Assembly: GCA_964515925.1 (NCBI GenBank) | Contig: CAZEYP010000001.1 | Location: 22,718-86,717, forward strand | Origin: an uncultured Nitrospirota bacterium | Lineage (GTDB): Bacteria; Nitrospirota; Thermodesulfovibrionia; Thermodesulfovibrionales; JdFR-85 | Length of the DNA: 64,000 nt | Direction of reading: 5' to 3' | Part shown: in pieces, positions 1 to 64,000 of the stretch | How the letters are laid out: the number at the start of each line of letters is the position of its first letter | Position numbering within the stretch: the stretch's first letter is position 1 | Notes under the pieces: model-generated | What the model was told of the DNA's origin: nothing | What the model saw: only the letters and a program-made list of their open reading frames with translations | The model's database searches: none | Position numbers and translations under genes: made by a program

Positions 1-219
1 TGTAACAACTCAGGTTACAAGGGAAGGGTTGCCCTTTATGAGGTGCTTCCTATTAAAGAGGAGATAAAGGAGTTGATACTTGAGGGTGCCTCGGCACAGG
101 AGATAAAGAGAGTGGCTGTAAGGCTTGGCATGAAGACCCTTAGAAGAAGTGGTCTTAACAAGGCGAAAGAGGGTGTAACCAGCATTGAGGAGGTACTCAG
201 GGTATCGGTGGGAGACTGA
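1..219 (+). CDS. pilB: Type IV pilus assembly ATPase PilB/GspE family, C-terminal fragment (5' end lies outside the window)
   Basis: The frame-1 translation CNNSGYKGRVALYEVLPIKEEIKELILEGASAQEIKRVAV...EEVLRVSVGD* ends at TGA 217-219. It matches the conserved C-terminal tail of PilB/GspE ATPases. pilT and pilC follow. Confidence 0.75.
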   Translation, partial: CNNSGYKGRVALYEVLPIKEEIKELILEGASAQEIKRVAVRLGMKTLRRSGLNKAKEGVTSIEEVLRVSVGD

Positions 220-221
220 GG

Positions 222-274
222 TGATTTCAGATTTTAGATTTCAGATTTTAGATTTCAGATTTTAGATTTATGAT
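222..274 (+). repeat. Tandem heptad array NAGATTT (about 7 units) in the pilB-pilT spacer
   Basis: Reads tgattt cagattt tagattt cagattt tagattt cagattt tagattt atgat. The same word family recurs at 21547, 24474, 48475, 59842 and 63355, and on the reverse strand at 50794. Confidence 0.9.
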
Positions 275-291
275 ATAGGAGTTGGGAAACT

Positions 292-1404
292 ATGGCAACG
301 CTTTATGATTTTTTAAAGATGATGATCCAGCAAAATGCCTCTGACCTGCACATAACAACAGGGAGTCCACCAAGATTAAGAATTGATGGAAAGTTAAGGG
401 CTATCGACCATCCACCACTGACACCTGCTGATACCAAGGCACTCTGCTACAGTATTCTTACTGATGCCCAGAAACACAGGTTTGAGGAAAACAACGAGCT
501 TGACCTGTCCTTTGGTGTGAAGGGACTGAGCCGTTTCAGAGCAAATATCTTCATGCAGCGTGGTGCTGTGGCAGGTGCATTCAGGACAATTCCCTTTAAT
601 ATCAGAACATTTCAGGAGCTGGGGCTTCCAGAGATAATTAATGAGCTCGTTAAAAAGCCAAGGGGCCTTATACTGGTAACAGGGCCCACTGGCTCTGGAA
701 AGACCACCACCCTGGCAGCCATGATTGACCGTATCAATAATGAAAGAGAAGAACACATCATAACCATAGAAGACCCTATTGAGTATCTTCATCCCCACAA
801 GAAATGCCTTGTAAACCAGAGAGAGGTTACAGCAGACACTGCCTCGTTCCACGATGCCCTTCGGTATATCTTAAGACAGGACCCCGATGTTGTGCTTATT
901 GGTGAGATGAGGGATCTGGAGACCATCGAGGCTGCTCTCAGGGTTTCTGAGACAGGACATCTGACTCTGGCAACACTTCATACTAACTCTGCCATTCAGA
1001 CCATTAACAGGATTATAGATGTCTTTCCTCCTCATCAGCAGGACCAGGTGAGGGTGCAGCTTTCCTTTGTGCTTGAGGGTATTATTGCCCAGCAACTTAT
1101 TCCACGCAGAGATGGAAGGGGGAGGGTACTGGCCGTTGAGGTCCTGGTTCCAAACCCTGCTATCCGAAACCTTATCCGTGAGGACAAGGTTCATCAGCTC
1201 TATTCAATGATGCAGACAGGACAGGCAAAATTTGGGATGCAGACCATGAACCAATCACTCTATGAGTTATATACAAGAGGGCTCATATCCTATGAGGATG
1301 CCCTTGGAAGGTCACCGGTTCCAGATGAGCTGATTAACATGATTCAAAAAGGCGCTCCAGGTGCTCCACATATGCGGAATACCGCGCAGCCAAGGAGGTA
1401 TTAA
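292..1404 (+). CDS. pilT: Twitching motility (pilus retraction) ATPase PilT
   Basis: 370-aa ORF with Walker A GPTGSGKTT, Walker B region VVLIGEMRD and His box TGHLTLATLHT. The N-terminal LHITTGSPPRLRIDG is typical of PilT. Confidence 0.9.
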   Translation: MATLYDFLKMMIQQNASDLHITTGSPPRLRIDGKLRAIDHPPLTPADTKALCYSILTDAQKHRFEENNELDLSFGVKGLSRFRANIFMQRGAVAGAFRTIPFNIRTFQELGLPEIINELVKKPRGLILVTGPTGSGKTTTLAAMIDRINNEREEHIITIEDPIEYLHPHKKCLVNQREVTADTASFHDALRYILRQDPDVVLIGEMRDLETIEAALRVSETGHLTLATLHTNSAIQTINRIIDVFPPHQQDQVRVQLSFVLEGIIAQQLIPRRDGRGRVLAVEVLVPNPAIRNLIREDKVHQLYSMMQTGQAKFGMQTMNQSLYELYTRGLISYEDALGRSPVPDELINMIQKGAPGAPHMRNTAQPRRY

Positions 1405-1452
1405 TGATAAAAAAACGGGGAGAAGGCTCTCTCCAGAAAAAAGGAGGGGTAA

Positions 1453-2658
1453 GTGGCCACCGTATTTCAATGGTCAGGGCGTAACGCAAGAGGCTTAACA
1501 GAGTCGGGTGAGATTGTAGCTGGCTCAAAGGAAGAGGTTATTGCCCAGCTCAGAAAAAGAAATATCGTTCCCACCGCAATAACAGAGAAAAAGAAGGCAA
1601 AGAGGTCGCTGTCTTTTGGAGGAATAAAAGACAAAGACATAGTTGTTTTTACAAGGCAGTTTGCCACCATGATAGATGCTGGTCTGCCTCTTGTTCAGGC
1701 CCTGGAGATCTTATCCACACAGGTTGAAAACAAAAAACTTGCCAGTGTCCTATCCCAGATAAAACTTGATGTGGAGGCAGGCTCTACATACGCAGATGCC
1801 CTGAGAAAGCACCCAAAGGTGTTCAGTGAGCTTTATGTGAACATGGTGGCAGCAGGTGAAGCTGGCGGTATCCTTGATACCATTCTTGCGAGACTTGCTG
1901 CATATATTGAAAAGTCAATGAAGCTGAAGAAAAAGGTAAAGGGTGCGATGGTCTATCCTGCCGTGGTTACGGTGGTTGCTGTGCTGGTGGTTACTATAAT
2001 TATGATATTTGTTGTTCCTACCTTTACTAAGATGTATGCAAGTCTGGGTGGAACCCTGCCTCTTCCAACCAGGATAACTGTTGCAGCAAGTAATTTTATT
2101 GCAGGTGTTGGAGGCTTAATAATTCTTGGTATACTGATTTTTTTAGCTGTGTTAATTGTTCAGATGAGAAAAACCGACAGGGGTAAATATATTATTGATA
2201 AAATCCTATTATCATTTCCCATTTTCGGGCCTATAATCCAGAAGGCAGCAATAGCCAAGTTTACAAGAACCCTTGGCACCCTTACAAGCAGTGGTGTCCC
2301 TATTCTGGATGGTCTTGACATTACTGCAAAGACTGCAGGCAACAAGGTTATTGAGAAGGCCATATACGAGGTTCGACAGGCTGTGTCAGAAGGTAAGACC
2401 ATATCTGAACCACTTATGAAGACAAAGGTCTTCCCTCCCATGGTCAATCACATGATAGCAGTGGGTGAATCTACAGGTGCCCTGGATGCAATGCTTGGTA
2501 AGATTGCAGACTTTTACGACGATGAAGTGGATACCGCAGTTTCTACCCTTACATCTCTGATTGAGCCTTTTCTGATGGTGTTCCTTGGTGGCACAGTAGG
2601 CTTTATTATTGTCTCAATGTATATGCCTATCTTCAAGATGGGACAGTTAATAAAGTAA
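1453..2658 (+). CDS. pilC: Type IV pilus platform protein PilC (GspF family)
   Basis: 401-aa ORF with a duplicated GspF/T2SSF domain and hydrophobic TM segments. Its position after pilB-pilT fits. Confidence 0.9.
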   Translation: MATVFQWSGRNARGLTESGEIVAGSKEEVIAQLRKRNIVPTAITEKKKAKRSLSFGGIKDKDIVVFTRQFATMIDAGLPLVQALEILSTQVENKKLASVLSQIKLDVEAGSTYADALRKHPKVFSELYVNMVAAGEAGGILDTILARLAAYIEKSMKLKKKVKGAMVYPAVVTVVAVLVVTIIMIFVVPTFTKMYASLGGTLPLPTRITVAASNFIAGVGGLIILGILIFLAVLIVQMRKTDRGKYIIDKILLSFPIFGPIIQKAAIAKFTRTLGTLTSSGVPILDGLDITAKTAGNKVIEKAIYEVRQAVSEGKTISEPLMKTKVFPPMVNHMIAVGESTGALDAMLGKIADFYDDEVDTAVSTLTSLIEPFLMVFLGGTVGFIIVSMYMPIFKMGQLIK

Positions 2659-2666
2659 TTTGGCGA

Positions 2667-2800
2667 GACCCTTCGCTTTGCTCAGGGTGACTTCTGATTC
2701 TATTTTGAGGGTAAAAGCCGTCATCCTGAGGCCAAAGGCCGAAGGATCTAAAACAAAGGCAACGAAACTGAGGGGATGTTTCGCTGTCGCTCAACATGAC
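2667..2800. repeat. Three copies of a 25-29 nt word (consensus about GTCAYCCTGAGC..GCGAAGGATC) in alternating orientation, forming a hairpin
   Basis: 2667-2691 gacccttcgctttgctcagggtgac is close to the reverse complement of 2720-2748 gtcatcctgaggccaaaggccgaaggatc. A third copy lies at 2775-2800 and a fourth at 28437-28461. Confidence 0.8.
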
Positions 2801-2980
2801 AGATTTACGGTGAAAGGATGCATATAGAGTTGCAATGCCTTGATTGCCAAGGGATTGAGAATTATTTAACAGCCTTATTCAGGATTTAGGATTTATGAGA
2901 ATGATAAAAGACGGCCCAATAACTCAATAACAAAGCCTAATTCCTCTACCCCATTCAGTGTTTGACTTTTTAAGGACTCT

Positions 2981-4582
2981 ATGAAACAGATACAACAGAT
3001 CAAAAAAAGCCTTCAGGTGCTATCTGCCTTCCGATTGCTTATCGTCATTATATTTTTTGGTCTTGTAGTTTTTCTTCAATTAAAAGGTAAGGGGTATCCG
3101 CTTTATAAGTACATAAACTGGTGGATAGTTGGCATATTTCTCCTTACGGTTGGTTACCTTTATCTCATGAAACGTCTTCCTGCAGACCTGAAAAAGTACA
3201 GGTTATTTTCCTATGCCCAGTTAATAACAGACACTGTTTTAATTGTGATACTGATACTTCTTACCGGAGGAATCGAAAGCTGGTTTTCCTTTCTCTTGAT
3301 GCTTTCGGTTATAGGAAGCTCTATAATTCTTGGAAGAAGGGGTGGATTCATAATAGCCTCAGTTGGGGCTATATTGTATGGACTTATGATTGACCTCCAG
3401 TATTATAACTATCTGCCTATAAAGACAAGCAGCCCCTATCAGGTAAAGGACTTTTTTTACAATCTTGTAATAAACACCACCGGGCTTTATGTTACCGCCT
3501 TTCTAATGGGATATCTTGTTCAGCGACTTGAACTTACATCGGAGAATCTGCAGAAAAGAGATATTGACCTGAAGGAACTTTATAGATTCCACTCTGAGGT
3601 AATAGAAAACATCCCGAGTGGGCTCTTTACCACGGATATGGAGGGGAGGATTACCTTTATTAACAGGGCTGGTGAACAGATTGTGGGGCAGCCAAGAGAA
3701 AGCCTCCTGATGAAAAACATAAAGGACATTTTCCCTTTTCTGGAAGAGCCCCTGACACTTGGCAGGTCAAATGGAAGGGTGGAGAGAAATGGTGAAATCC
3801 AGTATGTTGGAATGAATATCTCCCTTAACCGTGACTCCACTGGAAAGGCCCTTGGTTTTATTGGCACCTTTCAGGACCTGACAAACATCGTTAAGCTTGA
3901 AGAGGAGATGAAACGGAAGGACCGTCTTGCGGCCATTGGTGAGCTTTCTGCCAACATGGCACATGAGATAAGAAACCCCCTTGCCTCAATCAAAAACTCA
4001 GTGGAGATGCTGAAGGAAGACACCCTTCCCGATGATACGAAAAAACGGCTAATGGAGATTGCTATCAAGGAGATGGACAGGCTTAATACCATTGTATCTG
4101 ATTTTCTCATGTATTCAAATCCAAAGCCCCTTGAAAAGAAGCGGACCGACCTGTCAGGGCTTGTTAACTCGGTATGCGACATGGTTTCAACTGACAGAAA
4201 TATCACCATAAAAAGAGACATCCAGCCTGATGTTTACATGACAGTGGATGAAAACAAGATCAGACAGCTCCTCTGGAATGTACTTATAAATGCAGTGCAG
4301 GCAAGCCCTGCAGGCGGTGTTGTGGAGGTATCTTTAAAAGATATTGGCTTTTTCTGTAATATAAAGGTCAGAGATTACGGGGTGGGAATAAAAGAGGAGG
4401 ACAGAGAGAAGATATTTTATCCCTTTTTCAGCACAAAAAAGGAGGGCACCGGGCTTGGGTTGGCTATCTCTTACAGGATTGTCGAGGAGCATAGGGGTAA
4501 GATTGAGGTGAAATCCAGCGAGGGTGAAGGAACTGAGTTTAGCATTTATCTAAAAAAGGAAGAAAACGATTATGAGCAGTAA
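2981..4582 (+). CDS. pilS: Membrane sensor histidine kinase, PilS-like (multi-TM, PAS, HisKA, HATPase_c)
   Basis: 533 aa with a hydrophobic N-terminal half, a PAS-like segment (VIENIPSGLFTTD), H-box SANMAHEIRNPL, and N/G boxes NVLINAVQA, DYGVGI and GTGLGLAIS. It sits between pilC and a sigma-54 activator. The symbol is assigned by context. Confidence 0.7.
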   Translation: MKQIQQIKKSLQVLSAFRLLIVIIFFGLVVFLQLKGKGYPLYKYINWWIVGIFLLTVGYLYLMKRLPADLKKYRLFSYAQLITDTVLIVILILLTGGIESWFSFLLMLSVIGSSIILGRRGGFIIASVGAILYGLMIDLQYYNYLPIKTSSPYQVKDFFYNLVINTTGLYVTAFLMGYLVQRLELTSENLQKRDIDLKELYRFHSEVIENIPSGLFTTDMEGRITFINRAGEQIVGQPRESLLMKNIKDIFPFLEEPLTLGRSNGRVERNGEIQYVGMNISLNRDSTGKALGFIGTFQDLTNIVKLEEEMKRKDRLAAIGELSANMAHEIRNPLASIKNSVEMLKEDTLPDDTKKRLMEIAIKEMDRLNTIVSDFLMYSNPKPLEKKRTDLSGLVNSVCDMVSTDRNITIKRDIQPDVYMTVDENKIRQLLWNVLINAVQASPAGGVVEVSLKDIGFFCNIKVRDYGVGIKEEDREKIFYPFFSTKKEGTGLGLAISYRIVEEHRGKIEVKSSEGEGTEFSIYLKKEENDYEQ

Positions 4583-5954
4583 GGAAAAAAGGGAAAAGAT
4601 ACTGATTGTAGAAGATGAACAGAGCATGAACGAGGTCTTGAGGATACTGCTTGAATCTGAGGGCTTTGAGGTAACCTCAGCCTTTGATGGTGCCGAGGGA
4701 ATCGATTATCTAAAGAAAGAGATATACGACCTCGTAATAACCGACCTCCGTATGCCTGAAGTTGACGGATTTCAGGTGCTGAAGACCGCTAAGGAGCTTT
4801 TCCCGGATACGGTTGTCATAATGATTACTGCCTATGGCACGAATGAGAGAGTTATAGAGGCAATGAAGGCAGGTGCCTATGATTTCATCCACAAGCCCTT
4901 TCAGGTGGACGAGATAAGGATAATCATAAATAAGGCACTTGAAAAAAGGAGGCTAAAAAAGGAGCTCGAGCTTTTAAAAGAAGAGATAAAAGAAAAATCC
5001 AGGCTGGAAAATATCATTGGAAAAAGCGAAAAGATGCAGGCTCTCCTGAGTTCCATCCCCAAGATTGCACAAAGTGGCGCCAATGTGCTTATTACAGGAG
5101 AGAGTGGTTCTGGAAAGGAATTAGTGGCAAGGGCACTGCACAACCTGAGCCCCAGGGCTCAGAAGAATTTTGTTGCCATTAACTGTGCAACCTTTCCAGA
5201 GGGCCTGCTTGAGAGTGAACTTTTTGGTTACATGAAAGGTGCCTTTACAGGGGCTGTTCAGAACAAAGAGGGTCTGCTGGAGATTGCAGATGGTGGAACA
5301 CTGTTTTTAGACGAGATAGGGGAGATGCCAATTGCGCTTCAGGCAAAGCTTCTTAGAGTGATAGAGACAGGTGCTTTTCGTAGGCTTGGTGGATTAAAGG
5401 ACATAACCGTAGATGTAAGGATCGTTGCTGCCACAAACCGCAACCTGCAGAAGGCAATAGAGGAAGGCCTTTTCAGGGAAGACCTGTACTACAGGCTTAA
5501 TGTAATACCAATTCAGATACCACCGTTAAGAGAAAGAAAAGAGGATATCCCTTTACTGATAGATTATTTCCTTGAGAAGTCGGGTTCATCGAATATTAAA
5601 TTCTCACCAGAGGCAAAGAAATTGATGTTGAATTACGAGTGGAAGGGAAATGTCAGGGAGCTTCAAAATGTAATAGAGAGAGTTGTGCTCCTTTCTGAAA
5701 GGGAATTTATCCTGCCTGAGGACCTGCCGCTTGAGATTCGTTCATCAGTACCCTGTGGTGAACGGCTTCCAGAGCTTACACAATTTGGAGTTGACCTTGA
5801 CAGTGTGCTTGAAGAGATAGAGAAGTCCTATCTACGAAAGGCACTTGAGATGACAAACGGGGTTAAAACTGAGGCAGCAAAGCTACTTAACCTTACATTC
5901 CGTTCCTTCCGGCACCGACTATCCAAGTATGGTATCAACTCTGAAGAGGATTAG
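4572..5954 (+). CDS. pilR: Sigma-54-dependent response regulator, NtrC/PilR family
   Basis: 460 aa with a receiver domain (ITDLRMP), an AAA+ sigma-54 interaction core (GESGSGKE, GAFTGA, ESELFGY) and a C-terminal Fis-type HTH. Its start overlaps the kinase stop. The symbol is assigned by context. Confidence 0.75.
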   Translation: MSSKEKREKILIVEDEQSMNEVLRILLESEGFEVTSAFDGAEGIDYLKKEIYDLVITDLRMPEVDGFQVLKTAKELFPDTVVIMITAYGTNERVIEAMKAGAYDFIHKPFQVDEIRIIINKALEKRRLKKELELLKEEIKEKSRLENIIGKSEKMQALLSSIPKIAQSGANVLITGESGSGKELVARALHNLSPRAQKNFVAINCATFPEGLLESELFGYMKGAFTGAVQNKEGLLEIADGGTLFLDEIGEMPIALQAKLLRVIETGAFRRLGGLKDITVDVRIVAATNRNLQKAIEEGLFREDLYYRLNVIPIQIPPLRERKEDIPLLIDYFLEKSGSSNIKFSPEAKKLMLNYEWKGNVRELQNVIERVVLLSEREFILPEDLPLEIRSSVPCGERLPELTQFGVDLDSVLEEIEKSYLRKALEMTNGVKTEAAKLLNLTFRSFRHRLSKYGINSEED

Positions 5955-6024
5955 AGCTACAACTGCATATTGGGTTCATTTTAATAGCCCGGCAACCTGA
6001 CAACTTAGTAACCAAGCGTTTTCA

Positions 6025-6786
6025 TCAAATTATAATCCTCTGGGGATTACTGTATATGTTAAACCTGACACCCCGCATGAAACCTATAAGGGTTATACCA
6101 TTTCTCTCAGCCATCTCAACCGAAAGTGCAGTGGGGGCGGTTCTGCTGACCACTACTGGTATAGACCACCTGATGCACTTTGATGTCATCTCAGAAGAGA
6201 GCCTTCCGCTTACAAGCATTATCTTGTCCTCAAGAGAGATATTTTCAAGGAAGCAGTAACCAATTGCCTTGTCAACTGCGTTGTGTCTGCCAATGTCTTC
6301 TGCAAGGACAATAAGATTTTTACCATCGGATACTGCGGCAGAATGAATACAGCCCGTAAGGTTATACAAAGAAGATGCCTTCTGAAATTTATTGAAAAGC
6401 CCTCTTAGCTGGTCTGCGCTAATTGATAGATCCTTAGGTTGGGTATCTGTTGTTGACGCAGCTCTATCGAATGTGACACCACCTACACAGCCACTGGTAA
6501 TAGTGGCTCCCTCAAGATTAACAGTTCCTTCTGCAGGAATATCTACAACAATCTCGTCTCCATAACTTATCTCCATCCTCTCGGCACACCAGCTACCCTC
6601 GATAATTCCTTCAGTCATAAAAAAACCAGCTACCAGTTCTCTTATCATTAAAGGACTACAGTAGAGTTTCAATATTTCCCTGCCATTTACACGTATGCGG
6701 AGCCTTTTTTCAATGGCTATAATGTCCTCTTCTTCCCGGCAATCCTGTGTTATCTTATATATCCTTTTTTTGATATACCCGTTCAT
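6025..6786 (-). CDS. fdhD: Formate dehydrogenase accessory sulfurtransferase FdhD
   Basis: 253 aa with the FdhD hallmarks SGCVGG and EDIGRHNAVDK. Confidence 0.85.
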   Translation of the reverse strand: MNGYIKKRIYKITQDCREEEDIIAIEKRLRIRVNGREILKLYCSPLMIRELVAGFFMTEGIIEGSWCAERMEISYGDEIVVDIPAEGTVNLEGATITSGCVGGVTFDRAASTTDTQPKDLSISADQLRGLFNKFQKASSLYNLTGCIHSAAVSDGKNLIVLAEDIGRHNAVDKAIGYCFLENISLEDKIMLVSGRLSSEMTSKCIRWSIPVVVSRTAPTALSVEMAERNGITLIGFMRGVRFNIYSNPQRIII

Positions 6787-8552
6787 TTTGAGATCGAATT
6801 GTAGAGGCAGACCCTGTTTCTGCCCTCTTGTTTTGCATAATAAAGAGCCTGATCTGCCTTCTTAACAAGCTCTTCACGGTCCTTTGAATCTATTGGGAAA
6901 CAGGCTATGCCAATGCTTATGGTTACCCTGAAGGTTTTTCCGTCTTCGAGCCTGAACTCATGATTTTCAATTGCCTTCCTTATCCTTTCTCCTACCTTGT
7001 AAGCATTATCACAATCAGTTTCAGGCAGTATAAGTGCAAATTCTTCTCCTCCGTAACGGGCAGGAAAATCAAGCTGACGAACATTTTTCTTAATTATATC
7101 TGCCACGGTTTTCAGAACCATATCGCCCACCTGATGTCCATAGGTGTCGTTTATCTTTTTAAAGTGGTCTATGTCTGCCATCAGAAGGAAAAGGGTCCTT
7201 TTATATCGAGAGGCACGCAGGATTTCTTCTTTTATTCTTTCCTGAAAGACCCTGTGATTATACAGCCCTGTCAGACCATCGGTTTTTGCCAGCTTTGAGA
7301 TCTCATTCTGCAATGAAATGGTCTGAAAGGCCTGAAAGGCAAAATTGAAGAGACTGTTTTCATCATCCTCTGAAAAGGGAGTATCTTTTCTGAAAAGAGT
7401 AATAACAGCCCGAAGAGAGGTGGATGAACTGATGGGCATAAAGAGGGCATAGTTTATATTATAAAGACGCTGCAGGGTGGGGTTTGTAATCTCTATATTT
7501 ACTATCTCCTGTGAGCTTAAGATATCATCATAGGTAATACCTCTTTTTCTTAGAACAGACTCGAGCACCTGGAGGTCAATCTGCTCTGATGTTGAGTAGA
7601 ATGCCCCTTCATTACCTATTGAGTAGAGGTTGATAGCTGCATTGTCTGCTTTCAGCAGGTCCCTTGTCCTTTCGATAAATCTTTCAAAGAGCACATCCAT
7701 GTCTCTTTCGCTTACCACATAGCCGATAAACTCAGTAAGAATGGACAACTCTCTGATCAGTTTTTGTTCCTTTTTGATGTAAGACTCAAGGTCAGCGATT
7801 TTTTCCTGAAGCGCCTCTGCCATCAGATTAAAATTTTTACCAAGATCCTCCAGTTCATCTCCTGAGTTTATCTTTATCCTGTGATTCAGTTCGCCTGCAG
7901 CCATCTTAAAGCTGGTCCTGCTTAGCTCAATAATCGGGAGGATGAATCCTTTTTTCAGTGTTCGCCGGATAATAAGGAAGATAAGCAAAAGGATAATTAA
8001 AAGTGCTGTATAGAAATGGAAAACAAAAATCTGTGCCCTCTTCGAGGCAACCTGTGCCCTGTAGATCTTTTCAAAGTCCTTATACCAGTGTTCGTCAATT
8101 TGTTCCAGAACCTTACTGAATAGCTCTACCTTGAGTGCTTCGTTTGCCATGGCAATGTCAGCCTGATTTTGTGAAAACAATATTTTGTTTAAAAAACTAT
8201 CGAACTTTTTGATATTATTGATTAAATAATCTATTATCTTTTTTTCATCAGAGTCCAGATTTAGTGACCTTGAGCTTGCTATTATACGATGCAGGTTTTT
8301 AATTCCATTTTCAATATTGGCTTTTGATTTTTCGTCATTGTATTTAAGAAATTCATTCAGACTATAACTTAGATTTAACAGGGTGGTTCTGAGGTTTGTA
8401 AGGAAGTCGAGCTCTTTGGTGAGATCAACAAGCTCTTCGGTTTTCTGCTGCATATTGTGGGTGACACCAAATGAGATTATTACGGTTATAAGAAAGATAC
8501 CGATTAGCAAAAACATAAAGTAATCGAACTTCTTCTTTATGCTTATCTGCAT
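6783..8552 (-). CDS. Diguanylate cyclase (TM, HAMP-like and GAF-like regions, GGDEF domain)
   Basis: 589 aa. The C-terminal GGDEF domain has DIDHFKKINDTYGH and the active site GGEEF. There are N-terminal TM segments. Confidence 0.85.
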   Translation of the reverse strand: MQISIKKKFDYFMFLLIGIFLITVIISFGVTHNMQQKTEELVDLTKELDFLTNLRTTLLNLSYSLNEFLKYNDEKSKANIENGIKNLHRIIASSRSLNLDSDEKKIIDYLINNIKKFDSFLNKILFSQNQADIAMANEALKVELFSKVLEQIDEHWYKDFEKIYRAQVASKRAQIFVFHFYTALLIILLLIFLIIRRTLKKGFILPIIELSRTSFKMAAGELNHRIKINSGDELEDLGKNFNLMAEALQEKIADLESYIKKEQKLIRELSILTEFIGYVVSERDMDVLFERFIERTRDLLKADNAAINLYSIGNEGAFYSTSEQIDLQVLESVLRKRGITYDDILSSQEIVNIEITNPTLQRLYNINYALFMPISSSTSLRAVITLFRKDTPFSEDDENSLFNFAFQAFQTISLQNEISKLAKTDGLTGLYNHRVFQERIKEEILRASRYKRTLFLLMADIDHFKKINDTYGHQVGDMVLKTVADIIKKNVRQLDFPARYGGEEFALILPETDCDNAYKVGERIRKAIENHEFRLEDGKTFRVTISIGIACFPIDSKDREELVKKADQALYYAKQEGRNRVCLYNSISK

Positions 8553-9100
8553 TGCAACCTCTTTCTGGCCAGCTCAAAGAGCCCCGGGATCTTTAAGTCT
8601 AAATAGGTGTCGCTGGATTGCAGTTGAAGGAGCCTCTCTGTAAAACCATCAACCGGTAATTTAATCACCTCAATATCTTCTACATCGTCCAGATGCTGAG
8701 AACCACCAGGCTTCACATTAAATGCAGTAAACACGGTAAGTATCTCTGCAGAGGCACCTGAGGACAGAGGGCCTTCGGCAAGAAACTCAAGTCGTTCGGC
8801 CTTATAGCCTGTCTCCTCCTGTAACTCCCTCATTGCAACCTCTTTTAAGGACTCGTTCCTGTCATTAAGCCCTGCAGGAAACTCTATGACAAAGCTATCA
8901 ACAGGAGGTCTGTACTGTTTGATTAGTATTACATGATTGTCCTCTGTAAACGGCACCACTGCCACAATTCCCCTCGTGCCAACTCTCTGGACCACCTCCC
9001 AGTGATAGGTGCGTCCTGAGTGGTTGAGAAGTTCCAGTTTTTTTATCTTTAGATAATTTCCTTCCCAGAGGGTTGTGGTTTTTATTATCCGGGGCTTCAT
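8543..9100 (-). CDS. NUDIX hydrolase (ADP-ribose pyrophosphatase-like)
   Basis: 185 aa with the Nudix box GLNDRNESLKEVAMRELQEETGY. Confidence 0.8.
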   Translation of the reverse strand: MKPRIIKTTTLWEGNYLKIKKLELLNHSGRTYHWEVVQRVGTRGIVAVVPFTEDNHVILIKQYRPPVDSFVIEFPAGLNDRNESLKEVAMRELQEETGYKAERLEFLAEGPLSSGASAEILTVFTAFNVKPGGSQHLDDVEDIEVIKLPVDGFTERLLQLQSSDTYLDLKIPGLFELARKRLQCR

Positions 9101-9106
9101 AAAGGT

Positions 9107-9448
9107 TTATCCTGGAGGCCAGGACATTACCCTCCCACCAAGTAGATGTAAATGGATATGAAAAACAGTCTGTCCAGCATCACGATTTGTGTTAAGAACA
9201 AGGCGGTACCCACTCTGGGCGATGTTTTTTCCCTGAGCTATCCTTGATGCAACAAGCACAAGATGCCCTACAAGTTCACGGTCAAGCTCTGACATGTCAA
9301 GGGCTGTGGAGATGTGCTTTTTTGGTATCACCAGTATGTGAATCGGTGCCTGTGGATTGATGTCTTCAAAGGCGAGGCATTGGTCGTCTTCATAAACTAT
9401 CTTTGATGGGATTTCTCTTTTGAGGATCTTACAAAATATACAGTCCAT
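9107..9448 (-). CDS. HIT family (histidine triad) protein
   Basis: 113 aa with the triad HIHLHLLGG near the C-terminus. Confidence 0.85.
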   Translation of the reverse strand: MDCIFCKILKREIPSKIVYEDDQCLAFEDINPQAPIHILVIPKKHISTALDMSELDRELVGHLVLVASRIAQGKNIAQSGYRLVLNTNRDAGQTVFHIHLHLLGGRVMSWPPG

Positions 9449-9771
9449 TACTGACCTCCCTGTTTCAGTTTATACTGAAAACCAGATTTGTCAAATCTGT
9501 TTTCAAGCTCTTTATAAAGCTCCTCAAGGCTTATCCCCTGCTCAACCATCATCACCAATGTATGATAGAAAAGGTCTGCCAGTTCGTATATGGTATGAGA
9601 ACGGTCGTTGGACTTTGCTGCTATTAACACCTCTATTGCCTCTTCCCCCATCTTCTTCAGTATTTCGTCTCTTCCCTTCTTAAAGAGATGGCATGTGTAT
9701 GAGCCTTCCCTGGGGTTTTTCTGTCTGTCAACAATTACCTTATAGAGCTTTTCAAGGACCCTTCTTTCCAT
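9448..9771 (-). CDS. hisE: Phosphoribosyl-ATP pyrophosphatase HisE
   Basis: ORF 9448..9870 was trimmed to the ATG at 9771-9769, which is preceded by GAGGAGG. The product is a MazG-like helical protein ([24 protein letters not shown]). Confidence 0.8.
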
Positions 9772-10135
9772 AGACCTCCTCTTCTGAAAAGACCTTCTCA
9801 GAGACCTCTTTGCCTTCGATGTCCCTGTAAAAACAGCTTCTATGCCCTGTATGGCAGGCACCTGGACCATGCTGCACCACCTTTATAAGCAGGGTATCCC
9901 TGTCACAGTCAACAAGTATCTCCCGTACCTCCTGCACATGCCCTGATGTCTCGCCTTTTTTCCAGTATTTCTGCCTTGAGCGTGACCAGAAGTGGGTATA
10001 GCCTGTCTCAATGGTCATCTGAAGGGCCTTTTTGTTCATATAGGCCATCATCAGCACCTCTCCAGTTCGGGCATCCTGCACTATGGCCGGTATCAGGCCA
10101 CTGGAGTCGTATTTGAGTTCATCTATCATCGTCAA
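9752..10135 (-). CDS. hisI: Phosphoribosyl-AMP cyclohydrolase HisI
   Basis: 127 aa with [25 protein letters not shown] and CHTGHRSCF. Its 3' end overlaps the hisE start by 20 nt. Confidence 0.85.
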
Positions 10136-10231
10136 AAGCCCCCTGTTATTTAAAATATTCCGTATGTTACCATAAAAATATTAACACAGTCTATGTAACG
10201 GAAAAGTTTATACATTGAAAGGAGATTGAAT

Positions 10232-10999
10232 ATGTCCTATCTTATAGCCCTTGCTGGAAAAGGTGGAACAGGTAAGACCAGTATAGCAGGACTTACCGTA
10301 AGGTATCTACTTGAGCGAAGAAGGGGGCCTGTACTTGCAGTGGATGCCGACAGTAATGCCTGCCTTAACGAGGCCCTTGGTGTGGATGTTCATACCACTG
10401 TTGGAGCACTCAGGGAGTCTTCCCTTGAAACCATTCGCTCTGGAGCTGACCGCCCAGGGGGGTTGAGCATGGAGGAGCTTTTTGAGTATCAGATAGCCCA
10501 GGCCCTTGTTGAGGCAAAGGGCTTTGACCTTCTTGTGATGGGCAGGCCCGAGGGGCCGGGCTGCTACTGTGCGGCAAATAACATAATCAGAAAGTATACC
10601 GATATCCTGTCAGAGAAGTATCCCTATGTGGTTATAGACAATGAGGCTGGAATGGAGCACCTGAGCCGTCGCACAACCCATAAGGTAAATCTTCTGCTAA
10701 TGGTCAGTGACCCAACGGTCAAGGGGGTGAAGACCGCCAAAAGGATTTCAGACCTGATTGATGAGCTAAAACTTGATATCGAGCGCAGGGTGCTTATAAT
10801 AAACAGGGTTTCCGGTGATGAAAGAGATACTTTAATAAAATATGCTGAAGACCTGGGGCTTGATGTGGCAGGCACGGTGCCAAATGACCCCACTGTGTTT
10901 CAGTTTGACCTTGAAGGAAAACCCATCTTTGAGCTCCCCTCTGAATCAGTGGCTGTTACATCCTTATTTAGTATCTTAGGCGCCCTTGATATAAAGTAA
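10232..10999 (+). CDS. cooC: CODH/ACS nickel-insertion ATPase CooC/AcsF
   Basis: Starts at ATG 10232, 7 nt after AGGAG. It has P-loop GKGGTGKTS and a CxC motif (GPGCYCAAN) and lies next to the acs genes. Confidence 0.85.
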   Translation: MSYLIALAGKGGTGKTSIAGLTVRYLLERRRGPVLAVDADSNACLNEALGVDVHTTVGALRESSLETIRSGADRPGGLSMEELFEYQIAQALVEAKGFDLLVMGRPEGPGCYCAANNIIRKYTDILSEKYPYVVIDNEAGMEHLSRRTTHKVNLLLMVSDPTVKGVKTAKRISDLIDELKLDIERRVLIINRVSGDERDTLIKYAEDLGLDVAGTVPNDPTVFQFDLEGKPIFELPSESVAVTSLFSILGALDIK

Positions 11000-11067
11000 T
11001 GGGAAATCCTCTGACATGAATTATGCTAAAATTAAAGCAAATCAAGATACAGGTCGATACTTGAGTT

Positions 11068-11916
11068 ATGGCAAGGATAATTGAGAAGAAACTGATAAGA
11101 GACCCTGATGTGTTTTACTTCAAGGTGGATGCCCCCAGGATATCCCGTGTTGCAAGACCAGGCCAGTTCGTAATAGTCAGGGTCAGTGAGTGTGGTGAGA
11201 GGATTCCCCTTTCACTTGCTGACATTTCCCCTGAGGAGGGCAGCATAAGCCTGATAGTTATGGCAGTAGGCAAGACCACTTCAGAGATGTCTTTGCTTGA
11301 AGAAGGTGAGGAACTGCTTGACCTCTGTGGTCCACTTGGAAGGCCAACCGAGATAGACCATTATGGCCATGTTGTGCTTGTAGGAGGAGGCTTTGGAGTT
11401 GCCCCTCTTTATCCAATAGGGAGAGAGCTTAAAGGGGCTGGTAACAGGATTACATCCATAATTGGTGCCCGTTCCTCAGACCTGATAATATACAGAGATG
11501 AGATGCGGTCCTTCTCAGACATCCTCATTATTACTACCAACGACGGCTCCGAGGGGATAAGGGGGGTTGTAACCGATGCATTAAAGAGGCTGATTGAAAC
11601 CGACCGTCCCGACATGGTAATGGCAGTTGGGCCGTCGGTAATGATGAGGGCAGTCAGTGAACTCACAGGGCCTTACAGAATTCGCACAATAGTTAGCCTG
11701 AACCCAATCATGGTCGATGGCACTGGTATGTGTGGTGGATGCAGGGTGTATGTGGGAGGTGCCATGAAATTTGCCTGTGTGGATGGTCCTGATTTTGACG
11801 GCCACAAGGTTGACTGGGACGGACTTATTGAAAGACAGAAGACTTACAGGGAAGAGGAAAGGCTGTCTTTTGAGCAATGGAAGAAAAAACATGCAGATAG
11901 AATTATTGTTGAATGA
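11068..11916 (+). CDS. nfnA: NfnA/SudB-type ferredoxin-NAD(P)+ oxidoreductase small subunit (FAD, [2Fe-2S])
   Basis: 282 aa with a ferredoxin-reductase fold and the C-terminal Cys motif MCGGCRV..C. Its stop overlaps the next start (ATGA). Confidence 0.75.
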   Translation: MARIIEKKLIRDPDVFYFKVDAPRISRVARPGQFVIVRVSECGERIPLSLADISPEEGSISLIVMAVGKTTSEMSLLEEGEELLDLCGPLGRPTEIDHYGHVVLVGGGFGVAPLYPIGRELKGAGNRITSIIGARSSDLIIYRDEMRSFSDILIITTNDGSEGIRGVVTDALKRLIETDRPDMVMAVGPSVMMRAVSELTGPYRIRTIVSLNPIMVDGTGMCGGCRVYVGGAMKFACVDGPDFDGHKVDWDGLIERQKTYREEERLSFEQWKKKHADRIIVE

Positions 11917-13316
11917 TGGCTGATTCTAAGGTGTCAAAAAGAACACCAATGCCCCAGCAGCCACCTGAAGAGCGTGTTTATAACTTTTTTGAGGTGGCTC
12001 TTGGTTACAGCACTGAGGATGCCCTCAAAGAGGCATCAAGATGTCTGCAGTGTAAAAAGCCAGGCTGTGTTAAAGGCTGTCCGGTGCATGTGCCCATTCC
12101 TGAGTTTATTGCACTGCTTAAGGAAGGAAGATTTATTGAAGCCTGCCTGAAGATAAAAGAGGTAAACCTGATGCCTGCTGTCTGCGGAAGGGTCTGCCCC
12201 CAGGAGCGGCAGTGTGAGATGCATTGCATACTTGGGAAGAAGCATGAACCAGTTGCTATTGGAAGGCTTGAGCGGTTTGTGGCAGACTGGGAGCTCTCCC
12301 ATGGCACAAATGGCTCTTTTGAGATTAAACCTGATACAGGCAAAAGGGTTGCCATTGTCGGAAGCGGTCCCTCAGGACTGAGCTGTGCCTATGACCTGAG
12401 AAAACGGGGACACAGTGTGACCATATTTGAGGCTCTTCATGAGCCAGGAGGGGTTTTAATCTATGGTATTCCCGAGTTCAGGCTTCCGAAGGAGATAGTT
12501 CAGAAGGAGATAAGCCTTCTCAGGGAGCTTGGCGTAGAGATTATAACAAATGCCATCGTAGGAAAGCTCATAACCCTTGATGAAATAAGAGAGGACTTTG
12601 ATGCCTGCTTTATTGGTGTTGGGGCAGGACTTCCCCGGTTTATGGGAATAGAGGGAGAGGAGCTAAAGGGGGTTTATTCGGCAAATGAGTTTCTGACGAG
12701 AGTAAACCTGATGAAGGCATATAAATTTCCGGAGTGTGATACCCCTGTAAAAGCAGGCAATCATGTAGTGGTTGTTGGTGGTGGAAATGTGGCAATGGAC
12801 GCGGTAAGAACAGCTCTCAGGCTTGGGGCAGAAACTGCCACAGTGGTTTACCGCAGGTCGATGGCTGAGTTGCCTGCTCGAAAAGAGGAGGTTGAGCACG
12901 CCATTGAAGAAGGAGTAAGGTTTGAACTCTGTACAAATCCGATAAGGATTGTTGGAGAGGAAGGCTGGGTTAAAGAGATTGAATGCTTGAGGATGGAGCT
13001 TTGCGGTCTTGATGAAAGTGGAAGAAAAAGGCCCGTGCCTGTGGAGGGGTCAAACTTTCGTATTCCTGCCGATGTGGTTATCATGGCTATTGGGACAAGG
13101 GCAAATCCATTGTTAACCAATGAGGTTCAGGGGCTTGATATAAACGAGCATGGTTACATCGTGGTAGATGAGGAGACAGGACAGACCAACCTTGATGGCG
13201 TGTTCGCTGGTGGAGACATAGTTACCGGTTCAGCAACGGTTATTTCTGCAATGGGTGCTGGAAGAAGAGCGGCAGATGCAATAGATAAATATTTAAGCAG
13301 CCTAAAAAATAGATAA
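11913..13316 (+). CDS. nfnB: NfnB/GltD/SudA-type NADPH-dependent oxidoreductase large subunit
   Basis: 467 aa with N-terminal Fe-S Cys motifs (CLQCKKPGCVKGCP, CGRVCPQERQCEMHC) and two dinucleotide folds (VGSGPSGL, VGGGNVAMD). Confidence 0.8.
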   Translation: MMADSKVSKRTPMPQQPPEERVYNFFEVALGYSTEDALKEASRCLQCKKPGCVKGCPVHVPIPEFIALLKEGRFIEACLKIKEVNLMPAVCGRVCPQERQCEMHCILGKKHEPVAIGRLERFVADWELSHGTNGSFEIKPDTGKRVAIVGSGPSGLSCAYDLRKRGHSVTIFEALHEPGGVLIYGIPEFRLPKEIVQKEISLLRELGVEIITNAIVGKLITLDEIREDFDACFIGVGAGLPRFMGIEGEELKGVYSANEFLTRVNLMKAYKFPECDTPVKAGNHVVVVGGGNVAMDAVRTALRLGAETATVVYRRSMAELPARKEEVEHAIEEGVRFELCTNPIRIVGEEGWVKEIECLRMELCGLDESGRKRPVPVEGSNFRIPADVVIMAIGTRANPLLTNEVQGLDINEHGYIVVDEETGQTNLDGVFAGGDIVTGSATVISAMGAGRRAADAIDKYLSSLKNR

Positions 13317-13481
13317 TCTCCAGATAACATAACAGGCATTTAAACCACATAAATAATAAATCTATAAGAATTTTTTAATTTACCTTGAAATAATAAATAT
13401 GATAAACTCTATTTCCAAAAATTTTATGTAGAAATTTGTAACATTTCAAACTCTTTTGTGTGATTTTGTAATTGAAGATTG

Positions 13482-13521
13482 ACAAATAACCAATAACAAA
13501 TTTAATCAAATAACAAACTTT
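13482..13521 (+). repeat. G-free CA/A-rich leader word array directly 5' of acsE
   Basis: acaaataaccaataacaaatttaatcaaataacaaacttt is 40 nt with no G (hand count). Confidence 0.7.
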
Positions 13522-13533
13522 GCGAGGTGTTAT

Positions 13534-14391
13534 ATGCTAATCATTGGTGAGAAACTCAGTATCATAGCAAAGAGAGTAAGAGAGGCAATGATGAAGCGGG
13601 ATAAGGAGCCGATACAGGAGATTGCCCGCAGGCAGGCTGAGGCAGGCGCTGGTATGATTGATGCAAACATTGGTCCTGCAGAAGACGGTGGCGAGGAGCT
13701 GATGCAGTGGATGGTAACCACCATCCAGGAGGCAGTAGAGTTACCTGTCTGTCTTGATACCACCAACTACGCTGCCATAGAGGCAGGTCTTAAGGTGCAC
13801 AACAACGACTATGGCCTTCCAATGATAAACTCCACCTCCAATGACCCAGAGAGATTTGCCATGCTTGAGCTGGCAGCAAAGTACAACTGCCTGATAATAG
13901 GTCTTACCGTTGGAAAGGGAGGGCTCCCGGCTGATGAAGAGGAGCGTGCTGCAATTGCAGCAGAGATAATGGCAAGGGCAATGGAGTATGGAGTGCCGCT
14001 TGAGAATCTGTATCTTGACCCTCTTGTGCTTCAGATAGCAACCACACAGGAGCAGGCTATAAAGGTTATAAGGGCAGTAGAGATGTTTCAACACCTTAAT
14101 GAGCCACCAATGAAGACAGTGGTGGGGCTCAGTAACATATCAAATGGCTGTCCAAAGCATATAAGGCCAATCTTAAATAAGTATTATTTTCTTATGTTAG
14201 AGCGAGTGGGGCTTACATCGGCTATAGCTGACCCGGTGGAGATGAAAGATGCCCTTGAGGAGAAAGATCTCTTTGAAAAGGTTCTCAATGGTGAGGAGAT
14301 AGAGGATAAAGAAAAGATGACGGTCATGAGAAAAACGATAGATGTGATAGAGGGCAAGACCCTTTATGCCCATTCATATCTGGAGATGTAA
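13534..14391 (+). CDS. acsE: Methyltetrahydrofolate:corrinoid/iron-sulfur protein methyltransferase AcsE
   Basis: 285-aa pterin-binding TIM-barrel protein (MLIIGEKLS.., GAGMIDANIGP) immediately upstream of the corrinoid Fe-S protein genes. Confidence 0.85.
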   Translation: MLIIGEKLSIIAKRVREAMMKRDKEPIQEIARRQAEAGAGMIDANIGPAEDGGEELMQWMVTTIQEAVELPVCLDTTNYAAIEAGLKVHNNDYGLPMINSTSNDPERFAMLELAAKYNCLIIGLTVGKGGLPADEEERAAIAAEIMARAMEYGVPLENLYLDPLVLQIATTQEQAIKVIRAVEMFQHLNEPPMKTVVGLSNISNGCPKHIRPILNKYYFLMLERVGLTSAIADPVEMKDALEEKDLFEKVLNGEEIEDKEKMTVMRKTIDVIEGKTLYAHSYLEM

Positions 14392-14396
14392 AAGAA

Positions 14397-14427
14397 GTGT
14401 TGAGTTTTGAGTTTTGAGTGTTGAATG
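14397..14427 (+). repeat. Heptad array GAGTTTT (left arm of an IVS-like element)
   Basis: gtgttgagttttgagttttgagtgttgaatg is nearly identical to 16973-17003. Confidence 0.85.
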
Positions 14428-14449
14428 AAAATATAAATTATTAGTTATT

Positions 14450-14563
14450 GTGAGTAAAGGTACAGCAAAGGGAGTAAAAGAAAAAAGTTATAAGTTTGCA
14501 CTTAAGATTATCGATTTAGTGAGAGAGTTACAAAAGGAACAAAAGGAGTTTACTCTGTACTAA
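14450..14563 (+). pseudogene. Truncated four-helix-bundle (23S rRNA IVS-protein family) ORF remnant, 37 codons
   Basis: GTG..TAA translates to VSKGTAKGVKEKSYKFALKIIDLVRELQKEQKEFTLY*. This resembles the N-terminal helix of PF05635/TIGR02436 proteins and stops just before the conserved ..QLxRSxxSIGANIxE segment. Confidence 0.55.
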
Positions 14564-14586
14564 ACACTATACATTGGAGGTTTATT

Positions 14587-15525
14587 ATGGCATTTGAGGC
14601 ACCAAAAGAGACATTCTCAGGTATAGTTTTTCCTGTCACCATAGGCAAGGATGTGCAGGAGACCTTTGGTGGAGAAAACACCCTGCCCTTCCATAAATTT
14701 GAGGGTGAGATACCTAACCGTCCATTAATTGCTTTTGAGATACAGGATATCCCACCTGAAGACTGGCCTGAGACGATAAAAAAGGTCTACGAAGGAGTAA
14801 GCGATGACCCTGTAAAGTGGGCTCAGTACTGTCAGGATGAGCTTAAGGCTAAGGCAATCGCCTTAAGACTTGTGGGTACCCATCCTGACCAGAAAGACCT
14901 CTCGGCAGATGATGCGGTGAAGGTGGTAAAGGATGTGCTTTCTGCTGTAAAGGTGCCTCTTGTAATACTTGGCTCTAACCATGTGGAGAAAGACTCAGAG
15001 GTGCTTCCAAAGGTAGCCGAGGCAGCAAAGGGTTACAACTGTATAATAGGTAAGGCGCAGGAGGCAAACTATAAGACCATTGCAGCTGCTGCCATGGCAA
15101 ACGACCATAAACTGATAGCCATGAGTGAGCTTGATATAAACCTTTCAAAACAGCTCAACATCCTGCTTACCCAGATGGGATTCGATAAAGAGAAGATTAT
15201 AACAGACCCCATGTGTTCAGCCCTTGGCTATGGTCTTGAGTATACATACTCTGTGATGGAGAGGATAAGGCTTGCCGCACTTGCTCAGAACGATGAGGTA
15301 ATGCAGCCGCCCATGTTTGGTGATGTGGGTATGTATGTATGGAAGATTAAGGAGACCCAGGCTACAGAGGATACCCTTCCTGAATGGGGTTCCCTTGAGG
15401 AAAGGGCTATACTTTGGGAGGCCATGACTGCTACAAGCCTTATGCTTTCAGGTGCAGAGCTTTTCGTGATGCGACATCCAAAGGCTGTAGAGCTGGTTGA
15501 GAGGTTTGTGGATGAGATGATGTAG
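14587..15525 (+). CDS. acsD: Corrinoid/iron-sulfur protein small subunit AcsD
   Basis: 312-aa TIM-barrel subunit lying between acsE and acsC. GGAGG lies 7 nt upstream of the ATG. Confidence 0.85.
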   Translation: MAFEAPKETFSGIVFPVTIGKDVQETFGGENTLPFHKFEGEIPNRPLIAFEIQDIPPEDWPETIKKVYEGVSDDPVKWAQYCQDELKAKAIALRLVGTHPDQKDLSADDAVKVVKDVLSAVKVPLVILGSNHVEKDSEVLPKVAEAAKGYNCIIGKAQEANYKTIAAAAMANDHKLIAMSELDINLSKQLNILLTQMGFDKEKIITDPMCSALGYGLEYTYSVMERIRLAALAQNDEVMQPPMFGDVGMYVWKIKETQATEDTLPEWGSLEERAILWEAMTATSLMLSGAELFVMRHPKAVELVERFVDEMM

Positions 15526-15580
15526 ATACATCATCATTTACCTACTAAACCAATATACCAATAACCAATTAACTAATTTC
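15526..15580 (+). repeat. G-free CA-rich word array (ACCAATA type) between the acsD stop and the acsC Shine-Dalgarno
   Basis: 55 nt with no G (hand count): ..cctactaaaccaatataccaataaccaattaactaatttc. It is followed by GGAGG at 15581-15585. Confidence 0.85.
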
Positions 15581-15592
15581 GGAGGTTATAAA

Positions 15593-16936
15593 ATGGCATT
15601 AAGCGGCGTAGAGATATTCAAGCTTTTACCAAAGACAAACTGTAAGAAGTGCGGTTTTCCCACCTGTCTTGCCTTTGCAATGAAGCTTGCCCAGAGGCAG
15701 ACCACTCTGGATAAATGTCCTGATGTTTCCGAGGAGGCAAAGAAGATACTTGGTGAGGCTTCGGCACCTCCAGTGAGGCCAATAACCTTTGGCACCGGGG
15801 ATAAGGCTGTCAAGATGGGTGAGGAGACAGTGCTTTTCAGGCATGAAAAGAAGTTTGTAAACCCAAACGCCTTTGTGCTTGAGATAAAGGATACTGAGGA
15901 TGACCCGGTGGTGGATGCAAAGATAAACGATGTCCTGACCTCTGAGATAAATCGAGTTGGTCAGCTTCTCAGGGTTGACGGTATCTGCATAACCAATGAC
16001 TCTGGCGATGCTGGTAAGTTTCAGGCCCTTGCCGAGAAGGTGGCTTCAAAGGCACCGGATGTTGGGGTGGTGGTTAACACGGAAAACCCTGATGCAGCAG
16101 AGGCTGCCATCAAGAGTTTTTCTGGTAAGGGTGCCATACTCCATGGCGTTACTTCTGAAAATGCTGAAAAGATGGTTGAGATAGCCAAGGCACACAAGGC
16201 AACGGTTGGTGTAAAGGCTCAGGGGCTGGAGGCACTTTCAGAGTTGACTGAAAAGGTAAAGGGTCTTGGTGTGGAAGATATTGTTATAGACTCGGGCGCT
16301 CAAAAGGCATCGGAGATTATAGAGCACAACACGCTGATAAGAAGGGCTGCCATAAAGAAGAACTTCAAGCCCCTTGGTTACCCTGTGATCACCTTTGTCC
16401 AGAGAGATGACTCCATGTATGAGGCACTGGTAGCAGGCCTTGGTGTATGTAAGTACTCCTCAATAGTGGTTTTAAGCTCTGCAGAAAAGTGGAAAAACCT
16501 GGCCCTCTTTACCCTGAGGCAGAACATCTACACCGACCCACAGGTGCCAATGCAGGTTGAGCAGAAGATTTACAAGATCGGTGAGCCCACTGCTGACTCA
16601 CCTCTTCTTATCACAACAAACTTCTCTCTCACCTACTTTATCGTATCAGGTGAGATTGAAAATGCTAAAGTGCCTGCCTGGCTTGCTGTTATGGATTGTG
16701 AGGGGCTCAGTGTACTTACAGCCTGGGCAGCAGGTAAGTTTACAGGCTCAAAGATTGCCAATTTTATAAAGGAAAGCGGGATTGAAAATGAAATAAAGCA
16801 TCGTGAGCTTATTATTCCCGGCTATGTTGCAATACTAAGTGGTGCAATAGAGGAAAAGCTTGAAGGATGGAAGGTAACCGTTGGGCCAAGGGAGGCAAAC
16901 GGACTGCCAGCCTTTTTACGCTCAAGAGCAGCATAA
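15593..16936 (+). CDS. acsC: Corrinoid/iron-sulfur protein large subunit AcsC
   Basis: 447 aa with the N-terminal [4Fe-4S] motif CKKCGFPTCLAFAMKL..C and a C-terminal B12-binding domain. Confidence 0.9.
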   Translation: MALSGVEIFKLLPKTNCKKCGFPTCLAFAMKLAQRQTTLDKCPDVSEEAKKILGEASAPPVRPITFGTGDKAVKMGEETVLFRHEKKFVNPNAFVLEIKDTEDDPVVDAKINDVLTSEINRVGQLLRVDGICITNDSGDAGKFQALAEKVASKAPDVGVVVNTENPDAAEAAIKSFSGKGAILHGVTSENAEKMVEIAKAHKATVGVKAQGLEALSELTEKVKGLGVEDIVIDSGAQKASEIIEHNTLIRRAAIKKNFKPLGYPVITFVQRDDSMYEALVAGLGVCKYSSIVVLSSAEKWKNLALFTLRQNIYTDPQVPMQVEQKIYKIGEPTADSPLLITTNFSLTYFIVSGEIENAKVPAWLAVMDCEGLSVLTAWAAGKFTGSKIANFIKESGIENEIKHRELIIPGYVAILSGAIEEKLEGWKVTVGPREANGLPAFLRSRAA

Positions 16937-16938
16937 AA

Positions 16939-17090
16939 CAGGGAGCAGGGCATAGGGGGCAGGGTGTAGTGAGTGTAGAGTTTTGAGTTTTGAGTGTTGA
17001 GTAAAAGCATAACTTAATAATTCAGCACTCAACAATATACATTAAAAACTTTTAATTCCCTGCCCACTACACGCTACACCCTACACCCTA
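16939..17090 (+). repeat. Composite imperfect inverted repeat: G/T-rich arm, short loop, C/A-rich arm
   Basis: The left arm is cagggagcagggcatagggggcagggtgtagtgagtgtagagttttgagttttgagtgttgagt. The right arm is actcaacaatatac...ccctgcccactacacgctacaccctacacccta. It starts 3 nt after the acsC stop. Confidence 0.85.
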
Positions 17091-17242
17091 TATTATTTGT
17101 AATTTAAATCGGTCAATTAAGTAAGTTGACTTTTATAAAGCATTTAGTTTAAAAATTAGGTATAGCCCTTAATCCCGTCTTTAAGAAAAAAAGGCGGGAT
17201 TTAATTATTTTAAAAAAGACAATAAACACAGAGGAGGTTCAG

Positions 17243-19456
17243 ATGTCAAAGATAATAGCCTCAGCAGCGATGCGTGGCTCTCACAAGGTCTTCAAACAGG
17301 CTGAGGAGCTTTTACAGAAGGTCATAGCAGAAAAAGGCGAGGACTATAAGTTTGAGTTTCCTGATACAGCCTACTATCTGCCGATGATTTATGCAATGAC
17401 GGGTTTTGAGGTTAAGACCCTTGCTGACATGAAAGAGGCATTAAGGATGGCGCAGGACCTGCTGCATGATGAGCCTGATGATAAGATCTGGACACCCTAT
17501 CTGGGTGAGGCGCTTGACAGTGGAATGGCAACGCTTTTTGCCGAGGAGATATGGCTTGCATGCCGTTACATCGAAGGGCTTGAGCCAGAGAAGGACCCAG
17601 AGACTGGCTACGAGTACAATGGTTTTATTACTGATACCATTCAGCGTAACCTTGGTATCCAGCTGGTTGATGGAAGGATGCCAGGTTTTGCAGCCATTAT
17701 TGGTGCTGCACCGGACGAGGAGACAGCATTAAAGATAGTCCGTGAGCTTCAGGAGAAAAACATACTGGTCTTCCTCTCAGGTCAGGCAAAGGACAAAAAC
17801 GGAAAACTCACCAGTTGCACCCGCCAGTTGCTTAATCAGGGGATTGAGCTCGGATGGGATGTCTATGTGGTTCCTCTGGGTACCACCACAGAGCATACCC
17901 TTTATGCCCTTGACTGGGCAATCAGGGCATCCCTTATCTTTGGTGGTCATAAACCAGGGGACTTCAAAAACAACCTTAAATACACAAAGGACCGTGTCTT
18001 TGCCTTTGCCCTTGGTCTTGGTGAGATGGATGACATTAAGTGGGCAACAGGTGCAGGTGCCATCAACATGGGATTTCCTGCAGTCTGTGACACAGAGGTT
18101 CCTGTTATCCATCCAACAGGTGTATGTACCTATGAGGAAGTTGAAAGGGAGCTTGACCACGACAAAATCGTGCAGCGTGCCATTGAGGTAAGGGGGCTTA
18201 AGGTCATAGTTGACAAACCCCCCATACCGATTGCCTATGGTTCAGCCTTTGAGGGTGAGCGTATAAGGAAGGACGACACCTTTATTGAGTTTGGTGGAAA
18301 TCGCACACCTGCATTTGAGTGGTGCAGGATGAGGGAGCTTGATGAGATAGAGGATGGAAAGATCACCATTGTTGGTGAGAACTGGAAGGAGCGTTATGAG
18401 CAAGGAGGGCAGATGCCCCTTGGGATACTCGTAGAGGTGGCTGGAAGGAAGATGCAGCCTGACTTTCTGCCTATTATTGAGCGCAGGCTTCATCATAACA
18501 TAAACGAAGGACAGGGAATCTGGCACATGGGCCAGAGGGATATTAACTGGATAAGGATAAGTAAGAACGCAAAGGCCGAGGGATTTTCTCTTGAGGATAT
18601 TGCAAAGATACATCATGCTATGACTCATAAGAGGTTCAGGGCAATCGTTGACAAGGTTCAGGTAACCCTGTTTACTGATGAAGAAGATGTAATTAAGTGG
18701 CGTGAAGAGGCAAGGGCAGAGTGGAAGGCAAGGGATGAGCGTCTTGCAGCACTTACGGACGACAGTGTGGATACCTTCTACAGTTGTCTGCTCTGCCAGA
18801 GCTTTGCGCCAAGCCATGTTTGTGTGATCACACCCGAGAGGCTTGGCCTCTGTGGTGCTTATAACTGGCTTGACTGTAAGGCTGCCTATGAAATTGATCC
18901 CACAGGTGGTAACCAGCCTGTTCCAAAGGGTGAGCTTGTTGATGCAAGGTATGGCAGATATACAGGTGTGGATGAGTATCTCAAGAAGGCATCAGGCGGT
19001 GCAGTAGAGACCCTGAATCTTTACACAATAATGGAAAACCCCATGACCTCCTGTGGTTGCTTTGAATGTATTGTGGCAATTATTCCAGAGGCAAATGGTG
19101 TAATGATAGTTCAGCGTGGACATACAGGTATGACCCCTATTGGAATGAAGTTTTCCACCCTTGCTGGAACCGTTGGTGGTGGAATGCAGACACCCGGGTT
19201 CATGGGGATTGGTGTTAACTTTATAACCAGTAAGAAATTCCTTGCAGGCGACGGAGGCCTGAAGAGGATAGTCTGGATGACCAAGGCACTGAAGGAAAGG
19301 ATAAAGGAGCAGTTCCAGAAGAGGGCAGAAGAGGAAGGTGTGCCTGATCTTCTTGATAAGATTGCCGACGAGACGATCTGTGAGGATTCAGAAAAACTGC
19401 TTGAGTTCCTGACACAGGTAGGACATCCAGCACTTGAGATGGAGCCGATGATATAA
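17243..19456 (+). CDS. acsB: Acetyl-CoA synthase (A-cluster subunit) AcsB
   Basis: 737 aa with A-cluster cysteines in CLLCQSFAPSHVCVITPERLGLCGA and the Cys-Gly-Cys motif MTSCGCFEC. GAGGAGG lies upstream. Confidence 0.92.
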   Translation: MSKIIASAAMRGSHKVFKQAEELLQKVIAEKGEDYKFEFPDTAYYLPMIYAMTGFEVKTLADMKEALRMAQDLLHDEPDDKIWTPYLGEALDSGMATLFAEEIWLACRYIEGLEPEKDPETGYEYNGFITDTIQRNLGIQLVDGRMPGFAAIIGAAPDEETALKIVRELQEKNILVFLSGQAKDKNGKLTSCTRQLLNQGIELGWDVYVVPLGTTTEHTLYALDWAIRASLIFGGHKPGDFKNNLKYTKDRVFAFALGLGEMDDIKWATGAGAINMGFPAVCDTEVPVIHPTGVCTYEEVERELDHDKIVQRAIEVRGLKVIVDKPPIPIAYGSAFEGERIRKDDTFIEFGGNRTPAFEWCRMRELDEIEDGKITIVGENWKERYEQGGQMPLGILVEVAGRKMQPDFLPIIERRLHHNINEGQGIWHMGQRDINWIRISKNAKAEGFSLEDIAKIHHAMTHKRFRAIVDKVQVTLFTDEEDVIKWREEARAEWKARDERLAALTDDSVDTFYSCLLCQSFAPSHVCVITPERLGLCGAYNWLDCKAAYEIDPTGGNQPVPKGELVDARYGRYTGVDEYLKKASGGAVETLNLYTIMENPMTSCGCFECIVAIIPEANGVMIVQRGHTGMTPIGMKFSTLAGTVGGGMQTPGFMGIGVNFITSKKFLAGDGGLKRIVWMTKALKERIKEQFQKRAEEEGVPDLLDKIADETICEDSEKLLEFLTQVGHPALEMEPMI

Positions 19457-19460
19457 AACA

Positions 19461-19538
19461 GGGTTTAGGGAGTAGCGTATAGGGTGTATAATTGAACGCA
19501 TAAACCCTAAAACACAACTAACGCTATAAACGCAAAAC
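19461..19538 (+). repeat. Word-repeat spacer with a short hairpin between acsB and cooS
   Basis: The sequence is cagggtttagggagtagcgtatagggtgtat aattgaacgc ataaaccctaaaacacaactaacgctataaacgc. tagggtgtat pairs with ataaacccta (9 of 10). Confidence 0.7.
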
Positions 19539-19551
19539 TTTGGAGGTAAAA

Positions 19552-21543
19552 ATGGCTGAGAAGGTAATAAAAAGTGTAGATAAGGTGGCAGAGAATATTC
19601 TGGAGTGGGCTGAGGCTCACGGCCTTGAAACTGCCTTTGAGCGGTCTGAGAGAATAAAGCCCTGTCCCATTGGTCATAGTGGCGCCTGCTGTAAGATATG
19701 TTTCATGGGGCCATGCAGACTGGTAGGTCAGGATGCAGAGGAAAAGGCAACAGGTGTCTGTGGTGCCACACTTCCAGTGGTATCTGCAAGGAACCTTCTG
19801 AGGATGGTGGCGGCAGGAACGGCAGCTCACAGTGACCATGCCCGTGATATGGCTTATACACTGCTTGAGGCTGCCACCGGTGAGGCACCTGACTTTCAGA
19901 TAAGGGATGTTCAGAAACTCAAAAAGCTGGCCAACATCCTTGAGATACCAACTGAAGATAGAACAAAAGAGGAGATTGCAAAGGATGTAGCCGAGAAACT
20001 CATCTCCGAGTTTGGTCAGCAAAAGGGAGAGCTTTCCTTTATAAAGAGGGCACCAAAAAAACGCCAGGAGATATGGCGCAAGTGGGGAGTGGTGCCAAGA
20101 GGCATTGACCGTGAAGTTGTTGAGGCCATGCACCGGACTAATATGGGAGTGGACCAGGACCCTGACAACCTTCTTATGGCCGCACTTAAGGTCTCACTTG
20201 CTGACGGCTGGGGCGGAAGCATGATAAGCACTGACATCACCGATATACTCTTTGGCACACCAAAGCCCCGTCGGTCACAGGCAAGTATTGGCATAATGAA
20301 GGAGGATGAGGTAAATGTGGTGGTTCATGGTCATGAGCCAACACTGGCTGAGATGATTGTTGAGGTCTCCCAGGAGCCTGAGATTGTTGAGTATGCTAAG
20401 AAGAAGGGCGCAAAGGGCATAAACCTTGTGGGTATGTGTTGTACTGCCAACGAGGTGTTGATGCGTCATGGAATCCCCACGGCAGGTGGTTTCCTCAATC
20501 AGGAGCTTGCCATTATGACCGGTCTGGCTGAAGCCATAATGGTGGATGTCCAGTGCATTATGCCTGCAATTGCTCAGGCTGCAAAGAAGTTTCATACCAA
20601 GGTTGTTACCACCTCACATAAGGGTAAGATGATAGATGCGGTTCACATTCAGTATGATGAGCACAGGGCAAAGGAGATTGCCCGTCAGATACTGAGGCTT
20701 GCTATAGATAATTACGAAAACCGTAAGGCCGAAGGGGCTCATGTTCATGAGACATCACCTGTGATAGCTGGCTTCTCACACGAGTATATCGACTACATGC
20801 AGGGAGGCAGATTCAGGGCATCCTTCAGGCCGCTAAACGATGCAATAATGGCAGGACGTATTCGCGGTGTTGCTGGCATTGTTGGATGTAACAACCCGAG
20901 GATTGCCCCACAGGACAGCATACATGATTATCTTGCTATAGAGTTTATCAAAAACGATGTGCTTGTAGTGACCACAGGTTGTGGTGCTGCTGCATGTGCC
21001 AAGGCAGGATTTATGACGCCTGAGACTGCCCTTGAGATGGCAGGTCCGGGGCTCAGAGAGGTCTGTGAGGCGATTGGTATTCCGCCAATCCTGCACCTTG
21101 GTGCCTGTGTGGACAACTCAAGGATACTTACCGTTGCAACCCAGATGGCAGAGGAAGGTGGGCTTGGTGAGGATATTGCAGACCTGCCTGCAGTGGGAAT
21201 TGCACCTGAGTGGATGAGTGAGAAGGCACTGGCAATTGGCTGTTACTTTGTTGCCTCTGGCGTATATACCATATTTGGTTCAGAGCATCCTGCTGAGGCA
21301 TCCAAAGAGGTGCAGAGGATAATGAGCGAGGTCTGGGAAGAGCGGTTTGGTGGAAAGCTTGAGTTCATCCCTGACCCTGAGGAGATACTGAAGAAGTCCC
21401 TTGAGCACATTGATAAGAAAAGAGATGCACTTAAGCTCCGCAAATACGAGCCAGGCAGATTTCGCGTTGAAAGGAAACTGCTCAGCATGGCTGACAGGCG
21501 TAAACTTGAATCTGCAGCAAGACCCCATGAAGGAGTGGGATAA
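19552..21543 (+). CDS. cooS: Anaerobic carbon monoxide dehydrogenase catalytic subunit CooS/AcsA
   Basis: Starts at ATG 19552, 6 nt after GGAGG. The track's TTG at 19540 overlaps the SD. It has N-terminal cluster cysteines CPIGHSGACCKICFMGPCR and C-cluster region residues HGHEP and GMCCTANE. Confidence 0.92.
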   Translation: MAEKVIKSVDKVAENILEWAEAHGLETAFERSERIKPCPIGHSGACCKICFMGPCRLVGQDAEEKATGVCGATLPVVSARNLLRMVAAGTAAHSDHARDMAYTLLEAATGEAPDFQIRDVQKLKKLANILEIPTEDRTKEEIAKDVAEKLISEFGQQKGELSFIKRAPKKRQEIWRKWGVVPRGIDREVVEAMHRTNMGVDQDPDNLLMAALKVSLADGWGGSMISTDITDILFGTPKPRRSQASIGIMKEDEVNVVVHGHEPTLAEMIVEVSQEPEIVEYAKKKGAKGINLVGMCCTANEVLMRHGIPTAGGFLNQELAIMTGLAEAIMVDVQCIMPAIAQAAKKFHTKVVTTSHKGKMIDAVHIQYDEHRAKEIARQILRLAIDNYENRKAEGAHVHETSPVIAGFSHEYIDYMQGGRFRASFRPLNDAIMAGRIRGVAGIVGCNNPRIAPQDSIHDYLAIEFIKNDVLVVTTGCGAAACAKAGFMTPETALEMAGPGLREVCEAIGIPPILHLGACVDNSRILTVATQMAEEGGLGEDIADLPAVGIAPEWMSEKALAIGCYFVASGVYTIFGSEHPAEASKEVQRIMSEVWEERFGGKLEFIPDPEEILKKSLEHIDKKRDALKLRKYEPGRFRVERKLLSMADRRKLESAARPHEGVG

Positions 21544-21546
21544 TTT

Positions 21547-21581
21547 AAGATTTCAGATTTATGATTTGAGATTTTAGATTT
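21547..21581 (+). repeat. Tandem heptad array NAGATTT (5 units)
   Basis: aagattt cagattt atgattt gagattt tagattt runs straight into the SD GGAGG of the next gene. Confidence 0.85.
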
Positions 21582-21591
21582 GGAGGTTTGG

Positions 21592-22077
21592 ATGGATATA
21601 GAAAAGATTGATGTTGACAGTGAAATCGGTAAGGTTGGTGCACATATCTGTGAACATGACAAAAAGAAGGGATTACTGATTCCAATATTGCATAAGATAC
21701 AGGAAGACTATGGATACCTTCCTGGTGAGGCACTGGAGAGGCTTTCAAAGAAGCTGGGACTGCCCCTTGCCGAGATATACTCGGTGGCGAGTTTTTATCA
21801 TCAGTTTCACTTCAGCCCCCGTGGAAAGAAGATAGTCCGTGTCTGCATGGGAACGGCCTGCCATGTTCGTGGTGCAGGGAAGGTGCTTGAGAAACTACAG
21901 GAGCACTTTAAGATAGATGTTGGAGAGACAACCGAAGACCTTACCATGACCCTTGAGACCGTTGGCTGTGTGGGTTGCTGCGGCCTTGCACCGGTTGTTA
22001 CCATAAATGATGATGTGGTGGGTGAGCTGACACCTAAGAAGCTGGATGAGGTAATAGAGGAGATAGAAGAAGAGTAA
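21592..22077 (+). CDS. NuoE/HydC-like thioredoxin-fold [2Fe-2S] subunit
   Basis: Starts at ATG 21592 after GGAGG. Cys motifs are CMGTACHVRG and CVGCCGLAP. Confidence 0.85.
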   Translation: MDIEKIDVDSEIGKVGAHICEHDKKKGLLIPILHKIQEDYGYLPGEALERLSKKLGLPLAEIYSVASFYHQFHFSPRGKKIVRVCMGTACHVRGAGKVLEKLQEHFKIDVGETTEDLTMTLETVGCVGCCGLAPVVTINDDVVGELTPKKLDEVIEEIEEE

Positions 22078-22080
22078 TAG

Positions 22081-22122
22081 TTTAACTCAACACTAACCAC
22101 TCATAACTAAACACTTAATTTT
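22081..22122 (+). repeat. G-free CA-rich word array 5' of the next SD
   Basis: tttaactcaacactaaccactcataactaaacacttaatttt is 42 nt with no G. It is followed by GAGGAGG. Confidence 0.8.
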
Positions 22123-22133
22123 GTGAGGAGGAT

Positions 22134-24473
22134 ATGGCTAAGCTTAAGAGCATTGAGGAACTGAAAAACCTTAGACTTTTATTAAAAGAGGAGACCTTTC
22201 CAGAAGGTCGTGAGCGTATAAGGGCCTGCACAGGCACGGCCTGTATGGCTTCTGGTGCAAATAAGGTGATAGAAAGGATTGAGGAGAAGGCAAAGGAAAA
22301 AGGTCTTGACATACAGGTGATTCGTACTGGCTGTCAGGGGCTATGCCAGAAGGGGCCTATTATGAAGATAGAGCCCTATGGATACTTTTATCAGAAGGTA
22401 AAGGTAGATGATGCAGAGGCGGTAGTCAGTAATACCCTTTCTGCAGGCTATCCGGTCAGGCACCTCCTGAATCGCGACTCCTTTTTTGTAGAGCCCCATG
22501 AATTAATGGATGAGCTACCCTTTTATAAAAAACAGCTTCGTATAGCCCTTCGTAACAACGGAAGGATTGACCCACTTAACATATACCACTATATCGCTGT
22601 AGGTGGATACACAGGACTGGAGAAGGCATTAAGCAGCATGACCCCTGACCAGGTCCTTGATGAAGTAGACAGGGCAAACCTCCGTGGTCGGGGAGGTGCA
22701 GGATTCCCAGCAGGTAAGAAGTGGCGTCATACAAAAAGGGCTCCAGGGGATTTAAAGTTTGTAATTGCAAACGGTGACGAAGGTGACCCTGGTGCGTTCA
22801 TGGACCGCTCAATCATGGAGGGCGACCCTCACAGTCTTATAGAGGGAATGCTTCTTTGTGCCTACGCAATTGGTGCAGAGTATGGCTTTATATATGTTCG
22901 TCATGAGTATCCACTGGCTGTTAAGAATCTCAGGCATGCTATCAAACAGGCAGAGGACCTGGGAATTCTTGGTGAAAACATACTTGGTAGTGGATTTAAT
23001 TTTTATCTTGATGTCCGCGAGGGTGCAGGTGCCTTTGTATGCGGAGAGTCAACAGCTCTGGTTGCCTCAATTGAAGGAGACAGAGGCTTTCCAAGGCCAA
23101 GGCCACCACGGCTCAGTGAGCCTGGTGGTGGGCTGTGGGGTGTGCCTTCAAATCTGAATAACATTGAGACCTATGCCTGTGTGCCGCCAATTATTGAAAA
23201 AGGCGCAGACTGGTTCCGCTCTATAGGAACCGAGACATCCCCTGGCACCAAGGTCTTTGCACTCACTGGTAAGGTTAAAAACACAGGACTGGTAGAGGTG
23301 CCAATGGGTATTACGCTCAGGGAGATTATATTTGACATTGGCGGTGGGATCCTTGGGGATAAGAAGTTCAAGGCTGTCCAGACAGGCGGCCCATCAGGTG
23401 GCTGTCTGCCCGAGGAGTATCTTGACCTGCCTGTTGATTTTGACTCATTAAGGAAGGTTGGCTCCATGATGGGCTCTGGTGGTATGGTGGTGATGGACGA
23501 GGATACATGTATGGTGGATGTGGCAAAGTACTTTCTTTCATTTACACAGGCAGAATCCTGTGGTAAATGTCCACCCTGCCGTCTCGGCACATACCAGATG
23601 CTTCAGATTCTTGAGAGGATCACCAATGGTCAGGGCGAACCTGGCGACATTGAAAGGCTTATCAAGTATGGCAAGCTCACGCAGGAGGGCTCACTCTGCG
23701 GACTTGGTCAGAGTGCACCAAATCCTGTGCTGAGCACGATTAAGTATTTCAGAGAGGAGTACGAAGAGCATATCTATGATAAGTATTGCAGGGCAAAGGT
23801 ATGTAAGGGAATGGGTGTATTCTCCATAGACCTTACACAGTGCATCCGTTGTGGTCTATGCAAGGAGGCCTGTGCCTTTGATGCAGTTAAGGAGACACGG
23901 GATGCTTTCATAATAGACAGGGATTACTGCACAAAGTGTAAGGCCTGTTACATGGTCTGTCCTGTGGATGCCGTGAAGATATGGAAGGAAAGACATCTCA
24001 AGATGGTTGAGGCATTGAAGATTCCTCCTGAAAAGATAGAAACCATTGAAAGGAGAGTAAAGATGAAACTCAAAGATGTGCTTGAGGCAAAACCTCGGGA
24101 GGTCTTCACTGTAAGAAAGGACAAGAGCGTTTCCTATGCAGTGAAGTTCATGAGTGAGCATAACATTGGTGCACTGCTTGTGGTGGATGAAAAGGATAAA
24201 CTGGTTGGAATGTTTACTGAAAGGGATGTGCTTCATTGCACTGCCCGTGGTGTTGACCTTGACTCAGAGCCAGTTGAAAATGTGATGAGTAAGGAGCTTA
24301 TTACATTCTCTCCAGATGATGATATTGCTGTTGCTGTGCAGGTTATTGCAGATAAGAAGAAGAGACACCTGCCCATTGTTGAGGGTGACAGGATCGTTGG
24401 CCTGGTAAATTATCGTGATGTGGTCAGTTATCTGCTGCCAGAGGTATTCTATCTGTCAGAGGCACTTTATTGA
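22134..24473 (+). CDS. NuoF/HydB-like NAD(P)H-binding FMN/Fe-S subunit with an N-terminal [2Fe-2S] domain, C-terminal 2x[4Fe-4S] and a tandem CBS-domain pair
   Basis: 779 aa with GLRGRGGAGFP (FMN/NADH site), ESCGKCPPCRLGT (N3-type cluster), ferredoxin motifs CIRCGLCKEAC and CTKCKACYMVCP, and a final ~135 aa (about 24063-24470) that forms a CBS pair (..HNIGALLVVDEKDKLVGMFTERDV.. / ..RHLPIVEGDRIVGLVNYRDV..). Confidence 0.85.
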   Translation: MAKLKSIEELKNLRLLLKEETFPEGRERIRACTGTACMASGANKVIERIEEKAKEKGLDIQVIRTGCQGLCQKGPIMKIEPYGYFYQKVKVDDAEAVVSNTLSAGYPVRHLLNRDSFFVEPHELMDELPFYKKQLRIALRNNGRIDPLNIYHYIAVGGYTGLEKALSSMTPDQVLDEVDRANLRGRGGAGFPAGKKWRHTKRAPGDLKFVIANGDEGDPGAFMDRSIMEGDPHSLIEGMLLCAYAIGAEYGFIYVRHEYPLAVKNLRHAIKQAEDLGILGENILGSGFNFYLDVREGAGAFVCGESTALVASIEGDRGFPRPRPPRLSEPGGGLWGVPSNLNNIETYACVPPIIEKGADWFRSIGTETSPGTKVFALTGKVKNTGLVEVPMGITLREIIFDIGGGILGDKKFKAVQTGGPSGGCLPEEYLDLPVDFDSLRKVGSMMGSGGMVVMDEDTCMVDVAKYFLSFTQAESCGKCPPCRLGTYQMLQILERITNGQGEPGDIERLIKYGKLTQEGSLCGLGQSAPNPVLSTIKYFREEYEEHIYDKYCRAKVCKGMGVFSIDLTQCIRCGLCKEACAFDAVKETRDAFIIDRDYCTKCKACYMVCPVDAVKIWKERHLKMVEALKIPPEKIETIERRVKMKLKDVLEAKPREVFTVRKDKSVSYAVKFMSEHNIGALLVVDEKDKLVGMFTERDVLHCTARGVDLDSEPVENVMSKELITFSPDDDIAVAVQVIADKKKRHLPIVEGDRIVGLVNYRDVVSYLLPEVFYLSEALY

Positions 24474-24618
24474 TTTTAGATTTGAGATTTAAGATTTCAG
24501 ATTTAAAAGCTCTGTAAGCGCTGTGTTCTCTGTGGTTAAAATAGAAGAAGTGCATAAGTTTGGAAAATTGGGATTTGGAATTTGTTTAGAAATTAGGGTT
24601 TAGAAATTAGAATTTTTA
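24474..24618 (+). repeat. Composite spacer element: NAGATTT heptads, then NNCTCTGTG nonamers, then GGAATTT/AGAAATT words
   Basis: The sequence is tttagatttgagatttaagatttcagatttaaaagctctgtaagcgctgtgttctctgtggtt...ggaaaattgggatttggaatttgtttagaaattagggtttagaaattagaattttt. It is homologous to 59829-59967 and partly to 48466-48563. Confidence 0.85.
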
Positions 24619-24636
24619 AAAATCGGGGTGTGAGAT

Positions 24637-25251
24637 ATGGAAGAAAAGAAGGTTCTAAAGGTAGAAGACATAAAGAGGGAGGCTGATGAGAGGAAGTGTC
24701 CTGTTCAGCGGTCACTTTATTACATTGATGAGTTCCTGAAGGGGCCCATGTGTGGTAGATGTTTTCCCTGTGGGATGGGAACCTATGAGGCAAGGATTCG
24801 GCTTGAGAGGATAATAAATAACGAAGGCGGTGAAGATGACATTCAGGCATTAAAGAGGATTGCTTCTGATATGCTTGTTTCTTCCTTCTGTAAAAAGGGA
24901 AAGGATACTGCAAAATTTATGCTCGAGTGGCTTGATAGTGGAGTCTTTCAGGAGCACATAAACGGAATATGTCCAGATGCAGAGTGTCTCCAGTTTATCA
25001 GGTATAAGGTCATTGGTGAGAAATGTATAAACTGTGGTGAGTGTAAAAAGGTCTGTAAGTATCACGCTGTGTTCGGGCAGACCCGTAAAAGCAGATTTAA
25101 ATTTGGTTATCCACCTTTTGAGATTAGAGACCGCAGGTGTACCCGTTGCGGTGCCTGTCTTCCAGTATGTCCAACAGGTGCAATTGTCGTGATAGAGCGT
25201 AAAACAGGCCGTATAGTTAAGGAAAAGGAGGTTCCAGAAGAGGTAGGATAA
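24637..25251 (+). CDS. Fe-S protein: stand-alone NuoF C-terminal-like [4Fe-4S] module plus a 2x[4Fe-4S] ferredoxin domain
   Basis: 204 aa. MCGRCFPCGMGT resembles the NuoF cluster-N3 motif. It also has the ferredoxin motifs CINCGECKKVC and CTRCGACLPVCP. Confidence 0.65.
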   Translation: MEEKKVLKVEDIKREADERKCPVQRSLYYIDEFLKGPMCGRCFPCGMGTYEARIRLERIINNEGGEDDIQALKRIASDMLVSSFCKKGKDTAKFMLEWLDSGVFQEHINGICPDAECLQFIRYKVIGEKCINCGECKKVCKYHAVFGQTRKSRFKFGYPPFEIRDRRCTRCGACLPVCPTGAIVVIERKTGRIVKEKEVPEEVG

Positions 25252-25259
25252 CCCAATTG

Positions 25260-25300
25260 TCTATTAACTAATAAACCAATATACCAATAACAACTTTTTA
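25260..25300 (+). repeat. G-free CA-rich word array 5' of the SD
   Basis: tctattaactaataaaccaatataccaataacaacttttta is 41 nt with no G. GGAGG follows at 25301. Confidence 0.8.
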
Positions 25301-25310
25301 GGAGGTTTTC

Positions 25311-27317
25311 ATGTCGGAGAAGGTCAAACTAACAATAGACGGTAAAGATGTCACTGTTAAGGCTGGCTCCACCATACTGGATGCTGCAGAGCAGGCAGGC
25401 ATTCATATCCCTAACCTCTGTTACCTGAAGGGCATGAAGGGCATTGGTGCCTGCAGGATGTGTCTTGTGGAGATTGAAGGAATGAAGGCACCAATGACTG
25501 CATGCACGGCGAGGGTTAAGGATGGAATGGTTGTAAAAACCACCAATGAACAGATAGAGGAGATTAGAAAGTATGTTATAGACCTGATACTCAGCATGCA
25601 TCCCCTTGACTGTATGACCTGCACAAAGGCAGGTGTGTGCCAGCTTCAGCAGTATGCCTATGACCTTGAGATTAAGGAGTCATCCTTTAGTAGAAAGAAG
25701 TTTGGCTTTGACACTGATGAAGGAAACCCATTTATCAAACGCGACCCTGACTACTGCATCCTCTGTGCCCGGTGTGTGAGAGTATGTAAAGAGCAGGGCA
25801 CATCAGTGCTGGATTTTTATGGCCGCGGCGTGGGTGCAAAGGTGACCACTGCACAGGACAGACCACTTCAGGAGGCAGGATGCACCTTCTGCGGTAGCTG
25901 TCTTGATGCCTGCCCAGTTAACGCAATCTTAGAGGCAGACCGCTGGCGCAGAGGCCGTGAATGGGACTACGAAAGGGTTGAGTCAACCTGTCTGTTCTGC
26001 GGAAATGCCTGCTCCACGGTTGTAAGCACCTATCGTGGAGATGTGGCAAAGGTGAATGCCTCTGGTGATAAGGGCAGGGTTGACCATTTTATCTGCGCCT
26101 ATGGTCGCTATGGTTTTGATTATATAAACGGTGATACCAGGGTGCTTGAGCCACTTAAGAGGATGGATGGAGAGTTTAAGCTCATTTCCTGGACACAGGC
26201 AATAGAGGATATGGCAAGGGCACTGATGGATGATGCAAACTCTGGAATTATAACCGCCGGGAACCTGCTTAATGAGGACTATCTGTCCATTAAAAGGTTT
26301 GCTGACGAGGCAGGTATCAAAAACATAGACTGCACGGTAAGTGCCTATGCTGATGAGGCAAGCCTCCTTGGTCCTGAGGTTGACATAAACGAGGCTGACT
26401 GTCTTGTTGTGGTTGGACTTAACCCATCTCAATGGGATAGGGTTCATGCCTGTCTTGACGCATCCTTAAGAAGGGCAAAGGCCCGTGGAGCAAAGCTGAT
26501 AGTGATTAACTCCGTAGATACAAGGCTTGCTGAGGTTGCTGATGTGGCAGTAAAGGCATCTGAGGCCGATACAATGGCTGCCCTTGCAAAGGCTCTCAAA
26601 GAGCAGGGAGAACCCCTCCCTAAAGGTTTAAAGGTGCCTGATGTGGATGTGTCTGAAGAAATAAACAAAGCTGCAGAGCTTTATGTGAAGGCATCAAATC
26701 CTGTGGTAGTATCCTCCCCGGTATACTTTGAGGCATCGAGCAATGTGGCATTGATAAAGGGTGCCGCAGTTTCTGTCCCCATAGAGGCAAATGCAAAGGG
26801 AGCCCTGCTTATGGGTATTAAAGGAACCGGCAAGAGCTACAACGAGATGGCATCAGAAGGCATAAAGATACTTTATGTAATAGGTGATGTAGCTATGAAG
26901 AGACCTGCTGGTGTTGATATGCTAATAGTTCAGAACTCCCACATGACAGAGCTTGCCAAAGAGGCTGACCTTGTGCTTCCTTCAATAACGAGTTTCGAGT
27001 CAAATGGCACGGTAGTTGACTACATGGGAAGGATGAAGACAGTTAAGGCTGCCATAGAGCCCTTTGCAGAGTCAAAGACCACTGTAGATATAATTAAGGC
27101 TCTTTCAAAGAAGATGGGGCTTAAGGTTAAGCCAGCAACATCGGCTGATGTGAAAAAGCAAATCAAGGGCTATAAAGTGGAAATTAAACCCTCAGATTTT
27201 AAGGCAAGAGATGACCTTACATTTAATCCTGCTGATTTTATTCCACAGAGCCTTTCAACAATGGTGCAGAGCTCCAGGCTACTGTGGCTCAGGGAAGTGC
27301 AGGCACAGACTGCTTAA
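25311..27317 (+). CDS. NuoG-like Fe-S subunit ([2Fe-2S], His-ligated and 4Cys [4Fe-4S] clusters, truncated molybdopterin-oxidoreductase-like domain)
   Basis: 668 aa with CRMCLVE..C, HPLDCMTCTKAGVC, CILCARCVRVC, CTFCGSCLDACP and a MopB-type N-terminal cluster CLFCGNAC. There is no catalytic Cys/Sec motif of the FdhA type. Confidence 0.8.
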   Translation: MSEKVKLTIDGKDVTVKAGSTILDAAEQAGIHIPNLCYLKGMKGIGACRMCLVEIEGMKAPMTACTARVKDGMVVKTTNEQIEEIRKYVIDLILSMHPLDCMTCTKAGVCQLQQYAYDLEIKESSFSRKKFGFDTDEGNPFIKRDPDYCILCARCVRVCKEQGTSVLDFYGRGVGAKVTTAQDRPLQEAGCTFCGSCLDACPVNAILEADRWRRGREWDYERVESTCLFCGNACSTVVSTYRGDVAKVNASGDKGRVDHFICAYGRYGFDYINGDTRVLEPLKRMDGEFKLISWTQAIEDMARALMDDANSGIITAGNLLNEDYLSIKRFADEAGIKNIDCTVSAYADEASLLGPEVDINEADCLVVVGLNPSQWDRVHACLDASLRRAKARGAKLIVINSVDTRLAEVADVAVKASEADTMAALAKALKEQGEPLPKGLKVPDVDVSEEINKAAELYVKASNPVVVSSPVYFEASSNVALIKGAAVSVPIEANAKGALLMGIKGTGKSYNEMASEGIKILYVIGDVAMKRPAGVDMLIVQNSHMTELAKEADLVLPSITSFESNGTVVDYMGRMKTVKAAIEPFAESKTTVDIIKALSKKMGLKVKPATSADVKKQIKGYKVEIKPSDFKARDDLTFNPADFIPQSLSTMVQSSRLLWLREVQAQTA

Positions 27318-27350
27318 TCAATTTAATACATAGGATTATTGGCAAACAGA

Positions 27351-27386
27351 AAAACACCCCGGTTACAATCCGGGGTGTTTTTTTTA
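27351..27386 (+). terminator. Rho-independent terminator (potentially bidirectional)
   Basis: aaaacaccccgg ttacaat ccggggtgtttttttt has a 9-bp GC-rich stem (27354-27362 with 27370-27378) and a T8 run, with an A-run on the 5' side. Confidence 0.85.
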
Positions 27387-27517
27387 ATAGCTATGTTCAA
27401 TTCTTCATGGGTCTCTGGTATAAAGACCTAAAACCCTATATTTTCAAACCGACCCCCAAGAAACTAAAGCGAAGGCAATTTCAATTTAAACTAAGTTATT
27501 GAAAATGAAAAAATATT

Positions 27518-27595
27518 TGGCGTCCCCAACGGGATTCGAACCCGTGTTACCGCCTTGAAAGGGCGGTGTCCTAGGCCTGGCTAGACGATGGGGAC
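27518..27595 (-). tRNA. tRNA-Glu (anticodon UUC), CCA encoded
   Basis: The reverse complement is GTCCCCATCGTCTAGCCAGGCCTAGGACACCGCCCTTTCAAGGCGGTAACACGGGTTCGAATCCCGTTGGGGACGCCA. It has a cloverleaf, anticodon loop CTTTCAA, and is close to E. coli tRNA-Glu. Confidence 0.92.
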
Positions 27596-27602
27596 GCTGT
27601 AC

Positions 27603-27669
27603 GGAAGTCTGAAGTCGGAAATCAGAATATGTTATCTGACCTCCGACCTCTGACCTCTGTCCTCTGTCC
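27603..27669 (-). repeat. Inter-tRNA spacer hairpin built from heptads (CTGACCT array versus GAAGTC/GAAATC array)
   Basis: 27603-27626 pairs with 27635-27658. There are 18 Watson-Crick pairs on either strand, plus 4 further G:U pairs only in the minus-strand (tRNA-sense) RNA. Confidence 0.8.
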
Positions 27670-27745
27670 TGGTGAGCCGCCGGGGATTCGAACCCCGCAC
27701 ACCCGCCTTAAAAGGGCGGTGCTCTGCCGACTGAGCTAGCGGCCC
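27670..27745 (-). tRNA. tRNA-Lys (anticodon UUU), CCA encoded
   Basis: The reverse complement is GGGCCGCTAGCTCAGTCGGCAGAGCACCGCCCTTTTAAGGCGGGTGTGCGGGGTTCGAATCCCCGGCGGCTCACCA. The anticodon loop is CTTTTAA. Confidence 0.92.
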
Positions 27746-27916
27746 TGCAAAATTAGACTATTAGGATACAAATTTATTGGCTCTTCTGTCAATCCTTCTG
27801 CATTCCTCAAAAATAATCTACACGAAGGGGTATAGTTTTTCCTCATAATTGACAAAGATGGCAAACATCCGTTAAGCCTTAAGATAGTTGCCCGAGTCCC
27901 TAAAGGAGTATACACC

Positions 27917-28068
27917 ATGAAGGACAGGTATGTCATTATTAATCACAATGCAAAGACATATTAGAATGCCGACAAGAAGGTTAAGTCTCAGATACTTGAC
28001 GAACTTACAGAGATATTACAGATGAACCGTCATTATATAGGGTATCTGCTTAGGAAATCTGGCAGAGT
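27917..28068 (+). pseudogene. Transposase (DDE/integrase-core type) N-terminal fragment with an in-frame stop, abutting the tRNA-fMet 3' end
   Basis: AAGGAG then an ATG gives MKDRYVIINHNAKTY*NADKKVKSQILDELTEILQMNRHYIGYLLRKSGR.. The ..KK.KSQILDE....G.NRKY.I.LL pattern is recognised from the N-terminal HTH of many IS transposases. Only about 50 codons remain. Confidence 0.45.
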
Positions 28069-28145
<77 letters not shown>

Positions 28146-28386
28146 GTGATTATATTAAAACAATGGCTAAAATATTGTCAAATCGCATTAGATCACCCAA
28201 AATCCGAAATAGACAAGGGCAAAATTGTAAATACCTTCCACATAGAGGTCCTTACACGATGCTTATGCCATCCCTCTGAAAACAACATCTCTTAGGAAGT
28301 TAAAATAATCTTGTGTCTGTGAGTAAAATATATAACTATGAATAAAACATAGGAATTTGTTTGTTAACAGGAAATTAGGATGCATG

Positions 28387-28419
28387 TTGACACCAATCAT
28401 CTGTGCTCTATGGTATAAT
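28387..28419 (+). promoter_or_regulatory. Candidate sigma-70 promoter with an extended -10 (TGgTATAAT)
   Basis: TATAAT lies at 28414-28419, preceded by TGg. TTGACA at 28387-28392 is 21 nt upstream, which is longer than optimal. It points toward the 28609 gene. Confidence 0.4.
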
Positions 28420-28427
28420 TTAACAGC

Positions 28428-28504
28428 TTCCTCGCTGTCATTCTGAGCGAAGAGAAGAATCTTAAAAACAGGGAGTAGGGGGTAGTTAAAATACCTACAC
28501 CCTG
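28428..28504 (+). repeat. Two small hairpin words in the leader: a GTCATTCTGAGCGAAGAGAAGAATC copy and a minimal CAGGGAGTAGG...CCTACACCCTG hairpin
   Basis: 28437-28461 matches the 2720-2748 word family. In 28469-28479 versus 28494-28504, 10 of 11 positions pair. Confidence 0.8.
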
Positions 28505-28553
28505 AAGTTTAGAATTTATATTTGGTAGTTTGTGCTGAAATCCACTGATATTT

Positions 28554-28583
28554 TTAAGAAGGTTTAATTTAAGAAGGTTTAAT
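28554..28583 (+). repeat. Perfect 15-bp direct tandem repeat (ttaagaaggtttaat x2)
   Basis: 28554-28568 is identical to 28569-28583. It lies 25 nt upstream of the ATG at 28609. Confidence 0.9.
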
Positions 28584-28608
28584 TTTGGTTATAGGAAAGG
28601 GGAATATT

Positions 28609-29286
28609 ATGAAGAGAGCCTTACTATCCACGGTGTTCTTAATTGTTCTTACAGCCACATCATATGCAGCGCCATCAATTCTGTTTACCGAGGAAAAACA
28701 CGACTTTGGAGAGGTTAAGCAGGGGGATAAGCTGGAGTATGAATTTCACTTCAAAAACATAGGGGATGAAACACTTATTATCAAAAAGATCACCGCATCC
28801 TGAGGTTGCACTGCAACGATGGTCAGTTCAGACCATCTGGGCTCTGGCGAGGAAGGCACTATAAAGGCCACTGTAGACACAAGAAGAAAAAGGGGAAGGA
28901 TAGTAAAGACCGTACAGGTAAAAACCAATGACCCTCAAAGACCGCTGGTTATCCTGAAACTCATGGCAAATGTTAAAGACCCCTTTCATGCTGCTGCGCA
29001 CGAACCAGATGCCATTTTTAAAACTCCCTGCAGAAGCTGTCATGTGGACAGAGGAGTTGGAAGAACAGGAGCTGCACTATTCAGGGCAGACTGTATGATG
29101 TGTCACAGAAGGGGAAGGGTTGGAAATGACCTGCTTCAGTTGAAAAAGCTCTCCTTTGAAGAGCTGACTCGTTCGATAGAAGAAGGTGTTAAGGGTACCA
29201 TAATGCCAGGGTTTGCATCTCGTGTTGGCGGCCCACTTACAGAGGCGCAGATAAGGTCACTCGTAAGATATATAAAGGGGCACTAA
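28609..29286 (+). CDS. Candidate selenoprotein: secreted DUF1573 domain (Sec at TGA 28801-28803) fused to a c-type cytochrome domain
   Basis: ORFs 28585..28803 and 28819..29286 are in the same frame (offset 234 nt). Readthrough gives ..ETLIIKKITAS-U-GCTATMV..GEEGTIKATVD..VQVKTNDP..LKLMANV, which is the DUF1573 pattern with U at the first Cys of SCGCT. The C-terminal part has CRSCH and CMMCH heme motifs and IMPGF. It has a signal peptide MKRALLSTVFLIVLTATSYA. The start is ATG 28609 after AGGAAAGGGG. Confidence 0.6.
28818..28837 (+). promoter_or_regulatory. SECIS-like hairpin downstream of TGA 28801
   Basis: gatggtc agttca gaccatc has a perfect 7-bp stem, and its apical loop AGUUCA contains GU. 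The loop starts 21 nt after the UGA. A second small hairpin, gttgc act gcaac, lies at 28805-28817. Confidence 0.5.
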
Positions 29287-29777
29287 GCCTCTAAGAGTTT
29301 TTCTTCCTCTTCCTGCTCGGTCTTACAATCAATGCACATGGTGGTTACAGGTCTTGCCTCAAGCCTCTTGATGCCTATCTCGCAGCCACAAACCTCACAG
29401 ATACCATAGGTGCCGTTGTCAATCTTTTCTATGGCAAGCTCAATCTTTTTGATAAGTTTCTGCTCCCTGCCTCTTAACCTAAGCATGAAGTTTTTGTCGA
29501 TCTCTGCCGAGGCCTGATCCCCAAGGTCTGGAAAGGCGCTTTCCTCTGGAAGGCTGTTAAGGGCTGTTTCTGCCTCTTGAAGTAGCTTCTCTTTCTGTTC
29601 AATTAGCCTTTGTCTAATTTCCTGGATAATCTTTTCTCTATCGGTAATCTTTTTGTTTTCTTTAGCCTCAGAGCAACGTTTTGTTGACTTTTTCTTTGTG
29701 GTGGCCTTCTTCTTTGCCGAGGTTTTGGTTTTCTTTTTACTGGTTGTGCCATTCTGGCTCTTTTTTCTTGTTGCCAT
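29283..29777 (-). CDS. dksA: DksA/TraR-family C4 zinc-finger protein with a Lys-rich N-terminal extension
   Basis: 164 aa with a C-terminal CEVCGCEI..(17)..CIDCK, a coiled-coil region, and a first ~45 aa made up mostly of K/T/S. Confidence 0.75.
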   Translation of the reverse strand: MATRKKSQNGTTSKKKTKTSAKKKATTKKKSTKRCSEAKENKKITDREKIIQEIRQRLIEQKEKLLQEAETALNSLPEESAFPDLGDQASAEIDKNFMLRLRGREQKLIKKIELAIEKIDNGTYGICEVCGCEIGIKRLEARPVTTMCIDCKTEQEEEEKLLEA

Positions 29778-29920
29778 TTAAATCTCCTCTCCAAGCACTA
29801 AGATACTGTGATAGATAGACTTTTAAGCCTAACAAACTGACAATACATTAGTCAAGATGGTATAATACCCGAACCAGCATATGTAACTACTCTGCTTAAC
29901 TGTTTAAAGGGGATAAATAT

Positions 29921-31573
29921 ATGAAAAGATTTTTAATACTGTTAGGTATATTTCTGCTACCAGTCACTGCCTTTGCAGTGACTAACCCTTTTGTGCCTGT
30001 AGCAAAGCACATTGTTTCTTATTTCACCCCTCTGGAGGGTGATGTTATTGGGGTAAACAGTGATGTGGTTATAAATATAGGAAGAAATAGGGGCATAAAG
30101 AAGGGAATGAGGTTCAAGGTCTTTGAAAGAGGAGCCTCTTTTTATCATCCTGTTACGGGTGAGTATATGGGCAGGATTGAGAGGTTCAGAGGTGTTATTG
30201 AGGTAAAGGATGTCTCTGACAATGAGAGCCGTTGCAGAATTGTGGAGGGAGATGCAAAAAAGGGAGACCTTGTAAGGATATCTGGTGCAAAGACCAGAGT
30301 GCTTTTCTATCAGGATATGACGGTTGATTACTTTATCGGAGATGCACTGTATCAGGAACTTAAAGACTCGGGGCGTTTTGACCTATCTGATGCGCCCATT
30401 GAAAACCTCTCTTTAAAGGAACTTCTCAGTATTGCAGAAAAGGAAAAGACCGAAGCCATTATTAAGCTGACCTCACCAAAAAAGGATGTGAGGGAAAGGA
30501 TAGTAGATGTCTCGCTCCTGTGGAAAGACGGCGAGGTTTTTTTTAAAGAGCAGGTTCCTGTTAGTGCAGAGTTTATCAGGGAGGTAAGAAGCTCTCAGGA
30601 ATTCCTTACAGGTGGGGTTCAGGAGCCACTACTTCTTTATTCACTTCCCTTTGGGGCAGAACACATACTCACCGGCGATGTGGATGGTGATAAAAAATTA
30701 GATATTGTATTGAGCAATGGCTATGATATCTATGTATACTCCTATGATGTAGACCTCAGCTATCTGTATCAGGCAACCCTTAACAAACAGGAAAATGCCC
30801 TGTGGCTTGATATTTATGATATAGACAGAGATGGCAGGGATGAAATAATTATTTCTACTATTAATGACGATGAAACCAGTGTGGTCTCATACATCTTTAA
30901 GTTTAATAAAAGGAAACTTAAACAGATATGGAAAACCGAAGGGTTTCTCAGGGTGTTAGATGGGAAACTCCTGTGGCAGGCGTTTTCCCCTTATGATGGG
31001 TATATCGGCAAGGTTAGAGAGATAATTTATAATAAAGGAACCTTTGAAAATGACGAAAGTCTTGATCTGCCACCAGATCTGAATATATATAACTTTGTAA
31101 TGATTCACTCAAAGGAAGGTGAGTTGTATTTTTACGTAGACAAGTACAACCACCTGGTATTATTAAATAACGAGGGACTTCCTGTATGGAGAAGTGAAAA
31201 GGACCTTGGAGGTTTTGTTAAAAAGTTCAATAAGAAACAGTACATTGAGATGGTTGAAAGGGGACAGTGGGTTGTGCCTGACAGGATGATAGTAAGAGGA
31301 CGCTCTGTGATTGTGCCTGCAAGAACACCTATAGCTAAGAAGGCACAAACCCTTGGTTATAAAGAGTCGGAAATCAGGACTTACACCATATCAGGCAGCA
31401 CGGTTGATGAGATTTCTCTTATCAACGATATAAATGGAAACCTGATTGACTTCAGTGTGTTTGGTGACAAGATTGCCTTTGTGGACAAACCACCCTTTGG
31501 CTTTGTTGCAAAGAATCTATTAAGGGGCAAAAATCCCTTTGTTATATACCTGCAGATATTTTCTATAAAATAA
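29921..31573 (+). CDS. Secreted protein with FG-GAP/VCBS-like repeats, function unknown
   Basis: 550 aa with a signal peptide (MKRFLILLGIFLLPVTAFA) and repeat motifs GDVDGDKKLDIVLSNG and DIDRDGRDEIIIST. Confidence 0.5.
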   Translation: MKRFLILLGIFLLPVTAFAVTNPFVPVAKHIVSYFTPLEGDVIGVNSDVVINIGRNRGIKKGMRFKVFERGASFYHPVTGEYMGRIERFRGVIEVKDVSDNESRCRIVEGDAKKGDLVRISGAKTRVLFYQDMTVDYFIGDALYQELKDSGRFDLSDAPIENLSLKELLSIAEKEKTEAIIKLTSPKKDVRERIVDVSLLWKDGEVFFKEQVPVSAEFIREVRSSQEFLTGGVQEPLLLYSLPFGAEHILTGDVDGDKKLDIVLSNGYDIYVYSYDVDLSYLYQATLNKQENALWLDIYDIDRDGRDEIIISTINDDETSVVSYIFKFNKRKLKQIWKTEGFLRVLDGKLLWQAFSPYDGYIGKVREIIYNKGTFENDESLDLPPDLNIYNFVMIHSKEGELYFYVDKYNHLVLLNNEGLPVWRSEKDLGGFVKKFNKKQYIEMVERGQWVVPDRMIVRGRSVIVPARTPIAKKAQTLGYKESEIRTYTISGSTVDEISLINDINGNLIDFSVFGDKIAFVDKPPFGFVAKNLLRGKNPFVIYLQIFSIK

Positions 31574-31592
31574 CAGAGGAGAGGAGGGAGCA

Positions 31593-32291
31593 GTGGAAAA
31601 CCTTCCAAGGCATGTGGGTGTGATAATGGATGGAAATGGCCGCTGGGCACAGCTAAGAGGGCTTAAGAGAATCGAAGGGCATCGAAGGGGTGCAGAGCGT
31701 GCAAAGGATATAATCAGGGTCTCCCTTGACATCGGAATTGATGTACTCACCCTATATGCCTTCTCCATAGAGAACTGGCAGAGGCCCGAAGATGAGGTGT
31801 CCACCCTTATGGAGCTCCTTGAGGTCTATCTCTCAAAGGAGCTTATAGACCTGATTCAGGAGGGCATAAGGTTCAGGGTTATTGGCAACATTGAGAGGCT
31901 TCCAGGTCAGATTCGTTCCATTATAAAGGATGCTGAAAGACTTACTGAAAACAACAATCGCCTCACCCTTGTGCTGGCACTCAGCTACAGCGGAAGGGAT
32001 GAGATAATAAGGGCTGTTAAGAAGATTATAGAGTCAGGGCTTGAGCCTGATGAGATTAATGAGACAGTGTTTGACGGTTTTCTTGATACACATGGACTTC
32101 CACCTGTTGACCTGATCATCAGAACAAGTGGTGAGATTAGAATCAGCAATTTTCTCCTCTGGCAGGGTGCCTATGCAGAGCTTTACTTTACCGAGACCCT
32201 CTGGCCTGATTTCACAAAGGAGGAGTTCATGCTTGCAATCCAGGATTTTCAGAGAAGAGAAAGGAGATTCGGGACGGTTCTGTCCACTTAG
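31593..32291 (+). CDS. uppS: Undecaprenyl diphosphate synthase
   Basis: 232 aa with HVGVIMDGNGRWA, and RTSGE.RISNFLLWQ.AY.E at the C-terminus. Confidence 0.92.
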   Translation: MENLPRHVGVIMDGNGRWAQLRGLKRIEGHRRGAERAKDIIRVSLDIGIDVLTLYAFSIENWQRPEDEVSTLMELLEVYLSKELIDLIQEGIRFRVIGNIERLPGQIRSIIKDAERLTENNNRLTLVLALSYSGRDEIIRAVKKIIESGLEPDEINETVFDGFLDTHGLPPVDLIIRTSGEIRISNFLLWQGAYAELYFTETLWPDFTKEEFMLAIQDFQRRERRFGTVLST

Positions 32292-32294
32292 TAG

Positions 32295-33083
32295 GTGCAG
32301 ATGAGAAAAAGAGAGATAGTTGCCGCAGTAATCCTACCAGTTCTTTACCTTTATATAATGAAACTACCTCCTGTGTTCTTTCTTGCACTTCTGGCACTTG
32401 CCTGTCTTATGGCACAGGCGGAGTTTTACTCAATGTATCATGTCAGAGGTATAAGCAAACTCTTCGGGCTTGGTTACGGTCTTTTTTATCTTCTGATGTA
32501 TTATCTTGGTGTTCAGGATATCCTTTTTGTTGTGGTCTTTTTTCTTCTTTCCGTTGTGATAAGGCTTTTTTCTGGCGACAGGTCTCCAGAGCGGGCACTT
32601 CAGGATATAGCACCAGTGGTTATAGGGTTTCTTTACATTCCCTTTATACTGAGTCTGCTTCTTTACATCCGCCTTGTGGGGCCAGGATGGATTATATACA
32701 CAGGCGTGACCGTATGGGCCTCTGACAGTTTTGCCTATTATGTGGGAAAAAACATGGGCAAACATAAGCTCTATCCATCCATGAGCCCTAAAAAGACTGT
32801 AGAGGGTGCGGCAGGCTCACTGGTTGGAGGTATGGTCTTTTCATGTATAATAAAGTATCTATTGCTTGACAGAATGAGTATTACCTATGCACTGTTACTT
32901 GGTGCTGTGATAGGTGCAATTGCAGTGGTTGGTGACCTTTCAGAGTCCATGTTCAAGAGAGATTCAGGTGTGAAAGACTCAAGTGTCCTGATACCAGGGC
33001 ATGGTGGCGTGCTTGACAAACTTGACGGAATAATATTTGCCACACCGGTGGTCTTTATATTCTTAAGGTATATATTTAGATGA
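32295..33083 (+). CDS. cdsA: Phosphatidate cytidylyltransferase
   Basis: 262-aa polytopic protein with the signature SMFKRDSGVKDSSVLIPGHGGVLDKLD. An ATG at 32301 is an alternative start. Confidence 0.9.
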   Translation: MQMRKREIVAAVILPVLYLYIMKLPPVFFLALLALACLMAQAEFYSMYHVRGISKLFGLGYGLFYLLMYYLGVQDILFVVVFFLLSVVIRLFSGDRSPERALQDIAPVVIGFLYIPFILSLLLYIRLVGPGWIIYTGVTVWASDSFAYYVGKNMGKHKLYPSMSPKKTVEGAAGSLVGGMVFSCIIKYLLLDRMSITYALLLGAVIGAIAVVGDLSESMFKRDSGVKDSSVLIPGHGGVLDKLDGIIFATPVVFIFLRYIFR

Positions 33084-34222
33084 AGAGACTTTCCATCTTA
33101 GGCTCCACAGGCTCAATCGGCAGGGCAACCCTTGATATCATAAGGCGTTATCCCCATAGATTCAAGGTTATGGGGCTTGCGGCTGGTTCAAACGTTGAGC
33201 TTATGGCTCAGCAGATTGAGGAGTTTCGCCCTGATGTGATTGCCCTTTCAGATGATGAGTCTGCACAGAGACTGAGCAGTAGATTCAGGGAGCTTGAGAT
33301 ACTCTCTGGACAGGATGGCCTCGTAAGGGTGGCAACCCTTGAAGAGGTTGATTTTGTGCTTTCCGCAATCTCCGGTGCCTCCGGACTTCTGCCCACATAC
33401 GAGGCAATTCGGGCTGGTAAGACCATAGGGCTTGCAAACAAGGAGACCCTTGTAATGGCCGGGGAACTGATAAACAGAGAGGCTCGGGCGCCAATTATCC
33501 CTGTTGATAGTGAACACAGCGCCCTTTTTCAGTGTCTTCAGGGCCACAGGGTTGAGGATGTCCGCAAGCTGATACTTACTGCCTCAGGTGGTCCATTCAG
33601 GGGGATGAAGAAAGAGGATTTAGAGGATGTTACAGGTGAGGATGCCCTCAGGCATCCCACATGGCAGATGGGAAGGAAGATAACCATAGACTCGGCAACA
33701 CTGATGAACAAGGGGCTTGAGGTGATAGAGGCCCATCATCTCTTTGGCTTTAAGCCCGAGCAGATAGATGTGGTGATTCATCACCAGAGCATTGTTCATT
33801 CCCTGGTGGAGTTTGTAGATGGCTCTTTACTTGCCCAGCTTTCCATGCCTGACATGCGCGGGCCTATTGCCTATGCACTGTCTTATCCTGAAAGGCTTCC
33901 TGGGGTGCTAAAGAGATGCAGTCTTTCTGAACTGAAGACCCTGAGCTTTGAAGAACCCGATATAGAGACCTTTTCATGCCTGAGGCTATGTTACATGGCA
34001 CTTCAACTTGGAGGTACTGCTCCAACAGTGGTTAATGCTGCTGATGAAAAGGCAGTTGATGCCTTTTTGAAGGGATACATTGGCTTCAATGAGATACCTG
34101 TTATAATAGAGGAGATACTCTCTTCCCATCTGACTGTACGGGTCAACACTATTGAGGATGTGCTTGAGGCAGACAGGTGGGCAAGGGAGAGGTTCGATGA
34201 ACTTATGGAGGAAAGGGTTTGA
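33080..34222 (+). CDS. dxr: 1-deoxy-D-xylulose 5-phosphate reductoisomerase
   Basis: 380 aa with GSTGSIG, LANKE, DSEHSA and the HPTWQMG.KITIDSAT motif. Confidence 0.92.
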   Translation: MKRLSILGSTGSIGRATLDIIRRYPHRFKVMGLAAGSNVELMAQQIEEFRPDVIALSDDESAQRLSSRFRELEILSGQDGLVRVATLEEVDFVLSAISGASGLLPTYEAIRAGKTIGLANKETLVMAGELINREARAPIIPVDSEHSALFQCLQGHRVEDVRKLILTASGGPFRGMKKEDLEDVTGEDALRHPTWQMGRKITIDSATLMNKGLEVIEAHHLFGFKPEQIDVVIHHQSIVHSLVEFVDGSLLAQLSMPDMRGPIAYALSYPERLPGVLKRCSLSELKTLSFEEPDIETFSCLRLCYMALQLGGTAPTVVNAADEKAVDAFLKGYIGFNEIPVIIEEILSSHLTVRVNTIEDVLEADRWARERFDELMEERV

Positions 34223-35310
34223 CCATTATATCTGCAATAGTACTTCTGGGGGTGTTAATATTTGTTCATGAGTTGGGCCATTTTATCGTGGCAAAGCTCT
34301 CAGGGGTGAAGGTGCTCAGGTTTTCCCTTGGCTTTGGCCCGAAGGTGGTGGGAAAACAGTTCGGTGAAACAGAGTACCTGCTTTCGGCAATACCGCTTGG
34401 TGGGTATGTAAAGATGCTTGGTGAGGAGCCTGACGAGGAGCTTCCTGCAGAGGAGGCAGAAAGGGCATTTAACCGTCAGCCCATTAGAAAGAGGGCATTG
34501 ATAGTTTTTGCTGGTCCCTTTTTTAATGTCCTGCTAACCTACATCATATTTACAGCAGTTCTGGCAGTTGGACTGCCAATAAATATCCCGGTTGTTAAGC
34601 AGTTAAAACCAAGTATTGATAAAGTGGAGGAGGGTTATCCTGCGCAGAAGGCCGGACTGAAGGCAGGTGACATTGTCAAAGAGATAGATGGCCGTCCGGT
34701 TGACACCTGGTTTGACCTGGTCAGTATTGTCTCAAAAAGCCCCGGGAAAGAGCTTGAGTTTATGGTGTTAAGGGGGGAAAGGCTGATAAAGATAAAGATA
34801 ACTCCCCGAAGGGTTGAAAAAAAGGGCCCAGACGGCAAAAGAATTGTTATTGGAAGGATAGGAGTCAGGAAAACAGGAGATGGATTTTTTGAGAGTATCC
34901 AGGCAAAGGGGGCTTTAGAGGCACCTTTTAAGGGTGCCATGGCCACCTACAGGATGGGCTTTTTTATAGTGGACTCAATCAGGATGCTTGTGACAGGAGA
35001 GGTATCATTTAAAAACCTTGGTGGGCCTGTCACTATTATCAAGGAATCAGGAAAGGCGGCTTCAGCAGGCATACTTGCCTATGTTATGTTTATGGCCCTT
35101 TTGAGTGTAAACCTTGCGGTGCTGAATCTTCTGCCTATACCGATTCTTGATGGTGGACATCTGCTTCTGTTTGCAGTGGAGGCAATGAAGGGTGAGCCAC
35201 TTAATGAAGAAATCGTGATTATAGTGCACAAAATAGGCTATGCGATACTTATAATACTTATGGGTTTTGCCCTTTACAACGACATCGTAAGGATATTTAC
35301 CGATTCTTAA
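34219..35310 (+). CDS. rseP: RIP site-2 zinc metalloprotease RseP
   Basis: 363 aa with HELGHF, a PDZ segment, and a C-terminal NLLPIPILDGGH. Confidence 0.9.
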   Translation: MTIISAIVLLGVLIFVHELGHFIVAKLSGVKVLRFSLGFGPKVVGKQFGETEYLLSAIPLGGYVKMLGEEPDEELPAEEAERAFNRQPIRKRALIVFAGPFFNVLLTYIIFTAVLAVGLPINIPVVKQLKPSIDKVEEGYPAQKAGLKAGDIVKEIDGRPVDTWFDLVSIVSKSPGKELEFMVLRGERLIKIKITPRRVEKKGPDGKRIVIGRIGVRKTGDGFFESIQAKGALEAPFKGAMATYRMGFFIVDSIRMLVTGEVSFKNLGGPVTIIKESGKAASAGILAYVMFMALLSVNLAVLNLLPIPILDGGHLLLFAVEAMKGEPLNEEIVIIVHKIGYAILIILMGFALYNDIVRIFTDS

Positions 35311-35316
35311 CCCATG

Positions 35317-35350
35317 ACCAATACACAAATAACCAATATACCAACATCAC
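35317..35350 (+). repeat. G-free CA-rich word array directly abutting the next start codon
   Basis: accaatacacaaataaccaatataccaacatcac. There is no SD between it and the ATG at 35351. Confidence 0.75.
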
Positions 35351-35701
35351 ATGCACAGTCTTGAAGGTTTAAAACTGAGGCTCAGGGAGTTTGCCGAGGA
35401 GAGGGACTGGGACAAGTTCCACTCCCCCAAGAACCTCTCTATGGCACTCATAGTGGAGGCTGCTGAACTGGTTGAGCATTTTCAGTGGCTTACACAGGCA
35501 GAAAGCCTTGAACTGCCAGAAGAAAAACTTCAGGATGTTAAGGAGGAGCTTGCCGATATACTGATTTATCTTGTAAGGATTGCAGACAAACTGGGGGTTG
35601 ACCTGATAGAGGAGGCATACAGGAAGATAGAAAAGAACACCCGAAAGTACCCTGCAGAGCTGGTCAGGGGAAGGGCTGATAAATATACTGAATACAAATG
35701 A
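35351..35701 (+). CDS. MazG-like nucleotide pyrophosphohydrolase
   Basis: 116 aa, all-alpha, with EAAELVEHFQW and ELADILIYL motifs (EExxE-type metal sites). Confidence 0.8.
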   Translation: MHSLEGLKLRLREFAEERDWDKFHSPKNLSMALIVEAAELVEHFQWLTQAESLELPEEKLQDVKEELADILIYLVRIADKLGVDLIEEAYRKIEKNTRKYPAELVRGRADKYTEYK

Positions 35702-35717
35702 ATACACAGCTATTAAT

Positions 35718-36134
35718 ATGAACATTCATGAACTGGAAGTAAAGATCTATTACGAGGACACCGACTGTGGTGGCGTGGTCTATTACGCCAACTATCTGAA
35801 GTACTTTGAGCGTGCCCGAACAGAGATGTTTGAACAGGCCTGCATGCCCCTTACAGAGCTTATGAAACAGGGCATACAGTTTGTGGTGGTAGAGGCATCA
35901 CTTAAGTATCATCTGCCAGGTAGATACGGAGACCGCCTGGTTGTAGAATCCTGGATAAAGGAGATCGGCCATGTAACCATTCTGTTTGGCCACAGGGTAA
36001 AAAGAAAAGAGACCTCTGAGGTGCTTGTAAGTGGAGAGGTCAAAATAGCCTCAGTGTCTGATACATTAAGGCCTGTAAAACTGCCAGACAATATCAGAAA
36101 GGCAATGGAAAAATATAACTTAGATGAAACTTAA
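35718..36134 (+). CDS. Acyl-CoA thioesterase, YbgC/4HBT hot-dog family
   Basis: 138 aa with the N-terminal [21 protein letters not shown] typical of YbgC-type thioesterases. Confidence 0.8.
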
Positions 36135-36585
36135 GGATAGGGAGACATTAAAGGAGATCCTGAAAACCCTCAAGAAGCAGGGCAAAAAGGTGGTCTTTAC
36201 AAATGGCTGTTTCGACATCATACACGCTGGCCACATTGCCTATCTCCGCCAGGCCCGTGGCCTCGGAGATCTGCTTGTTGTGGGAGTAAACTCTGATGAA
36301 TCGGTAAAGAGACTCAAGCCTAAAAGACCCATTGTGCCCTGTGCTCAGAGGGTGGAGGTGCTTTCAGCCCTTGAGATGGTTGATTATGTGGTGGTCTTTG
36401 AAGAGGACACAGCCTATGAGCTGATAAAGAGCATTGAGCCTGATGTGCTTGTAAAGGGTGGCGACTGGAAGGTTCAGGATATTGTGGGCTCAGACCTTGT
36501 TCCAGAGACCTACAGCCTGCCCTACCGTGAAGGACTTTCCACAACAGAGATAATACAGAGAATAATCAAGAGATATTGTCAGTAA
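36124..36585 (+). CDS. D-glycero-beta-D-manno-heptose 1-phosphate adenylyltransferase (RfaE domain II type)
   Basis: 153-aa cytidylyltransferase fold with [12 protein letters not shown] and the ..GVNSDESV.. motif. Confidence 0.8.
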
Positions 36586-39500
36586 AGGCTTTTATGATGA
36601 CCTCCTTGCCTGAAAAACTCCAGTCCCTTCTCTTTGACTGCATTGATTCGCTTTTAAGGGAATCAAAGAAACAGGAGATTTATAACCTTATAGGCTCCTC
36701 TGGTGCACTGCTACTTGCACTTATTTCTGACCTGCTTCCTGAGAGGACAGTGGTCTGTCTTGTTAGAGGCCAGTCTCAGGCACGAAGGATGATGACTGAT
36801 ACCCTGTTTTACAGAAGGCTCTTTCAACTTGAACAAAGGGGAAAGATATCTTACATCCCCAACTCATCTGATCCCCAATCACTTGGTCTGAGGCTGAAGG
36901 GGCTTTATGAGGCAGGCCCTGGAGATATGGTGTTTCTCACACCCGATGCCCTTTATCAGGAGACTTACCAGAAAGAGGAACTTCAAAAGAGGATTATCAC
37001 CATAAAGACAGGCACCGAGCTATCAAGACCCCTGTTGATCGAGGCGCTCCAGAAGGCCGGTTACCGCCGTGTAGCAGAGGTGACAGAGCCAGGTGGGTTT
37101 TCCTATAAGAGATGGATAATTGATATCTATCCCGTTGGTGAGGCCCAGCCCGTAAGGGTGGAGTTTTTTGGAGATGAGGTGGACTCACTCAGGTATTTTG
37201 ATGTGGAAAACCAGGTCTCAAAAGAACCGGTGCAGGAGATAAGGCTCTATCCTGCCATTGACAGTACCGATGGTGTCATGGCATGCGAGTATCTGCTTGA
37301 GCGAGGGGTATTTGTAGATTTTGTCCATTCAGAAAAACTCCCTGATGGGGCATTGGTGATTGATGCCCATGAGCTAAAGATCGAGTATAAAGGGGGCTTA
37401 AATTTTCCAGTTTTACCGCTTACAGGGCTTGGGCTTCTGAGGCATGAGCGAAAGGGGCTTCAGGAGATAGCCAATTCAGTAAAGAGGCTTTCAGGGCAGT
37501 TCAGGATTGTCTTTTCTGCCCTTACTTCATCCCAGGCAGAGAGAATAAAAGACATACTTCAGGAAGCTAAGATTATTGCACCTCTGCTTTCAGTGGAGAG
37601 GGCCTATGAGTATGATGGTAACTGTGCGATTACAGTTGGTGGACTTTCCGAGGGTATCAGGTTAGATGGCCTCATACTGATAAGTGCCTCTGACCTCTTT
37701 GGTAAAGCTCCAGAGTTTAAGAGCACGGGAAGGTCAAGGCTTTCAAAGGTCATTGCAAGGCTTGATGAGATTAGTGTGGGGGATTATGTGGTGCACAAAA
37801 GGCACGGCATAGGTATCTTCAGGGGACTGAAGAAGATTCAATCAGGTGAGGTTGAGTCCGAAGTGGTGGAGATAGAGTATGCCCAGGGCATAAGGATTTA
37901 CCTGCCTGTACAGAACATATCACTCCTTCAGAAATACAGGGCAGAGGAGGGCGTGGTTCCAAGGCTTGACCGGCCGGGCAGCCGCAACTGGGAGCGCAAA
38001 AAGGATCGAATCAGGAAGAAGATCAGGGAGATGGCAGAACGTCTGGTTCGCCTGTATGCACACAGGGAGGTGGTCAGGGGTTTTGCCTTTTCAGAGGATA
38101 CGGAGCTTCACAGGGAGTTTGAGTCCTTCTTTCCCTTTCAACTGACCCCTGATCAGGAACGAACCTGGGAAGAGGTGAAGTCTGATATGGAGTCACGCCG
38201 TCCAATGGACCGTCTGGTCTGCGGAGATGTGGGCTTTGGAAAAACAGAGATAGCCATGCGGGCAGCATTCAAGGCAGTTTATGATGGCAAGCAGGTGGCA
38301 GTGCTGGTGCCAACCACTCTTTTGTGTGAGCAGCACTACCGCACATTCTCTGCCCGTTTTTCAGCCTTCCCTGTGAAGATAGACTATCTGAGCCGTTTTA
38401 AAACACCTGCTGAGAGAAAACAGACACTGAAACGGCTAAAAGAGGGGGAAATAGACATCATCATAGGCACCCATGCTCTTTTGGGAAAGAGGGTTGAGTT
38501 TTTTGCCCTTGGCCTTCTTGTGGTTGACGAGGAGCACCGTTTTGGCGTTACCCACAAAGAGAGGATTAAGGAGCTAAGAAAAAAGGTTGACTGCCTGAGC
38601 CTAAGCGCCACCCCCATACCGCGAACCCTTGAGATGTCGCTTTCAGGTATCAGAGAGATGTCCCTTATAGAGACACCACCAGAGGAGAGACTTGCAGTAA
38701 AGGGTATTGTTACGGTCTTTAACGAAGAGGTGATCAGAGAGGCCATTGAGAGGGAGATTAAAAGGGGCGGGCAGGTCTTTTTTGTGCACAACAGGGTGAG
38801 TGAATTAGGGGGTATTGAGCGGATGCTCAGGCGTCTTGTGCCACTGGCACGACTTTCAGTTGCTCACGGACAGATGCCAGAGAAGGAACTTGAAGAGGTA
38901 ATGCACAGATTCGTAAACCAGGAGTTTGACATCCTGCTCTGCACATCTATAATCGGCTCAGGTATAGACCTTCCATCGGCAAACACCATAATCATTAACA
39001 GGGCAGACAGGATGGGTCTGGCAGACCTGTATCAACTAAAAGGTAGGGTGGGAAGGGGCTCTGAGGAGGCCTGGGCCTATTTTCTCATACCTCCTGTAAG
39101 CAGTCTCTCTGAGGAGGCAAGACGCAGGATAAGGGCAATAGAGGAGCTTAACTACCTTGGGGCAGGCCTGAGCATTGCGATGCGGGACCTTGAGATAAGA
39201 GGTGCCGGTAATTTGCTCGGTAAAGAACAGTCAGGCCACATACATGAGATAGGACTCGACCTCTATATGGAGATGCTAAGCAGGGAGGTAGCCCGATTAA
39301 AGGGACAACCCCTTGAGGAGGAGTTTGAGCCAGTGGTTGACCTTAGTGTGCCAGCCTTTGTGCCAGAGGAGTATATTGACGATACAGGGGTAAGGCTTGG
39401 CATCTACAGAAGATTGAGCCTGTGCAGAACCTCTGAAGATGTGGAGAACATAAAGAAAGAGATAACCGACCGTTTCGGCTCCCTGCCTGCTGAGGTGGAA

Positions 39501-39755
39501 AACCTGATAACCCTTATGGAGATAAAAACCCTGGCTAAGAGACTGAGGGCAGAGCGGCTATCAGACACCTCAAAGGGCATCAGGCTTCGGTTTCGTAAGG
39601 ACACCCCCCTTTCTGTGGAGAACATACTTGGCCTACAAGAGAGGCTTCAGGACTTCAGACTCAAGGAGGATGGCTTTTACTTTTCCTTCACAAACAGAGC
39701 CAGCATGCTTGAAGAACTGAAATCTGTGCTTAATCAACTGCTTCAGCAATTATAA
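36576..39755 (+). CDS. mfd: Transcription-repair coupling factor Mfd
   Basis: 1059 aa with a CarD-like RNAP-interaction domain ([12 protein letters not shown]), helicase motifs [17 protein letters not shown] and QLKGRVGRG, and a C-terminal TRCF domain. The exact start is uncertain (ATG 36594 is possible). Confidence 0.92.
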
Positions 39756-39781
39756 AAATTTTTAATATTATATTCATTTTA

Positions 39782-39811
39782 TTGATACCCTGCCTGAGTA
39801 AATGTTATGTT
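39782..39811 (+). promoter_or_regulatory. Candidate promoter of the formate dehydrogenase operon
   Basis: TTGATA lies at 39782-39787, with TATGTT 18 nt downstream, in an AT-rich spacer after mfd. If used, it excludes the ATG at 39802 as a start. Confidence 0.3.
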
Positions 39812-39849
39812 ATTTAACTTTATTTTTCTATGTCTTCAGGGAGGCAACT

Positions 39850-40308
39850 TTGGAAGGGCAGTTAGAGAGGATACTTGAGAATTATTATAGTTCTGAAGGA
39901 AACATAATCTCCATCCTTCAGGATGTTCAGGAGACCTTTGGATACCTGCCAGAGGAGGCAATCAACTGGTTCTCAAAAAGACTTGATATCCCACCTGCCA
40001 AGTTCTTTGGTGTGGCAACATTCTATGCCCAGTTTCACCTCAAGCCAAGGGGCAAAAACATCATTACCGCATGCTGTGGAACCGCCTGTCATGTGAAGGG
40101 TTCAGAACGGATTATAAATAGCATCAGGAAGGAACTGGAACTTGCCTCAGATGAAGACACAACAGCCGATGGTGAGTTTACAGTGGAAGAGGTTGCCTGT
40201 CTGGGGACATGCAGTTTTGCCCCTGTGGTGCTCATAAATGGTGAGGTTTACGGAAGGGTAAAGGTTGAAGACCTGGTAAAAAAGATCAAGGAGATCAGGA
40301 AGGGCTGA
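39850..40308 (+). CDS. NuoE-like [2Fe-2S] subunit of NAD(P)-linked formate dehydrogenase
   Basis: In-frame TTG at 39850, 5 nt after CAGGGAGG. The track start ATG 39802 lacks an SD and adds a non-conserved hydrophobic leader. Cys motifs are CCGTACHVKG and CLGTCSFAP. Confidence 0.8.
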   Translation: MEGQLERILENYYSSEGNIISILQDVQETFGYLPEEAINWFSKRLDIPPAKFFGVATFYAQFHLKPRGKNIITACCGTACHVKGSERIINSIRKELELASDEDTTADGEFTVEEVACLGTCSFAPVVLINGEVYGRVKVEDLVKKIKEIRKG

Positions 40309-42089
40309 TGAACAGAAGTAGTATAACAGTCAGGGTATGTATGGGGCCTGCAGGCATCGCTGCTGGTGGCAGGGATGTGCTGGAGAGGTTTGATGCAGTG
40401 ATTAAAGAAAAGGAGTTAGATGCTGAGCTCAGAGAGGGCTGCAGTGTCCACAAGGTCGGATGTCTGGGGCTTTGTGCAAGGGATGTGCTGGTTGAGATAG
40501 AGATAGATGGTGAAAAAACATTTTATCAGTTTATAAAGCCTGACATGGTGGAGCAGATCGTTCAGGAGCATCTCGTTAATGGGAGGCCTGTTAAAGAGTG
40601 GCTTGTGGATGAGGGCTACTGGAGGTTTTATGAGAAGCAGAAAAAGGTTGTTCTTTCCGATTGTGGCAGGATTGACCCTGAAGACATCGATGCTTATATT
40701 TCTGTTGGCGGCTATAACTCCCTCAGAGAAGTGCTTAAAAACAGAACCCCTGGGGATGTGATTGAAACAATAAAGAATTCCGGTCTCAGGGGCCGCGGTG
40801 GAGCTGGTTTTCCAACCGGCCTGAAGTGGGAGTTTGCCCATAAGGCAGCAGGAGATATCAAGTATCTGATCTGTAATGCCGATGAAGGGGACCCCGGTGC
40901 ATTTATGGACAGGGCAGTCATCGAGGGTAATCCACATGCACTCGTTGAGGGGATGCTTATAGCAGCTTATGCAATAGGTGCCACAAAGGGTTATGTCTAT
41001 ATCAGGGCAGAGTATCCCCTTGCAGTAGAAAGGCTCCGTCTTGCACTGAAGCAGGCACATGAAAAGGGCTTTCTGGGAAAGGACATACTGGGAAGTGGTT
41101 TTGATTTTGATATAAAGATAAAATTAGGGGCAGGTGCCTTTGTCTGTGGTGAGGAGACTGCCCTTATAGCATCCATTGAGGGTAAAAGGGGTATGCCGCG
41201 GCCAAAGCCGCCCTTCCCGGCCCAGAAGGGTCTCTGGGGCAAACCAACGGTTATAAACAATGTTGAGACCCTTGCCAATGTGCCCTATATTATTCGTAAT
41301 GGTGCAGAGTGGTTTGCCCGTTATGGCACTGAAAAAAGCAAGGGCACCAAGGTCTTTGCACTCACTGGAAAGATCAATAATACTGGACTGATAGAGGTTC
41401 CAATGGGTATAACGCTGCGGGAGATTATCTACGAGATAGGTGGTGGAGTGGCAGAAGGTAGAAAGCTCAAGGCTGTCCAGACAGGTGGTCCATCAGGTGG
41501 ATGTATCCCTGCCGAGCACATTGACATCCCTGTTGATTATGAGTCCCTTGCAAAGATGGGCTCCATTGTTGGCTCAGGCGGAATGATTGTACTTGATGAT
41601 TCAGATTGTATGGTGAATGTTGCAAAGTATTTTCTTGAGTTTACACAGAAGGAGTCCTGCGGAAAGTGTGTGCCCTGCCGCATTGGAACAAAGAGGCTTC
41701 TTGAGATTCTGACAAGGATCACCGATGGAAGGGGCCGACCTGGTGACATTGAACTACTCATCGAGCTCAGTGAGGATGTAAAGGCAGGCTCTCTATGTGG
41801 GCTTGGCCAAACCGCACCCAATCCTGTCTTAAGCACCATAAAGTATTTCCGTGAGGAATACGAGGCACATATTCATGATAAACGATGCCCTGCAGGGGTG
41901 TGTAAAAACCTGCTTACCTACACCATACTTGAGGAGTTCTGCAAGGGATGCACCATGTGTGCAAGGGTCTGCCCTGCAGGGGCAATTGTTGGCGAGAAGA
42001 AACAGCCTCACAGGATCGTTCAGGAGATATGCATCAAGTGCGGCGCCTGCTTTGAGACCTGTAAGTTCAAGGCGATAAAGAAGGGGTAG
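40308..42089 (+). CDS. NuoF-like NAD(P)H/FMN/Fe-S subunit of formate dehydrogenase
   Basis: 593 aa with GLRGRGGAGFPTG, ESCGKCVPCRIGT, and C-terminal ferredoxin motifs CKGCTMCARVCP and CIKCGACFETC. It is a paralogue of 22134..24473 without the CBS pair. Confidence 0.88.
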   Translation: MNRSSITVRVCMGPAGIAAGGRDVLERFDAVIKEKELDAELREGCSVHKVGCLGLCARDVLVEIEIDGEKTFYQFIKPDMVEQIVQEHLVNGRPVKEWLVDEGYWRFYEKQKKVVLSDCGRIDPEDIDAYISVGGYNSLREVLKNRTPGDVIETIKNSGLRGRGGAGFPTGLKWEFAHKAAGDIKYLICNADEGDPGAFMDRAVIEGNPHALVEGMLIAAYAIGATKGYVYIRAEYPLAVERLRLALKQAHEKGFLGKDILGSGFDFDIKIKLGAGAFVCGEETALIASIEGKRGMPRPKPPFPAQKGLWGKPTVINNVETLANVPYIIRNGAEWFARYGTEKSKGTKVFALTGKINNTGLIEVPMGITLREIIYEIGGGVAEGRKLKAVQTGGPSGGCIPAEHIDIPVDYESLAKMGSIVGSGGMIVLDDSDCMVNVAKYFLEFTQKESCGKCVPCRIGTKRLLEILTRITDGRGRPGDIELLIELSEDVKAGSLCGLGQTAPNPVLSTIKYFREEYEAHIHDKRCPAGVCKNLLTYTILEEFCKGCTMCARVCPAGAIVGEKKQPHRIVQEICIKCGACFETCKFKAIKKG

Positions 42090-42092
42090 GAA

Positions 42093-42240
42093 GGTGAATT
42101 GGTATATTGGTGTAGTGGTGTAGTGGTGAAGGGGTGAAACAGGCTTCAGGCTATAGGCTTAAGGTTATGGGCAATGGATTAAGATGCGAATATCAAAAAA
42201 GCCAGATTAATAATTTAGTAATCCAATAATCTAATAACTT
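42093..42240 (+). repeat. Octamer word arrays: G/T-rich arm GTGNANTG, spacer, C/A-rich arm
   Basis: ggtgaattggtatattggtgtagtggtgtagtggtgaaggggtgaaac ... attaataatttagtaatccaataatctaataactt lies between the NuoF-like gene and vapB. Confidence 0.75.
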
Positions 42241-42292
42241 AAAGAATATATTTTTATTGAATCAGGAATACTTTTAAGGCTAAAATAGAAGC

Positions 42293-42514
42293 ATGAAAAC
42301 CACAGTTGATATTCCAGATGATGAGCTCAAAGAATTACTGAAAAACACCAGAGCAAAGACCAAGAAAGAGGCAATTCTTCAGGCAGTAAGGGAGTACAAT
42401 CGCAGGCAGAAACTCAAAAGGCTTGCAGATATGCTGGGTACCTTTGAGGATATAATCACACTGGAAGAACTCCAGAAGTTCAGGATGGACCATAAATGGC
42501 CCGACAGGATGTAG
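42293..42514 (+). CDS. vapB: Type II antitoxin, VapB family
   Basis: 73 aa starting MKTTVDIPDDELKELLKNTRAKTKKEAILQAVREY.. It overlaps the PIN gene by 19 nt. Confidence 0.8.
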   Translation: MKTTVDIPDDELKELLKNTRAKTKKEAILQAVREYNRRQKLKRLADMLGTFEDIITLEELQKFRMDHKWPDRM

Positions 42515-42885
42515 TGCTTGTAGATACTTCCGTATGGATTGAGGCATTGAGGGTAAAAGGTGATGCTGAGACAAAAGAAAGACTCAGGCAGTTGATATTG
42601 GAGGACAGGGCTGTTTGGTGTGACCTGGTGGTGCTTGAACTACTCAGCGGAATGAAGGGTGAGAAGGAGAAAAAGAAGATTAGGGAATACATAGAAGAGA
42701 TAAGGAGTCTTGAGATTAACAGCAAGGTCTGGCAAAGGGCTAAAGGGTTAGTTGTTTCCTGCAGGCAAAAGGGATTTACGGTGCCTGTAACAGACATTAT
42801 AATAGCAGCCTGTGGCCTGAGCCACGGGGTGCCCTTAATGTATAAAGACCGACACTTCGACATCATACTGAGGGAGGTTCTATGA
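42496..42885 (+). CDS. vapC: Type II toxin VapC (PIN-domain ribonuclease)
   Basis: 129 aa with PIN acidic residues in VLVDTSVWIE, ..LVVLELL.., VTDIIIAA and KDRHFD. Its stop TGA (42883-42885) overlaps the fdhA ATG (42882-42884). Confidence 0.85.
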   Translation: MARQDVVLVDTSVWIEALRVKGDAETKERLRQLILEDRAVWCDLVVLELLSGMKGEKEKKKIREYIEEIRSLEINSKVWQRAKGLVVSCRQKGFTVPVTDIIIAACGLSHGVPLMYKDRHFDIILREVL

Positions 42886-45560
42886 TTACACTTATGATAG
42901 ATGGTAAGTATGTTGAGGTTCCTGAGGGGACGACCATACTTCAGGCTGCCCGTGAGGCTGACATCTACATCCCCACCCTCTGCGACGACCCACGACTGGA
43001 GCCCTACGGTGCATGCAGGCTCTGCCTTGTTCAGGTAAAGGGTATGCCAAGGCCTGTTACTGCCTGCACCACACCTGTAAGTGAGGGGATGGAGGTTCAG
43101 ACCAGCAATGAACAGATAGAGCGTATACGTAGAACCATAGTGGAGCTACTTCTAAGCGACCATCCCAATGATTGCATGGTCTGTGAAAAGGCAGGTGACT
43201 GCACCCTTCAGGAGCTTGCCTATTTTTACGACCTCAGAAAGAACCGATTCTGGGGTGAACGCCGTCAGTACACAAAGCGGGATGCCAATCCCTTTATTGA
43301 GAGGGATATGGAAAAGTGTGTGCTCTGTGGTAAGTGTGTGCGGGTCTGTGAGGAGATTCAGGGTGTGGCTGCCATAGACATAGCCTACAGGGGATTCAAG
43401 GCAAAGGTATGCCCTCCCTTTGAAAAGGACCTTAACTGTGAGTTCTGCGGTCAGTGCGTAAGCGTCTGCCCCACAGGTGCACTTATCGGCAAGCAGTCCC
43501 TTGGAAAAGGAAGGCAGAAGGACATAAAGCGAGTTGATACCGTATGTCCCTATTGTGGTTGTGGCTGTAACATAACCCTTCATGTAAGCCGCAATGAGAT
43601 AATCAGGGTGACCTCTGATCCAGACAGCCATAACGAGGGCTGGCTCTGCGTAAAGGGCAGGTTTGGCTTCAGGTTCGTAAACAGCCCTGACCGCCTGAAA
43701 AAACCCCTTATCAGGCGTAACGGTGAGTTTGAGGAGGTCTCCTGGGATGTGGCCCTTGAGTATATAGCAGAGAGGCTTAAAAAGATAAAGAAAGAACATG
43801 GTGCAGATGCCATCGCCGGGCTCAGCTCTGCCCGTTGCACCAATGAAGAAAACTACCTCTTCCAGAAGTTTATGCGTGCCGCAATTGGCACCAACAATGT
43901 TGACCACTGTGCCCGTTACTGACACTCTGCAACGGTGGCCGGTCTGGCCACAGTGTTCGGCTCAGGAGCCATGACCAACTCCATTGCAGAGATTGAGGAC
44001 AACGACCTTCTGTTTGTCATTGGCTCTAACACAAAGGAAAACCATCCCATAGTGGCACTTAGGATGATAAAGGCAGTGCGCAGGGGGGCTAAACTCATCG
44101 TGGCTGACCCAAGGAAGGTTCCCCTTGTCAGGTTTGCCCATCTGTGGCTTCAGCACCGCCCTGGCACGGATGTGGCACTTCTTAACAGCATGATGCATGT
44201 GATTGTAAAAGAGGACCTTATAGACAGGGACTTCATAATAAACATGACCGAGGGCTTTGAAAAGGAGTTCCTTGAAAACCTCGAGCAGTATACCCCTGAG
44301 GTTGGTGAGAAGCTAACTGGTGTTCCAAAGGAAAAGATAGTGGAGGCTGCAAGGCTTTATGGCTCTGCCGAGAGGGCTGGCATTTACTACACCATGGGCA
44401 TTACCCAGCACAGCCACGGCTCTGACAATGTCTTCAGCATTGCAAACCTGGCACTTATGACAGGCAATTTAGGGAAACCCTCCTCAGGTGTTAACCCTCT
44501 CAGGGGGCAGAACAATGTGCAGGGCTCAACCGATATGGGCTGCTCACCAGACAGTTATCCAGGCTACCAGAAGGTCCATCTGCCTGCTGTAAAAGAGAAG
44601 TTTGAAAGGCTCTGGGGTGTAAAGCTCTCTGACAGGCCAGGACTTACTGCCTCGGAGATGCTCTTTGAGGCTGAGGCAGGAAAATTAAGGGCCCTTTACA
44701 TAATGGGTGAAAACCCGGTGCTCAGTGACCCTGATGTGGGGCATACGGTGAGGGCATTAAAATCCCTTGACTTCCTGGTGGTTCAGGACATATTCATGAC
44801 CGAGACAGCAGAGCTTGCCGATGTGGTGCTTCCAGCTGCAAGCTTTGCTGAAAAGGACGGCACCTTTACAAACACAGAGCGAAGGGTTCAGCGGGTAAGA
44901 AAGGCACTAAACCCACCAGGGGATGCCAGAGAGGACTCCTGGATTATCACCGAGTTAAGCAAACGAATGGGCTATGAGATGAACTATGCAAATATATCTG
45001 AGGTGTTCAGGGAGATAGGACAGGCCTGGCCAGCAGTTGCAGGGATAACCTACTCAAGGCTTGAGCACGGAGGGCTCCAGTGGCCCTGTCCAACGGTGGA
45101 CCACCCTGGAACTCCATATCTTTTTAAGGGTGGTTTCCCGAGAGGAAAGGGTAGATTTACCATAGTGAAATACCGCGACCCCATGGAGATGGTAAGTGAT
45201 GAATTCCCCTTTATCCTGACAACAGGCCGTCAGCTGTTTCAGTACCATACAGGCACCATGACAAGAAGGGTTCCACCTATAAACGAGGTTTCCCCTGGAC
45301 CCTATGTGGAGATAAATCCTGATGACGCCCTAACGCTTGGCATTGAGGATGAGCAGAAGGTAAGGGTTACATCAAAACGGGGTAGCATAGAGCTTAATGC
45401 AAGGCTTACTGACAGGGTGGAAAGGGGTCTTGTGTTTATCCCCTTTCACTTTAAAGAGGCAGCAGCCAATGTGCTTACAGACAGCAGGGCACTTGACCCA
45501 CTCTGTAAGATTCCTGAGTTTAAAGTCTGTGCTGTGAATGTGGAGAAGATAGTTAATTGA
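42882..45560 (+). CDS. fdhA: Selenocysteine-containing formate dehydrogenase alpha subunit with a NuoG-like N-terminal Fe-S extension
   Basis: ORFs 42882..43922 and 43935..45560 are one frame joined across TGA 43920-43922. The context ..[30 protein letters not shown] is the conserved FdhA/FdhF Sec/Cys active-site motif. It has N-terminal [2Fe-2S] and 4x[4Fe-4S] motifs plus MopB and MopB_CT domains. Confidence 0.92.
43923..43955 (+). promoter_or_regulatory. SECIS element of fdhA
   Basis: cact ctgcaacg gtggcc ggtct ggccac agtg has a 6-bp upper stem with apical loop GGUCU (like the E. coli fdhF loop) plus a 4-bp lower stem. It starts immediately 3' of the UGA. Confidence 0.75.
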
Positions 45561-45640
45561 ATTAATAGCGTTGGTAGTGTTGATTGGAGTTGGGTTAGGG
45601 TGTTTTTACTACTCCCTACACGCTACACCCTGAACCCTAA
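45561..45640 (+). repeat. Dispersed composite repeat, copy M (GCGTT words, conserved core, CNCCCTA heptads)
   Basis: attaatagcgttggtagtgttgattggagttgggttagggtgtttttactactccctacacgctacaccctgaaccctaa aligns with 57440-57520 and with the reverse complement of 50830-50910. Confidence 0.85.
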
Positions 45641-45690
45641 ATATGTTATATTTATCAGTCAGCTAATTTGAAGGAATTCGGAGGAAAGAG

Positions 45691-46149
45691 ATGGTTCAGA
45701 TCAATGATTTAAAAGAGCAGATATTATTGAAAGAACTAAACGACGATGAACTGAACATAATTGCTGAGAAGGTTCAGGAGCAAAGCTTTCCAATGGGGAA
45801 GTTAATCTTTATGGAGGGCGAAGAGACCAAGGGTATTTATCTTATAAAAAAGGGTAAGGTAGAGATATCAAAGACCACCCCTGATGGCTGGAAGCAAACA
45901 CTGGCTGTGTTTACTGATGGACATTTCTTTGGTGAGCTTTCGGTTATAGAAGACAAGAAAGAGCACGGTGCAATTGCCACAGCTATTGAGGATACCGATG
46001 CCTTTTTAATTAAAAAGGATGACCTGAAAAGTCTTGAAAAAAGCAACCCTGAGCTGATGTATAAGATTATGAAGACCATTGCCCGTGTGGCAAGCCACAA
46101 TGTGCATACGATGAATGAAAAACTGGTGAAGTTGTTGATTAGTTATTAG
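45691..46149 (+). CDS. Cyclic-nucleotide-binding domain protein (no DNA-binding domain)
   Basis: 152 aa with a CAP_ED beta-roll (GEETKGIYLIKKGKVEI, FFGELSVI). Confidence 0.75.
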   Translation: MVQINDLKEQILLKELNDDELNIIAEKVQEQSFPMGKLIFMEGEETKGIYLIKKGKVEISKTTPDGWKQTLAVFTDGHFFGELSVIEDKKEHGAIATAIEDTDAFLIKKDDLKSLEKSNPELMYKIMKTIARVASHNVHTMNEKLVKLLISY

Positions 46150-46180
46150 TGTAATGGTGTATTGGTGTAGTGGTATAGTG
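46149..46180 (+). repeat. Left (G/T-rich octamer) arm of the stem enclosing the four-helix-bundle ORF
   Basis: gtgtaatggtgtattggtgtagtggtatagtg pairs with 46598-46629 (27 WC plus 2 G:U of 32, hand-aligned). Confidence 0.8.
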
Positions 46181-46219
46181 GTAAATTGATGATAGGATGT
46201 TTTAGATAAATAATATATA

Positions 46220-46591
46220 ATGGGATTGGATGAGCTTGAGATATATGTTCTGGCAAGGCAGTTGAGCAGAGTTTTCTGGAAAGTATATGAAGGAATGGAC
46301 AATAGCATTAAATACAACATCGGGACACAGGCCCTTAGGTCTATTGATTCAATAGGAGCAAACATTGCTGAAGGATACGGTAGATATCATTATCTTGACT
46401 GTGTAAGGTTTTACTATAATGCCAGAGGATCTCTATGGGAAAGTTTACACTGGATAGAACTCCTATACGAAAGGGGTCTTTTAGAAGAACAGGTTTACAC
46501 ACAACTTACAGATGACCTTAACATACTCGTAAAAAAACTTAACAGCTTTATAAATTCAATAAAAAACAAAAAGGAAAACCTTAATAATTAA
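46220..46591 (+). CDS. Four-helix-bundle protein (23S rRNA intervening-sequence protein family, PF05635/TIGR02436 type)
   Basis: 123 aa. ..LRSIDSIGANIAEGYGRYHYLDCVRFYYNARGSLWESLHWIELL.. matches the family signature (SIxxNIAEGxGR ... ARGSxxE). Confidence 0.85.
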   Translation: MGLDELEIYVLARQLSRVFWKVYEGMDNSIKYNIGTQALRSIDSIGANIAEGYGRYHYLDCVRFYYNARGSLWESLHWIELLYERGLLEEQVYTQLTDDLNILVKKLNSFINSIKNKKENLNN

Positions 46592-46678
46592 AAAATACAA
46601 TACACTATTACACCAATACACCAATACACAAATATACCAATATACCAATATATTATTTTACTAATACACCAACATTAA
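46575..46678 (+). repeat. Right (C/A-rich octamer AYACCAAT) arm; a 104-nt stretch with no G
   Basis: ..caatacactattacaccaatacaccaatacacaaatataccaatataccaatatattattttactaatacaccaacattaa runs up to the AGGAGG of fhs. There is no G from 46575 to 46678 (hand count). Confidence 0.85.
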
Positions 46679-46688
46679 GGAGGTCATT

Positions 46689-48452
46689 ATGCCACTTGAT
46701 CCAACCAAGCATGCAGACTGGGAGATTGCCGAGGCAGCTGAAAAGAACATGAAGACTGTTTATCAGCTTGCCGAGGAGATGGGGCTTGAAAAGGAGGAGC
46801 TTCTGCCCCACGGTCATTATGTTGCAAAGGTTGACTACAAGAGCATTCTTAATCGTCTTTCAAGCCGTCCTGACGGAAAGTACATTGATGTAACCGCCAT
46901 CACACCCACCCCACTTGGTGAGGGTAAGTCAACCACCACAATCGGACTCCTTCAGGGTATGGGCAAAAGGGGAAAGAATGTTATAGCTGCCATCAGGCAG
47001 CCCTCTGGTGGCCCAACAATGAACATAAAGGGTTCTGCTGCAGGCGGAGGACTTTCTCAGTGCATTCCGCTTACACCCTTTTCACTGGGACTTACAGGAG
47101 ACATCAACGCAATAATGAATGCCCACAACCTTGCAATGGTTGCCCTTACTGCAAGGATGCAGCATGAGTTTAACTACAACGACGAGCAGCTTGCAAAGCG
47201 TAACCTCAAAAGACTAAACATTGACCCCCGCAATGTCCAGATGGGCTGGATAATGGACTTCTGTGCCCAGGCCCTAAGGAAGATAATCATCGGTATCGGT
47301 GGAAAGATGGATGGCTTTATGATGGAAAGCCGTTTCGACATCGCCGTTTCCTCTGAGGTGATGGCCATACTGGCAGTTGCAAAGGACCTTAAGGACTTCC
47401 GTGAGAGGATGGGCAGGATCGTTGTTGCCTACGACAAGCAGGGTAACCCCATCACCACCGAAGACCTCGAGGTTGCAGGTGCAATGACCGCCTGGATGGT
47501 TGAGGCACTGAATCCAAACCTCATGCAGTCCATCGAGGGTCAGCCCGTTCTGGTTCATGCAGGTCCATTTGCAAACATTGCTATCGGGCAGTCCTCAATC
47601 ATAGCCGACAGGGTGGGGCTTAAGCTTGCCGATTACCACATCACCGAAAGTGGTTTTGGTGCAGACATAGGGTTTGAGAAGTTCTGGAACCTCAAGTGCC
47701 GTTTTTCAGGACTGAAACCCCATGCTGCAGTTATCGTGGCAACCATAAGGGCACTTAAGTGTCACGGTGGTGCACCTGTTCCAGTGCCGGGAAGACCAAT
47801 TCCTGAGGAATACTCTGAGGAGAATGTGGAATGGGTGGAAAAGGGTTGTGAAAACCTGGTCCATCACATAAACACCGTAAGAAGGGCAGGCATTAACCCG
47901 GTGGTATGTATTAATGCCTTCTACACTGATACAAAGGATGAGATAGAAACAGTAAGAAGGATAGCCGAGCAGGCAGGAGCCCGTGTTGCCGTCAGTGAGC
48001 ACTGGCTCAAAGGCGGCGAGGGTGCACTTGAGCTTGCCGATGCAGTGATAGATGCCTGCGAAGACAGCAACAACTTTAAATTCCTCTATGAACTTAATGT
48101 TCCAGTCAGGAACAGGATTGAGATGATAGCAGAGCATGTCTATGGTGCAGATGGTGTGGAGTATACACCTCAGGCACTTCAGAAACTCAAGGCAATCGAG
48201 CAGGATTCAGAGCTCAGCCAGCTTGGCACCTGTATGGTCAAGACCCACCTCAGTCTTTCTGATAATCCAAGCATCAAGGGTGTTCCAAAGGGCTGGAAGC
48301 TCTTTGTAAGGGATGTGCTTATTTACAAGGGAGCAGGTTTCGTGGTTCCTGTGGCAGGTGACATCAAGTTGATGCCAGGTACATCCTCTGACCCGGCATA
48401 CAGAAGGATTGATGTGGATACAGAGACAGGTAAGGTAAAGGGCTTGTTCTAA
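46689..48452 (+). CDS. fhs: Formate--tetrahydrofolate ligase
   Basis: 587 aa with [15 protein letters not shown] (P-loop) and overall FTHFS family similarity. Confidence 0.93.
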
Positions 48453-48465
48453 GGATTGAGTAATA

Positions 48466-48563
48466 GGGAGCGGGGATTTCGGATTTATGATTTTAGATTT
48501 TAGATTTCAGATTTAGATACTCTGTGTTCTCTGTGGTTTGTATCTTCAATGTCCCTGCTCCCC
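48466..48563 (+). repeat. Composite spacer element (NAGATTT heptads plus CTCTGTG nonamers) bracketed by gggagcgggga / tccctgctccc
   Basis: The sequence is gggagcggggatttcggatttatgattttagattttagatttcagatttagatactctgtgttctctgtggtttgtatcttcaatgtccctgctcccc. The outer 11 nt are complementary apart from one G:T. Confidence 0.8.
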
Positions 48564-48589
48564 ATAGCCCAATAACTTAATTTATAGCC

Positions 48590-48964
48590 ATGAACCATAT
48601 CGTTGCATCCATATTGATGATGAATAACTACTTCCATGATGTGGCCACAGCAATGGTGCCTGCCACTGCTGCGGTTGCATGGATGGTGCTTAATTTTTCG
48701 GAGAGGGCAGGCAGTGATGGAAGCAGAGATGTCTATTTAAAGATTTATAAATTAGTGGTAAAGATATTTGTTTATAGCCTGTTCTGGCTGATGATTGGAG
48801 CTATTCCACGGGTGCTAACCTTCAAGGCCTATGAGCTTAAAGAGGCGCAGATGAAGGGAGTCGTTACGGCACTTTTTGCAAAGCTTATTGTTGCATTTGT
48901 ACTCGTGGTTATAGGCTCTGTGATGTGGATAAAGATTGGCAGACGGCTGAAAAAAATGACCTAA
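48590..48964 (+). CDS. Small integral membrane protein, function unknown
   Basis: 124 aa with 3-4 hydrophobic helices and no recognisable motif. Confidence 0.5.
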   Translation: MNHIVASILMMNNYFHDVATAMVPATAAVAWMVLNFSERAGSDGSRDVYLKIYKLVVKIFVYSLFWLMIGAIPRVLTFKAYELKEAQMKGVVTALFAKLIVAFVLVVIGSVMWIKIGRRLKKMT

Positions 48965-49554
48965 CCCTTCTCGTTCTTTTCCCTGAGCATTTTTACAAGG
49001 CCATCATAGGATGACCTGCGGATAATGCTTTTAAACTGCCGCCTGTAGTTGTTTACAAGGCTTACACCTTCTATAATCACATCGTATACAATCCAGTTAT
49101 CACCTTTTTTAAGAAGTTTGTAGTCAACAGGGATTTCAGTTTGCTTTGATGTGACAACCAGTGTCTTAACTATTGCGTATTTGCCCCTTATGCGCTGTCC
49201 CTTGTATATTATCTTTTCATTCTGATAGGCTTCTATCTTCTTAAGGTAGGTTCTCTCAATAAGGCCCCTGTAAAGCTCCACAAACTCCCCTTTCTGCTTA
49301 TCCGACAGCTTTCTCCACTGTCTTGCAAGAGACCTCTTTGCCATCTCTCTGAAGTCAAGGATGCCAGAGACTGCCTCTCTGAGTGCCTCCTTACGCTGTT
49401 TTGCTTTGTCCTGTGACTTAAGGGCAGGGTCTTTAAGCACCTTTATCACCCTGTCAACGCCTGTCTTAACAGTCTGCAAAGGCTCAGAGGCCATTGCATT
49501 TGATACCACAAAAATAAAAACAATGCTTAATAACGCTATCAGTGCTTTTTTCAT
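48961..49554 (-). CDS. mlaC: Phospholipid-binding periplasmic protein MlaC (Ttg2D family)
   Basis: 197 aa with a signal peptide, Ttg2D-like sequence, and position at the end of the mla operon. Confidence 0.8.
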   Translation of the reverse strand: MKKALIALLSIVFIFVVSNAMASEPLQTVKTGVDRVIKVLKDPALKSQDKAKQRKEALREAVSGILDFREMAKRSLARQWRKLSDKQKGEFVELYRGLIERTYLKKIEAYQNEKIIYKGQRIRGKYAIVKTLVVTSKQTEIPVDYKLLKKGDNWIVYDVIIEGVSLVNNYRRQFKSIIRRSSYDGLVKMLREKNEKG

Positions 49555-50277
49555 TTATTTTTTTACCTCCCTGTCTCTGTACTGGATATAGGCGTCCTGC
49601 AGAGATATGTATGGGTCGAGGGCCCCTTCTACCATGTCCTCGTAATCTCCAATGTGAAGTGAAGTGGTGTTCACAAGGCTTGTGGCTCTTAGGGCAAGGG
49701 ATTTCTCAATCTCTATGTATGTCAGCGGGTCAAGCAGGAAGTCGCCTAATAGGCCAAAGGTATCTCTTAAGGATGAGGGTCCCAGGACAGGCCAGACAAT
49801 ATAAAACCCATGGCCTGCACCGAAATGGGCAAGGCTCTGACCAAAGTCTTCGTTTGAGCTTTTTATATTAAATTCCTTCTTTGCCACATCATCAAGTCCA
49901 AAAACCCCTGCTGTGGTGTTAATGCTAAATCTCAGGAATTCATTACCTGCTTGCTTAAATTTCCCCTGTAACAGACAGTTAATGAAGCGTACTGGAAACA
50001 GAAGGTTTTTGAAGAAATTGCCAATGGCTACCCTTGCATCCTGAGGAAGTACAAAGGAATAGCCCTTTGCAACAGGCTTCAGTACCCAGAAGTAGAACCT
50101 GTCATTAAACTTAAACATCAGGCGGTTCCAGGGCTCAATCGGGTCAGCTATGGTAAGCTCCACGGTATTATCAAAGCTACCATTATCGTTAAAGTCTTGG
50201 GCTCTAACATGGTTAGAGCTGAAAACAACAAAGAGGACTGTTACAAACAGTGTTATAAGAAAAATTCTTTTAATCAT
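49555..50277 (-). CDS. mlaA: Outer-membrane lipoprotein MlaA/VacJ
   Basis: 240 aa with the DPIEPWNRLMFKFND and GPS.LRD motifs of the VacJ family. Confidence 0.85.
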   Translation of the reverse strand: MIKRIFLITLFVTVLFVVFSSNHVRAQDFNDNGSFDNTVELTIADPIEPWNRLMFKFNDRFYFWVLKPVAKGYSFVLPQDARVAIGNFFKNLLFPVRFINCLLQGKFKQAGNEFLRFSINTTAGVFGLDDVAKKEFNIKSSNEDFGQSLAHFGAGHGFYIVWPVLGPSSLRDTFGLLGDFLLDPLTYIEIEKSLALRATSLVNTTSLHIGDYEDMVEGALDPYISLQDAYIQYRDREVKK

Positions 50278-50324
50278 CCTTCCTCCCGATAAAAAATTTA
50301 CTTCCCACCCCCTACACCCTATGA

Positions 50325-50771
50325 TTATTCCACTTTACCAAAGACAAACTTGGAAATCAACTCCTCCAGGTCAACGGCTGATTCGGTTTCCTGAATCCTT
50401 CCTCCGTTTGGTATGGTCTCCTCTGCTCCCCCAGGTGTTATCTCAATGAATTTTTCGCCTATTAGTCCCTTTGTCTTTATAGAGGCAATGGCATCTTCCT
50501 GAAGTTTAATATTGCTGTTAAGAGCCATTTCTACAAGTGCAGTGAAGTCTTCGGTTAGCTCCACTGACTTGACCCTGCCAACCGTAACTCCTGCAATCTC
50601 CACAGATGCACCTGGTTTAAGCCCACCTATCCTTTCAAACTCTGCATAGACCCTGTACCCCTCTTTGTTTAATATATCCAGATTACCGAGCTTTACAGAG
50701 ATATATCCAAGAGCCAGTATGCCCAGCACAACAAACACTCCTACCATAAATTCAATATCAAATCTCTTCAT
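50325..50771 (-). CDS. mlaD: MCE-domain protein MlaD
   Basis: 148 aa with an N-terminal TM anchor plus an MCE domain (..GLKPGASVEIAGVTVGRV..). Confidence 0.85.
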   Translation of the reverse strand: MKRFDIEFMVGVFVVLGILALGYISVKLGNLDILNKEGYRVYAEFERIGGLKPGASVEIAGVTVGRVKSVELTEDFTALVEMALNSNIKLQEDAIASIKTKGLIGEKFIEITPGGAEETIPNGGRIQETESAVDLEELISKFVFGKVE

Positions 50772-50793
50772 AGAGTTGCCTCCCTTTATATTT

Positions 50794-51020
50794 AAATCCG
50801 AAATACGAAATCCTAATTTCTAAACATTACAGGGTGTAGGGTGTAGCGTGTAGGGAGTAACAAAAACACCCCAACCAAACCCCAATCAACGCTACCAACG
50901 CTATTAACGCAAAGAACGCAATTAACTCTATAAGCGCAAGCAACGCAAATAACTCAAAGAACGCAAAGAACCCGATAAACTCGATAAACGCAAAGAACGC
51001 AACTTAACGCAATCAACGCT
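50794..51020 (-). repeat. Large composite repeat inside the mla operon (sense = minus): about 14 nonamers NNNNGCGTT, conserved core, CNCCCTA heptads, NNGATTT heptads
   Basis: Reverse-complement reading gives gattgcgtt aagttgcgtt ctttgcgtt tatcgagtt ... aatagcgtt ggtagcgtt gattggggtttggttggggtgtttttgttactccctacacgctacaccctacaccctg ... agaaatt aggattt cgtattt cggattt. The core 50830-50910 matches 57440-57520 at 75 of 81 positions, in inverted orientation. Confidence 0.9.
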
Positions 51021-51773
51021 CTAATCCAGTACCTTTATTGGGCCTTCAAGGCTGCCCATTATAAACTGTTTTACTGCAGGGTTTTCAGAGCTTTTTATCT
51101 CACCGGGAAGTCCTGTTTCAACAATGACTCCATCATGAAGCATTGCCACCCTGTCTGCAATATCAAAGACCTGCGGTATATCATGACTAATAACCACACC
51201 AGTAAAATTATATTTCCTGTGGGTCCTGACAATAAGCCTGTGAATGGCGTTCAGACTTATGGGGTCAAGCCCTGTTGTTGGCTCATCAAAAAGCACTATC
51301 TCGGGCTCAGTGATCAATGCCCTTGCCAGTGCCACCCTCTTTCTCATCCCACCACTTAGCTCAGCAGGGTATTTCTGCTCTATCCTCCTTAGTCCCACAT
51401 CCTCAAGTGCCTCTTCCACCTTTTCTGCGATAACCCTTTTTGAGAGTTTTGTCTTTTCCTGAAGCGGGAATGCCACATTTTCAAAGACCGTCATCGAGTC
51501 AAAAAGCGCCCCTCCCTGAAATAATACGCCGAAGCGTTCCCTGAGTCTGCAGACCTCTTTCTTGCCACAGGTCTTAATGATGTCTTCACCATCGATCAGT
51601 ATCTTTCCACTGTCAGGCCTGTAGATACCTATAAGATGCTTAAGAAGCACGCTTTTGCCAGCGCCACTTTTCCCTATTATCACCATTAACTCTTTGTCTT
51701 TAATGGTGAGATTAACACCCTTTAGCACCTCAAGGCCATCAAATGATTTTTTCAAGTCAACTATCTCTATCAT
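51021..51773 (-). CDS. mlaF: ABC transporter ATPase MlaF
   Basis: 250 aa with Walker A GKSGAGKS, signature LSGGMRKRVALARA and Walker B VLFDEPTTGLD. Confidence 0.88.
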   Translation of the reverse strand: MIEIVDLKKSFDGLEVLKGVNLTIKDKELMVIIGKSGAGKSVLLKHLIGIYRPDSGKILIDGEDIIKTCGKKEVCRLRERFGVLFQGGALFDSMTVFENVAFPLQEKTKLSKRVIAEKVEEALEDVGLRRIEQKYPAELSGGMRKRVALARALITEPEIVLFDEPTTGLDPISLNAIHRLIVRTHRKYNFTGVVISHDIPQVFDIADRVAMLHDGVIVETGLPGEIKSSENPAVKQFIMGSLEGPIKVLD

Positions 51774-51776
51774 CTC

Positions 51777-52604
51777 CTACACCCATACAGAGCCTATAAA
51801 GTAATCCCAGATTAAAATCAATATTGATGAAAGCACCACTGCCTCTGTGGTTGCCCTGCTAACACCCTTTGCTCCATAGCCAGTGTGATAGCCCTTGTAG
51901 CATGATACCCATGCCACTATAAGCCCAAAGCATAGGGATTTTACAAGTCCAATGGATATGTCTTCCAGGTCAATGAATTCATCCATCTTTGAAAAGTAGG
52001 TACCAGAGCTGAGTCCAAGGAGTTTCACTCCCACCACATAGCCACCATAAATTCCTACCAGGTCAAAGATGCTGGCAAGCAGGGGAAAGACCATAAGTGC
52101 TGCTACTATATTTGGCACCACCAGGTATCTGATAGGACTTAATGCCATGGATATAAGTGCGTCTATCTGTTCTGTGATTCGCATGATACCGATCTCTGCG
52201 GTTAAAGCTGAACCAGCTCTACCTGTTACCATCAGGGCAGAAAGCACAGGCCCAAGCTCCCTTATCAAACTCAGTGCCACGGCAGGTCCAAGCAGTGCCT
52301 CAGAGCCGAACTTGCTGAGGGTATAAAAAATCTGTAAAGAAAGCACCATCCCTGTAAATGCACCGGTAAGCAGAATAACCAGGATTGATTTGTTTCCGAG
52401 AAACCATATCTGTCTTATAAGTAGCCTGAACTTGAAGGGCGGTATGAATATATGTAGAATCGAGTTGAGCAGGAATATAAACATCCTGCCAAGCCCCTTT
52501 ATATCACTAATACACTTCCTGCCGATCTTCCTGAATAATTCTGTTATGTCCATCCATTGATTATAATTTTTATAGCAGGGCTTTTTCAAATCCATCAGGC
52601 ACAT
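51777..52604 (-). CDS. mlaE: ABC transporter permease MlaE
   Basis: 275-aa polytopic protein of the MlaE/Ttg2B family. The start is uncertain (an internal ATG at 52553 is possible). Confidence 0.85.
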   Translation of the reverse strand: MCLMDLKKPCYKNYNQWMDITELFRKIGRKCISDIKGLGRMFIFLLNSILHIFIPPFKFRLLIRQIWFLGNKSILVILLTGAFTGMVLSLQIFYTLSKFGSEALLGPAVALSLIRELGPVLSALMVTGRAGSALTAEIGIMRITEQIDALISMALSPIRYLVVPNIVAALMVFPLLASIFDLVGIYGGYVVGVKLLGLSSGTYFSKMDEFIDLEDISIGLVKSLCFGLIVAWVSCYKGYHTGYGAKGVSRATTEAVVLSSILILIWDYFIGSVWV

Positions 52605-52741
52605 ATTTTGCAGAAATTTTTTTGTTTACAGTAAGCAGGGCTATTTATTAGTATAGGTAGTATAGGGATTAGCAAGGATTAATAACCTGAAGAATGCATG
52701 GAGGTTAATGGCTGAAGCGCCTTAAAAATCAATAACTTATT

Positions 52742-54190
52742 ATGAGAAAAAAGATACTTTTTATTACGCCCCCTTTTCATGTTGGTGTGGTGGAGGTAGC
52801 TGGAAGCTGGGTGCCCCTGTACCTTGTATATCTTGCTGGTGCCGCAGAGGCTGCGGGATTTCACGCAGAAATCTACGACGCAATGTCAAAAAAGGTCGGC
52901 CATGAGGATGTGGCAAAGAGGATAGAGGAGTTTAAACCCGACTTTGTTGCCACCACTGCCATTACCTGCACCAGTTATGATGCACTCAGGGTGCTTGAGA
53001 CTGCCAAGACCATCAATCCCGAGATTGTGACCATTATTGGAGGGGTTCATGCCAGCTTCATGTACGAGGAGATGCTTGAAAATGCTGCAGTGGATTTTGT
53101 GGTAAGGGGTGAAGGAGAGATAACCCTAATTGAACTGCTTCAAGCTATCACTGCAGGCGACAACCCCTCAAAGGTCAAAGGTATTACCTACTGGGAAAAC
53201 GGTGCAGTGGTAGTTACTCCACAAAGGGGATTTATAGAGAGCTTTGACAACCTCCCCATGGGCTGGCACCTACTTGACTGGGAAGACTATACCTATTATA
53301 TACTTCCGAAAAGCCGTCTCGGAGCAATTTGCACATCAAGAGGATGTTCACAGGAATGCACCTTCTGTTCCCAGCAGAAGTTCTGGCACAAGACCTGGCG
53401 TGCCCGCTCACCTGAGGACATAGTAAGGGAGATGGAGCATCTCAGGAAGACCTATGATGTGGATGTGGTGCTTTTTACCGACGACTACCCATCACCAGAC
53501 AGAAAGAGGTGGGAGCGACTACTTGACCTTTTAATAAAGGCTGACCTTGATATGAAGATACTCATGGAGACAAGGGCTGAAGACATAGTTCGTGACAGAG
53601 ACATACTTGATAAGTATAAAGAGGCAGGTATAATACACATCTATGTCGGCACAGAGGCGACCAATCAGGAAAGCCTTGATTACATAAAGAAGGCAATCAG
53701 CGTGGAGCAGTCCCGTGAGGCATTGAGGCTTCTAAGGGATGTGGGAATAATCACGGAGACCTCCATGATACTTGGTTTTCCTGACGAGACCTGGGACAGC
53801 ATTGAACAGACCCTTCGTCTGGTACTTGACTACAACCCTGATTTTGCTCACTTCCTTGCCATTGCACCCTGGCCCTATTCAGACATTTACGAAGACCTTA
53901 AGCCCTACATCGTTGTTGAGGACTACCGAAAGTACAATCTGATTGACCCTATCATTAAGCCTAAAGAGATGAGCCTTGAGGACATAGACAGGGCAATTGT
54001 GGATTGTTATCGTGCCTTTTACATGAATAAATATGCCCAGATGCTTGAAGAGACCGATGAGTTCAAAAAAAATTACATGATTACAGCCATGAAACTAATG
54101 ATGGCAAACTCCTTCATCAGGAAAAAGCTTGGCAACATGGGCGGTGCAATGCCTGAAGAGGTAAAGAAGATAATCAATGCAACCGGTTAG
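52742..54190 (+). CDS. B12-binding-domain radical SAM enzyme (class B), substrate unknown
   Basis: 482 aa with an N-terminal cobalamin-binding Rossmann-like domain (..DFVATTAITCTSYDA..IIGGVHAS..) and the radical SAM motif CSQECTFC (CxxxCxxC). Confidence 0.8.
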   Translation: MRKKILFITPPFHVGVVEVAGSWVPLYLVYLAGAAEAAGFHAEIYDAMSKKVGHEDVAKRIEEFKPDFVATTAITCTSYDALRVLETAKTINPEIVTIIGGVHASFMYEEMLENAAVDFVVRGEGEITLIELLQAITAGDNPSKVKGITYWENGAVVVTPQRGFIESFDNLPMGWHLLDWEDYTYYILPKSRLGAICTSRGCSQECTFCSQQKFWHKTWRARSPEDIVREMEHLRKTYDVDVVLFTDDYPSPDRKRWERLLDLLIKADLDMKILMETRAEDIVRDRDILDKYKEAGIIHIYVGTEATNQESLDYIKKAISVEQSREALRLLRDVGIITETSMILGFPDETWDSIEQTLRLVLDYNPDFAHFLAIAPWPYSDIYEDLKPYIVVEDYRKYNLIDPIIKPKEMSLEDIDRAIVDCYRAFYMNKYAQMLEETDEFKKNYMITAMKLMMANSFIRKKLGNMGGAMPEEVKKIINATG

Positions 54191-54223
54191 CCTGTCTACC
54201 TCATAGGGCCACCACCGTGATAC

Positions 54224-54517
54224 CTATTTATCCTCCCTTTCTCTCAACTGTATTACATACTCAAAAAAGGATCTGCACTTTTTGAGCCTGAATATATAGA
54301 CCTTCTTTACAGGCAGGTTGAGCTTTTCAAGCTCTTTTATTAGTTCATCAGAGCGTTTTATGAGGTCCCTTAGCTCGGCCTTACTGAGGCTCTCGGCAAT
54401 CTGAACCCTGCTGCAGATATCATCAAACCTGTCTTTCCAGCTTTTCTGCTCAGCAAAGAGCATAGGGCCTGTCAGCACAAAAAACAACACAAAGATTGTT
54501 GTGAATACCTTTTTCAT
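54224..54517 (-). CDS. Small secreted protein, function unknown
   Basis: 97 aa with a signal peptide (MKKVFTTIFVLFFVLTGPMLFA) and a helical charged remainder. Confidence 0.45.
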   Translation of the reverse strand: MKKVFTTIFVLFFVLTGPMLFAEQKSWKDRFDDICSRVQIAESLSKAELRDLIKRSDELIKELEKLNLPVKKVYIFRLKKCRSFFEYVIQLREREDK

Positions 54518-54612
54518 ACTGTTAGCACCCTCCTTAACGATGGCTATTGTTAATAATACCAGAAAAGGGCTGATGGGTAAAGTCTTCTGTGCCCGTTCAC
54601 AGCTTTTTATGG

Positions 54613-55974
54613 CTATTTTTCGGTAATATCTCGGATAGAATCCTTTATTATCTCAAGCATCCTTTCAAGGTTTTCTTCACCGATACTCAGTGGTGGCATG
54701 ATGACAATCACATTGCCAAGGGGCCTGATTATGAGTCCCCGTTGTCTTGCCCTGTAGCAGACCATGTATCCCATCTGCTCCTGAAAGGGATAGGGCTCTT
54801 TTGTCTCTTTATCTGCTACAAGCTCAACTCCAGCAATAAGACCAATACCACGGGCATTTCCTACATGGACAAGCTCTGATACAGACTGAAGCCAATCTTT
54901 CAGTATTTCTGACTTTTCCCTTACAGCCTGAAGTGTATTGTCCTTTTCAAAGACCTCCAAAGAGGCTACTGCCGCAGCACAGGCAAGGGGGTTTCCTGTG
55001 TATGAGTGTCCATGAAAAAAGGTCTTTAGCTCCCTGTATTCAGCCAGAAAGGCCTGATAAACCTCGTCAGTGGTTATCGTCACGGCAAGGGGCAGATAAC
55101 CCCCTGTGATTCCCTTTGACAGGCAGAGAAAATCTGGCACCACCTCCTCATGCTCGCAGGCAAACATCCTGCCTGTTCTGCCAAACCCCACCGCCACCTC
55201 ATCAGCTATCATCAGGACATCATATTTTCTGGTAAGCTCTCTTACACCACGCAGATAACCTTCTGGGTGTACTATCATACCACCGGCTCCCTGAACAATC
55301 GGCTCAATAATCAGGGCTGCAATCTCATGATGATGCTCCCTGAGCAGCTCTTCTAATCTTTTTAGACAGGCCATACTGCATGTGTCCTGCATCAGCCCAA
55401 GCTCACATCTATAGCAGTAGGGGGAAGGTGCCCTGTAAGTCTTAAAAAGCAGGGGCCTGTATATTTCATGAAACAGGTCTATTCCGCCCACACTTACTGC
55501 GCCGATGGTGTCACCGTGGTATGCATTGTTCAGGCAGACAAAGGCATCCCTGCCCTCTATGCCACGATTTTTCCAGTACTGAAAGGCCATCTTAAGGGCA
55601 ATCTCCACAGAAGTGGAGCCATTGTCAGAGTAAAAGACCTTTGTAAGACCTTCAGGCACAATTCTTAAAAGCCTCTCTGCAAGCTCAATGGAAGGGACAT
55701 TGCCAAGACCAAGGAGTGTTGAATGAGAAAGCCTGTCAATCTGCTCCTTTATGGCCTGGTCGATCTCCTTTTTTCTGTGTCCGTGGATGTTTACCCAGAG
55801 AGAGGACACCCCGTCAAGGTACCACCTGCCGTAGATGTCCTTTAAAAACTCACCCCTTCCCTCTTCGATTATAAGAGGTGTGGTGGCCTCCCACTGCTTC
55901 ATCTGTGTAAAGGGATGCCATATTAAACGCCTGTCAGCCTCTTCAAGATGTCTGTTTCTTTCTTCAATAGCCAT
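54613..55974 (-). CDS. bioA: Adenosylmethionine-8-amino-7-oxononanoate aminotransferase
   Basis: 453-aa class III PLP aminotransferase with LIWHPFTQM, YHGDT, ADEVAVGFGRTG and the SKG.TGGYLP (PLP Lys) motifs typical of BioA. Confidence 0.88.
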   Translation of the reverse strand: MAIEERNRHLEEADRRLIWHPFTQMKQWEATTPLIIEEGRGEFLKDIYGRWYLDGVSSLWVNIHGHRKKEIDQAIKEQIDRLSHSTLLGLGNVPSIELAERLLRIVPEGLTKVFYSDNGSTSVEIALKMAFQYWKNRGIEGRDAFVCLNNAYHGDTIGAVSVGGIDLFHEIYRPLLFKTYRAPSPYCYRCELGLMQDTCSMACLKRLEELLREHHHEIAALIIEPIVQGAGGMIVHPEGYLRGVRELTRKYDVLMIADEVAVGFGRTGRMFACEHEEVVPDFLCLSKGITGGYLPLAVTITTDEVYQAFLAEYRELKTFFHGHSYTGNPLACAAAVASLEVFEKDNTLQAVREKSEILKDWLQSVSELVHVGNARGIGLIAGVELVADKETKEPYPFQEQMGYMVCYRARQRGLIIRPLGNVIVIMPPLSIGEENLERMLEIIKDSIRDITEK

Positions 55975-56025
55975 AGAAGTTCTTTAGCCCATCAAGTGCA
56001 GGATGTCTGATTATAGATTATAGAA

Positions 56026-57021
56026 CTAACCCTTTAACTCCTTATACACCTCTTTAAAGGGCCTTAGCTCCGAAAACTCATAGAGGGTGCTCATCGCCTT
56101 GCTTTCAGTATGAATCCCCCTTTCCTCAACTGCTGCAAGGGGATTAAGTCCGCCAACAATAACCATACCTGCCCTGTCTATTCCAACCCCCATCTCATAA
56201 AGAGGGGAGTTAGGCTCACCAATGCTCAATATGCCTCCTATACCCTTTTTCCTCAGCCGTTCGGCAATCTCAAGGGTCCTTTTATAACAGACCACAGGTA
56301 TCTCTCTGAAGCTTGCAAGCACTCTGCCTCTGGAGCCCTTTATTGCCCCCCTGACATCGGTCATCTTGCCGCGAATGAATATCTCCAGTGGGTCAAGAGA
56401 GGTGCCCTCATAGCTTATAAGCGCAACAAACCTCTTTGGTCCCTTTTCATCTATCTCCAGTACCCCACCAAACCTTGATGTCACTGGAATCCCCTCTTTC
56501 AGCAAAACACCGTTGATTGTCACACTGCATACCGTACCAATAGCCACCATATCCTTGGGCACCAGTACATCACCAAGCTCTTCTCCCTCAAAAGCAATGG
56601 CGACTCTGTTGCTCATTACATAGGGTGAGTCGAAAACAGGCCTCATTGCCCTTAGTGCGTCACTGAGGTCTTTTTTATGAATGTAGGATATATTCAGTAT
56701 TATCTGACCCTTCATGTTATTGATGTCCAGTTCAGTAAGATAAGAAAGGGTGTCTATCTTGCTTATTATAAAACCAACCTTGTCAGAGACCATTGAAAGA
56801 GAAAGTTCTTCTATTCCCTTTCTGGTTATCCGTCGCCCTTCTTTGCCAAAGGATTCTGTCAGGCCACGCTCGTCAAGTATCCTTAGATGGTATCTGACGG
56901 TTCTCTCAGATAGCGTCACGCCATAGAGCTTTAATTCCTTTGCAATCTCTCTTGAACCAATTATCTCATTTTCATGGTTTTTTAATACCTTCAGTATGGA
57001 AAGTAATGTCCTGTTTTCCAT
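56026..57021 (-). CDS. NrpR-like regulator (winged HTH plus two DUF128/NRD domains)
   Basis: Starts at ATG 57021, 5 nt after GGGAG (the track start 57045 lacks an SD). The N-terminal wHTH is ..IGSREIAKELKLYGVTLSERTVRYHLRILDERGL.., followed by a duplicated C-terminal domain as in archaeal NrpR. Confidence 0.65.
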   Translation of the reverse strand: MENRTLLSILKVLKNHENEIIGSREIAKELKLYGVTLSERTVRYHLRILDERGLTESFGKEGRRITRKGIEELSLSMVSDKVGFIISKIDTLSYLTELDINNMKGQIILNISYIHKKDLSDALRAMRPVFDSPYVMSNRVAIAFEGEELGDVLVPKDMVAIGTVCSVTINGVLLKEGIPVTSRFGGVLEIDEKGPKRFVALISYEGTSLDPLEIFIRGKMTDVRGAIKGSRGRVLASFREIPVVCYKRTLEIAERLRKKGIGGILSIGEPNSPLYEMGVGIDRAGMVIVGGLNPLAAVEERGIHTESKAMSTLYEFSELRPFKEVYKELKG

Positions 57022-57139
57022 AAAAACTCCCTCTGTTAAATGCATTTTTCAGGGTTTTCCAATTTTAACATTTCATAAACATTTATTTCACAGGAAATCT
57101 GCTTAATAATCAGATAGTTAGTTGATATTCATTTTTTTC

Positions 57140-57168
57140 TTGACAAATACAAGATATTGTGGTTTAAT
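57140..57168 (+). promoter_or_regulatory. Strong sigma-70-type promoter of nrdJ
   Basis: TTGACA (57140-57145), a 17-nt spacer, then TTTAAT (57163-57168) preceded by TGg (extended -10). Confidence 0.6.
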
Positions 57169-57194
57169 GTATAGCCAAGCACAATCTATTGGGG
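57147..57194 (+). promoter_or_regulatory. Two candidate NrdR boxes overlapping the nrdJ promoter
   Basis: Box 1 is 57147-57162 (reverse complement ccACAATATCTTGTat). Box 2 is 57179-57194 (gcACAATCTATTGggg). Both resemble the NrdR consensus acaCwAtATaTwGtgt. The centres are about 32 bp apart, the usual tandem spacing. Confidence 0.45.
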
Positions 57195-57361
57195 AGGATG
57201 ATGGTTTTCTGTAAGGGAGTGGAAAACTGGTTTTACTGTCTGAGGTGCCCCTATCTTTGTAGTAGCCAGTGTCCGATTGAGAGTAATGACCCTTTGCGTC
57301 TTTTGTCGCTTTACATAAAAGATGAGGCAACAACGGGGGAGGACAAGGGAAAGTTATTGCG

Positions 57362-57558
57362 TTGATTGCGTTAATAGCGTTTATTGCGTTCTTTGCGTTA
57401 ATCGGGATGATTGCGTTTATTGGGTTAATAGTGTTAATTGCGTTAATAGCGTTGGTAGCGTTGATTAGGGTTTGGATGGGGTGTTTTTGTTGCTCCCTAC
57501 TCCCTACTCCCTACACCCTGTCTTTTTTACTCCCTACACGCTACCCCCTACACCCTAA
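57362..57558 (+). repeat. Large composite repeat in the nrdJ leader: about 12 nonamers NNNNGCGTT, conserved core, CTCCCTA/CACCCTA heptads
   Basis: The sequence is gattgcgtt aatagcgtt tattgcgtt ctttgcgtt ... aatagcgtt ggtagcgtt gattagggtttggatggggtgtttttgttgctccctactccctactccctacaccctg ... ctccctacacgctaccccctacacccta. It ends 13 nt before the GGAGG of nrdJ. Confidence 0.9.
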
Positions 57559-57581
57559 TATTATTTCATCTGGAGGTTTTT

Positions 57582-59822
57582 ATGGGTTTAAAAGAAAAAG
57601 TGGCGAGGGGCCCTCTGGCGTTAACTGAAAACGCAAAAAAGGTGCTTGAGAAGAGGTATCTGAAGAAGAACGAAGAGGGGGTTGTTATAGAGACACCCGA
57701 GGAGCTTTTCAGGCGTGTGGCAAGGGCAATTGCTGCTTCAGACCTTAACTATGGTGCAAGCCCACAGGAGGTTGCACTATTGGAGGATGAGTTTTACAGA
57801 ATGATGACCTCTCTTGAGTTTTTACCAAACAGCCCCACGCTGATGAATGCAGGCAGAAGGCTTGGACAACTAAGTGCCTGTTTCGTGCTTCCTGTTGACG
57901 ACTCAATGGAGAGCATCTTTGAGGCGGTCAAGAACGCTGCCATCATACACAAGTCAGGCGGTGGCACGGGCTTTAGTTTCTCCCGTCTTCGTCCAAAGGG
58001 TGATGTGGTGGGCTCCACAAAGGGTATCTCCTCTGGTCCCATATCCTTCATGACTGTCTTTGATACAGCAACAGAGGCAGTCAAACAGGGTGGCACCAGA
58101 AGAGGGGCAAACATGGGTATCCTGAGAGTCGATCACCCTGACATTATAGAGTTTATTGCCTGTAAAGATGAAAACGACAGACTCAACAACTTCAACATAT
58201 CTGTTGCCCTTACAGAGGAGTTCATGAAAAAGGTTGAAGAAGGCGGAGAGTATGATCTGGTTAATCCACGCACTAAAAGGGTTGTCAAGAGGCTCAGGGC
58301 ACGGGAGGTCTTCGACCTGATAGTTCAGCATGCCTGGGGAAATGGTGAGCCTGGAATCGTGTTTCTTGACAGGATAAACCGTACCAATCCCACTCCTGAG
58401 CTTGGAGAGATAGAAAGCACCAATCCCTGTGGAGAACAGCCGCTTCTGCCCTATGAGTCCTGCAACCTGGGCTCAATAAACCTTGCAAAGATGGTAAAGG
58501 CAGGCTCTGTGGATTGGGACCGTCTTCGCAGGGTAACCTGGTCAGCAGTGCACTTTCTTGACAATGTGATAGATGTAAATAGATACCCCCTGAAGCAGAT
58601 AGAGGAAATGACAAAGGCAAACCGAAAGATAGGCCTTGGTGTGATGGGCTGGGCAGATATGCTGATACAGCTTGGCATACCCTACAACTCAGATGAGGCA
58701 CTGAACCTGGCAGAACAGGTAATGGGATTTATAACAAATGAGGGAAGAAAGGCATCTCATGAGCTTGCCAAAAAGCGCGGGGTATTTCCAAACTGGTCTC
58801 GAAGTATCTACAAAGACAAATTAGAGGTTCGTAATGCCACGGTAACCACCATTGCTCCCACAGGCACACTGAGCATAATTGCTGGATGCTCCTCTGGCAT
58901 TGAACCCATATTCGCCATCTGCTTTGTAAGAAATGTGCTTGAAGGCACAAAGCTCCTTGAGGTAAATCCCTATTTTGAAAGGATTGCCAGAGAAAGGGGC
59001 TTTTACAGCCGTGAACTGATGGAGCGAATCTCCGAGACAGGCTCCATCCACGATATACCCGAGATACCCGATGACCTGAAAAGGGTCTTTGTAACAGCAC
59101 ACGACATTACCCCTGAAGACCACATAAGGATGCAGGCTGCCTTTCAGCGCCATGTGGACAATGCTGTAAGTAAGACCGTTAATTTCCCTAATCACGCCAC
59201 TCCGGAGGATGTAAAAAATGTCTATCTGCTTGCCTACAAGTTAGGCTGTAAGGGAGTTACGGTGTATCGTGACGGCTCAAGGGATGTGCAGGTCCTCAAC
59301 AAAGGTGCTAAAGCAGAAGGCTCAAAAAAGGCTGACCATGAGTTGTCCTCTGGAAAGATAGTGCCCCGTAAGAGGCCAGATGTGATAAAGGGCACAACAA
59401 GGGCAATGAAGACAGGCTGTGGCAATCTCTATGTCACGGTAAACGAGGATGAAAGCGGACACCCCTTTGAGGTCTTCAACCACATTGGCAAGGCCGGTGG
59501 CTGTGCAGCAAGCCAGTCTGAGGCCATAGGGAGACTTGTCTCCCTTGCCCTGAGGTCAAACATTGCACCCGAGGAAATAATAAAGCAGCTTAAAGGCATA
59601 TCATGCCATCAGCAGGCATGGGCAAAGGGTGGAAAGATATCATCCTGTGCTGATGCCATTGCAAAGGCACTTGAGCTCTATATGACCCGCGGAAATGGTA
59701 ACGGAAAGGGCACGGTGGATGTGGTGATGCAGATAGGGGCCTGCCCTGAGTGCGGTGGGCCTGTGGAGCATGAAGGCGGCTGCGCAGTATGCCGTAATTG
59801 TGGGCATACGAAGTGTGGATAA
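57582..59822 (+). CDS. nrdJ: Adenosylcobalamin-dependent (class II) ribonucleotide reductase
   Basis: 746 aa with SACFVLPV, the TNPCGEQPL active-site loop, and a C-terminal Cys-rich tail [14 protein letters not shown] typical of class II enzymes. Confidence 0.9.
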
Positions 59823-59828
59823 AAAAGA

Positions 59829-59967
59829 CAGGGAGTAGGAATTTTAGATTTCAGATTTATGATTTTAGATTTAAAAACTCTGTGAACTCTGTGCACTCTG
59901 CGGTTTTGTAGTTAATTTGAAAAATTGGAATTTGGAATTTGTTCAGGATTTAAAAATTTCAGATTTA
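59829..59967 (+). repeat. Composite spacer element homologous to 24474-24618
   Basis: The sequence is cagggagtaggaattttagatttcagatttatgattttagatttaaaaactctgtgaactctgtgcactctgcggtt...ttgaaaaattggaatttggaatttgttcaggatttaaaaatttcagatttat. Confidence 0.85.
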
Positions 59968-59994
59968 TATAAGACCGGAGGCATTAGAGAAAAA

Positions 59995-60486
59995 ATGGGT
60001 AACAACGGAAAAAGGCCAGCTCACAAAAGACCGCCCTGGGATGAGTATTTTCTTGAGATTGCAAAGGTGGTCTCTACAAGGTCAACCTGTCTGAGGCGTC
60101 GATACGGTGCTGTTATAGTCAAGGACAATGTAATCGTAAGCACAGGATACAATGGTTCACCACGGGGTGCAGTAAACTGCATAGACTCCGGGATATGTAA
60201 ACGAAAAGAACTGAATGTGCCGCCAGGTGAGCGTTACGAACTATGTGTGGCAGTGCATGCAGAGCAGAATGCCATTGTCAACGGCCCACCAGAGCGAATG
60301 AAAGGTGCAACCATATACATCGCTGGCTTCGAGGCTGATGGTTCACTGGCAGAGGGTAAACCCTGTTTGCTCTGTAGACGCATGATCCAGAATGCCCAGA
60401 TTGGCAAGGTGGTTTACCTCAGGAAAGATGGTGAGATAGAAACAGTAGAAAATGTTAAAGAACTCAATACCGAAGTGCCAGGCTGA
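59995..60486 (+). CDS. dCMP deaminase (ComEB family)
   Basis: The ATG at 59995 is taken as the start, because the track's TTG at 59917 lies inside the repeat element. Zinc motifs are HAEQNA and PCLLCRRMI. Confidence 0.85.
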   Translation: MGNNGKRPAHKRPPWDEYFLEIAKVVSTRSTCLRRRYGAVIVKDNVIVSTGYNGSPRGAVNCIDSGICKRKELNVPPGERYELCVAVHAEQNAIVNGPPERMKGATIYIAGFEADGSLAEGKPCLLCRRMIQNAQIGKVVYLRKDGEIETVENVKELNTEVPG

Positions 60487-60539
60487 AGTGTTAAGGTTAG
60501 CATTAATCAATAGACCGGGTGACAATCCTTTAACAACAC

Positions 60540-60569
60540 TTGACAACAGCGAGGTCTTTTTTTTATTAA
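60540..60569 (+). promoter_or_regulatory. Candidate promoter for the response-regulator gene
   Basis: TTGACA (60540-60545), an 18-nt spacer, then TATTAA (60564-60569). Confidence 0.3.
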
Positions 60570-60622
60570 TATTTGTTTCATTTATTTCAACGCTTTAAAT
60601 ATACACGAAAGAGGGGAGTGTT

Positions 60623-61033
60623 ATGAGGAAGAAAGTTATCGTAATCGAAGACGAAGACGGTATAAGAGAGTTTCTTGAGTATCTCTTAAAGGAGGTTGGA
60701 TTTGAGGTAAGCTCATATGGCACTGCCACGGCCTTTCTCTCTGATGAAAAGGTTTCTTCTTCAGAAATTGATTTTATGATTACCGACAACTATATGCCTT
60801 ACATGAAGGGGCTTGACCTTATAGAAACCCTTAAAAATAAAAGACCCTTTCAGGTAAAAAATGTGGCCGTAATCTCTGGCTCCTGGACAGAGGATGACCT
60901 TACAAGGGCAAACAAACTCGGTTGTAAAACCATCTCAAAGCCCTTTGGTATGGCAGAGATCCTTAGCTGGATTAATTCCTCTGCAGAGGAGAATTTTTCC
61001 CCATTTTTTGACACTATGGGACATATTACATAA
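60623..61033 (+). CDS. Single-domain response regulator (CheY-like receiver)
   Basis: 136 aa with acidic pocket IEDEDG, phospho-acceptor context FMITDNYMP, and a conserved S/T and K (ISKPF). Confidence 0.8.
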   Translation: MRKKVIVIEDEDGIREFLEYLLKEVGFEVSSYGTATAFLSDEKVSSSEIDFMITDNYMPYMKGLDLIETLKNKRPFQVKNVAVISGSWTEDDLTRANKLGCKTISKPFGMAEILSWINSSAEENFSPFFDTMGHIT

Positions 61034-61229
61034 TCTGCTCTCCTTCATGTAACACTCAATTTGTCTGAATAATTACTATTCTGCAGGTCTACCTGTCTTC
61101 CAAGGAAAATATCAGCACTTTTCTCTGTTTTTCTTCTTTTTTTGACTTGATCTTTTTGATTTCACCAAATGCAAAAATTTGCAAACATTGGTATAAATTT
61201 TGCTTATTAATTTATTAGAGGAGATGATT

Positions 61230-61646
61230 ATGGCAGAGTACAGAGAAAAAAACTATGGTGAGCCCTGGTGGGTGGAGCTTGAAGAGGTTGAACAGAGTGC
61301 GGTAAGGCTCAACTGGTGCTGCCGTCTGATACTGGAAGGTGGATTTGAGCAGTTTATTCAGGAAGAAATCGGAATTTATGTTTCTCTGAGGTTCAGTGTG
61401 AACTACTGTCCCCACTGTGGGAGGCCGCTGAAGGCTGATATCAGAGAAGATGCATCTGGTGCCTGCTGCAGGCTGTTTTCAGGTCTTGGCCTTGAGGGTA
61501 TTGTGTTTGAAGAGCCCTGTGTTGATGAGTTTGGCAGGGTTGAGTTCTCAGTTCACAGGCTATTTGCCAACTATTGTTTCAACTGTGGTAAAAGGCTAAG
61601 GAAGCAAAATCCACCGGTGAGACCTCACAGATGTATAGGGCATTAG
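61230..61646 (+). CDS. Cys-rich protein with an internal duplication (two CC...CxxC units), function unknown
   Basis: The ATG at 61230 after GGAG is preferred over the track's start at 61200. The halves ..WCCRL..FSVNYCPHCGRPLK and ..ACCRL..FSVHRLFANYCFNCGKRLRK align. The 3' end overlaps convergent truA by 4 nt. Confidence 0.5.
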   Translation: MAEYREKNYGEPWWVELEEVEQSAVRLNWCCRLILEGGFEQFIQEEIGIYVSLRFSVNYCPHCGRPLKADIREDASGACCRLFSGLGLEGIVFEEPCVDEFGRVEFSVHRLFANYCFNCGKRLRKQNPPVRPHRCIGH

Positions 61647-62431
61647 AGGCTGTCTCCGTAATGAATCCTATAAAGGTAAAGCCCCTCAGGTGGGGCTGTT
61701 GGCCCTGCTCGTGTGCGGTCACGGCTTTCTACGACCTCCTGCACCCAGGAGGCTGGATAGCGTCCAAGCCCCACCTCAATCAGGGTGCCCACCATGTTTC
61801 TGACCATGTATCTTAAAAAGGCATTTGCCTCAATATGAAAAACTATGAACCTCCCCCTGATGGGCATGGAGAGAAAGCCTATCTCTTCGGTTGCGGTGAT
61901 ATCAAGGCGCATAACCTCCCTTACTGTGGTTTTTGCAGAACAGCCTGTTGCCTGAAATGCCCTGAAGTCCTTTTTGCCCACAAGGTATGAGGCTGCCTCT
62001 TTCATTGCCTCCACATTGAGCTCCCTGCCCCTGTAGCATGCATACTTAAGTAGAAAGGGTGACCTTACAGGGGAGTTTTCCAGCACATAGATGTACTCCT
62101 TTGAGCTTGCGCTGAATCGGGGATGGAAGTCATCCGTGGTATATTCTGCCTCTTTGACCCTGATGTAGGGTGGAAGGATACCGTTTAAGGCACGCCTGAA
62201 TACCTCGGGGGGATGCTCAGAAGATGTGCTGAAGGCTGCTACCTGCTCTATTGCGTGAACTCCTCTGTCTGTCCTGCTTGCACCGACAACCCGTGTGTTT
62301 TCGCCTGTAAGCCTTCGGATGGCCTCTTCAAGAAGCCCCTGATAGGTGAGCCTGTCAGGCTGCACCTGCCAGCCCGAGGCATAACTGCCATCGTAGCTTA
62401 GCAGGAGTTTTATCTTCCTTCCTGATGTCAT
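61643..62431 (-). CDS. truA: tRNA pseudouridine(38-40) synthase
   Basis: 262 aa with the catalytic motif ASRTDRGVHA and TruA-type duplicated halves. Confidence 0.9.
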   Translation of the reverse strand: MTSGRKIKLLLSYDGSYASGWQVQPDRLTYQGLLEEAIRRLTGENTRVVGASRTDRGVHAIEQVAAFSTSSEHPPEVFRRALNGILPPYIRVKEAEYTTDDFHPRFSASSKEYIYVLENSPVRSPFLLKYACYRGRELNVEAMKEAASYLVGKKDFRAFQATGCSAKTTVREVMRLDITATEEIGFLSMPIRGRFIVFHIEANAFLRYMVRNMVGTLIEVGLGRYPASWVQEVVESRDRTRAGPTAPPEGLYLYRIHYGDSL

Positions 62432-62622
62432 ATCGCTATATTTTACACTGAAATCCTGTATAAAAGGATATTATATTTAAAGCAAATGCTGATAGAGAAA
62501 AACAAAACCATACCCAATAGCTTGCTGATGAGTAGTAGGGCTTATGGTCAAATATGTTTGCTCGCTATCAGTCTAAAATAATGTTAAAATAGATATTCAC
62601 AAATTTTCATCTGGAGAAAATA

Positions 62623-63354
62623 ATGCAGGAGAGACTACAAAAGATACTGGCAAGGGCAGGCATTGCCTCAAGGCGTAAGGCTGAGGAGCTTATCAGGGAA
62701 GGCCGTGTTACTGTAAACGGTCAGATTGCGACCCTCGGAATGAAGGCAGACCTTGAAACTGACTATATAAAGGTTGACGGCAAGCTTGTTCTGAAACCCG
62801 AACCCAAGACCTATATAATGCTTAACAAACCAAAGGGAGTTTTAACTACCCTTGAAGACCCTGAAGGCCGTCCAGCCATAAAGGAGCTTATAAAGGGTGT
62901 AAGGTTCAGGGTATATCCGGTTGGAAGACTGGATTTCTACACCGAGGGACTGCTGTTGTTGACAAATGATGGTGAGCTTGCCTATAGAATTATTCATCCT
63001 TCCTTTAAGGTTGACAAGACATATCTTGTTAAGGTCAAGGGCATTATTGAAGAAAAGGACCTTGAAAAGCTACGCAGGGGGATAAGGCTTGAAGATGGCA
63101 TAACTGCTCCGGCAAGGATAAAGAGAATAAGGATGCCAAAAACTGAAAAAAACTCCTGGCTTGAGGTGGTGATTCATGAAGGCAAAAAGCGACAGATCCG
63201 CAGGATGTTTCAACGGGTAGGGCATCCAGTGTTAAAGCTGAAACGGACAAAAATTGACGGCTTGAGCCTTGGGGATTTACCTGCGGGCAAGTGGCGTTAT
63301 CTTACCAACGAGGAGATAAAAAGGCTTAAGAAAAGTGTTAAAATAGACAATTAA
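62623..63354 (+). CDS. Pseudouridine synthase, RsuA/RluB family (S4 domain plus catalytic domain)
   Basis: 243 aa with the N-terminal S4 RLQKILARAGIASRRKAEELIREGRVTVNG and the catalytic motif PVGRLDFYTEGLLLLTNDGEL. Confidence 0.88.
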   Translation: MQERLQKILARAGIASRRKAEELIREGRVTVNGQIATLGMKADLETDYIKVDGKLVLKPEPKTYIMLNKPKGVLTTLEDPEGRPAIKELIKGVRFRVYPVGRLDFYTEGLLLLTNDGELAYRIIHPSFKVDKTYLVKVKGIIEEKDLEKLRRGIRLEDGITAPARIKRIRMPKTEKNSWLEVVIHEGKKRQIRRMFQRVGHPVLKLKRTKIDGLSLGDLPAGKWRYLTNEEIKRLKKSVKIDN

Positions 63355-63406
63355 TTTTAGATTTTAGATTTCAGATTTATGATTTCAGATTTTAGATTTA
63401 TGATTT
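63355..63406 (+). repeat. Tandem heptad array NAGATTT (about 7 units)
   Basis: tttagatttt agattt cagattt atgattt cagattt tagattt atgattt starts immediately after the stop codon. Confidence 0.9.
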
Positions 63407-63458
63407 AAGAGTAAGTGCTAAAATTGTTAATAAAGTTTAAGGTAGGAGGTTAGAGCTA

Positions 63459-64000
63459 ATGTACAGAGACAAAGGCTGTGGTGAGATTACAGAGCAGGAC
63501 CTTGGGATGGTGCTGACACTTTCAGGCTGGGTCTTCAGGTGGAGAGACCACGGAGGGCTTATATTTATTGACCTGAGGGACCGAAGCGGTATCATGCAGG
63601 TGGTCTTCAGTCCGGATGTATCAAGCCAGTCTCATCAGCTTGCACACACCCTGCGTTCAGAGTATGTGATTAAGATAAAGGGAGAGGTCAGACGGAGACC
63701 AGAAGGCACAGAAAACCCTGACATCCCAACAGGTGAGCTTGAGGTCTATGCAAGCGAGCTTGAAATCCTCTCAAAGGCAGAACCACTGCCTTTTATGATA
63801 GATGAGCCAAAGGAGATCTCCGAGTCTTTAAGGCTAAGACACCGATATCTTGACCTCAGAAGACCTGAGATGCTTGCCAATCTCATAACACGCCATCGGG
63901 TTACCAAACATATAAGAGACTACCTTGACAGAGAGGGTTTTCTTGAGATAGAAACCCCCATGCTTACAAAGTCCACTCCCGAGGGTGCAAGGGACTACCT
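63459..64000 (+). CDS. aspS: Aspartate--tRNA ligase, N-terminal part (3' end lies outside the window)
   Basis: ATG 63459 after AGGAGG gives MYRDKGCGEITEQDLGMVLTLSGWVFRWRDHGGLIFIDLRDRSG..RHRYLDLRR..FLEIETPMLTKSTPEGARDY, which covers the OB-fold anticodon domain and class II motif 1 of AspRS. Confidence 0.9.
   Translation, partial: MYRDKGCGEITEQDLGMVLTLSGWVFRWRDHGGLIFIDLRDRSGIMQVVFSPDVSSQSHQLAHTLRSEYVIKIKGEVRRRPEGTENPDIPTGELEVYASELEILSKAEPLPFMIDEPKEISESLRLRHRYLDLRRPEMLANLITRHRVTKHIRDYLDREGFLEIETPMLTKSTPEGARDY

Follow-up and report, generated by a model that had tools for sequence, protein, structure and literature searches.

The STRR sequences of heterocystous cyanobacteria, reportedly described by Mazel et al. 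in 1990, were the only analogue named in the preliminary description of the tandem arrays treated here. PMC4692102 cites them as the heptanucleotides of Calothrix. They share with our arrays several tandem families, many dispersed copies and a non-coding, often intercistronic location; they differ in their words (CCCCAGT, TTGGTCA, CAACAGT) and phylum, and octamers, nonamers and array hairpins fall outside the STRR definition. Other analogues have in fact been published. Equal placement and strand rules were reported by Rehm et al. (2015) for the G-rich heptameric SSRs of Xanthomonas (GGGAATC) and Nostoc PCC 7120 (GGGGAYT), which like our arrays concentrate between aligned ORFs, are underrepresented within coding sequence and where ORFs diverge, occur inside operons (pecE-pecF), hold about 4 units per array and are mostly transcribed (PMC4692102). 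However, each of those genomes uses one word family and its loci were reported as genomically stable, whereas we found at least eight families, with periods of 7, 8 and 9, mostly not G-rich and often in inverted pairs, and a fast turnover. Related systems are also known from other bacteria. The TAACTGA direct repeats of marine Beggiatoaceae, Cyanobacteria and Bacteroidetes (MacGregor 2015; PMC4679880) are likewise intergenic heptamer arrays (2-6 units), patchy across phyla and placed in forward orientation directly 5’ of start codons, ribosomal-protein operons included, but there a single word replaces the SD region, whereas here the SDs are intact and lie 3’ of the arrays. Geobacter metallireducens carries multicopy heptanucleotide and octanucleotide arrays of several families (GGACCGG x4 at 49 sites, GTTGCTYN x4 at 48 sites, MTYCTGA x5 at 16 sites), mostly paired as hairpin-like inverted copies (Aklujkar et al. 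2009; PMC2700814). MTYCTGA resembles the CCTCTGA units of a tRNA spacer here; in contrast to ours, the Geobacter arrays have a fixed 4-5 units, lie in some cases within genes, and were taken for sites to which global regulators bind, or for regulatory RNAs. The REP and BIME elements of enterobacteria are extragenic palindromes in co-transcribed spacers that act as barriers to 3’ exonucleases and give segmental mRNA stability. A REP is one palindrome of 20-40 nt rather than a tandem array and is mobilised by RAYT transposases, but a GTAG/CTAC motif is also seen in several of our words (AGGGTGTAG, GGTGTAGTG, GGTAGCGTT).

A periodicity scan of the window, the whole 64-kb stretch of DNA analysed from this uncultivated Nitrospirota bacterium (Thermodesulfovibrionales), placed 930 of 6261 intergenic bases in arrays of periods 7, 8 and 9 (492, 208 and 230 bases, respectively) and found no arrays of periods 4-6 or 10-13; only 36 of the 57739 coding bases were array bases, and dinucleotide-shuffled spacers (n = 50 shuffles) contained none. 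An artefact is ruled out, as independent JGI and Logan assemblies give identical sequence. All eight word families described previously were recovered by TRF and direct reading, in place or a few bases off, with merely 2-3 units each at 2881-2898 and 45565-45585; window and flanks together (74 kb) hold about 35 arrays of at least eight families. With a looser threshold and spacers of at least 40 nt, arrays were present in 16 of 28 co-directional spacers (30% of bases covered) and in one of nine convergent or divergent spacers (7.7%; Fisher p = 0.02), the latter being the nrdJ 5’ leader, which supports an enrichment in co-transcribed spacers and 5’ leaders. The earlier statement that almost every operon-internal spacer is filled was too strong, even by eye (about 19 of 28), and the CTGACCT heptads at 27635-27669 lie between two tRNA genes rather than in an mRNA operon. 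Arrays do start near stop codons (0-8 nt after the stop), and the stop codon itself falls within some of them (TGATTTTAG, TAATTTAAG, TAGTGTAATGG), but the claim that they end at the next SD stands less well, since the following start codon is no more than 25 nt from the array end in only about half of the cases. These arrays are of a known kind, the STRR or “long SSR” heptamers, and are new for Thermodesulfovibrionales.

Two structural classes can be distinguished: inverted array pairs, which form long stems whose register can slip, and unpaired arrays read in sense only (NAGATTT, GCGTT, ACCAATA, CTCTGTG), which are weakly structured or unstructured. Features are on the + strand unless marked (-). 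Among the NAGATTT heptads, seven units occupy the spacer from a pilB/mshE-like gene to pilT (222-274, start codon 18 nt beyond the end), five extend from the stop codon of cooS into the next gene’s SD (21547-21581, where G-U pairs let the sense RNA, but not the antisense, fold on itself at -13.9 kcal/mol), and seven begin at the stop codon of an rluB-like gene (63355-63406). They are followed by NNCTCTGTG nonamers at three loci: at 24474-24612, where five units over a TGA stop lead to nonamers (24509-24537) and GGAATTT/TTAGAAA units (24558-24612); at 48475-48538, 3’ of fhs (six units, two nonamers); and at 59842-59905, 3’ of nrdJ (four units, three nonamers, with TAAAAAAGACAGGGAGTAGG just before). 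GCGTT nonamers open a dispersed composite element, present as a short copy at 45565-45640 (nonamers, GGGTGTTTTT core, CTCCCTACAC heptads), in the mlaF-mlaD spacer at 50794-51020 (-), which reads in sense about 15 nonamers, the conserved core, CTCCCTACAC heptads, degenerate NNGATTT heptads and the SD, and in the nrdJ 5’ leader at 57356-57558 (11-12 nonamers, the conserved core, two CNCCCTA heptad blocks). Other arrays are GAGTTTT/GAGTGTT heptads directly 3’ of the acsE stop codon (14397-14427), ACCAATAN octamers immediately 5’ of the acsC SD (15548-15578, sense RNA unstructured) and 5’ of another SD (25266-25290), degenerate AACACTN heptads (22078-22120, with three perfect AAACACT units at this place in the relative L124), and GGTGTAGT octamers followed by AGGCTNN heptads 3’ of a nuoF-like gene (42093-42172). 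Most unpaired arrays folded no better than shuffles.

The inverted pairs are a large subset of the arrays, and their stems can be very stable. A 160-nt hairpin element 3’ of acsC (16937-17095; MFE -53.5 kcal/mol, z -5.4) has outer arms of four AGGG heptads (16940-16964) and CCCTACA heptads (17058-17090), and inner arms of GAGTTTT heptads (16975-17003) and CACTCAAC. The tRNA-Lys/tRNA-Glu spacer holds a near-perfect hairpin of GGAAGTC-type against CTGACCT heptads (27596-27669, -; -42 kcal/mol, z -7.7). A weaker one 3’ of acsB joins AGGG/AGCG heptads to AACGC/AACCC nonamers (19457-19540; MFE -21 kcal/mol), and a small AGGG/CCCT hairpin lies at 28474-28512 (AACAGGGAGTAGGGGG...CCTACACCCTG). Sense and antisense folding of the hairpins were nearly symmetric, the sense strand being more stable in 8 of 11; therefore, folding does not distinguish RNA-level from DNA-level palindromes.

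The orientation bias follows transcription. The claim that NAGATTT reads in sense only holds on a larger count, with 11 of 11 NNGATTT arrays in sense (p = 0.001), two of them in minus-strand operons, and the bias flips in both of these operons; this count covers the window and 10 kb of flanking sequence of the same organism, in sum about 74 kb of a single genome with most genes on one strand. For GCGTT, the sense orientation was borne out (long arrays 4/4) but the lack of a complementary partner was not, given a short AACGC array at 19511-19533. In 120 loci of other phyla, NNGATTT arrays had no sense bias (18 sense, 28 antisense; crude ORF calls).

The arrays are young and unstable, whole units being gained or lost at the DNA level, and turn over quickly between close relatives. 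Indeed, the sole indels between strains 99.9% identical were one 9-nt and one 7-nt unit, both inside arrays (the GCGTT nonamers of the nrdJ leader and the spacer between aromatic amino-acid biosynthesis genes; two variants in 31 kb), which speaks against the earlier setting aside of DNA-level instability. In a 92%-identical relative, the same acs spacers contain arrays that differ in word or copy number, and in 79-86% relatives the orthologous acs spacers are 11-89 nt long and mostly without arrays. A hairpin turns up again in these acs spacers, built from unrelated words. Conserved regulatory sequences thus do not appear to be what the array words are. Moreover, the orthologous spacers of relatives are so short (11-65 nt) that any expansion there touches both stop codon and SD, so that the placement is largely geometric and weak as evidence for an RNA role. 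Part of the arrays spread as dispersed composite elements: three copies in the window align with about 90% identity over about 90 nt, non-repetitive linker included, and a fourth copy in flanking sequence brings this core of some 90 nt to four sites, all in sense.

One pair of arrays encloses a gene. In the mRNA operon fdhA-cNMP-[ORF]-fhs, the ORF is a PF05635 gene (46220-46591; four-helix-bundle, Avd-like, ‘23S rRNA IVS protein’) in the loop of a stem of about 45 bp, formed by GTGTANTG octamers (5’ arm, 46147-46200) and CAATACAC octamers (3’ arm, 46598-46678), with a duplex energy of -43.9 kcal/mol against -25.4 +/- 3.6 in shuffles. This stem is kept in four genomes, down to 65% protein identity, with compensatory changes of the words: the arms of L257 pair with each other at -36.3 kcal/mol (z -6.8) and with arms of other genomes at -15 to -27 kcal/mol. 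The same pattern of covariation could also arise if inverted DNA repeats evolve in concert. The arrangement resembles the 23S rRNA IVS with an S23p/PF05635 ORF in Coxiella and Leptospira, in that both are elements of about 430-540 nt with complementary termini and the ORF in the loop; the stem is 28 bp in Coxiella, where heptameric direct repeats of variable number also lie beside the ORF, and RNase III cuts the terminal stem of an IVS carrying a PF05635 gene (PMC4990558). Unlike the IVS, the element described here is in an mRNA operon and its stem consists of octamer tandem arrays.

Taken together, we consider it somewhat probable that a lineage-specific bloom of slippage-prone 7-9-nt arrays has been combined with a filter on orientation and placement at the mRNA level. 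A precedent is given by the heptamers between aligned ORFs, beside stop codons, strand-specific and mostly transcribed, of PMC4692102. Quick turnover and unit polymorphism are, on the other hand, what neutral slippage predicts. Neutral or selfish DNA without any RNA role, in which slippage, intrastrand template switching and gene conversion would create and homogenise arrays and their inverted partners, is possible but rather unlikely. Arrays would then pile up where they are least harmful, and mutational asymmetry or the purging of harmful orientations would produce the bias. This would agree with the unit indels, the replacement and loss of arrays in relatives, the near strand symmetry of the hairpins, the lack of sense bias across phyla, the in-frame arrays found inside ORFs of other genomes, and the slippage explanation of Mrazek as summarised in PMC4679880. 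It fits poorly with the 11 sense arrays that flip with operon strand, the scarcity of arrays in divergent and convergent spacers although these, too, are non-coding, the retained PF05635 stem and the recurring acs hairpin. Unit polymorphism among co-occurring strains also recalls contingency loci, where unit gain or loss would alter spacer length or leader structure and switch downstream expression, but such phase variation is hardly credible here: the arrays lie neither in ORFs nor between -35 and -10 boxes, their neighbours are not surface or defence genes but housekeeping ones for the Wood-Ljungdahl pathway, tRNAs and lipid transport, and the variants are just two.

Alternatively, oligomeric nucleic-acid-binding proteins might bind the arrays multivalently, each subunit contacting one unit as in TRAP, which we regard as improbable. 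Avd is a pentamer, and array length is typically 3-7 units. The prime candidate is the PF05635 family, which resembles Avd (PMC10053308); S1, Csp or CsrA-type proteins, proposed for TAACTGA repeats (PMC4679880), are other candidates. Unexpectedly, such arrays occur on both sides of 16 of 18 plasmid PF05635 genes, in six phyla, they flank the gene in all array-seeded loci that hold one, and over 24 kb of a Treponema plasmid heptad arrays lie nowhere but around the gene. However, there is one such gene for all the arrays of the 74 kb and just two in about 900 kb of array-seeded loci, so that most arrays have none nearby, and words change fast in orthologous spacers. The AGGG/CCCT family might act by forming G-quadruplexes or i-motifs, as was proposed for the heptamers GGGAATC and GGGGAYT (PMC4692102). 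In favour of this, the sense strand of 16940-16964, immediately 3’ of a stop codon, carries four G3 tracts separated by 4-nt loops, and an array of L248 (5290-5365), read in sense, does so too. Such an action is very improbable nonetheless, since in most AGGG arrays just 2-3 G3 tracts are intact, nearly every one lies close to a complementary C-rich partner whose predicted duplex (-53 kcal/mol) would outcompete the quadruplex, and the other seven families are left unexplained.

To conclude, we favor a bloom of arrays with an mRNA-level filter, in which slippage-prone 7-, 8- and 9-nt STRR or long-SSR arrays would have inflated intergenic spacers in this lineage. The arrays persist in a fixed orientation and hardly anywhere but in non-coding sequence that is transcribed together with genes, and the polycistronic mRNA may be the level at which orientation and placement are filtered. 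The RNA-level role suggested in the preliminary description is partly supported, by the orientation bias, the enrichment in co-transcribed spacers, the stable stems and the compensatory changes in one of them; it is plausible for paired arrays and unproven for unpaired ones; effects on transcription, processing and stability are what we infer. The array words themselves would be no conserved regulatory sites, and unpaired arrays might be tolerated linkers that leave the next ribosome-binding site accessible. Paired arrays may act as REP elements do, or as do the stems at the ends of 23S rRNA intervening sequences, and would then be RNase III substrates or 3’-exonuclease barriers, cutting or stabilising segments of the operons.

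Every array reported in the preliminary description of the window was recovered at its position with Tandem Repeats Finder, and the spacers were also read directly. In a periodicity scan, intergenic arrays covered 492, 208 and 230 bases at periods 7, 8 and 9, respectively (930 in total), and the window spacers held no array base at periods 4-6 or 10-13. The same scan placed 36 of 57739 coding bases inside arrays, and none of the bases of 50 dinucleotide shuffles of the spacers. At a looser threshold, arrays were present in 16 of the 28 co-directional spacers measuring 40 nt or more, where they made up 30% of the bases, versus 1 of 9 convergent or divergent spacers (7.7% of bases), the single case being the nrdJ leader (Fisher p = 0.02 for array presence). 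Because arrays occupy 16 of 28 co-directional spacers, the earlier wording that they fill almost every operon-internal spacer was an overstatement, the rest of that description being accurate. Independent assemblies from JGI and Logan give the same window sequence; an assembly artefact as the source of the arrays is thus ruled out. Three retrieved loci (L001-L003) have the same sequence as the window, so that strain comparison with them was uninformative.

The gene map, built from ORFs, Pfam and ARAGORN, comprises pilT, pilC, pilS and pilR, a Wood-Ljungdahl cluster at 13.5-27.3 kb (acsE, acsD, acsC, acsB, cooS, nuoEF-like and fdh-like genes), three tRNAs on the minus strand, uppS-cdsA-dxr-rseP and mfd, a second nuoEF-like/fdhA cluster followed by fhs, mlaFEDAC on the minus strand, and nrdJ. 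At the Rfam gathering score, only the three tRNAs matched in the window. A promoter and terminator scan of 13-29 kb gave no more terminator-like sites than shuffles, and only one of these sites, at 17171-17201, lies in an array spacer. This is the acsC-acsB spacer of 306 nt, where a terminator-like hairpin with a T-run follows the array hairpin on its downstream side; the acs cluster may not be a single unbroken transcript. Two in-frame TGA codons were also met. The codon at 43920-43922, in 'DHCARY*HSATVAGL', is a selenocysteine site that joins ORFs of 346 and 541 aa into one FdhA, and relatives show the same split. At 28609-29286, DUF1573 and cytochrome c domains share one frame, joined by a TGA at 28801-28803 in 'ITAS*GCTAT', at what we take to be the first Cys of the conserved DUF1573 'SCGCT' motif; it is possibly a selenoprotein fusion, divided into two genes by the gene callers. 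A vapBC toxin-antitoxin pair (42293-42885) separates the nuoF-like gene from fdhA, and the stop codon of vapC overlaps the fdhA start.

The first and last complete genes of the window, used as queries, recovered contigs of the same organism from three JGI metagenomes, adding about 10 kb upstream. In this extension, the spacer of a minus-strand operon carries, in sense, N(A/G)GA(A/T)TTT heptads and then an AGGG/CCCT hairpin just before the Shine-Dalgarno sequence (SD); two plus-strand spacers carry sense NNGATTT units, and the leader of a pilB/mshE-like gene holds a 15-unit GCGTT nonamer array. An 86-aa 'gene' called by JGI on one of these contigs (L248, 7738-7998), without Pfam match, consists of the 15 GCGTT nonamers of the 5' leader: nonamer arrays leave the reading frame open and give rise to spurious ORFs. 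The sense orientation first noticed for NAGATTT held over the window and extension together, NNGATTT-type arrays being in sense in all 11 cases (p = 0.001), both minus-strand operons included, and no sense AAATCNN array of at least three units was seen there. The composite GCGTT element is likewise in sense in all 4 of its copies. Across phyla, no NNGATTT sense bias was found in 120 genome loci seeded with GATTTNN x4 (18 sense vs 28 antisense), a count based on crude ORF calls and for that reason not taken to refute a lineage-specific bias. G-U self-pairing of NAGAUUU, tried as a cause of the orientation, exceeded shuffles in one array (z -3.6) and failed in three others.

The arrays are in part assembled into larger units. 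Three window copies of the composite element (at 45565, 50794 on the minus strand, and 57356) have about 90 nt in common at about 90% identity, a non-repetitive linker included, in the order GCGTT nonamers, core GGTAGCGTTGATTGGGGTTTGGTTGGGGTGTTTTTGTTACTCCCTAC and ACACCCT heptads; a fourth copy is present in the upstream extension. NAGATTT arrays are followed by NNCTCTGTG nonamers three times. The shared vocabulary of words thus comes partly from dispersal of composite units and not from local slippage alone. The composite core AATAGCGTTGGTAGNGTTGATT gave 0 matches in the metagenome scan. Another family, of small dispersed repeats (2667-2749, 28434-28462) of GTCATYCTGAG...GAAGRATCT and GACCCTTCGCTTTGCTCAGGGTGAC types, is unrelated to the tandem arrays.

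Complementary word families are often placed as inverted pairs. Folding predicted a 160-nt hairpin for the acsC-acsB element (-53.5 kcal/mol, z -5.4), a near-perfect hairpin in the tRNA-Lys/tRNA-Glu spacer (-42 kcal/mol, z -7.7), and smaller hairpins in the acsB-cooS spacer and at 28474-28512. ACCAATA and GTGTA octamers and most NAGATTT arrays folded no better than shuffles, and ACCAATA arrays directly upstream of SDs were below shuffles in structure. Array-built hairpins with unrelated words occur in relatives, for example a nonamer hairpin in the acsC-acsB spacer of Magnetomonas, and in other phyla too. When 11 hairpins were folded in both orientations, which bears on the RNA-level role proposed earlier, the sense strand was the more stable in 8, so that they are almost strand-symmetric; counts of G-U versus A-C pairs, taken with these folds, likewise gave only a weak trend.

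Between samples, contigs of this organism agree at 99.9% identity, with 3 substitutions in 31 kb. The only two indels in those 31 kb fall inside arrays: an AGGG array differs by a single GTAGGGG heptad (L248 at 5310 vs L249), and the nrdJ-leader array by a single TTGCGTTCT nonamer (L251 at 4762 vs L252; window ~57385). AcsB homologues bear names that include Thermodesulfovibrionales, Candidatus Magnetoovum and Candidatus Magnetomonas, which places the window in an uncultivated Nitrospirota lineage. In the relative nearest to it, with an AcsB 92% identical, the same acs spacers hold arrays too, but words or copy numbers mostly differ. Its acsB-cooS spacer has CGTTATT octamers and their complement where the window has AGGG heptads and AACGC nonamers; one acs spacer holds three perfect AAACACT units against a degenerate version in the window, and another NAGATTT x2 against x5. 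In relatives at 79-86% identity, the acs spacers measure 11-89 nt and are mostly just a Shine-Dalgarno sequence. From these comparisons, the window arrays are unstable and young, having expanded recently into spacers that were minimal ancestrally. Placement from stop codon to SD, which had been put forward as an argument for function, is thereby largely a geometric necessity and not evidence of it.

One array pair of the window encloses a gene. The ORF at 46220-46591 (123 aa) matches PF05635, "23S rRNA intervening sequence protein" (Pfam E = 5.9e-24), a family that resembles the Avd protein of diversity-generating retroelements (PMC10053308). It is flanked by GTGTANTG octamers upstream and CAATACAC octamers downstream, and in the global MFE fold of 46130-46700 the segment 46147-46190 pairs with 46598-46680, forming a stem of about 45 bp whose loop contains the ORF; the duplex of the flanking arrays reaches -43.9 kcal/mol vs -25.4 +/- 3.6 in shuffles. 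The order fdhA, cNMP-binding gene, PF05635 gene and fhs is kept in relatives with 89%, 78% and 65% identity in the PF05635 protein, each of which also has arrays flanking the gene (L254, L255, L257). In the 65% relative (L257), the arms carry the compensatory words GGTTATTG / CAATAACC; its own arms form a duplex of -36.3 kcal/mol (z -6.8), versus -15 to -27 kcal/mol for its arms paired with those of the other genomes. A recent mobile insertion of the gene at this place is ruled out, as synteny is conserved down to 65% protein identity. The 23S rRNA intervening sequence (IVS) of Coxiella has a 28-bp terminal stem with the S23p ORF in the loop, is excised by RNase III, and shows heptameric repeats of variable number adjoining the ORF (PMC4990558). 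The predicted stem of the window with its PF05635 ORF in the loop has the same architecture, but lies inside an mRNA operon, that of a formate dehydrogenase, between the cNMP-binding gene and fhs, and not in a 23S rRNA helix.

This association is not restricted to the window. PF05635 ORFs in array-seeded loci are all bracketed by arrays (L038, L035, L162, L167, L189). In an independent sample of 18 PF05635 genes on PLSDB plasmids from six phyla (L260-L279), 16 had arrays on both sides at about 110 nt or less, mostly heptads, and the downstream array was the reverse complement of the upstream one in 11-12 of those 16. Duplexes of this kind are predicted on plasmids of Planktothrix (AAATCGT/ACGATTT, z -10), Nostoc commune (GGAAGTC, z -9) and Calothrix brevissima (AGGGTGT/ACACCCT, z -6.5, the same words as in the window). 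The plasmid genes also lie inside operons (hsdS|hsdR, RND adaptor|permease, cas10|cmr3, helicase|methylase), and in 24 kb of a Treponema plasmid, heptad arrays occur only in the ~400 nt around the PF05635 gene. Our literature search found no earlier description of this link, which might reflect element termini, insertion targets or protein binding sites. A 'AAGACAGGG' motif was met repeatedly, as a raw recurrence, at the edges of arrays and ahead of PF05635 start codons.

Some of the words recur in distant taxa. AGGGTGT, NNCTCTGTG, GGAAGTC and GAGTTTT are shared across phyla as raw occurrences: Granulosicoccus has an inverted pair of NNCTCTGTG, the Calothrix plasmid carries AGGGTGT/ACACCCT hairpins, and Nostoc commune has GGAAGTC (loci with recurring words: L086 6760-6910; L154, L171, L183, L222; L273; L269). 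Among the CTACACGCTACNCCCTNNACCCT matches listed from the metagenome scan, contigs of 37-71% GC carry bacterial AGGGTGT/ACACCCT hairpins. Of the 120 loci listed (L128-L247), at least 24 are long one-sided CCCTACA/CCCTAAA arrays that resemble telomeric or subtelomeric repeats of eukaryotes (algae); they are a trap in pattern searches for bacterial heptads and make this sample unusable for orientation statistics. Heptad arrays were also seen in frame, in an aminoacyl-tRNA-synthetase-like ORF of a Thermodesulfovibrionales MAG (L005 176-260) and in a signal peptide of a deltaproteobacterial MAG (L069 4085-4160).

Among known repeats, STRR1-3 of heterocystous cyanobacteria have the words CCCCAGT, TTGGTCA and CAACAGT. 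The window resembles them in its several dispersed, non-coding families of tandem heptanucleotides, but its arrays lack these words, and its host belongs to the Thermodesulfovibrionales. REP/BIME elements are extragenic imperfect palindromes of transcribed spacers, with a RAYT (TnpA-REP) transposase and a conserved 5' GTAG; the paired array class alone shares with them the extragenic palindromes, and GTAG recurs, by eye, within several window words. Phase-variable contingency loci, in which the unit number of an SSR in an ORF or core promoter switches expression, differ: the window arrays stand in intercistronic spacers and leaders of housekeeping genes. STRR had been proposed as the only well-known analogue, but closer precedents exist (PMC4692102, PMC4679880, PMC2700814). 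Long SSRs, as summarised from Mrazek 2007 in PMC4679880, are tandem units of 5-11 nt in runs beyond the chance expectation of the genome, heptanucleotides being the commonest. The window arrays likewise go beyond chance (930 bases against 0 in the shuffles, at periods 7-9 only), and change copy number by whole units, one of 7 nt and one of 9 nt. Rehm et al. described GGGAATC heptamers in Xanthomonas and GGGGAYT in Nostoc, mostly transcribed, enriched between aligned ORFs, and scarce in coding sequence as well as between divergent ones; they lie on the sense strand at most 50 bp from, or overlapping, stop codons, or in antisense upstream of ORFs (PMC4692102). The window shows the same placement (16/28 vs 1/9 spacers, 36 coding bases), and its AGGG/CCCT family follows exactly the same placement and strand rules: AGGG arrays at 16940 and 19460 come after stop codons, and CCCT arrays at 45608, 57493 and 50831 (in sense) before start codons. 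A further trait of these heptamers is a G-quadruplex folded from four or more G3 tracts; here, two AGGG arrays have four such tracts and the others 2-3, and a complementary arm would compete with any quadruplex. Forward-oriented TAACTGA arrays upstream of start codons were reported by MacGregor (PMC4679880), and the Geobacter metallireducens genome holds several 7-/8-nt array families, mostly paired (PMC2700814). No report of such arrays in Nitrospirota was found in our literature search; they are a very dense case of an array class already described.

How the arrays came to lie as they do can be read in several ways. We lean, with caution, towards a lineage-specific bloom of slippage-prone arrays of the STRR class, which would be kept in fixed orientation within co-transcribed spacers, the inverted pairs being IVS/REP-like stems and the unpaired arrays tolerated linkers. 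Three observations speak for a filter at the mRNA level: orientation tracks the direction of transcription, spacers outside co-transcribed stretches are poor in arrays, and hairpins made of other words come back at identical intercistronic positions. The main rival, that the arrays are purely neutral or selfish DNA, seems to us rather unlikely in view of these three observations; it agrees with others that are neutral towards such a filter or speak against it, namely the near strand symmetry of the hairpins, the fact that inverted DNA repeats can be homogenised without selection, and the lack of NNGATTT sense bias in the 120 loci of other phyla. Thus, the RNA-level role advanced in the preliminary description is plausible for the paired arrays and unproven for the unpaired ones.

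It has also to be considered whether PF05635 cassettes and arrays are parts of one system, which we think improbable. Inverted arrays may in that case be the terminal stems of a widespread IVS-like cassette that carries a PF05635 gene and may insert into transcribed DNA, that is rRNA genes and operon spacers such as hsdS|hsdR, cas10|cmr3, histidine kinase|response regulator and cNMP|fhs. Some 900 kb of array-seeded genome loci held only 2 PF05635 genes, and the family HMM, run on six-frame translations, found no PF05635 ORF remnants in the other long spacers of the window; arrays therefore greatly outnumber these genes. Arrays without ORF, classical STRR and heptamer SSRs included, may then be non-autonomous derivatives or, alternatively, candidate binding sites of an oligomeric PF05635 protein. 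If true, the single system would explain where repeats unexplained since 1990 come from and supply a partner protein that can be tested.

To our knowledge, STRR-type heptamer arrays have been known for more than 30 years with no function shown, and the PF05635-type family is also unexplained outside diversity-generating retroelements. The window is an unusually dense example in a new phylum, with three periods, at least eight word families, and hairpin and non-hairpin classes, in which unit-level strain polymorphism and graded relatives can be compared over one well-understood operon set (Wood-Ljungdahl, formate dehydrogenase, nrdJ). For annotation, it matters that nonamer arrays get called as genes and that arrays break assemblies. 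The window shows that the argument from placement is largely geometric, and that the published placement and strand rules reach beyond Proteobacteria and Cyanobacteria. The association of PF05635 with arrays provides a concrete, testable protein-repeat pair, the complementarity of the flanking arrays being kept through compensatory change at the locus described here.

What the first reader, a model, noticed from the sequence alone, without database searches (positions are those of the whole stretch)
14397..17043. Apparent decay series of the same element: truncated ORF copy (14397-14576) and empty copy (16973-17043)
**Seen in the sequence.**
- The left arms are nearly identical. 14397 reads gtgtTgagttttgagttttgagtgttgaAtG and 16973 reads gtgtAgagttttgagttttgagtgttgaGtA.
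- The right ends also match. 14561 reads aaacaCtatacatt and 17029 reads caacaAtatacatt.
- In the acsE-acsD spacer the arms enclose a 37-codon ORF (14450-14563). It translates to ..SYKFALKIIDLVRELQKEQKEFTLY*.
- That looks like the first helix of a four-helix-bundle/IVS protein and stops just before the conserved SIGANI segment.
- In the acsC-acsB spacer the arms enclose only about 25 nt.

**Inference.** Together with the intact copy at 46220, this gives intact, truncated and ORF-less states of one cassette type inside a single pathway cluster. The arms, not the ORF, appear to be the retained part.
Basis: partly seen in the sequence, partly recalled or inferred. Interest (0 to 1): 0.55.

Follow-up and report, generated by a model that had tools for sequence, protein, structure and literature searches.

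The report
Decayed IVS-like hairpin gene cassettes
Two spacers of a Wood-Ljungdahl operon hold a broken copy and an empty copy of a small hairpin-flanked gene cassette, the kind known from inserts in ribosomal RNA genes; here it sits between protein genes, and its short-repeat arms match its protein subfamily across phyla.

Summary
The two left arms share an exact 23-mer, with none expected by chance.

The 37-codon ORF at 14450-14563 is a 3'-truncated PF05635/TIGR02436 four-helix-bundle (4HB) gene. HMMs alone do not show this. Three related Nitrospirota lineages carry an intact 129-131 aa ORF in the same acsE-acsD spacer. One is 97% identical to the fragment. The window has lost about 275 nt, which includes helices 2-4 and most of the right arm.

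The acsC-acsB copy shares the arm, 15/23 leader bases and 15/17 right-end bases. It sits inside the loop of a second hairpin.

The intact ORF at 46220 is the same kind of element but a different family. It is 20-30% identical in protein and has 8-mer GGTGTAGT arms.

Every one of about 18 4HB genes read in eight phyla is flanked by tandem short repeats, mostly heptamers and usually inverted. The arm motif follows the protein subfamily. Cassette divergence disagrees with flank divergence, which points to recent transfer.

These are IVS-like selfish cassettes located in mRNA spacers. RNase III processing and the mobility mechanism are inferred, not shown.

The parts
14397..14427 (+). Left arm of the acsE-acsD cassette: about 4 tandem heptamers (GAGTTTT/GAGTGTT), starting 6 nt after the acsE stop codon.
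   Evidence: Identical to the arm of L081 and near-identical to that of L003.
14428..14449 (+). AT-rich leader between the arm and the ORF. It has no Shine-Dalgarno sequence, although host genes here carry GGAGG.
   Evidence: Aligns to the L003 leader.
14450..14563 (+). 3'-truncated PF05635/TIGR02436 four-helix-bundle gene, helix 1 only. The deletion junction lies between 14558 and 14559, and the TAA stop comes from the right-arm remnant.
   Evidence: tblastn gives 97% over 36 aa to the L003 ORF, E=1e-17. The alignment shows an approximately 275-nt gap. TIGR02436 E=0.051 against model positions 1-27, below cut-off. Pfam gives no family hit.
14559..14575 (+). Remnant of the right arm (ACTAAACACTATACATT). 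It is followed by the acsD RBS GGAGG at 14577-14581.
   Evidence: The intact right arms in L003, L081 and L084 are 35-50 nt of AACACTC/AAAACTC repeats.
16938..16977 (+). Outer left arm of the acsC-acsB hairpin, made of AGGGNNN/TAGGGTG-type heptamers, starting right after the acsC stop codon.
   Evidence: (D15).
16973..17003 (+). Inner left arm with GAGTTTT/GAGTGTT heptamers. 28/31 identical to 14397-14427, including an exact 23-mer.
17004..17025 (+). Inner loop. Its first bases resemble the cassette leader: 15/23 identical, counted from 17001.
   Evidence: p=0.002. No significant similarity to the ORF interior.
17026..17043 (+). Inner right arm or end (CACTCAACAATATACATT). It pairs with GAGTGTTGAGT.
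17055..17098 (+). Outer right arm with CTACACC/CACCCTA heptamers, complementary to 16938-16977. The whole 16934-17105 stretch folds as one nested hairpin.
   Evidence: MFE -54.2 kcal/mol, z=-5.2, 0/200 shuffles as stable. TRF array at 17067-17090.
22078..22115 (+). Right-arm-type array of the same family (AACTCAACACTAACCACTCATAACTAAACACT) with no left partner, in front of the nuoF-like gene. It is conserved in L001 and L003.
   Evidence: (I11).
46144..46672 (+). Intact cassette of a different family. Left arm 46144-46188 (GGTGTAGT 8-mers), 4HB ORF 46220-46591, right arm 46598-46672 (CAATACAC 8-mers).
   Evidence: Pfam PF05635 E=5.9e-24. Inverted repeat I8 is 45 nt and 78% complementary. The arms pair in the MFE fold, z=-2.4. 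Flank duplex z=-5.0.

Best explanation
**Shown**
- Both features are decayed members of one family of small cassettes. A complete cassette is a left arm of tandem GAGTKTT heptamers, a short leader, a roughly 125-aa PF05635 four-helix-bundle gene, and a right arm of the complementary heptamers.
- The cassette is inserted between the stop codon of one operon gene and the ribosome-binding site of the next.
- The acsE-acsD copy lost about 275 nt in one deletion, which removed helices 2-4 and most of the right arm. It is a dead remnant.
- The acsC-acsB copy keeps the arm, part of the leader and the right end, but has no ORF. It lies in the loop of a second hairpin built from a different heptamer.

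**Inferred**
- The cassettes behave like the ORF-bearing intervening sequences (IVS) of 23S rRNA. They are transcribed with the host operon, and the arms pair into a long stem that encloses the ORF. RNase III probably cuts that stem.
- They are selfish and turn over fast. They are lost by deletion, and they are copied or replaced between loci and between lineages. The most likely route is recombination through the conserved arms, because no transposase or nuclease is present.
- Each protein subfamily keeps its own arm motif across phyla. This suggests that the pentameric 4HB protein recognises its own repeat arms.
For: **Identity of the fragment**
- An intact 129-131 aa ORF lies in the same spacer in three lineages, each seen in independent assemblies. 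The family is confirmed by PF05635 assignment and PDB 2rld at 4.7e-29. The deletion is mapped.
- The protein is under purifying selection: dN/dS about 0.1 for L081 against L084.

**Stem formation**
- The arms pair in L003 (z=-3.6), at 46220 and in the acsC-acsB copy (z=-5.2).
- Seven of 13 cassettes have flank duplexes with z<=-3, against 0 of 24 host genes.

**Turnover and mobility**
- L003 against L081 is 92.7% identical in the cassette and 77.8% in the flanks (p=7e-15). Window against L081 is 93.8% against 78.1%. The L084 cassette is more diverged than its flanks, at 71% against 82%.
- Close relatives show a presence/absence difference.
- Different hairpin types sit at the same point in orthologous spacers.
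- L003 has four empty hairpins and one filled hairpin of one type.

**Cognate arms**
- GAGTKTT flanks 6 of 8 subfamily-A cassettes, from Nitrospirota, a gammaproteobacterial symbiont, Balneolaceae and a GC-rich metagenome contig, and 0 of 5 subfamily-B cassettes. KGTRTAKT flanks 5 of 5 subfamily-B cassettes (Nitrospirota, Arcobacter, Nautilia, Deltaproteobacteria) and 0 of 9 others.
- Six further finished plasmids from cyanobacteria, Treponema and Chlorohelix all show tandem heptamer arms, inverted in at least five.

**Precedent**
- The Coxiella 23S IVS has an S23p ORF, tandem heptamers in the stem, RNase III cleavage at the first repeat, copy-number variation and a 176-bp ORF deletion (PMC4990558).
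Against: - No RNA data exist, so transcription, stem formation in vivo and RNase III cleavage are all untested.
- No target-site duplication and no recombinase were found, so the mobility mechanism is unknown.
- Six of 13 cassettes do not beat composition-preserving shuffles in the flank-duplex test.
- Two of six plasmid cassettes are antisense to their neighbours, so co-transcription is not universal.
- GAGTKTT arrays without any 4HB gene are the great majority (78 of 80 loci). The arrays may therefore have a life of their own.
- The acsC-acsB loop has no significant similarity to the ORF interior. Its descent from an ORF-bearing copy rests on about 70 nt.
- Two subfamily-A cassettes (L092, L093) carry other heptamers.
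Confidence: 0.7

Rival explanations
1. The arms are ordinary heptameric simple-sequence repeats made by polymerase slippage in intergenic DNA. The 4HB genes merely sit in such spacers. The acsC-acsB element would then be an independent repeat hairpin, not a derivative of a cassette.
For: - Heptameric SSRs are known to be over-represented in bacterial intergenic regions and to lie next to ORF ends (PMC4692102).
- The same 23-mer class occurs in more than 120 unrelated metagenome contigs, nearly all without a 4HB gene.
- The window has 24 arrays of period 7-9.
- The acsC-acsB loop does not match the ORF interior.
Against: - Slippage cannot change repeat type, yet orthologous spacers of close relatives carry different types inserted at the same point.
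- Slippage does not explain why the two sides are complementary.
- It does not explain why the arm motif follows the protein subfamily across phyla.
- It does not explain the leader and right-end identity between the two window copies.
- Every one of about 18 4HB genes examined has such arms.
Confidence: 0.12
2. The repeat hairpins are host regulatory RNA elements that set processing, stability or translation of the operon's cistrons. They are kept by selection on the host, and the 4HB ORF is an occasional passenger of no importance.
For: - By inspection of the window, the G/T-rich arrays follow stop codons and the A/C-rich arrays precede ribosome-binding sites on the sense strand. This also holds for minus-strand genes and the tRNA cluster.
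- The hairpin 16934-17105 is very stable.
- The authors of the Coxiella study concluded that the RNA part matters more than the protein.
Against: - Close relatives with the same operon have no element (L002, L006, L013) or a different one, so no particular hairpin is required.
- The ORF is under purifying selection.
- The ORF travels with its arms across phyla.
- The truncated acsE-acsD copy has lost its stem without replacement.
Confidence: 0.15
3. The 37-codon ORF is a functional small protein in its own right.
For: It is an intact reading frame with a GTG start.
Against: - It is found only in the window; relatives carry the full-length gene.
- Its stop codon was created by the deletion junction.
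- It has no Shine-Dalgarno sequence in an organism whose genes carry GGAGG.
- It holds one helix of a four-helix bundle.
Confidence: 0.02

Closest known systems
ORF-bearing intervening sequences (IVS) of 23S rRNA (Leptospira, Coxiella burnetii, Brucella; S23p/PF05635 ORF)
   Same: - Same protein family in the loop.
- Inverted repeats form a stem around the ORF.
- In Coxiella the stem contains tandem heptamers with copy-number variation, and the ORF has a poor Shine-Dalgarno sequence.
- The ORF is prone to internal deletion: 176 bp in one Coxiella strain, about 275 nt here.
- Distribution among close relatives is sporadic (PMC4990558).
   Different: - Here the host sequence is the spacer between protein-coding genes of operons (acsE-acsD, acsC-acsB, upstream of fhs), not helix 25 or 45 of 23S rRNA.
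- The ORF is under purifying selection in intact copies.
- RNase III excision has not been tested.
Heptameric intergenic simple-sequence repeats / STRR (Calothrix, Nostoc GGGGAYT, Xanthomonas GGGAATC)
   Same: - Tandem 7-mers confined to intergenic DNA, close to ORF ends and variable in length.
- Some occur as inverted pairs able to form stem-loops (PMC4692102).
- The Planktothrix cassette arms (AATCCCC/GGGATTT) are of the Nostoc GGGGATT type.
   Different: The papers held here make no link to PF05635 genes. In this work the repeats come as complementary arms around a gene, or around its remnant.
MITE-like non-autonomous derivatives of mobile elements
   Same: Short ORF-less copies keep the ends of a longer ORF-bearing element and outnumber it (L003 has 4 empty to 1 filled). 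Copies can nest inside one another (16973-17043 inside 16938-17098).
   Different: There is no transposase and no target-site duplication was seen. The 'terminal inverted repeats' are arrays of short tandem repeats rather than unique sequences.
Avd, the accessory protein of diversity-generating retroelements
   Same: Avd falls in the same Pfam family as a pentameric four-helix bundle. It binds nucleic acid and the reverse transcriptase. This comes from my own knowledge and the hit list; I did not read the papers.
   Different: No reverse transcriptase and no template/variable repeat lie next to any cassette read here.
REP/BIME extragenic palindromes
   Same: Intergenic, transcribed hairpins within operons, present in many copies.
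   Different: REPs are unique palindromes mobilised by a RAYT transposase. These arms are tandem heptamers, and no RAYT was seen.

Membership tests
PF05635 / TIGR02436 four-helix-bundle (23S rRNA IVS) protein | Significant match to the family HMM. | tested here: inconclusive
   - 37-aa peptide: no PF05635 hit in Pfam. TIGR02436 gives E=0.051 and 13.8 bits against a cut-off of 24, in the correct register at model positions 1-27.
- Full-length orthologue L003 5257-5646: PF05635 precomputed, PDB 2rld at 4.7e-29.
- The fragment is 97% identical to that orthologue's N-terminus.
PF05635 / TIGR02436 four-helix-bundle (23S rRNA IVS) protein | Complete protein of about 110-130 aa with four helices and the SIGANI(A/V)E motif in helix 2. 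| tested here: not met
   The window ORF ends 10 residues before the motif. L003 reads ...EFILSGQLLRSGTSIGANIVEA, while the window reads ...EFTLY*. It is a pseudogene fragment of a member, not a member.
23S rRNA intervening sequence (IVS) element | Inserted in helix 25 or 45 of a 23S rRNA gene. | tested here: not met
   The elements lie between acsE and acsD, between acsC and acsB, and upstream of fhs. Rfam finds only three tRNAs in the window.
23S rRNA intervening sequence (IVS) element | Inverted repeats form a stem that encloses the ORF or loop. | tested here: met
   - L003 cassette z=-3.6.
- 46135-46690: the arms pair.
- 16934-17105 z=-5.2.
- Not met by the truncated 14389-14590, z=+0.98.
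23S rRNA intervening sequence (IVS) element | Excised from the transcript by RNase III. | not testable with these tools
Heptameric intergenic SSR / STRR | Tandem 7-nt units, at least about 3 copies, restricted to intergenic DNA. | tested here: met
   TRF finds period 7 with 4.1 copies at 14396-14424 and 4.7 copies at 16970-17002. All such arrays in the window lie in spacers.
Transposon-derived MITE | Target-site duplication and a cognate transposase. | tested here: not met
   Comparing filled and empty sites (L084 against L002; window and L003 against L002 and L084) shows no duplication. No transposase lies next to any cassette.
Diversity-generating retroelement (Avd component) | Adjacent reverse transcriptase with template and variable repeats. 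| tested here: not met
   The neighbours are acs, fhs, nuo, cys, two-component, sugar-nucleotide, restriction-modification (helicase, N-6 DNA methylase) and cas genes. None is a reverse transcriptase.

The most novel reading that the evidence does not exclude
PF05635 four-helix-bundle proteins may be the trans-acting partners of the tandem heptamer (7-9 nt) repeat arrays that litter intergenic regions of many bacteria. Each protein subfamily would recognise its own repeat motif as RNA or DNA. It would promote the copying, maintenance or processing both of its own cassette and of ORF-less arrays with the same motif. This would explain the long-noted but unexplained excess of heptameric simple-sequence repeats (the STRR of cyanobacteria, the Xanthomonas and Nostoc repeats). 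It would also give the IVS proteins a function.
Probability: 0.3. Interest if true: 0.85.

Novelty: new variant of a known kind. Interest (0 to 1): 0.62.

Why it matters
The function of the 23S rRNA IVS protein family has been unknown since 1993. The excess of heptamer repeats between bacterial genes has had no explanation beyond polymerase slippage.

The window and its relatives show the two together outside rRNA:
- The gene always sits between complementary short-repeat arms.
- The arm motif tracks the protein subfamily from Nitrospirota to Campylobacterota and Gammaproteobacteria.
- Cassettes move or are replaced independently of their flanks.
- Broken and empty copies accumulate in the spacers of a core metabolic operon.

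This turns an annotation curiosity into testable questions. Does the protein bind its own repeats? Are the stems cut by RNase III? Does the number of arrays of a motif in a genome depend on having the matching gene?

For the narrow finding itself, the value is a clean and well-documented pseudogene case.

Tried and rejected
- **Family HMMs on the 37-aa peptide alone.** Pfam gave nothing for the family and TIGR02436 was sub-threshold. This route would have wrongly refuted the finding.
- **Direct comparison of the peptide with the 46220 protein.** No alignment, so the 'same element' reading was rejected.
- **Remnants of the ORF in the acsC-acsB loop.** Local alignment was not better than shuffles (p=0.12-0.20).
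- **4HB genes next to GAGTKTT arrays in a metagenome scan.** I expected them, but only 2 of 80 loci had one. This rejects the idea that every array is a fresh cassette.
- **Long acsC-acsB spacers in L054, L077, L078 and L080.** These hold a Fur-family regulator gene, not a cassette.
- **Rfam.** No known RNA family in the spacers.
- **Target-site duplications at filled and empty sites.** None seen.
- **Flank-duplex energies.** These support arm pairing for only 7 of 13 cassettes when compared with composition-preserving shuffles. This control is conservative because G/U-rich and A/C-rich arms pair even when shuffled.
- **Assembly chimeras as the cause of high cassette identity.** Judged unlikely, because each arrangement recurs in independent assemblies of different samples.
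- **Literature searches.** No description of these cassettes outside rRNA was found. The library is not complete.
Full report
**1. Setting**

The window comes from a Nitrospirota (Thermodesulfovibrionia-type) genome. The closest AcsD proteins, at 94-79% identity, are all from such MAGs. The region 11-25 kb is a Wood-Ljungdahl cluster:
- acsE-like methyltransferase, 13534-14391
- acsD, 14587-15525
- acsC, 15593-16936
- acsB, 17243-19456
- cooS, 19540-21543

Formate-tetrahydrofolate ligase (fhs) lies at 46689-48452.

Almost every spacer in the window holds tandem arrays of 7-9-nt units from a few families:
- GATTTYA
- GAGTKTT
- GGTGTAGT and its complement CCAATACA
- TAGGGTG and its complement CACCCTA
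- ATTGCGTTA and its complement
- CTCTGTG

TRF gives 24 merged arrays in 64 kb.

**2. The observation**

It holds.
- The two left arms share an exact 23-mer, with no match in 100 shuffles even at 3 mismatches.
- The right-end 13-mer occurs only at the two sites.
- The ORF 14450-14563 reads as quoted.
- Two quoted coordinates are one base low.

**3. What the 37-codon ORF is**

Pfam gives no family hit. TIGR02436 gives only E=0.051, although in the right register at model positions 1-27.

Comparative evidence settles it.
- In L003 (AcsD 91% identical), the same acsE-acsD spacer is 470 nt and holds a 129-aa ORF. Its first 36 residues are 97% identical to the peptide.
- That ORF is a PF05635 protein with thousands of homologues. 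It matches the pentameric PDB entries 2rld (4.7e-29) and 2gsc.
- Versions 91% and 72% identical lie at the same position in two further lineages. Each was recovered in independent assemblies.
- The window aligns to L003 at about 96% from the acsE stop codon to ...TCTGT (14558). About 275 nt are then missing, and the alignment resumes in the last 17 nt of the right arm.
- The TAA stop is made by the junction.
- The deletion also took most of the right arm. The spacer no longer folds better than shuffles (z=+0.98), whereas in L003 the arms close a stem around the whole ORF (z=-3.6).

**4. The acsC-acsB copy**

The stretch 16934-17105 folds into one long nested hairpin of -54.2 kcal/mol, with z=-5.2. 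An outer stem of TAGGGTG/CACCCTA heptamers encloses the 71-nt GAGTKTT element.

Compared with the acsE-acsD copy, that element matches in three places:
- 28 of 31 arm bases
- 15 of 23 bases of the leader after the arm (p=0.002)
- 15 of 17 bases at the right end

The loop has no significant match to the ORF interior. I read it as an internally deleted, ORF-less derivative of the same cassette family, sitting in the loop of another hairpin. An independent origin is not excluded.

In relatives the same point, between the acsC stop codon and TATTATT..., is either empty (L002, L084) or holds a different hairpin (L003).

**5. The copy at 46220**

It is an intact PF05635 gene (E=5.9e-24). Arms of 45 nt and 78% complementarity, built from 8-mers, flank it (I8).
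- Its protein is 30% identical to the L003 protein over 80 aa. The identity is 18-28% in a multiple alignment.
- It has no detectable similarity to the 37-aa peptide.

It is the same kind of element but a different family. The three window loci are therefore not one decay series. The true intact state of the truncated copy is found in relatives.

**6. Decay and turnover**

- *Loss.* L002 and L084 are 93-98% identical in the flanks, yet L084 has the 485-nt cassette and L002 a 33-nt spacer. L060 has a 5'-truncated 4HB gene fused to the acsC stop codon, with a right arm of TTACGYR heptamers. L001, the closest relative, has an empty GGTGTAGT/CCAATATA hairpin in acsE-acsD.
- *Selection on intact copies.* dN/dS is about 0.1 between L081 and L084.
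- *Discordant divergence.*

| Pair | Cassette identity | Flank identity | p |
|---|---|---|---|
| L003 vs L081 | 92.7% | 77.8% | 7e-15 |
| window vs L081 | 93.8% | 78.1% | 5e-8 |
| L003 vs L084 | 71% | 82% | 7e-7 |

  Synonymous difference in the L003-L081 cassette is 0.11, against 0.67-0.78 in acsE and acsD. The L084 cassette is more diverged than its flanks, as expected for vertical descent of a less constrained sequence. The change in identity occurs at the acsE stop codon and at the acsD ribosome-binding site. The cassette has therefore been transferred or converted between lineages without its flanks.
- *Spread of short forms.* L003 carries GAGTGTT hairpins in five spacers of this cluster, and only one has the ORF.

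**7. Generality**

I read the flanks of about 18 independent 4HB genes:

| Group | Source loci |
|---|---|
| Nitrospirota | acsE-acsD cassette, 46220 cassette, L060 |
| Gammaproteobacterial symbiont | L090 |
| Tannerellaceae | L092 |
| Pyrinomonadaceae | L093 |
| Balneolaceae | L095 |
| Metagenome contigs | L125, L167 |
| Arcobacter, Nautilia, a deltaproteobacterium | L219, L221, L222 |
| Finished plasmids: Nostoc, Anabaena, Euhalothece, Planktothrix, Treponema, Chlorohelix | L226-L231 |

- All have tandem short repeats, mostly heptamers, on at least one side. Most have complementary arrays on both sides.
- The motif follows the protein subfamily. GAGTKTT is found with 6 of 8 subfamily-A genes (4 of 6 independent) and with no subfamily-B gene. 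KGTRTAKT is found with all 5 subfamily-B genes and with none of 9 others.
- At 55-60% amino-acid identity, neutral flanks would be randomised. The arm sequence is therefore conserved together with its gene.
Only 2 of the 80 loci read had a 4HB gene. Arrays far outnumber genes.

**8. How it probably works**

The closest precedent is the ORF-bearing IVS of 23S rRNA. In Coxiella the S23p ORF sits in the loop of a stem made of inverted repeats that contain tandem GACAGAT heptamers of variable number. RNase III cuts at the first repeat, the ORF has a poor Shine-Dalgarno sequence, and one strain has a 176-bp deletion in the ORF (PMC4990558).

By analogy, these cassettes would be transcribed with the operon. 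Thirteen of 17 are co-directional with both neighbours and two are antisense. The arms would pair, and RNase III would cut the stem.

For mobility, I favour recombination through the conserved arms. They offer 25-45 nt of near-identity between genomes whose flanks are only 78% identical. This would explain the sharp boundaries and the filling or emptying of hairpins of the same type. There is no recombinase and no target-site duplication. All of this paragraph is inference.

By inspection of the window, G/T-rich arrays follow stop codons and A/C-rich arrays precede ribosome-binding sites on the sense strand. This also holds for minus-strand genes and the tRNA cluster. Two explanations fit: relics of co-oriented cassettes, or a function at the RNA level.

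**9. Known or new**

Heptameric repeats are known to be over-represented in intergenic DNA. They have been studied in Xanthomonas and Nostoc without any link to this gene family (PMC4692102). Five literature searches found no description of 4HB cassettes in mRNA spacers or of subfamily-specific arms. The library is incomplete.

I file the window features as decayed members of a new variant of a known kind, namely IVS-type elements outside rRNA.

**10. Verdict**

- The identity of both features is secure. The truncated gene has very high confidence, and the empty copy moderate to high confidence.
- The mechanism is inferred.
- The wider pattern that came out of the check is the more interesting result.

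Noticed in passing
window 28612-29286 (+): One reading frame runs from ATG 28609 (the first codon translated, 28612, is Lys) through an in-frame TGA into the ORF called at 28819-29286. The TGA sits in ...IKKITAS*GCTAT..., where I recall DUF1573-type proteins having SCGCT (from memory, not tested). Two CxxCH haem motifs follow. This is a possible selenocysteine protein. No SECIS search was done.
   Followed up: partly
window 17110-17215; also the acsC-acsB spacers of L001, L002, L003 and L084: Upstream of acsB and downstream of the hairpin insert lies a conserved promoter-like TTGACT...TAAAAT. It is followed by a conserved stem-loop (CCCGTCTT...AAGGCGGG) and a T-rich run. This could be an internal promoter plus an attenuator or terminator-like element. 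Rfam has no match.
   Followed up: no
window 50821-50993 and 57357-57529: A 173-nt inverted repeat, 83% complementary, is built from ATTGCGTTA 9-mers plus CTCCCTA/TAGGGTG heptamers. It brackets a 6.3-kb segment of genes. A shorter copy lies at 45552-45638. This is a composite repeat element, and possibly a substrate for inversion.
   Followed up: no
window 27602-27670 (between tRNA genes on the minus strand): A heptamer hairpin (CGGAAGT / TCTGACC) lies between two tRNA genes. Its motif is the same type as the GTCGGAG/CTCCGAC arms around the 4HB gene on Nostoc punctiforme plasmid pNPUN01 (L226).
   Followed up: partly
L060 9233-9626: A 5'-truncated 4HB gene starts directly after the acsC stop codon. 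It has only a right arm, made of TTACGYR heptamers. This is a second and independent decay state in the acsC-acsB spacer of a distant relative.
   Followed up: yes
L054, L077, L078, L080 (acsC-acsB spacers of 487-690 nt): These more distant relatives carry a Fur/PerR-family regulator gene between acsC and acsB.
   Followed up: partly
L227 (Anabaena cylindrica pANACY.01); L229, L231, L228: 4HB cassettes also sit inside defence loci. One lies between cas2 and cas1 on the opposite strand. Others lie between helicase and N-6 DNA methylase genes in Planktothrix and Chlorohelix, and near such a methylase gene in Euhalothece.
   Followed up: no
window 42093-42495: A GGTGTAGT left-arm array with no right partner is followed by GGCTTMA heptamers. 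A VapB-like ORF (from 42294) and a PIN-domain VapC gene (42496-42885) come next.
   Followed up: no
L001 3541-3640: The closest relative has a run of N exactly where the window has the nested hairpin in acsC-acsB. It is an assembly gap or masked stretch at the repeat, so the orthologous state could not be read.
   Followed up: no

What the first reader, a model, noticed from the sequence alone, without database searches (positions are those of the whole stretch)
27603..27658. Inter-tRNA spacer forms a 24-position hairpin whose mismatches become G:U only on the tRNA-sense strand
**Seen in the sequence.** 27603-27626 (ggaagtctgaagtcggaaatcaga) was aligned by hand against 27635-27658 (tctgacctccgacctctgacctct) around an 8-nt loop.
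- There are 18 Watson-Crick pairs on either strand.
- The four A:C mismatches of the plus strand (27621/40, 27620/41, 27613/48, 27606/55) become U:G wobbles in the minus-strand RNA. That is the strand carrying tRNA-Lys and tRNA-Glu.
- This gives 22 of 24 paired in the tRNA sense and 19 of 24 in the antisense.
- The arms are heptad arrays (CTGACCT x5) of the same style as the mRNA spacer arrays.

**Inference.** Strand-specific wobble compensation indicates selection on RNA structure. A long stem between two tRNAs is what an RNase III-type processing site in a polycistronic tRNA precursor would look like. It ties the repeat family to RNA processing.
Basis: partly seen in the sequence, partly recalled or inferred. 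Interest (0 to 1): 0.6.

Follow-up and report, generated by a model that had tools for sequence, protein, structure and literature searches.

The report
Heptad-repeat RNA hairpin between two tRNAs
The 74-base gap between the lysine and glutamate tRNA genes of an uncultured Nitrospirota bacterium is built from 7-base repeats that fold into a long hairpin, more stable in the RNA sense than in the antisense; six related lineages keep it and two lack it, so it is a real but dispensable structured spacer whose role in tRNA processing is unproven.

Summary
Positions 27603-27626 and 27635-27658 give 18 Watson-Crick pairs, 22/24 paired in the tRNA sense (- strand) and 19/24 in the antisense. MFE is -36.1 against -26.4 kcal/mol, and no shuffle folds as well.

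In this window alone the G:U asymmetry is weak. It is 4 against 1, and three of the four lie at the same heptad phase.

Relatives strengthen it. A tRNA-Lys anchor found 11 Nitrospirota loci with identical tRNAs, a conserved promoter and Lys-Glu adjacency. Spacers run from 2 to 87 nt. All six lineages with a spacer of 40 nt or more fold into a hairpin, and five build it from the same heptad vocabulary (the sixth keeps only a 9-bp stem). The sense strand is always the more stable. Strand-neutral counting gives G:U to A:C of 20:5.

The stem is therefore maintained at the RNA level. It is not essential: two relatives lack it and one lineage has only 9 bp. RNase III cleavage is plausible but untested. 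The exact unit occurs nowhere else in the 64 kb, although other oriented heptad arrays in the window also fold only in the sense RNA.

Verdict: a new variant of bacterial heptamer-repeat elements, of moderate interest.

The parts
27763..27792 (-). Sigma-70-like promoter of the Lys-Glu unit (TTGACA, 18 nt, TATCCT)
   Evidence: Consensus scan. TTGACA lies at the same distance, about 47 nt upstream of tRNA-Lys, in all 11 related loci. No promoter-like site was found inside the spacer.
27670..27745 (-). tRNA-Lys(UUU) gene with encoded CCA
   Evidence: ARAGORN. Rfam tRNA at 62.6 bits.
27661..27669 (-). Unpaired start of the spacer, GGACAGAGG: the outermost GGACAGA heptad plus two bases of the second GGACAGA heptad, directly 3' of CCA
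   Evidence: MFE structure. L007 has one fewer GGACAGA unit.
27635..27660 (-). 5' arm of the RNA hairpin, with GGTCAGA, GGTCGGA, GGTCAGA as its three loop-proximal heptads
   Evidence: TRF finds 5.1 copies of period 7.
27627..27634 (-). 8-nt loop UAACAUAU
   Evidence: The loop is identical in L007.
27601..27626 (-). 3' arm of the RNA hairpin (units UCUGAUU, UCCGACU, UCAGACU, UCCG..)
   Evidence: Its U at unit positions 6 and 7 pairs with G or A of the 5' arm.
27596..27600 (-). Unpaired 5-nt leader ACAGC before tRNA-Glu +1; the final GC is conserved in every relative
   Evidence: The L009 spacer is just GC.
27518..27595 (-). tRNA-Glu(UUC) gene with encoded CCA, followed by a T-run
27348..27384 (.). 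Perfect 13-bp GC-rich palindrome flanked by A-run and T-run. It is a likely bidirectional terminator for the tRNA unit (-) and the convergent 668-aa oxidoreductase gene (+).
   Evidence: the repeat finder pair I2. Energies are -22.8 and -21.0 kcal/mol on the two strands.

Best explanation
**What it is.** The Lys-Glu spacer is a transcribed, structured spacer made of slippage-prone heptad arrays.

**Transcription.** A conserved promoter just upstream of tRNA-Lys drives a dicistronic Lys-Glu precursor.

**Folding.**
- The spacer's 5' array (GGUCRGA)n and 3' array (UCYGAYU)n fold on each other.
- The result is a self-contained helix spanning 26 positions (24 pairs), with G:U pairs at fixed unit positions.
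- It fills almost the whole gap, leaving 0-9 nt after CCA and 2-5 nt before Glu +1.
- Selection acts on the RNA, keeping the two arrays mutually pairable while units are gained, lost and mutated.

**Inferred processing.**
- RNase P cuts at Glu +1.
- The stable stem would block 3' exonucleases from reaching the CCA of tRNA-Lys.
- An endonuclease must therefore remove it. The best candidate is double-strand-specific RNase III cutting within the stem. The alternative is a cut at its base.
- Exonucleolytic trimming back to the encoded CCA follows.

**Status of each step.** Shown: the arrays, the sense-biased hairpin, its conservation and turnover among relatives, and cotranscription signals. Inferred: the cleaving enzyme and any benefit beyond keeping the repeat spacer inert. 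The element is facultative, because some relatives lack it.
For: - **The hairpin is real.** z is -7.3, and the sense strand is 9.7 kcal/mol more stable than the antisense.
- **It is an independent domain.** The whole 251-nt precursor is predicted to fold as two cloverleaves plus this hairpin.
- **Relatives share the tRNA unit.** Eleven related Nitrospirota loci have identical or nearly identical tRNAs, conserved Lys-Glu adjacency and a conserved promoter.
- **The hairpin recurs.** All six lineages with spacers of 40 nt or more form a hairpin; five build it from the same heptad vocabulary, with different unit numbers and sequences, and the sixth (L005/L008) keeps only a 9-bp stem. All are more stable in the sense strand.
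- **G:U exceeds A:C.** The strand-neutral count is 27:8, or 20:5 with one sequence per lineage.
- **Unit-level pairing favours the sense strand.** 87.2% of cells pair in the sense against 74.4% in the antisense. G:U alternates with A:U and G:C at two positions, and A:U with G:C at a third.
- **Close relatives differ in structure-neutral ways.** Window and L007 differ by changes that keep sense pairing (G:U to A:U, G:C to G:U) and by one heptad. L012 and L014 differ by one heptad.
- **The skew is not a general mutational bias.** Other arrays in the same transcriptional orientation have opposite skews. Family A is G+U-rich and folds only in the sense. Family C is A+C-rich and is unstructured in the sense.
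- **It is not a terminator.** No U-tract follows the stem.
Against: - **It is dispensable.** L009 (2-nt spacer) and L004 (13 nt) lack the hairpin despite identical tRNAs. L005/L008 have only a 9-bp stem. The element is therefore not needed for Lys/Glu maturation, and the stem is not always long enough for RNase III.
- **The G:U pairs are not independent events.** They sit at fixed unit positions (0 of 21 at unit position 2, 16 of 36 pairs at positions 6-7) and are inherited by unit amplification and common descent. The binomial figures therefore overstate the evidence.
- **Covariation is modest.** 7 of 500 shuffles reach the observed score.
- **There is no expression or cleavage data.**
- **Only about 10 orthologs from 8 lineages could be retrieved.**
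Confidence: 0.55

Rival explanations
1. **Neutral or selfish by-product.** Heptad arrays expand and contract by replication slippage. An inverted pair of arrays arose once in the spacer and persists because it is harmless. The sense-strand G:U pattern is simply the inherited sequence of the amplified units, possibly reinforced by C-to-T deamination of the non-template strand of a highly transcribed locus. Under this view there is no processing role.
For: - Unit number varies between close relatives.
- The hairpin is absent or vestigial in three lineages with identical tRNAs.
- The G:U pairs lie at fixed unit positions, so they are few independent events.
- The genome is full of tandem arrays of many unit types.
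- Heptamers are the commonest long simple-sequence repeats in bacteria and are attributed to slippage (Mrazek 2007, as summarised in PMC4679880).
Against: - Six lineages with very different arm sequences all keep the arms pairable, and all favour the sense strand.
- R:Y changes are matched across arms.
- Uniform deamination would not give 0 of 21 G:U at unit position 2 (all G:C) while 16 of the 36 pairs at positions 6-7 are G:U.
- Family C arrays in the same transcriptional sense are A+C-rich, the opposite of a C-to-T bias.
- The local + strand is G-rich (GC skew +0.15 to +0.18), so the strand background does not predict G+U excess on the - strand.
Confidence: 0.28
2. **The excised spacer hairpin acts in trans.** After RNase P and 3'-end processing, the 74-nt hairpin is released as a stable small RNA. 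It titrates a protein or RNA that recognises the genome's heptad arrays, in analogy to tRNA-spacer-derived sponges in E. coli (analogy recalled from memory, not tested here).
For: - The hairpin is a very stable, self-contained domain.
- Its 3'-arm units GAYUUCN resemble the (GAUUUNA)n arrays that follow many stop codons.
Against: - The 5' arm is a poor antisense to the mRNA arrays. By hand comparison of the unit sequences, each heptad has about two mismatches.
- Both arms are sequestered in the stem.
- The element is missing in some relatives.
- There are no expression data.
Confidence: 0.07
3. **DNA-level element.** The tandem heptads are binding sites for a DNA-binding protein (regulator or nucleoid protein) or a recombination or cruciform site. 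RNA folding would then be incidental.
For: The G. metallireducens genome paper annotates arrays of five heptads of consensus MTYCTGA, drawn as looping between strands, as putative global regulator binding sites (PMC2700814). That unit resembles the 3'-arm units here.
Against: - A DNA duplex site has no reason to keep G:T on one strand and A:C on the other, consistently in the transcript sense, across six lineages.
- A 7-bp period is out of phase with the DNA helix.
- The site lies downstream of the promoter, inside the transcription unit.
Confidence: 0.05

Closest known systems
STRR (short tandemly repeated repetitive) heptamer arrays of heterocystous cyanobacteria, including those inside the RNase P RNA gene (Vioque 1997, title seen in the reference list of PMC2858038; content from my own knowledge)
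   Same: Both are tandem 7-nt units in non-coding, transcribed DNA. Copy number varies between relatives. In the RNase P RNA case, arrays are accommodated as an extension of an RNA helix in a stable-RNA transcript and are dispensable for function.
   Different: The phylum differs (Nitrospirota) and so do the units (GGTCRGA/TCYGAYT, against CCCCAGT, TTGGTCA and CAACAGT). Here two complementary arrays form the entire inter-tRNA spacer, and the exact unit is not dispersed in the 64 kb examined.
TAACTGA direct heptamer repeats of marine Beggiatoaceae, some Cyanobacteria and Bacteroidetes (MacGregor 2015, PMC4679880)
   Same: Both are abundant, oriented intergenic heptamer arrays proposed to act post-transcriptionally. 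They occur in an uncultured sediment or hydrothermal-type bacterium.
   Different: TAACTGA arrays lie just upstream of start codons and are predicted to form no RNA structure in either orientation. No TAACTGA array is present here. The element here is an inverted pair that forms a strong sense-biased hairpin between tRNAs.
RNase III processing stems (rRNA operon stems, phage T7 intercistronic hairpins, the site after tRNA metY in the E. coli metY-nusA operon; own knowledge)
   Same: Both are long, imperfect double-stranded stems of about two helical turns inside a polycistronic precursor, placed between mature RNAs. Neither acts as a terminator.
   Different: No cleavage evidence exists here. 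The stem is built from tandem heptads and is absent or too short in several relatives. In the E. coli work retrieved here, polycistronic tRNA transcripts are separated by RNase P (valine and lysine tRNA operons; abstract of PMC4176162, seen); that RNase E does so for other operons, and that RNase III is not the usual enzyme, is my own knowledge.
Heptanucleotide arrays of Geobacter metallireducens ('class 3' sites, five tandem heptads, consensus MTYCTGA; PMC2700814)
   Same: The unit is nearly the same as the 3' arm here (TTTCTGA, CTTCCGA). The arrays are described as arranged on both strands.
   Different: They were annotated as putative DNA regulator sites with no tRNA association reported. 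They belong to a different phylum. The sequences were not examined here.

Membership tests
RNase III processing site | Double-stranded RNA stem of about 20 bp or more in the transcript | tested here: met
   22 of 24 positions pair in the sense strand, with 16 contiguous pairs and MFE -36.1 kcal/mol. The feature is not met in L005/L008 (9 bp), L004 or L009.
RNase III processing site | Lies inside a precursor between two mature RNAs (cotranscription) | tested here: inconclusive
   A conserved promoter lies upstream of tRNA-Lys, no promoter-like site lies in the spacer, and the terminator follows tRNA-Glu. These are sequence signals only; there are no transcript data.
RNase III processing site | rnc-dependent staggered cleavage within the stem | not testable with these tools
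   This needs end-mapping or in vitro cleavage.
RNase III processing site | Conserved wherever the same precursor exists | tested here: not met
   Two of eight lineages with identical tRNAs lack any stem, and one has only 9 bp.
Bacterial heptamer tandem repeats (STRR / long simple-sequence repeats) | Head-to-tail 7-nt units, three or more copies, non-coding | tested here: met
   TRF finds 5.1 copies at 89% match at 27635-27670 and 2.7 copies at 27602-27620.
Bacterial heptamer tandem repeats (STRR / long simple-sequence repeats) | Unit-number variation between related genomes | tested here: met
   Window against L007 differs by one GGACAGA unit. L012 against L014 differs by one AAGTGAG unit. 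Spacers range from 2 to 87 nt.
Bacterial heptamer tandem repeats (STRR / long simple-sequence repeats) | Same unit dispersed at many loci of the genome | tested here: not met
   Within 64 kb the unit occurs as an array only at the tRNA spacer. Other heptad families are abundant. The whole genome is not available.
Intrinsic (Rho-independent) terminator | GC-rich hairpin followed immediately by a U-tract | tested here: not met
   The stem is followed by CUUCCGUACAGC and then tRNA-Glu. The scan did not flag it.
REP/BIME-type dispersed palindromic elements | Many near-identical copies in intergenic regions | tested here: not met
   The window holds no further copy.
Any curated RNA family (Rfam 15) | Covariance-model match to the spacer | tested here: not met
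   Only the three tRNAs pass the gathering score. No hit lies on 27596-27669 even at E up to 10, apart from tRNA-model overlaps.

The most novel reading that the evidence does not exclude
**The reading.** This Nitrospirota lineage uses oriented short-repeat arrays as a transcript-level punctuation system.

**The components.**
- (GAUUUNA)n arrays placed right after stop codons are direct repeats in DNA. In RNA they fold into 16-bp A:U/G:U hairpins, and only in the sense strand.
- CA-rich octamer arrays keep the leaders in front of ribosome-binding sites unstructured.
- The Lys-Glu spacer hairpin is the GC-hardened, phylogenetically conserved member of this system.

**The proposed function.** The arrays mark where polycistronic RNAs, both mRNA and tRNA, are cut or protected by a double-strand-specific nuclease. 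This would be a repeat-encoded processing code generated and tuned by slippage.
Probability: 0.2. Interest if true: 0.7.

Novelty: new variant of a known kind. Interest (0 to 1): 0.45.

Why it matters
- **The open question.** Heptamer tandem repeats are the commonest long simple-sequence repeats in bacteria, yet their function is essentially unknown. DNA-level and RNA-level roles have been argued without decisive evidence.
- **What this case adds.** The repeat sits in a defined, highly expressed, easily assayed transcript, a two-tRNA precursor. It shows strand-specific pairing conserved through unit turnover in several species. Natural 'knock-outs' also exist, in relatives with identical tRNAs but no hairpin.
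- **Why that helps.** The RNA-level hypothesis becomes directly testable by end-mapping and by in vitro RNase III and RNase P assays.
- **A wider possibility.** The same genome may use other oriented arrays to shape mRNA structure.
- **The downside case.** If the hairpin is only tolerated junk, it is still a clean example of how slippage-generated repeats are constrained by RNA folding.

Tried and rejected
- **Cyanobacterial origin.** The many heptad arrays suggested STRR and therefore a cyanobacterium. I rejected this. The genes are Wood-Ljungdahl/CODH-ACS, DksA and cytochrome c, and every tRNA-anchor hit is a Nitrospirota MAG.
- **Beggiatoaceae TAACTGA repeats.** None are present.
- **Orthologs through flanking proteins.** tblastn of the window's neighbouring proteins against the related loci found nothing. 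The Lys-Glu unit is not syntenic with its neighbours.
- **Metagenome scan.** It added only two loci, so the sample stayed small.
- **Positional alignment for classical covariation.** MAFFT puts heptads out of register. I replaced it with strand-symmetric arm alignments and a unit-level pair count.
- **Intrinsic terminator.** Rejected because no U-tract follows the stem.
- **REP-like dispersed element.** Rejected because the window holds no other copy.
- **Known Rfam family.** None matches.
- **Literature.** Searches for heptamer repeats in Nitrospirota and for hairpins in tRNA spacers cut by RNase III returned nothing specific. Vioque 1997 is not held in the library.

Full report
**1. What is at the coordinates**

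ARAGORN and Rfam place three tRNA genes on the - strand:
- tRNA-Met at 28145..28069
- tRNA-Lys(UUU) at 27745..27670
- tRNA-Glu(UUC) at 27595..27518

All three encode their CCA. The Lys-Glu spacer is 27669..27596, 74 nt.

There are 18 Watson-Crick pairs. Four + strand A:C mismatches (27606/55, 27613/48, 27620/41, 27621/40) become G:U on the - strand. That gives 22/24 paired in the tRNA sense and 19/24 in the antisense.

TRF confirms the heptad arrays: 5.1 units at 27635-27670 and 2.7 units at 27602-27620.

As RNA, the sense spacer folds at -36.1 kcal/mol (z -7.3, 0 of 200 shuffles as good). The antisense folds at -26.4 kcal/mol (z -4.7).

Folding the whole precursor region (251 nt) gives two cloverleaves with the hairpin as a separate domain between them.

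One caveat applies. Three of the four G:U positions are exactly 7 nt apart, so they occupy the same position of an amplified unit. The asymmetry in this single sequence (4 against 1) is weak evidence on its own.

**2. The organism and the transcription unit**

The window is not cyanobacterial, despite its many heptad arrays.
- It carries a Wood-Ljungdahl CODH/ACS cluster, NuoF/NuoG-like oxidoreductases, DksA and a cytochrome c.
- The identical sequence occurs in three metagenome assemblies, with an identical spacer in the two contigs that reach it.
- A 35-nt anchor from tRNA-Lys hit nine genome loci. Eight are labelled Nitrospirota, Nitrospirae or Thermodesulfovibrio MAGs, and one sits in a bin labelled Caldisericota. 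It also hit two metagenome contigs.

In every one of these loci tRNA-Lys is followed by tRNA-Glu. The tRNAs are identical, apart from one nucleotide in each tRNA in L006/L013. A TTGACA-N17/18-TAnnnT promoter sits at the same distance upstream of tRNA-Lys, and a T-run follows tRNA-Glu.

The scan found no promoter-like site inside the window's spacer. A perfect 13-bp palindrome with A and T runs on either side lies at 27348-27384. It probably terminates both the tRNA unit and the convergent oxidoreductase gene.

The flanking protein genes are not shared between the loci. Lys-spacer-Glu therefore behaves as a unit.

**3. The orthologous spacers**

| Locus | Spacer length (nt) | Sense MFE | Antisense MFE |
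|---|---|---|---|
| L009 | 2 | no hairpin | no hairpin |
| L004 | 13 | no hairpin | no hairpin |
| L005 = L008 | 40 | -12.6 | -10.8 |
| L006 = L013 | 65 | -30.1 | -13.9 |
| L007 | 67 | -34.5 | -24.3 |
| window | 74 | -36.1 | -26.4 |
| L011 | 75 | -35.4 | -26.6 |
| L010 | 80 | -42.3 | -31.8 |
| L012 | 80 | -28.1 | -21.7 |
| L014 | 87 | -31.2 | -27.2 |

Energies are in kcal/mol.

Every spacer of 65 nt or more is a hairpin built from the same vocabulary. The 5' arm uses RGUCRGA-type units and the 3' arm uses UCYGAYU-type units. The number and sequence of units differ between loci. L005/L008 keep only a 9-bp stem, with the remaining 5'-type units in its loop.

The sense strand is the more stable in all eight distinct sequences, which represent six lineages.

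Close relatives differ in ways that do not disturb the sense structure:
- Window and L007 differ by one heptad and three substitutions: G:U to A:U, G:C to G:U, and A:A to G:A.
- L012 and L014 differ by one heptad.

The arrays therefore turn over by unit gain and loss while the two arms stay pairable.

**4. Is the G:U bias real?**

To avoid favouring the sense strand, I aligned each 5' arm to the reverse complement of its 3' arm. The scoring treats both kinds of transition mismatch alike.
- Sense G:U against sense A:C is 27:8 over all sequences.
- It is 20:5 with one sequence per lineage, taking window, L011, L010, L012 and L006. The nominal two-sided binomial probability is about 0.004.

These events are not independent, because the G:U pairs are unit-position-specific:

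| 3'-unit position | Pair types observed |
|---|---|
| 7 | G:U 9, A:U 8 |
| 6 | G:U 7, G:C 8, A:U 3 |
| 3 | A:U 9, G:C 4, G:U 1 |
| 2 | G:C 21, G:U 0 |

I also treated each paired unit as a row. In the sense strand 87.2% of cells are standard pairs, against 74.4% in the antisense. The sense covariation score is 0.277, and 7 of 500 shuffles reach it.

This pattern has two sides. A 3'-arm U held constant while its 5'-arm partner alternates G and A is what RNA-level constraint looks like. It also means the raw counts overstate the number of independent events.

**5. Mutational bias as an alternative**

Deamination of the non-template strand would also enrich G:U in the sense RNA. Three observations argue against it as the main cause.
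- G:U is never seen at unit position 2 (0 of 21, all G:C), yet it makes up 16 of the 36 pairs at positions 6-7.
- Arrays in the same transcriptional orientation elsewhere in the window have opposite skews. The (GATTTNA)n arrays are G+T-rich, and the (ATACCAAT)n arrays are A+C-rich.
- The local + strand is G-rich, with GC skew of +0.15 to +0.18. Strand background would therefore predict the opposite bias on the - strand.

**6. Relation to the other arrays in the window**

The exact units of the tRNA hairpin occur as arrays nowhere else in the 64 kb. This is not a dispersed element.

The window is nevertheless full of oriented arrays. (GATTTNA)n arrays follow stop codons and always lie in the sense of the flanking genes. 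Seven sit on + genes and one on - genes.

Those arrays are direct repeats in DNA but G:U palindromes in RNA, because AGAUUU pairs with itself.
- 21544-21579 and 24474-24508 are each predicted to form an uninterrupted 16-bp hairpin in the sense RNA. The hairpin alone is about -12 kcal/mol (-12.0 for 21544-21591; -11.4 for 24474-24508), and the antisense of the array is 0.
- The variable N positions of the two arms are complementary.

It does not hold as sequence membership.

**7. What it most likely does**

The evidence supports an RNA hairpin that is part of the Lys-Glu precursor and is maintained at the RNA level.

It is not an intrinsic terminator, because no U-tract follows it. It matches no Rfam family.

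The stem leaves only 0-9 nt after the CCA of tRNA-Lys and 2-5 nt before Glu +1. Once RNase P has cut, the trailer on tRNA-Lys would be a very stable hairpin. From general knowledge of 3'-to-5' exonucleases, such a hairpin should block trimming. An endonucleolytic cut in the stem or at its base is therefore expected. RNase III is the obvious candidate for a helix of about two turns.

This step is inference only. Against any obligatory role, two lineages with identical tRNAs have no hairpin and one has a 9-bp stem.

I therefore rate the explanations as follows:
- RNA-maintained structured spacer removed during processing: 0.55. Within that explanation, I put RNase III specifically at roughly 0.3.
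- Tolerated slippage product with inherited asymmetry: 0.28.
- Trans-acting spacer RNA: 0.07.
- DNA-level site: 0.05.

**8. Comparison with what is known**

| Known element | Resemblance | Difference |
|---|---|---|
| Cyanobacterial STRR heptamers, including arrays inside the RNase P RNA gene (Vioque 1997, cited in PMC2858038; details from my own knowledge) | Heptamer arrays in transcribed non-coding DNA | Different phylum and different units |
| TAACTGA repeats of Beggiatoaceae (PMC4679880) | Oriented intergenic heptamer arrays | Predicted unstructured, and they sit before start codons |
| 'MTYCTGA' heptad arrays of G. metallireducens (PMC2700814) | Nearly the same unit as the 3' arm | Annotated as DNA sites |

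The RNase III membership test fails on conservation and is untestable on cleavage.

I found no description of heptad arrays in Nitrospirota or of such an inter-tRNA hairpin in the held literature.

I classify the element as a new variant of a known kind. Its interest is moderate. Its main value is as a tractable test case for RNA-level function of bacterial heptamer repeats.

Noticed in passing
window 223-269, 2877-2895, 21544-21579, 24474-24508, 48475-48518, 59841-59872, 63355-63410 (+ genes); 50790-50820 (- genes): (GATTTNA)n heptad arrays lie directly after stop codons, always in the sense of the flanking genes. They are direct repeats in DNA but G:U palindromes in RNA. 21544-21579 and 24474-24508 each form an uninterrupted 16-bp hairpin of about -12 kcal/mol in the sense RNA, against 0 for the array's antisense. 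The variable N positions of the two arms are complementary.
   Followed up: partly
window 13482-13517, 15548-15578, 22078-22120, 25266-25290, 35308-35344, 46598-46672: CA-rich octamer or heptamer arrays (ATACCAAT/AACCAAT)n lie immediately 5' of Shine-Dalgarno sequences. The sense RNA is essentially unstructured while the antisense folds, for example -2.2 against -20.2 kcal/mol at 46592-46688. They look like repeat-built unstructured translation leaders.
   Followed up: partly
window 42093-42138 and 46144-46182, against 46598-46672: GT-rich arrays (ATTGGTGT/GGTGTAGT)n are complementary to the CA-rich leader arrays. The pair 46144-46182 and 46598-46672 brackets a 123-aa ORF (46220-46591), giving a potential long-range pairing across a gene.
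   Followed up: no
window 16937-17096, 19457-19539, 28470-28505, 45561-45650, 50825-50885, 57482-57557: (AGGGTGT/GGTGTAG)n arrays face (CTACACC)n arrays and form long intergenic hairpins, for example about -53 kcal/mol at 16937-17100. These show little or no strand asymmetry, unlike the tRNA spacer.
   Followed up: partly
window 50883-51019 and 57356-57466: Two 9-mer arrays, (AACGCAAAG)n with about 15 copies and its complement (ATTGCGTTA)n with about 11 copies, lie 6.3 kb apart. They flank a block of mostly - strand genes.
   Followed up: no
window 24508-24535, 48520-48545, 59876-59900: (AACTCTGTG)n-like 9-mers follow the (GATTTNA)n arrays in three separate intergenic regions, which suggests a composite element.
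   Followed up: no
window 27348-27384: A perfect 13-bp GC-rich palindrome is flanked by A and T runs. It is a probable bidirectional terminator shared by the convergent oxidoreductase gene and the tRNA unit. The consensus terminator scan did not flag it.
   Followed up: partly
window 27518-27745, 28069-28145: All three tRNA genes encode the 3' CCA. tRNA-Met has its own promoter-like site (28181..28152) and is separated from tRNA-Lys by 323 nt.
   Followed up: partly
L005 6914-7107 and L008 640-833: One MAG (SRP162660_co2_172) carries two Lys-Glu units with the identical 40-nt spacer but different flanks. This is either a duplicated tRNA unit or two binned strains.
   Followed up: no
L010 (contig JAADFP010000151.1): This contig is binned as 'Caldisericota' but carries the same tRNA-Lys, tRNA-Glu, promoter and heptad hairpin as the Nitrospirota MAGs. 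It is probably a mis-binned contig.
   Followed up: no
window 15300-27317: A Wood-Ljungdahl CODH/ACS gene cluster (CdhD, CdhC, prismane/CooS-like) is followed by NuoE/NuoF-CBS/NuoG-like electron-transfer subunits. Heptad or octad arrays occupy nearly every intercistronic gap.
   Followed up: partly
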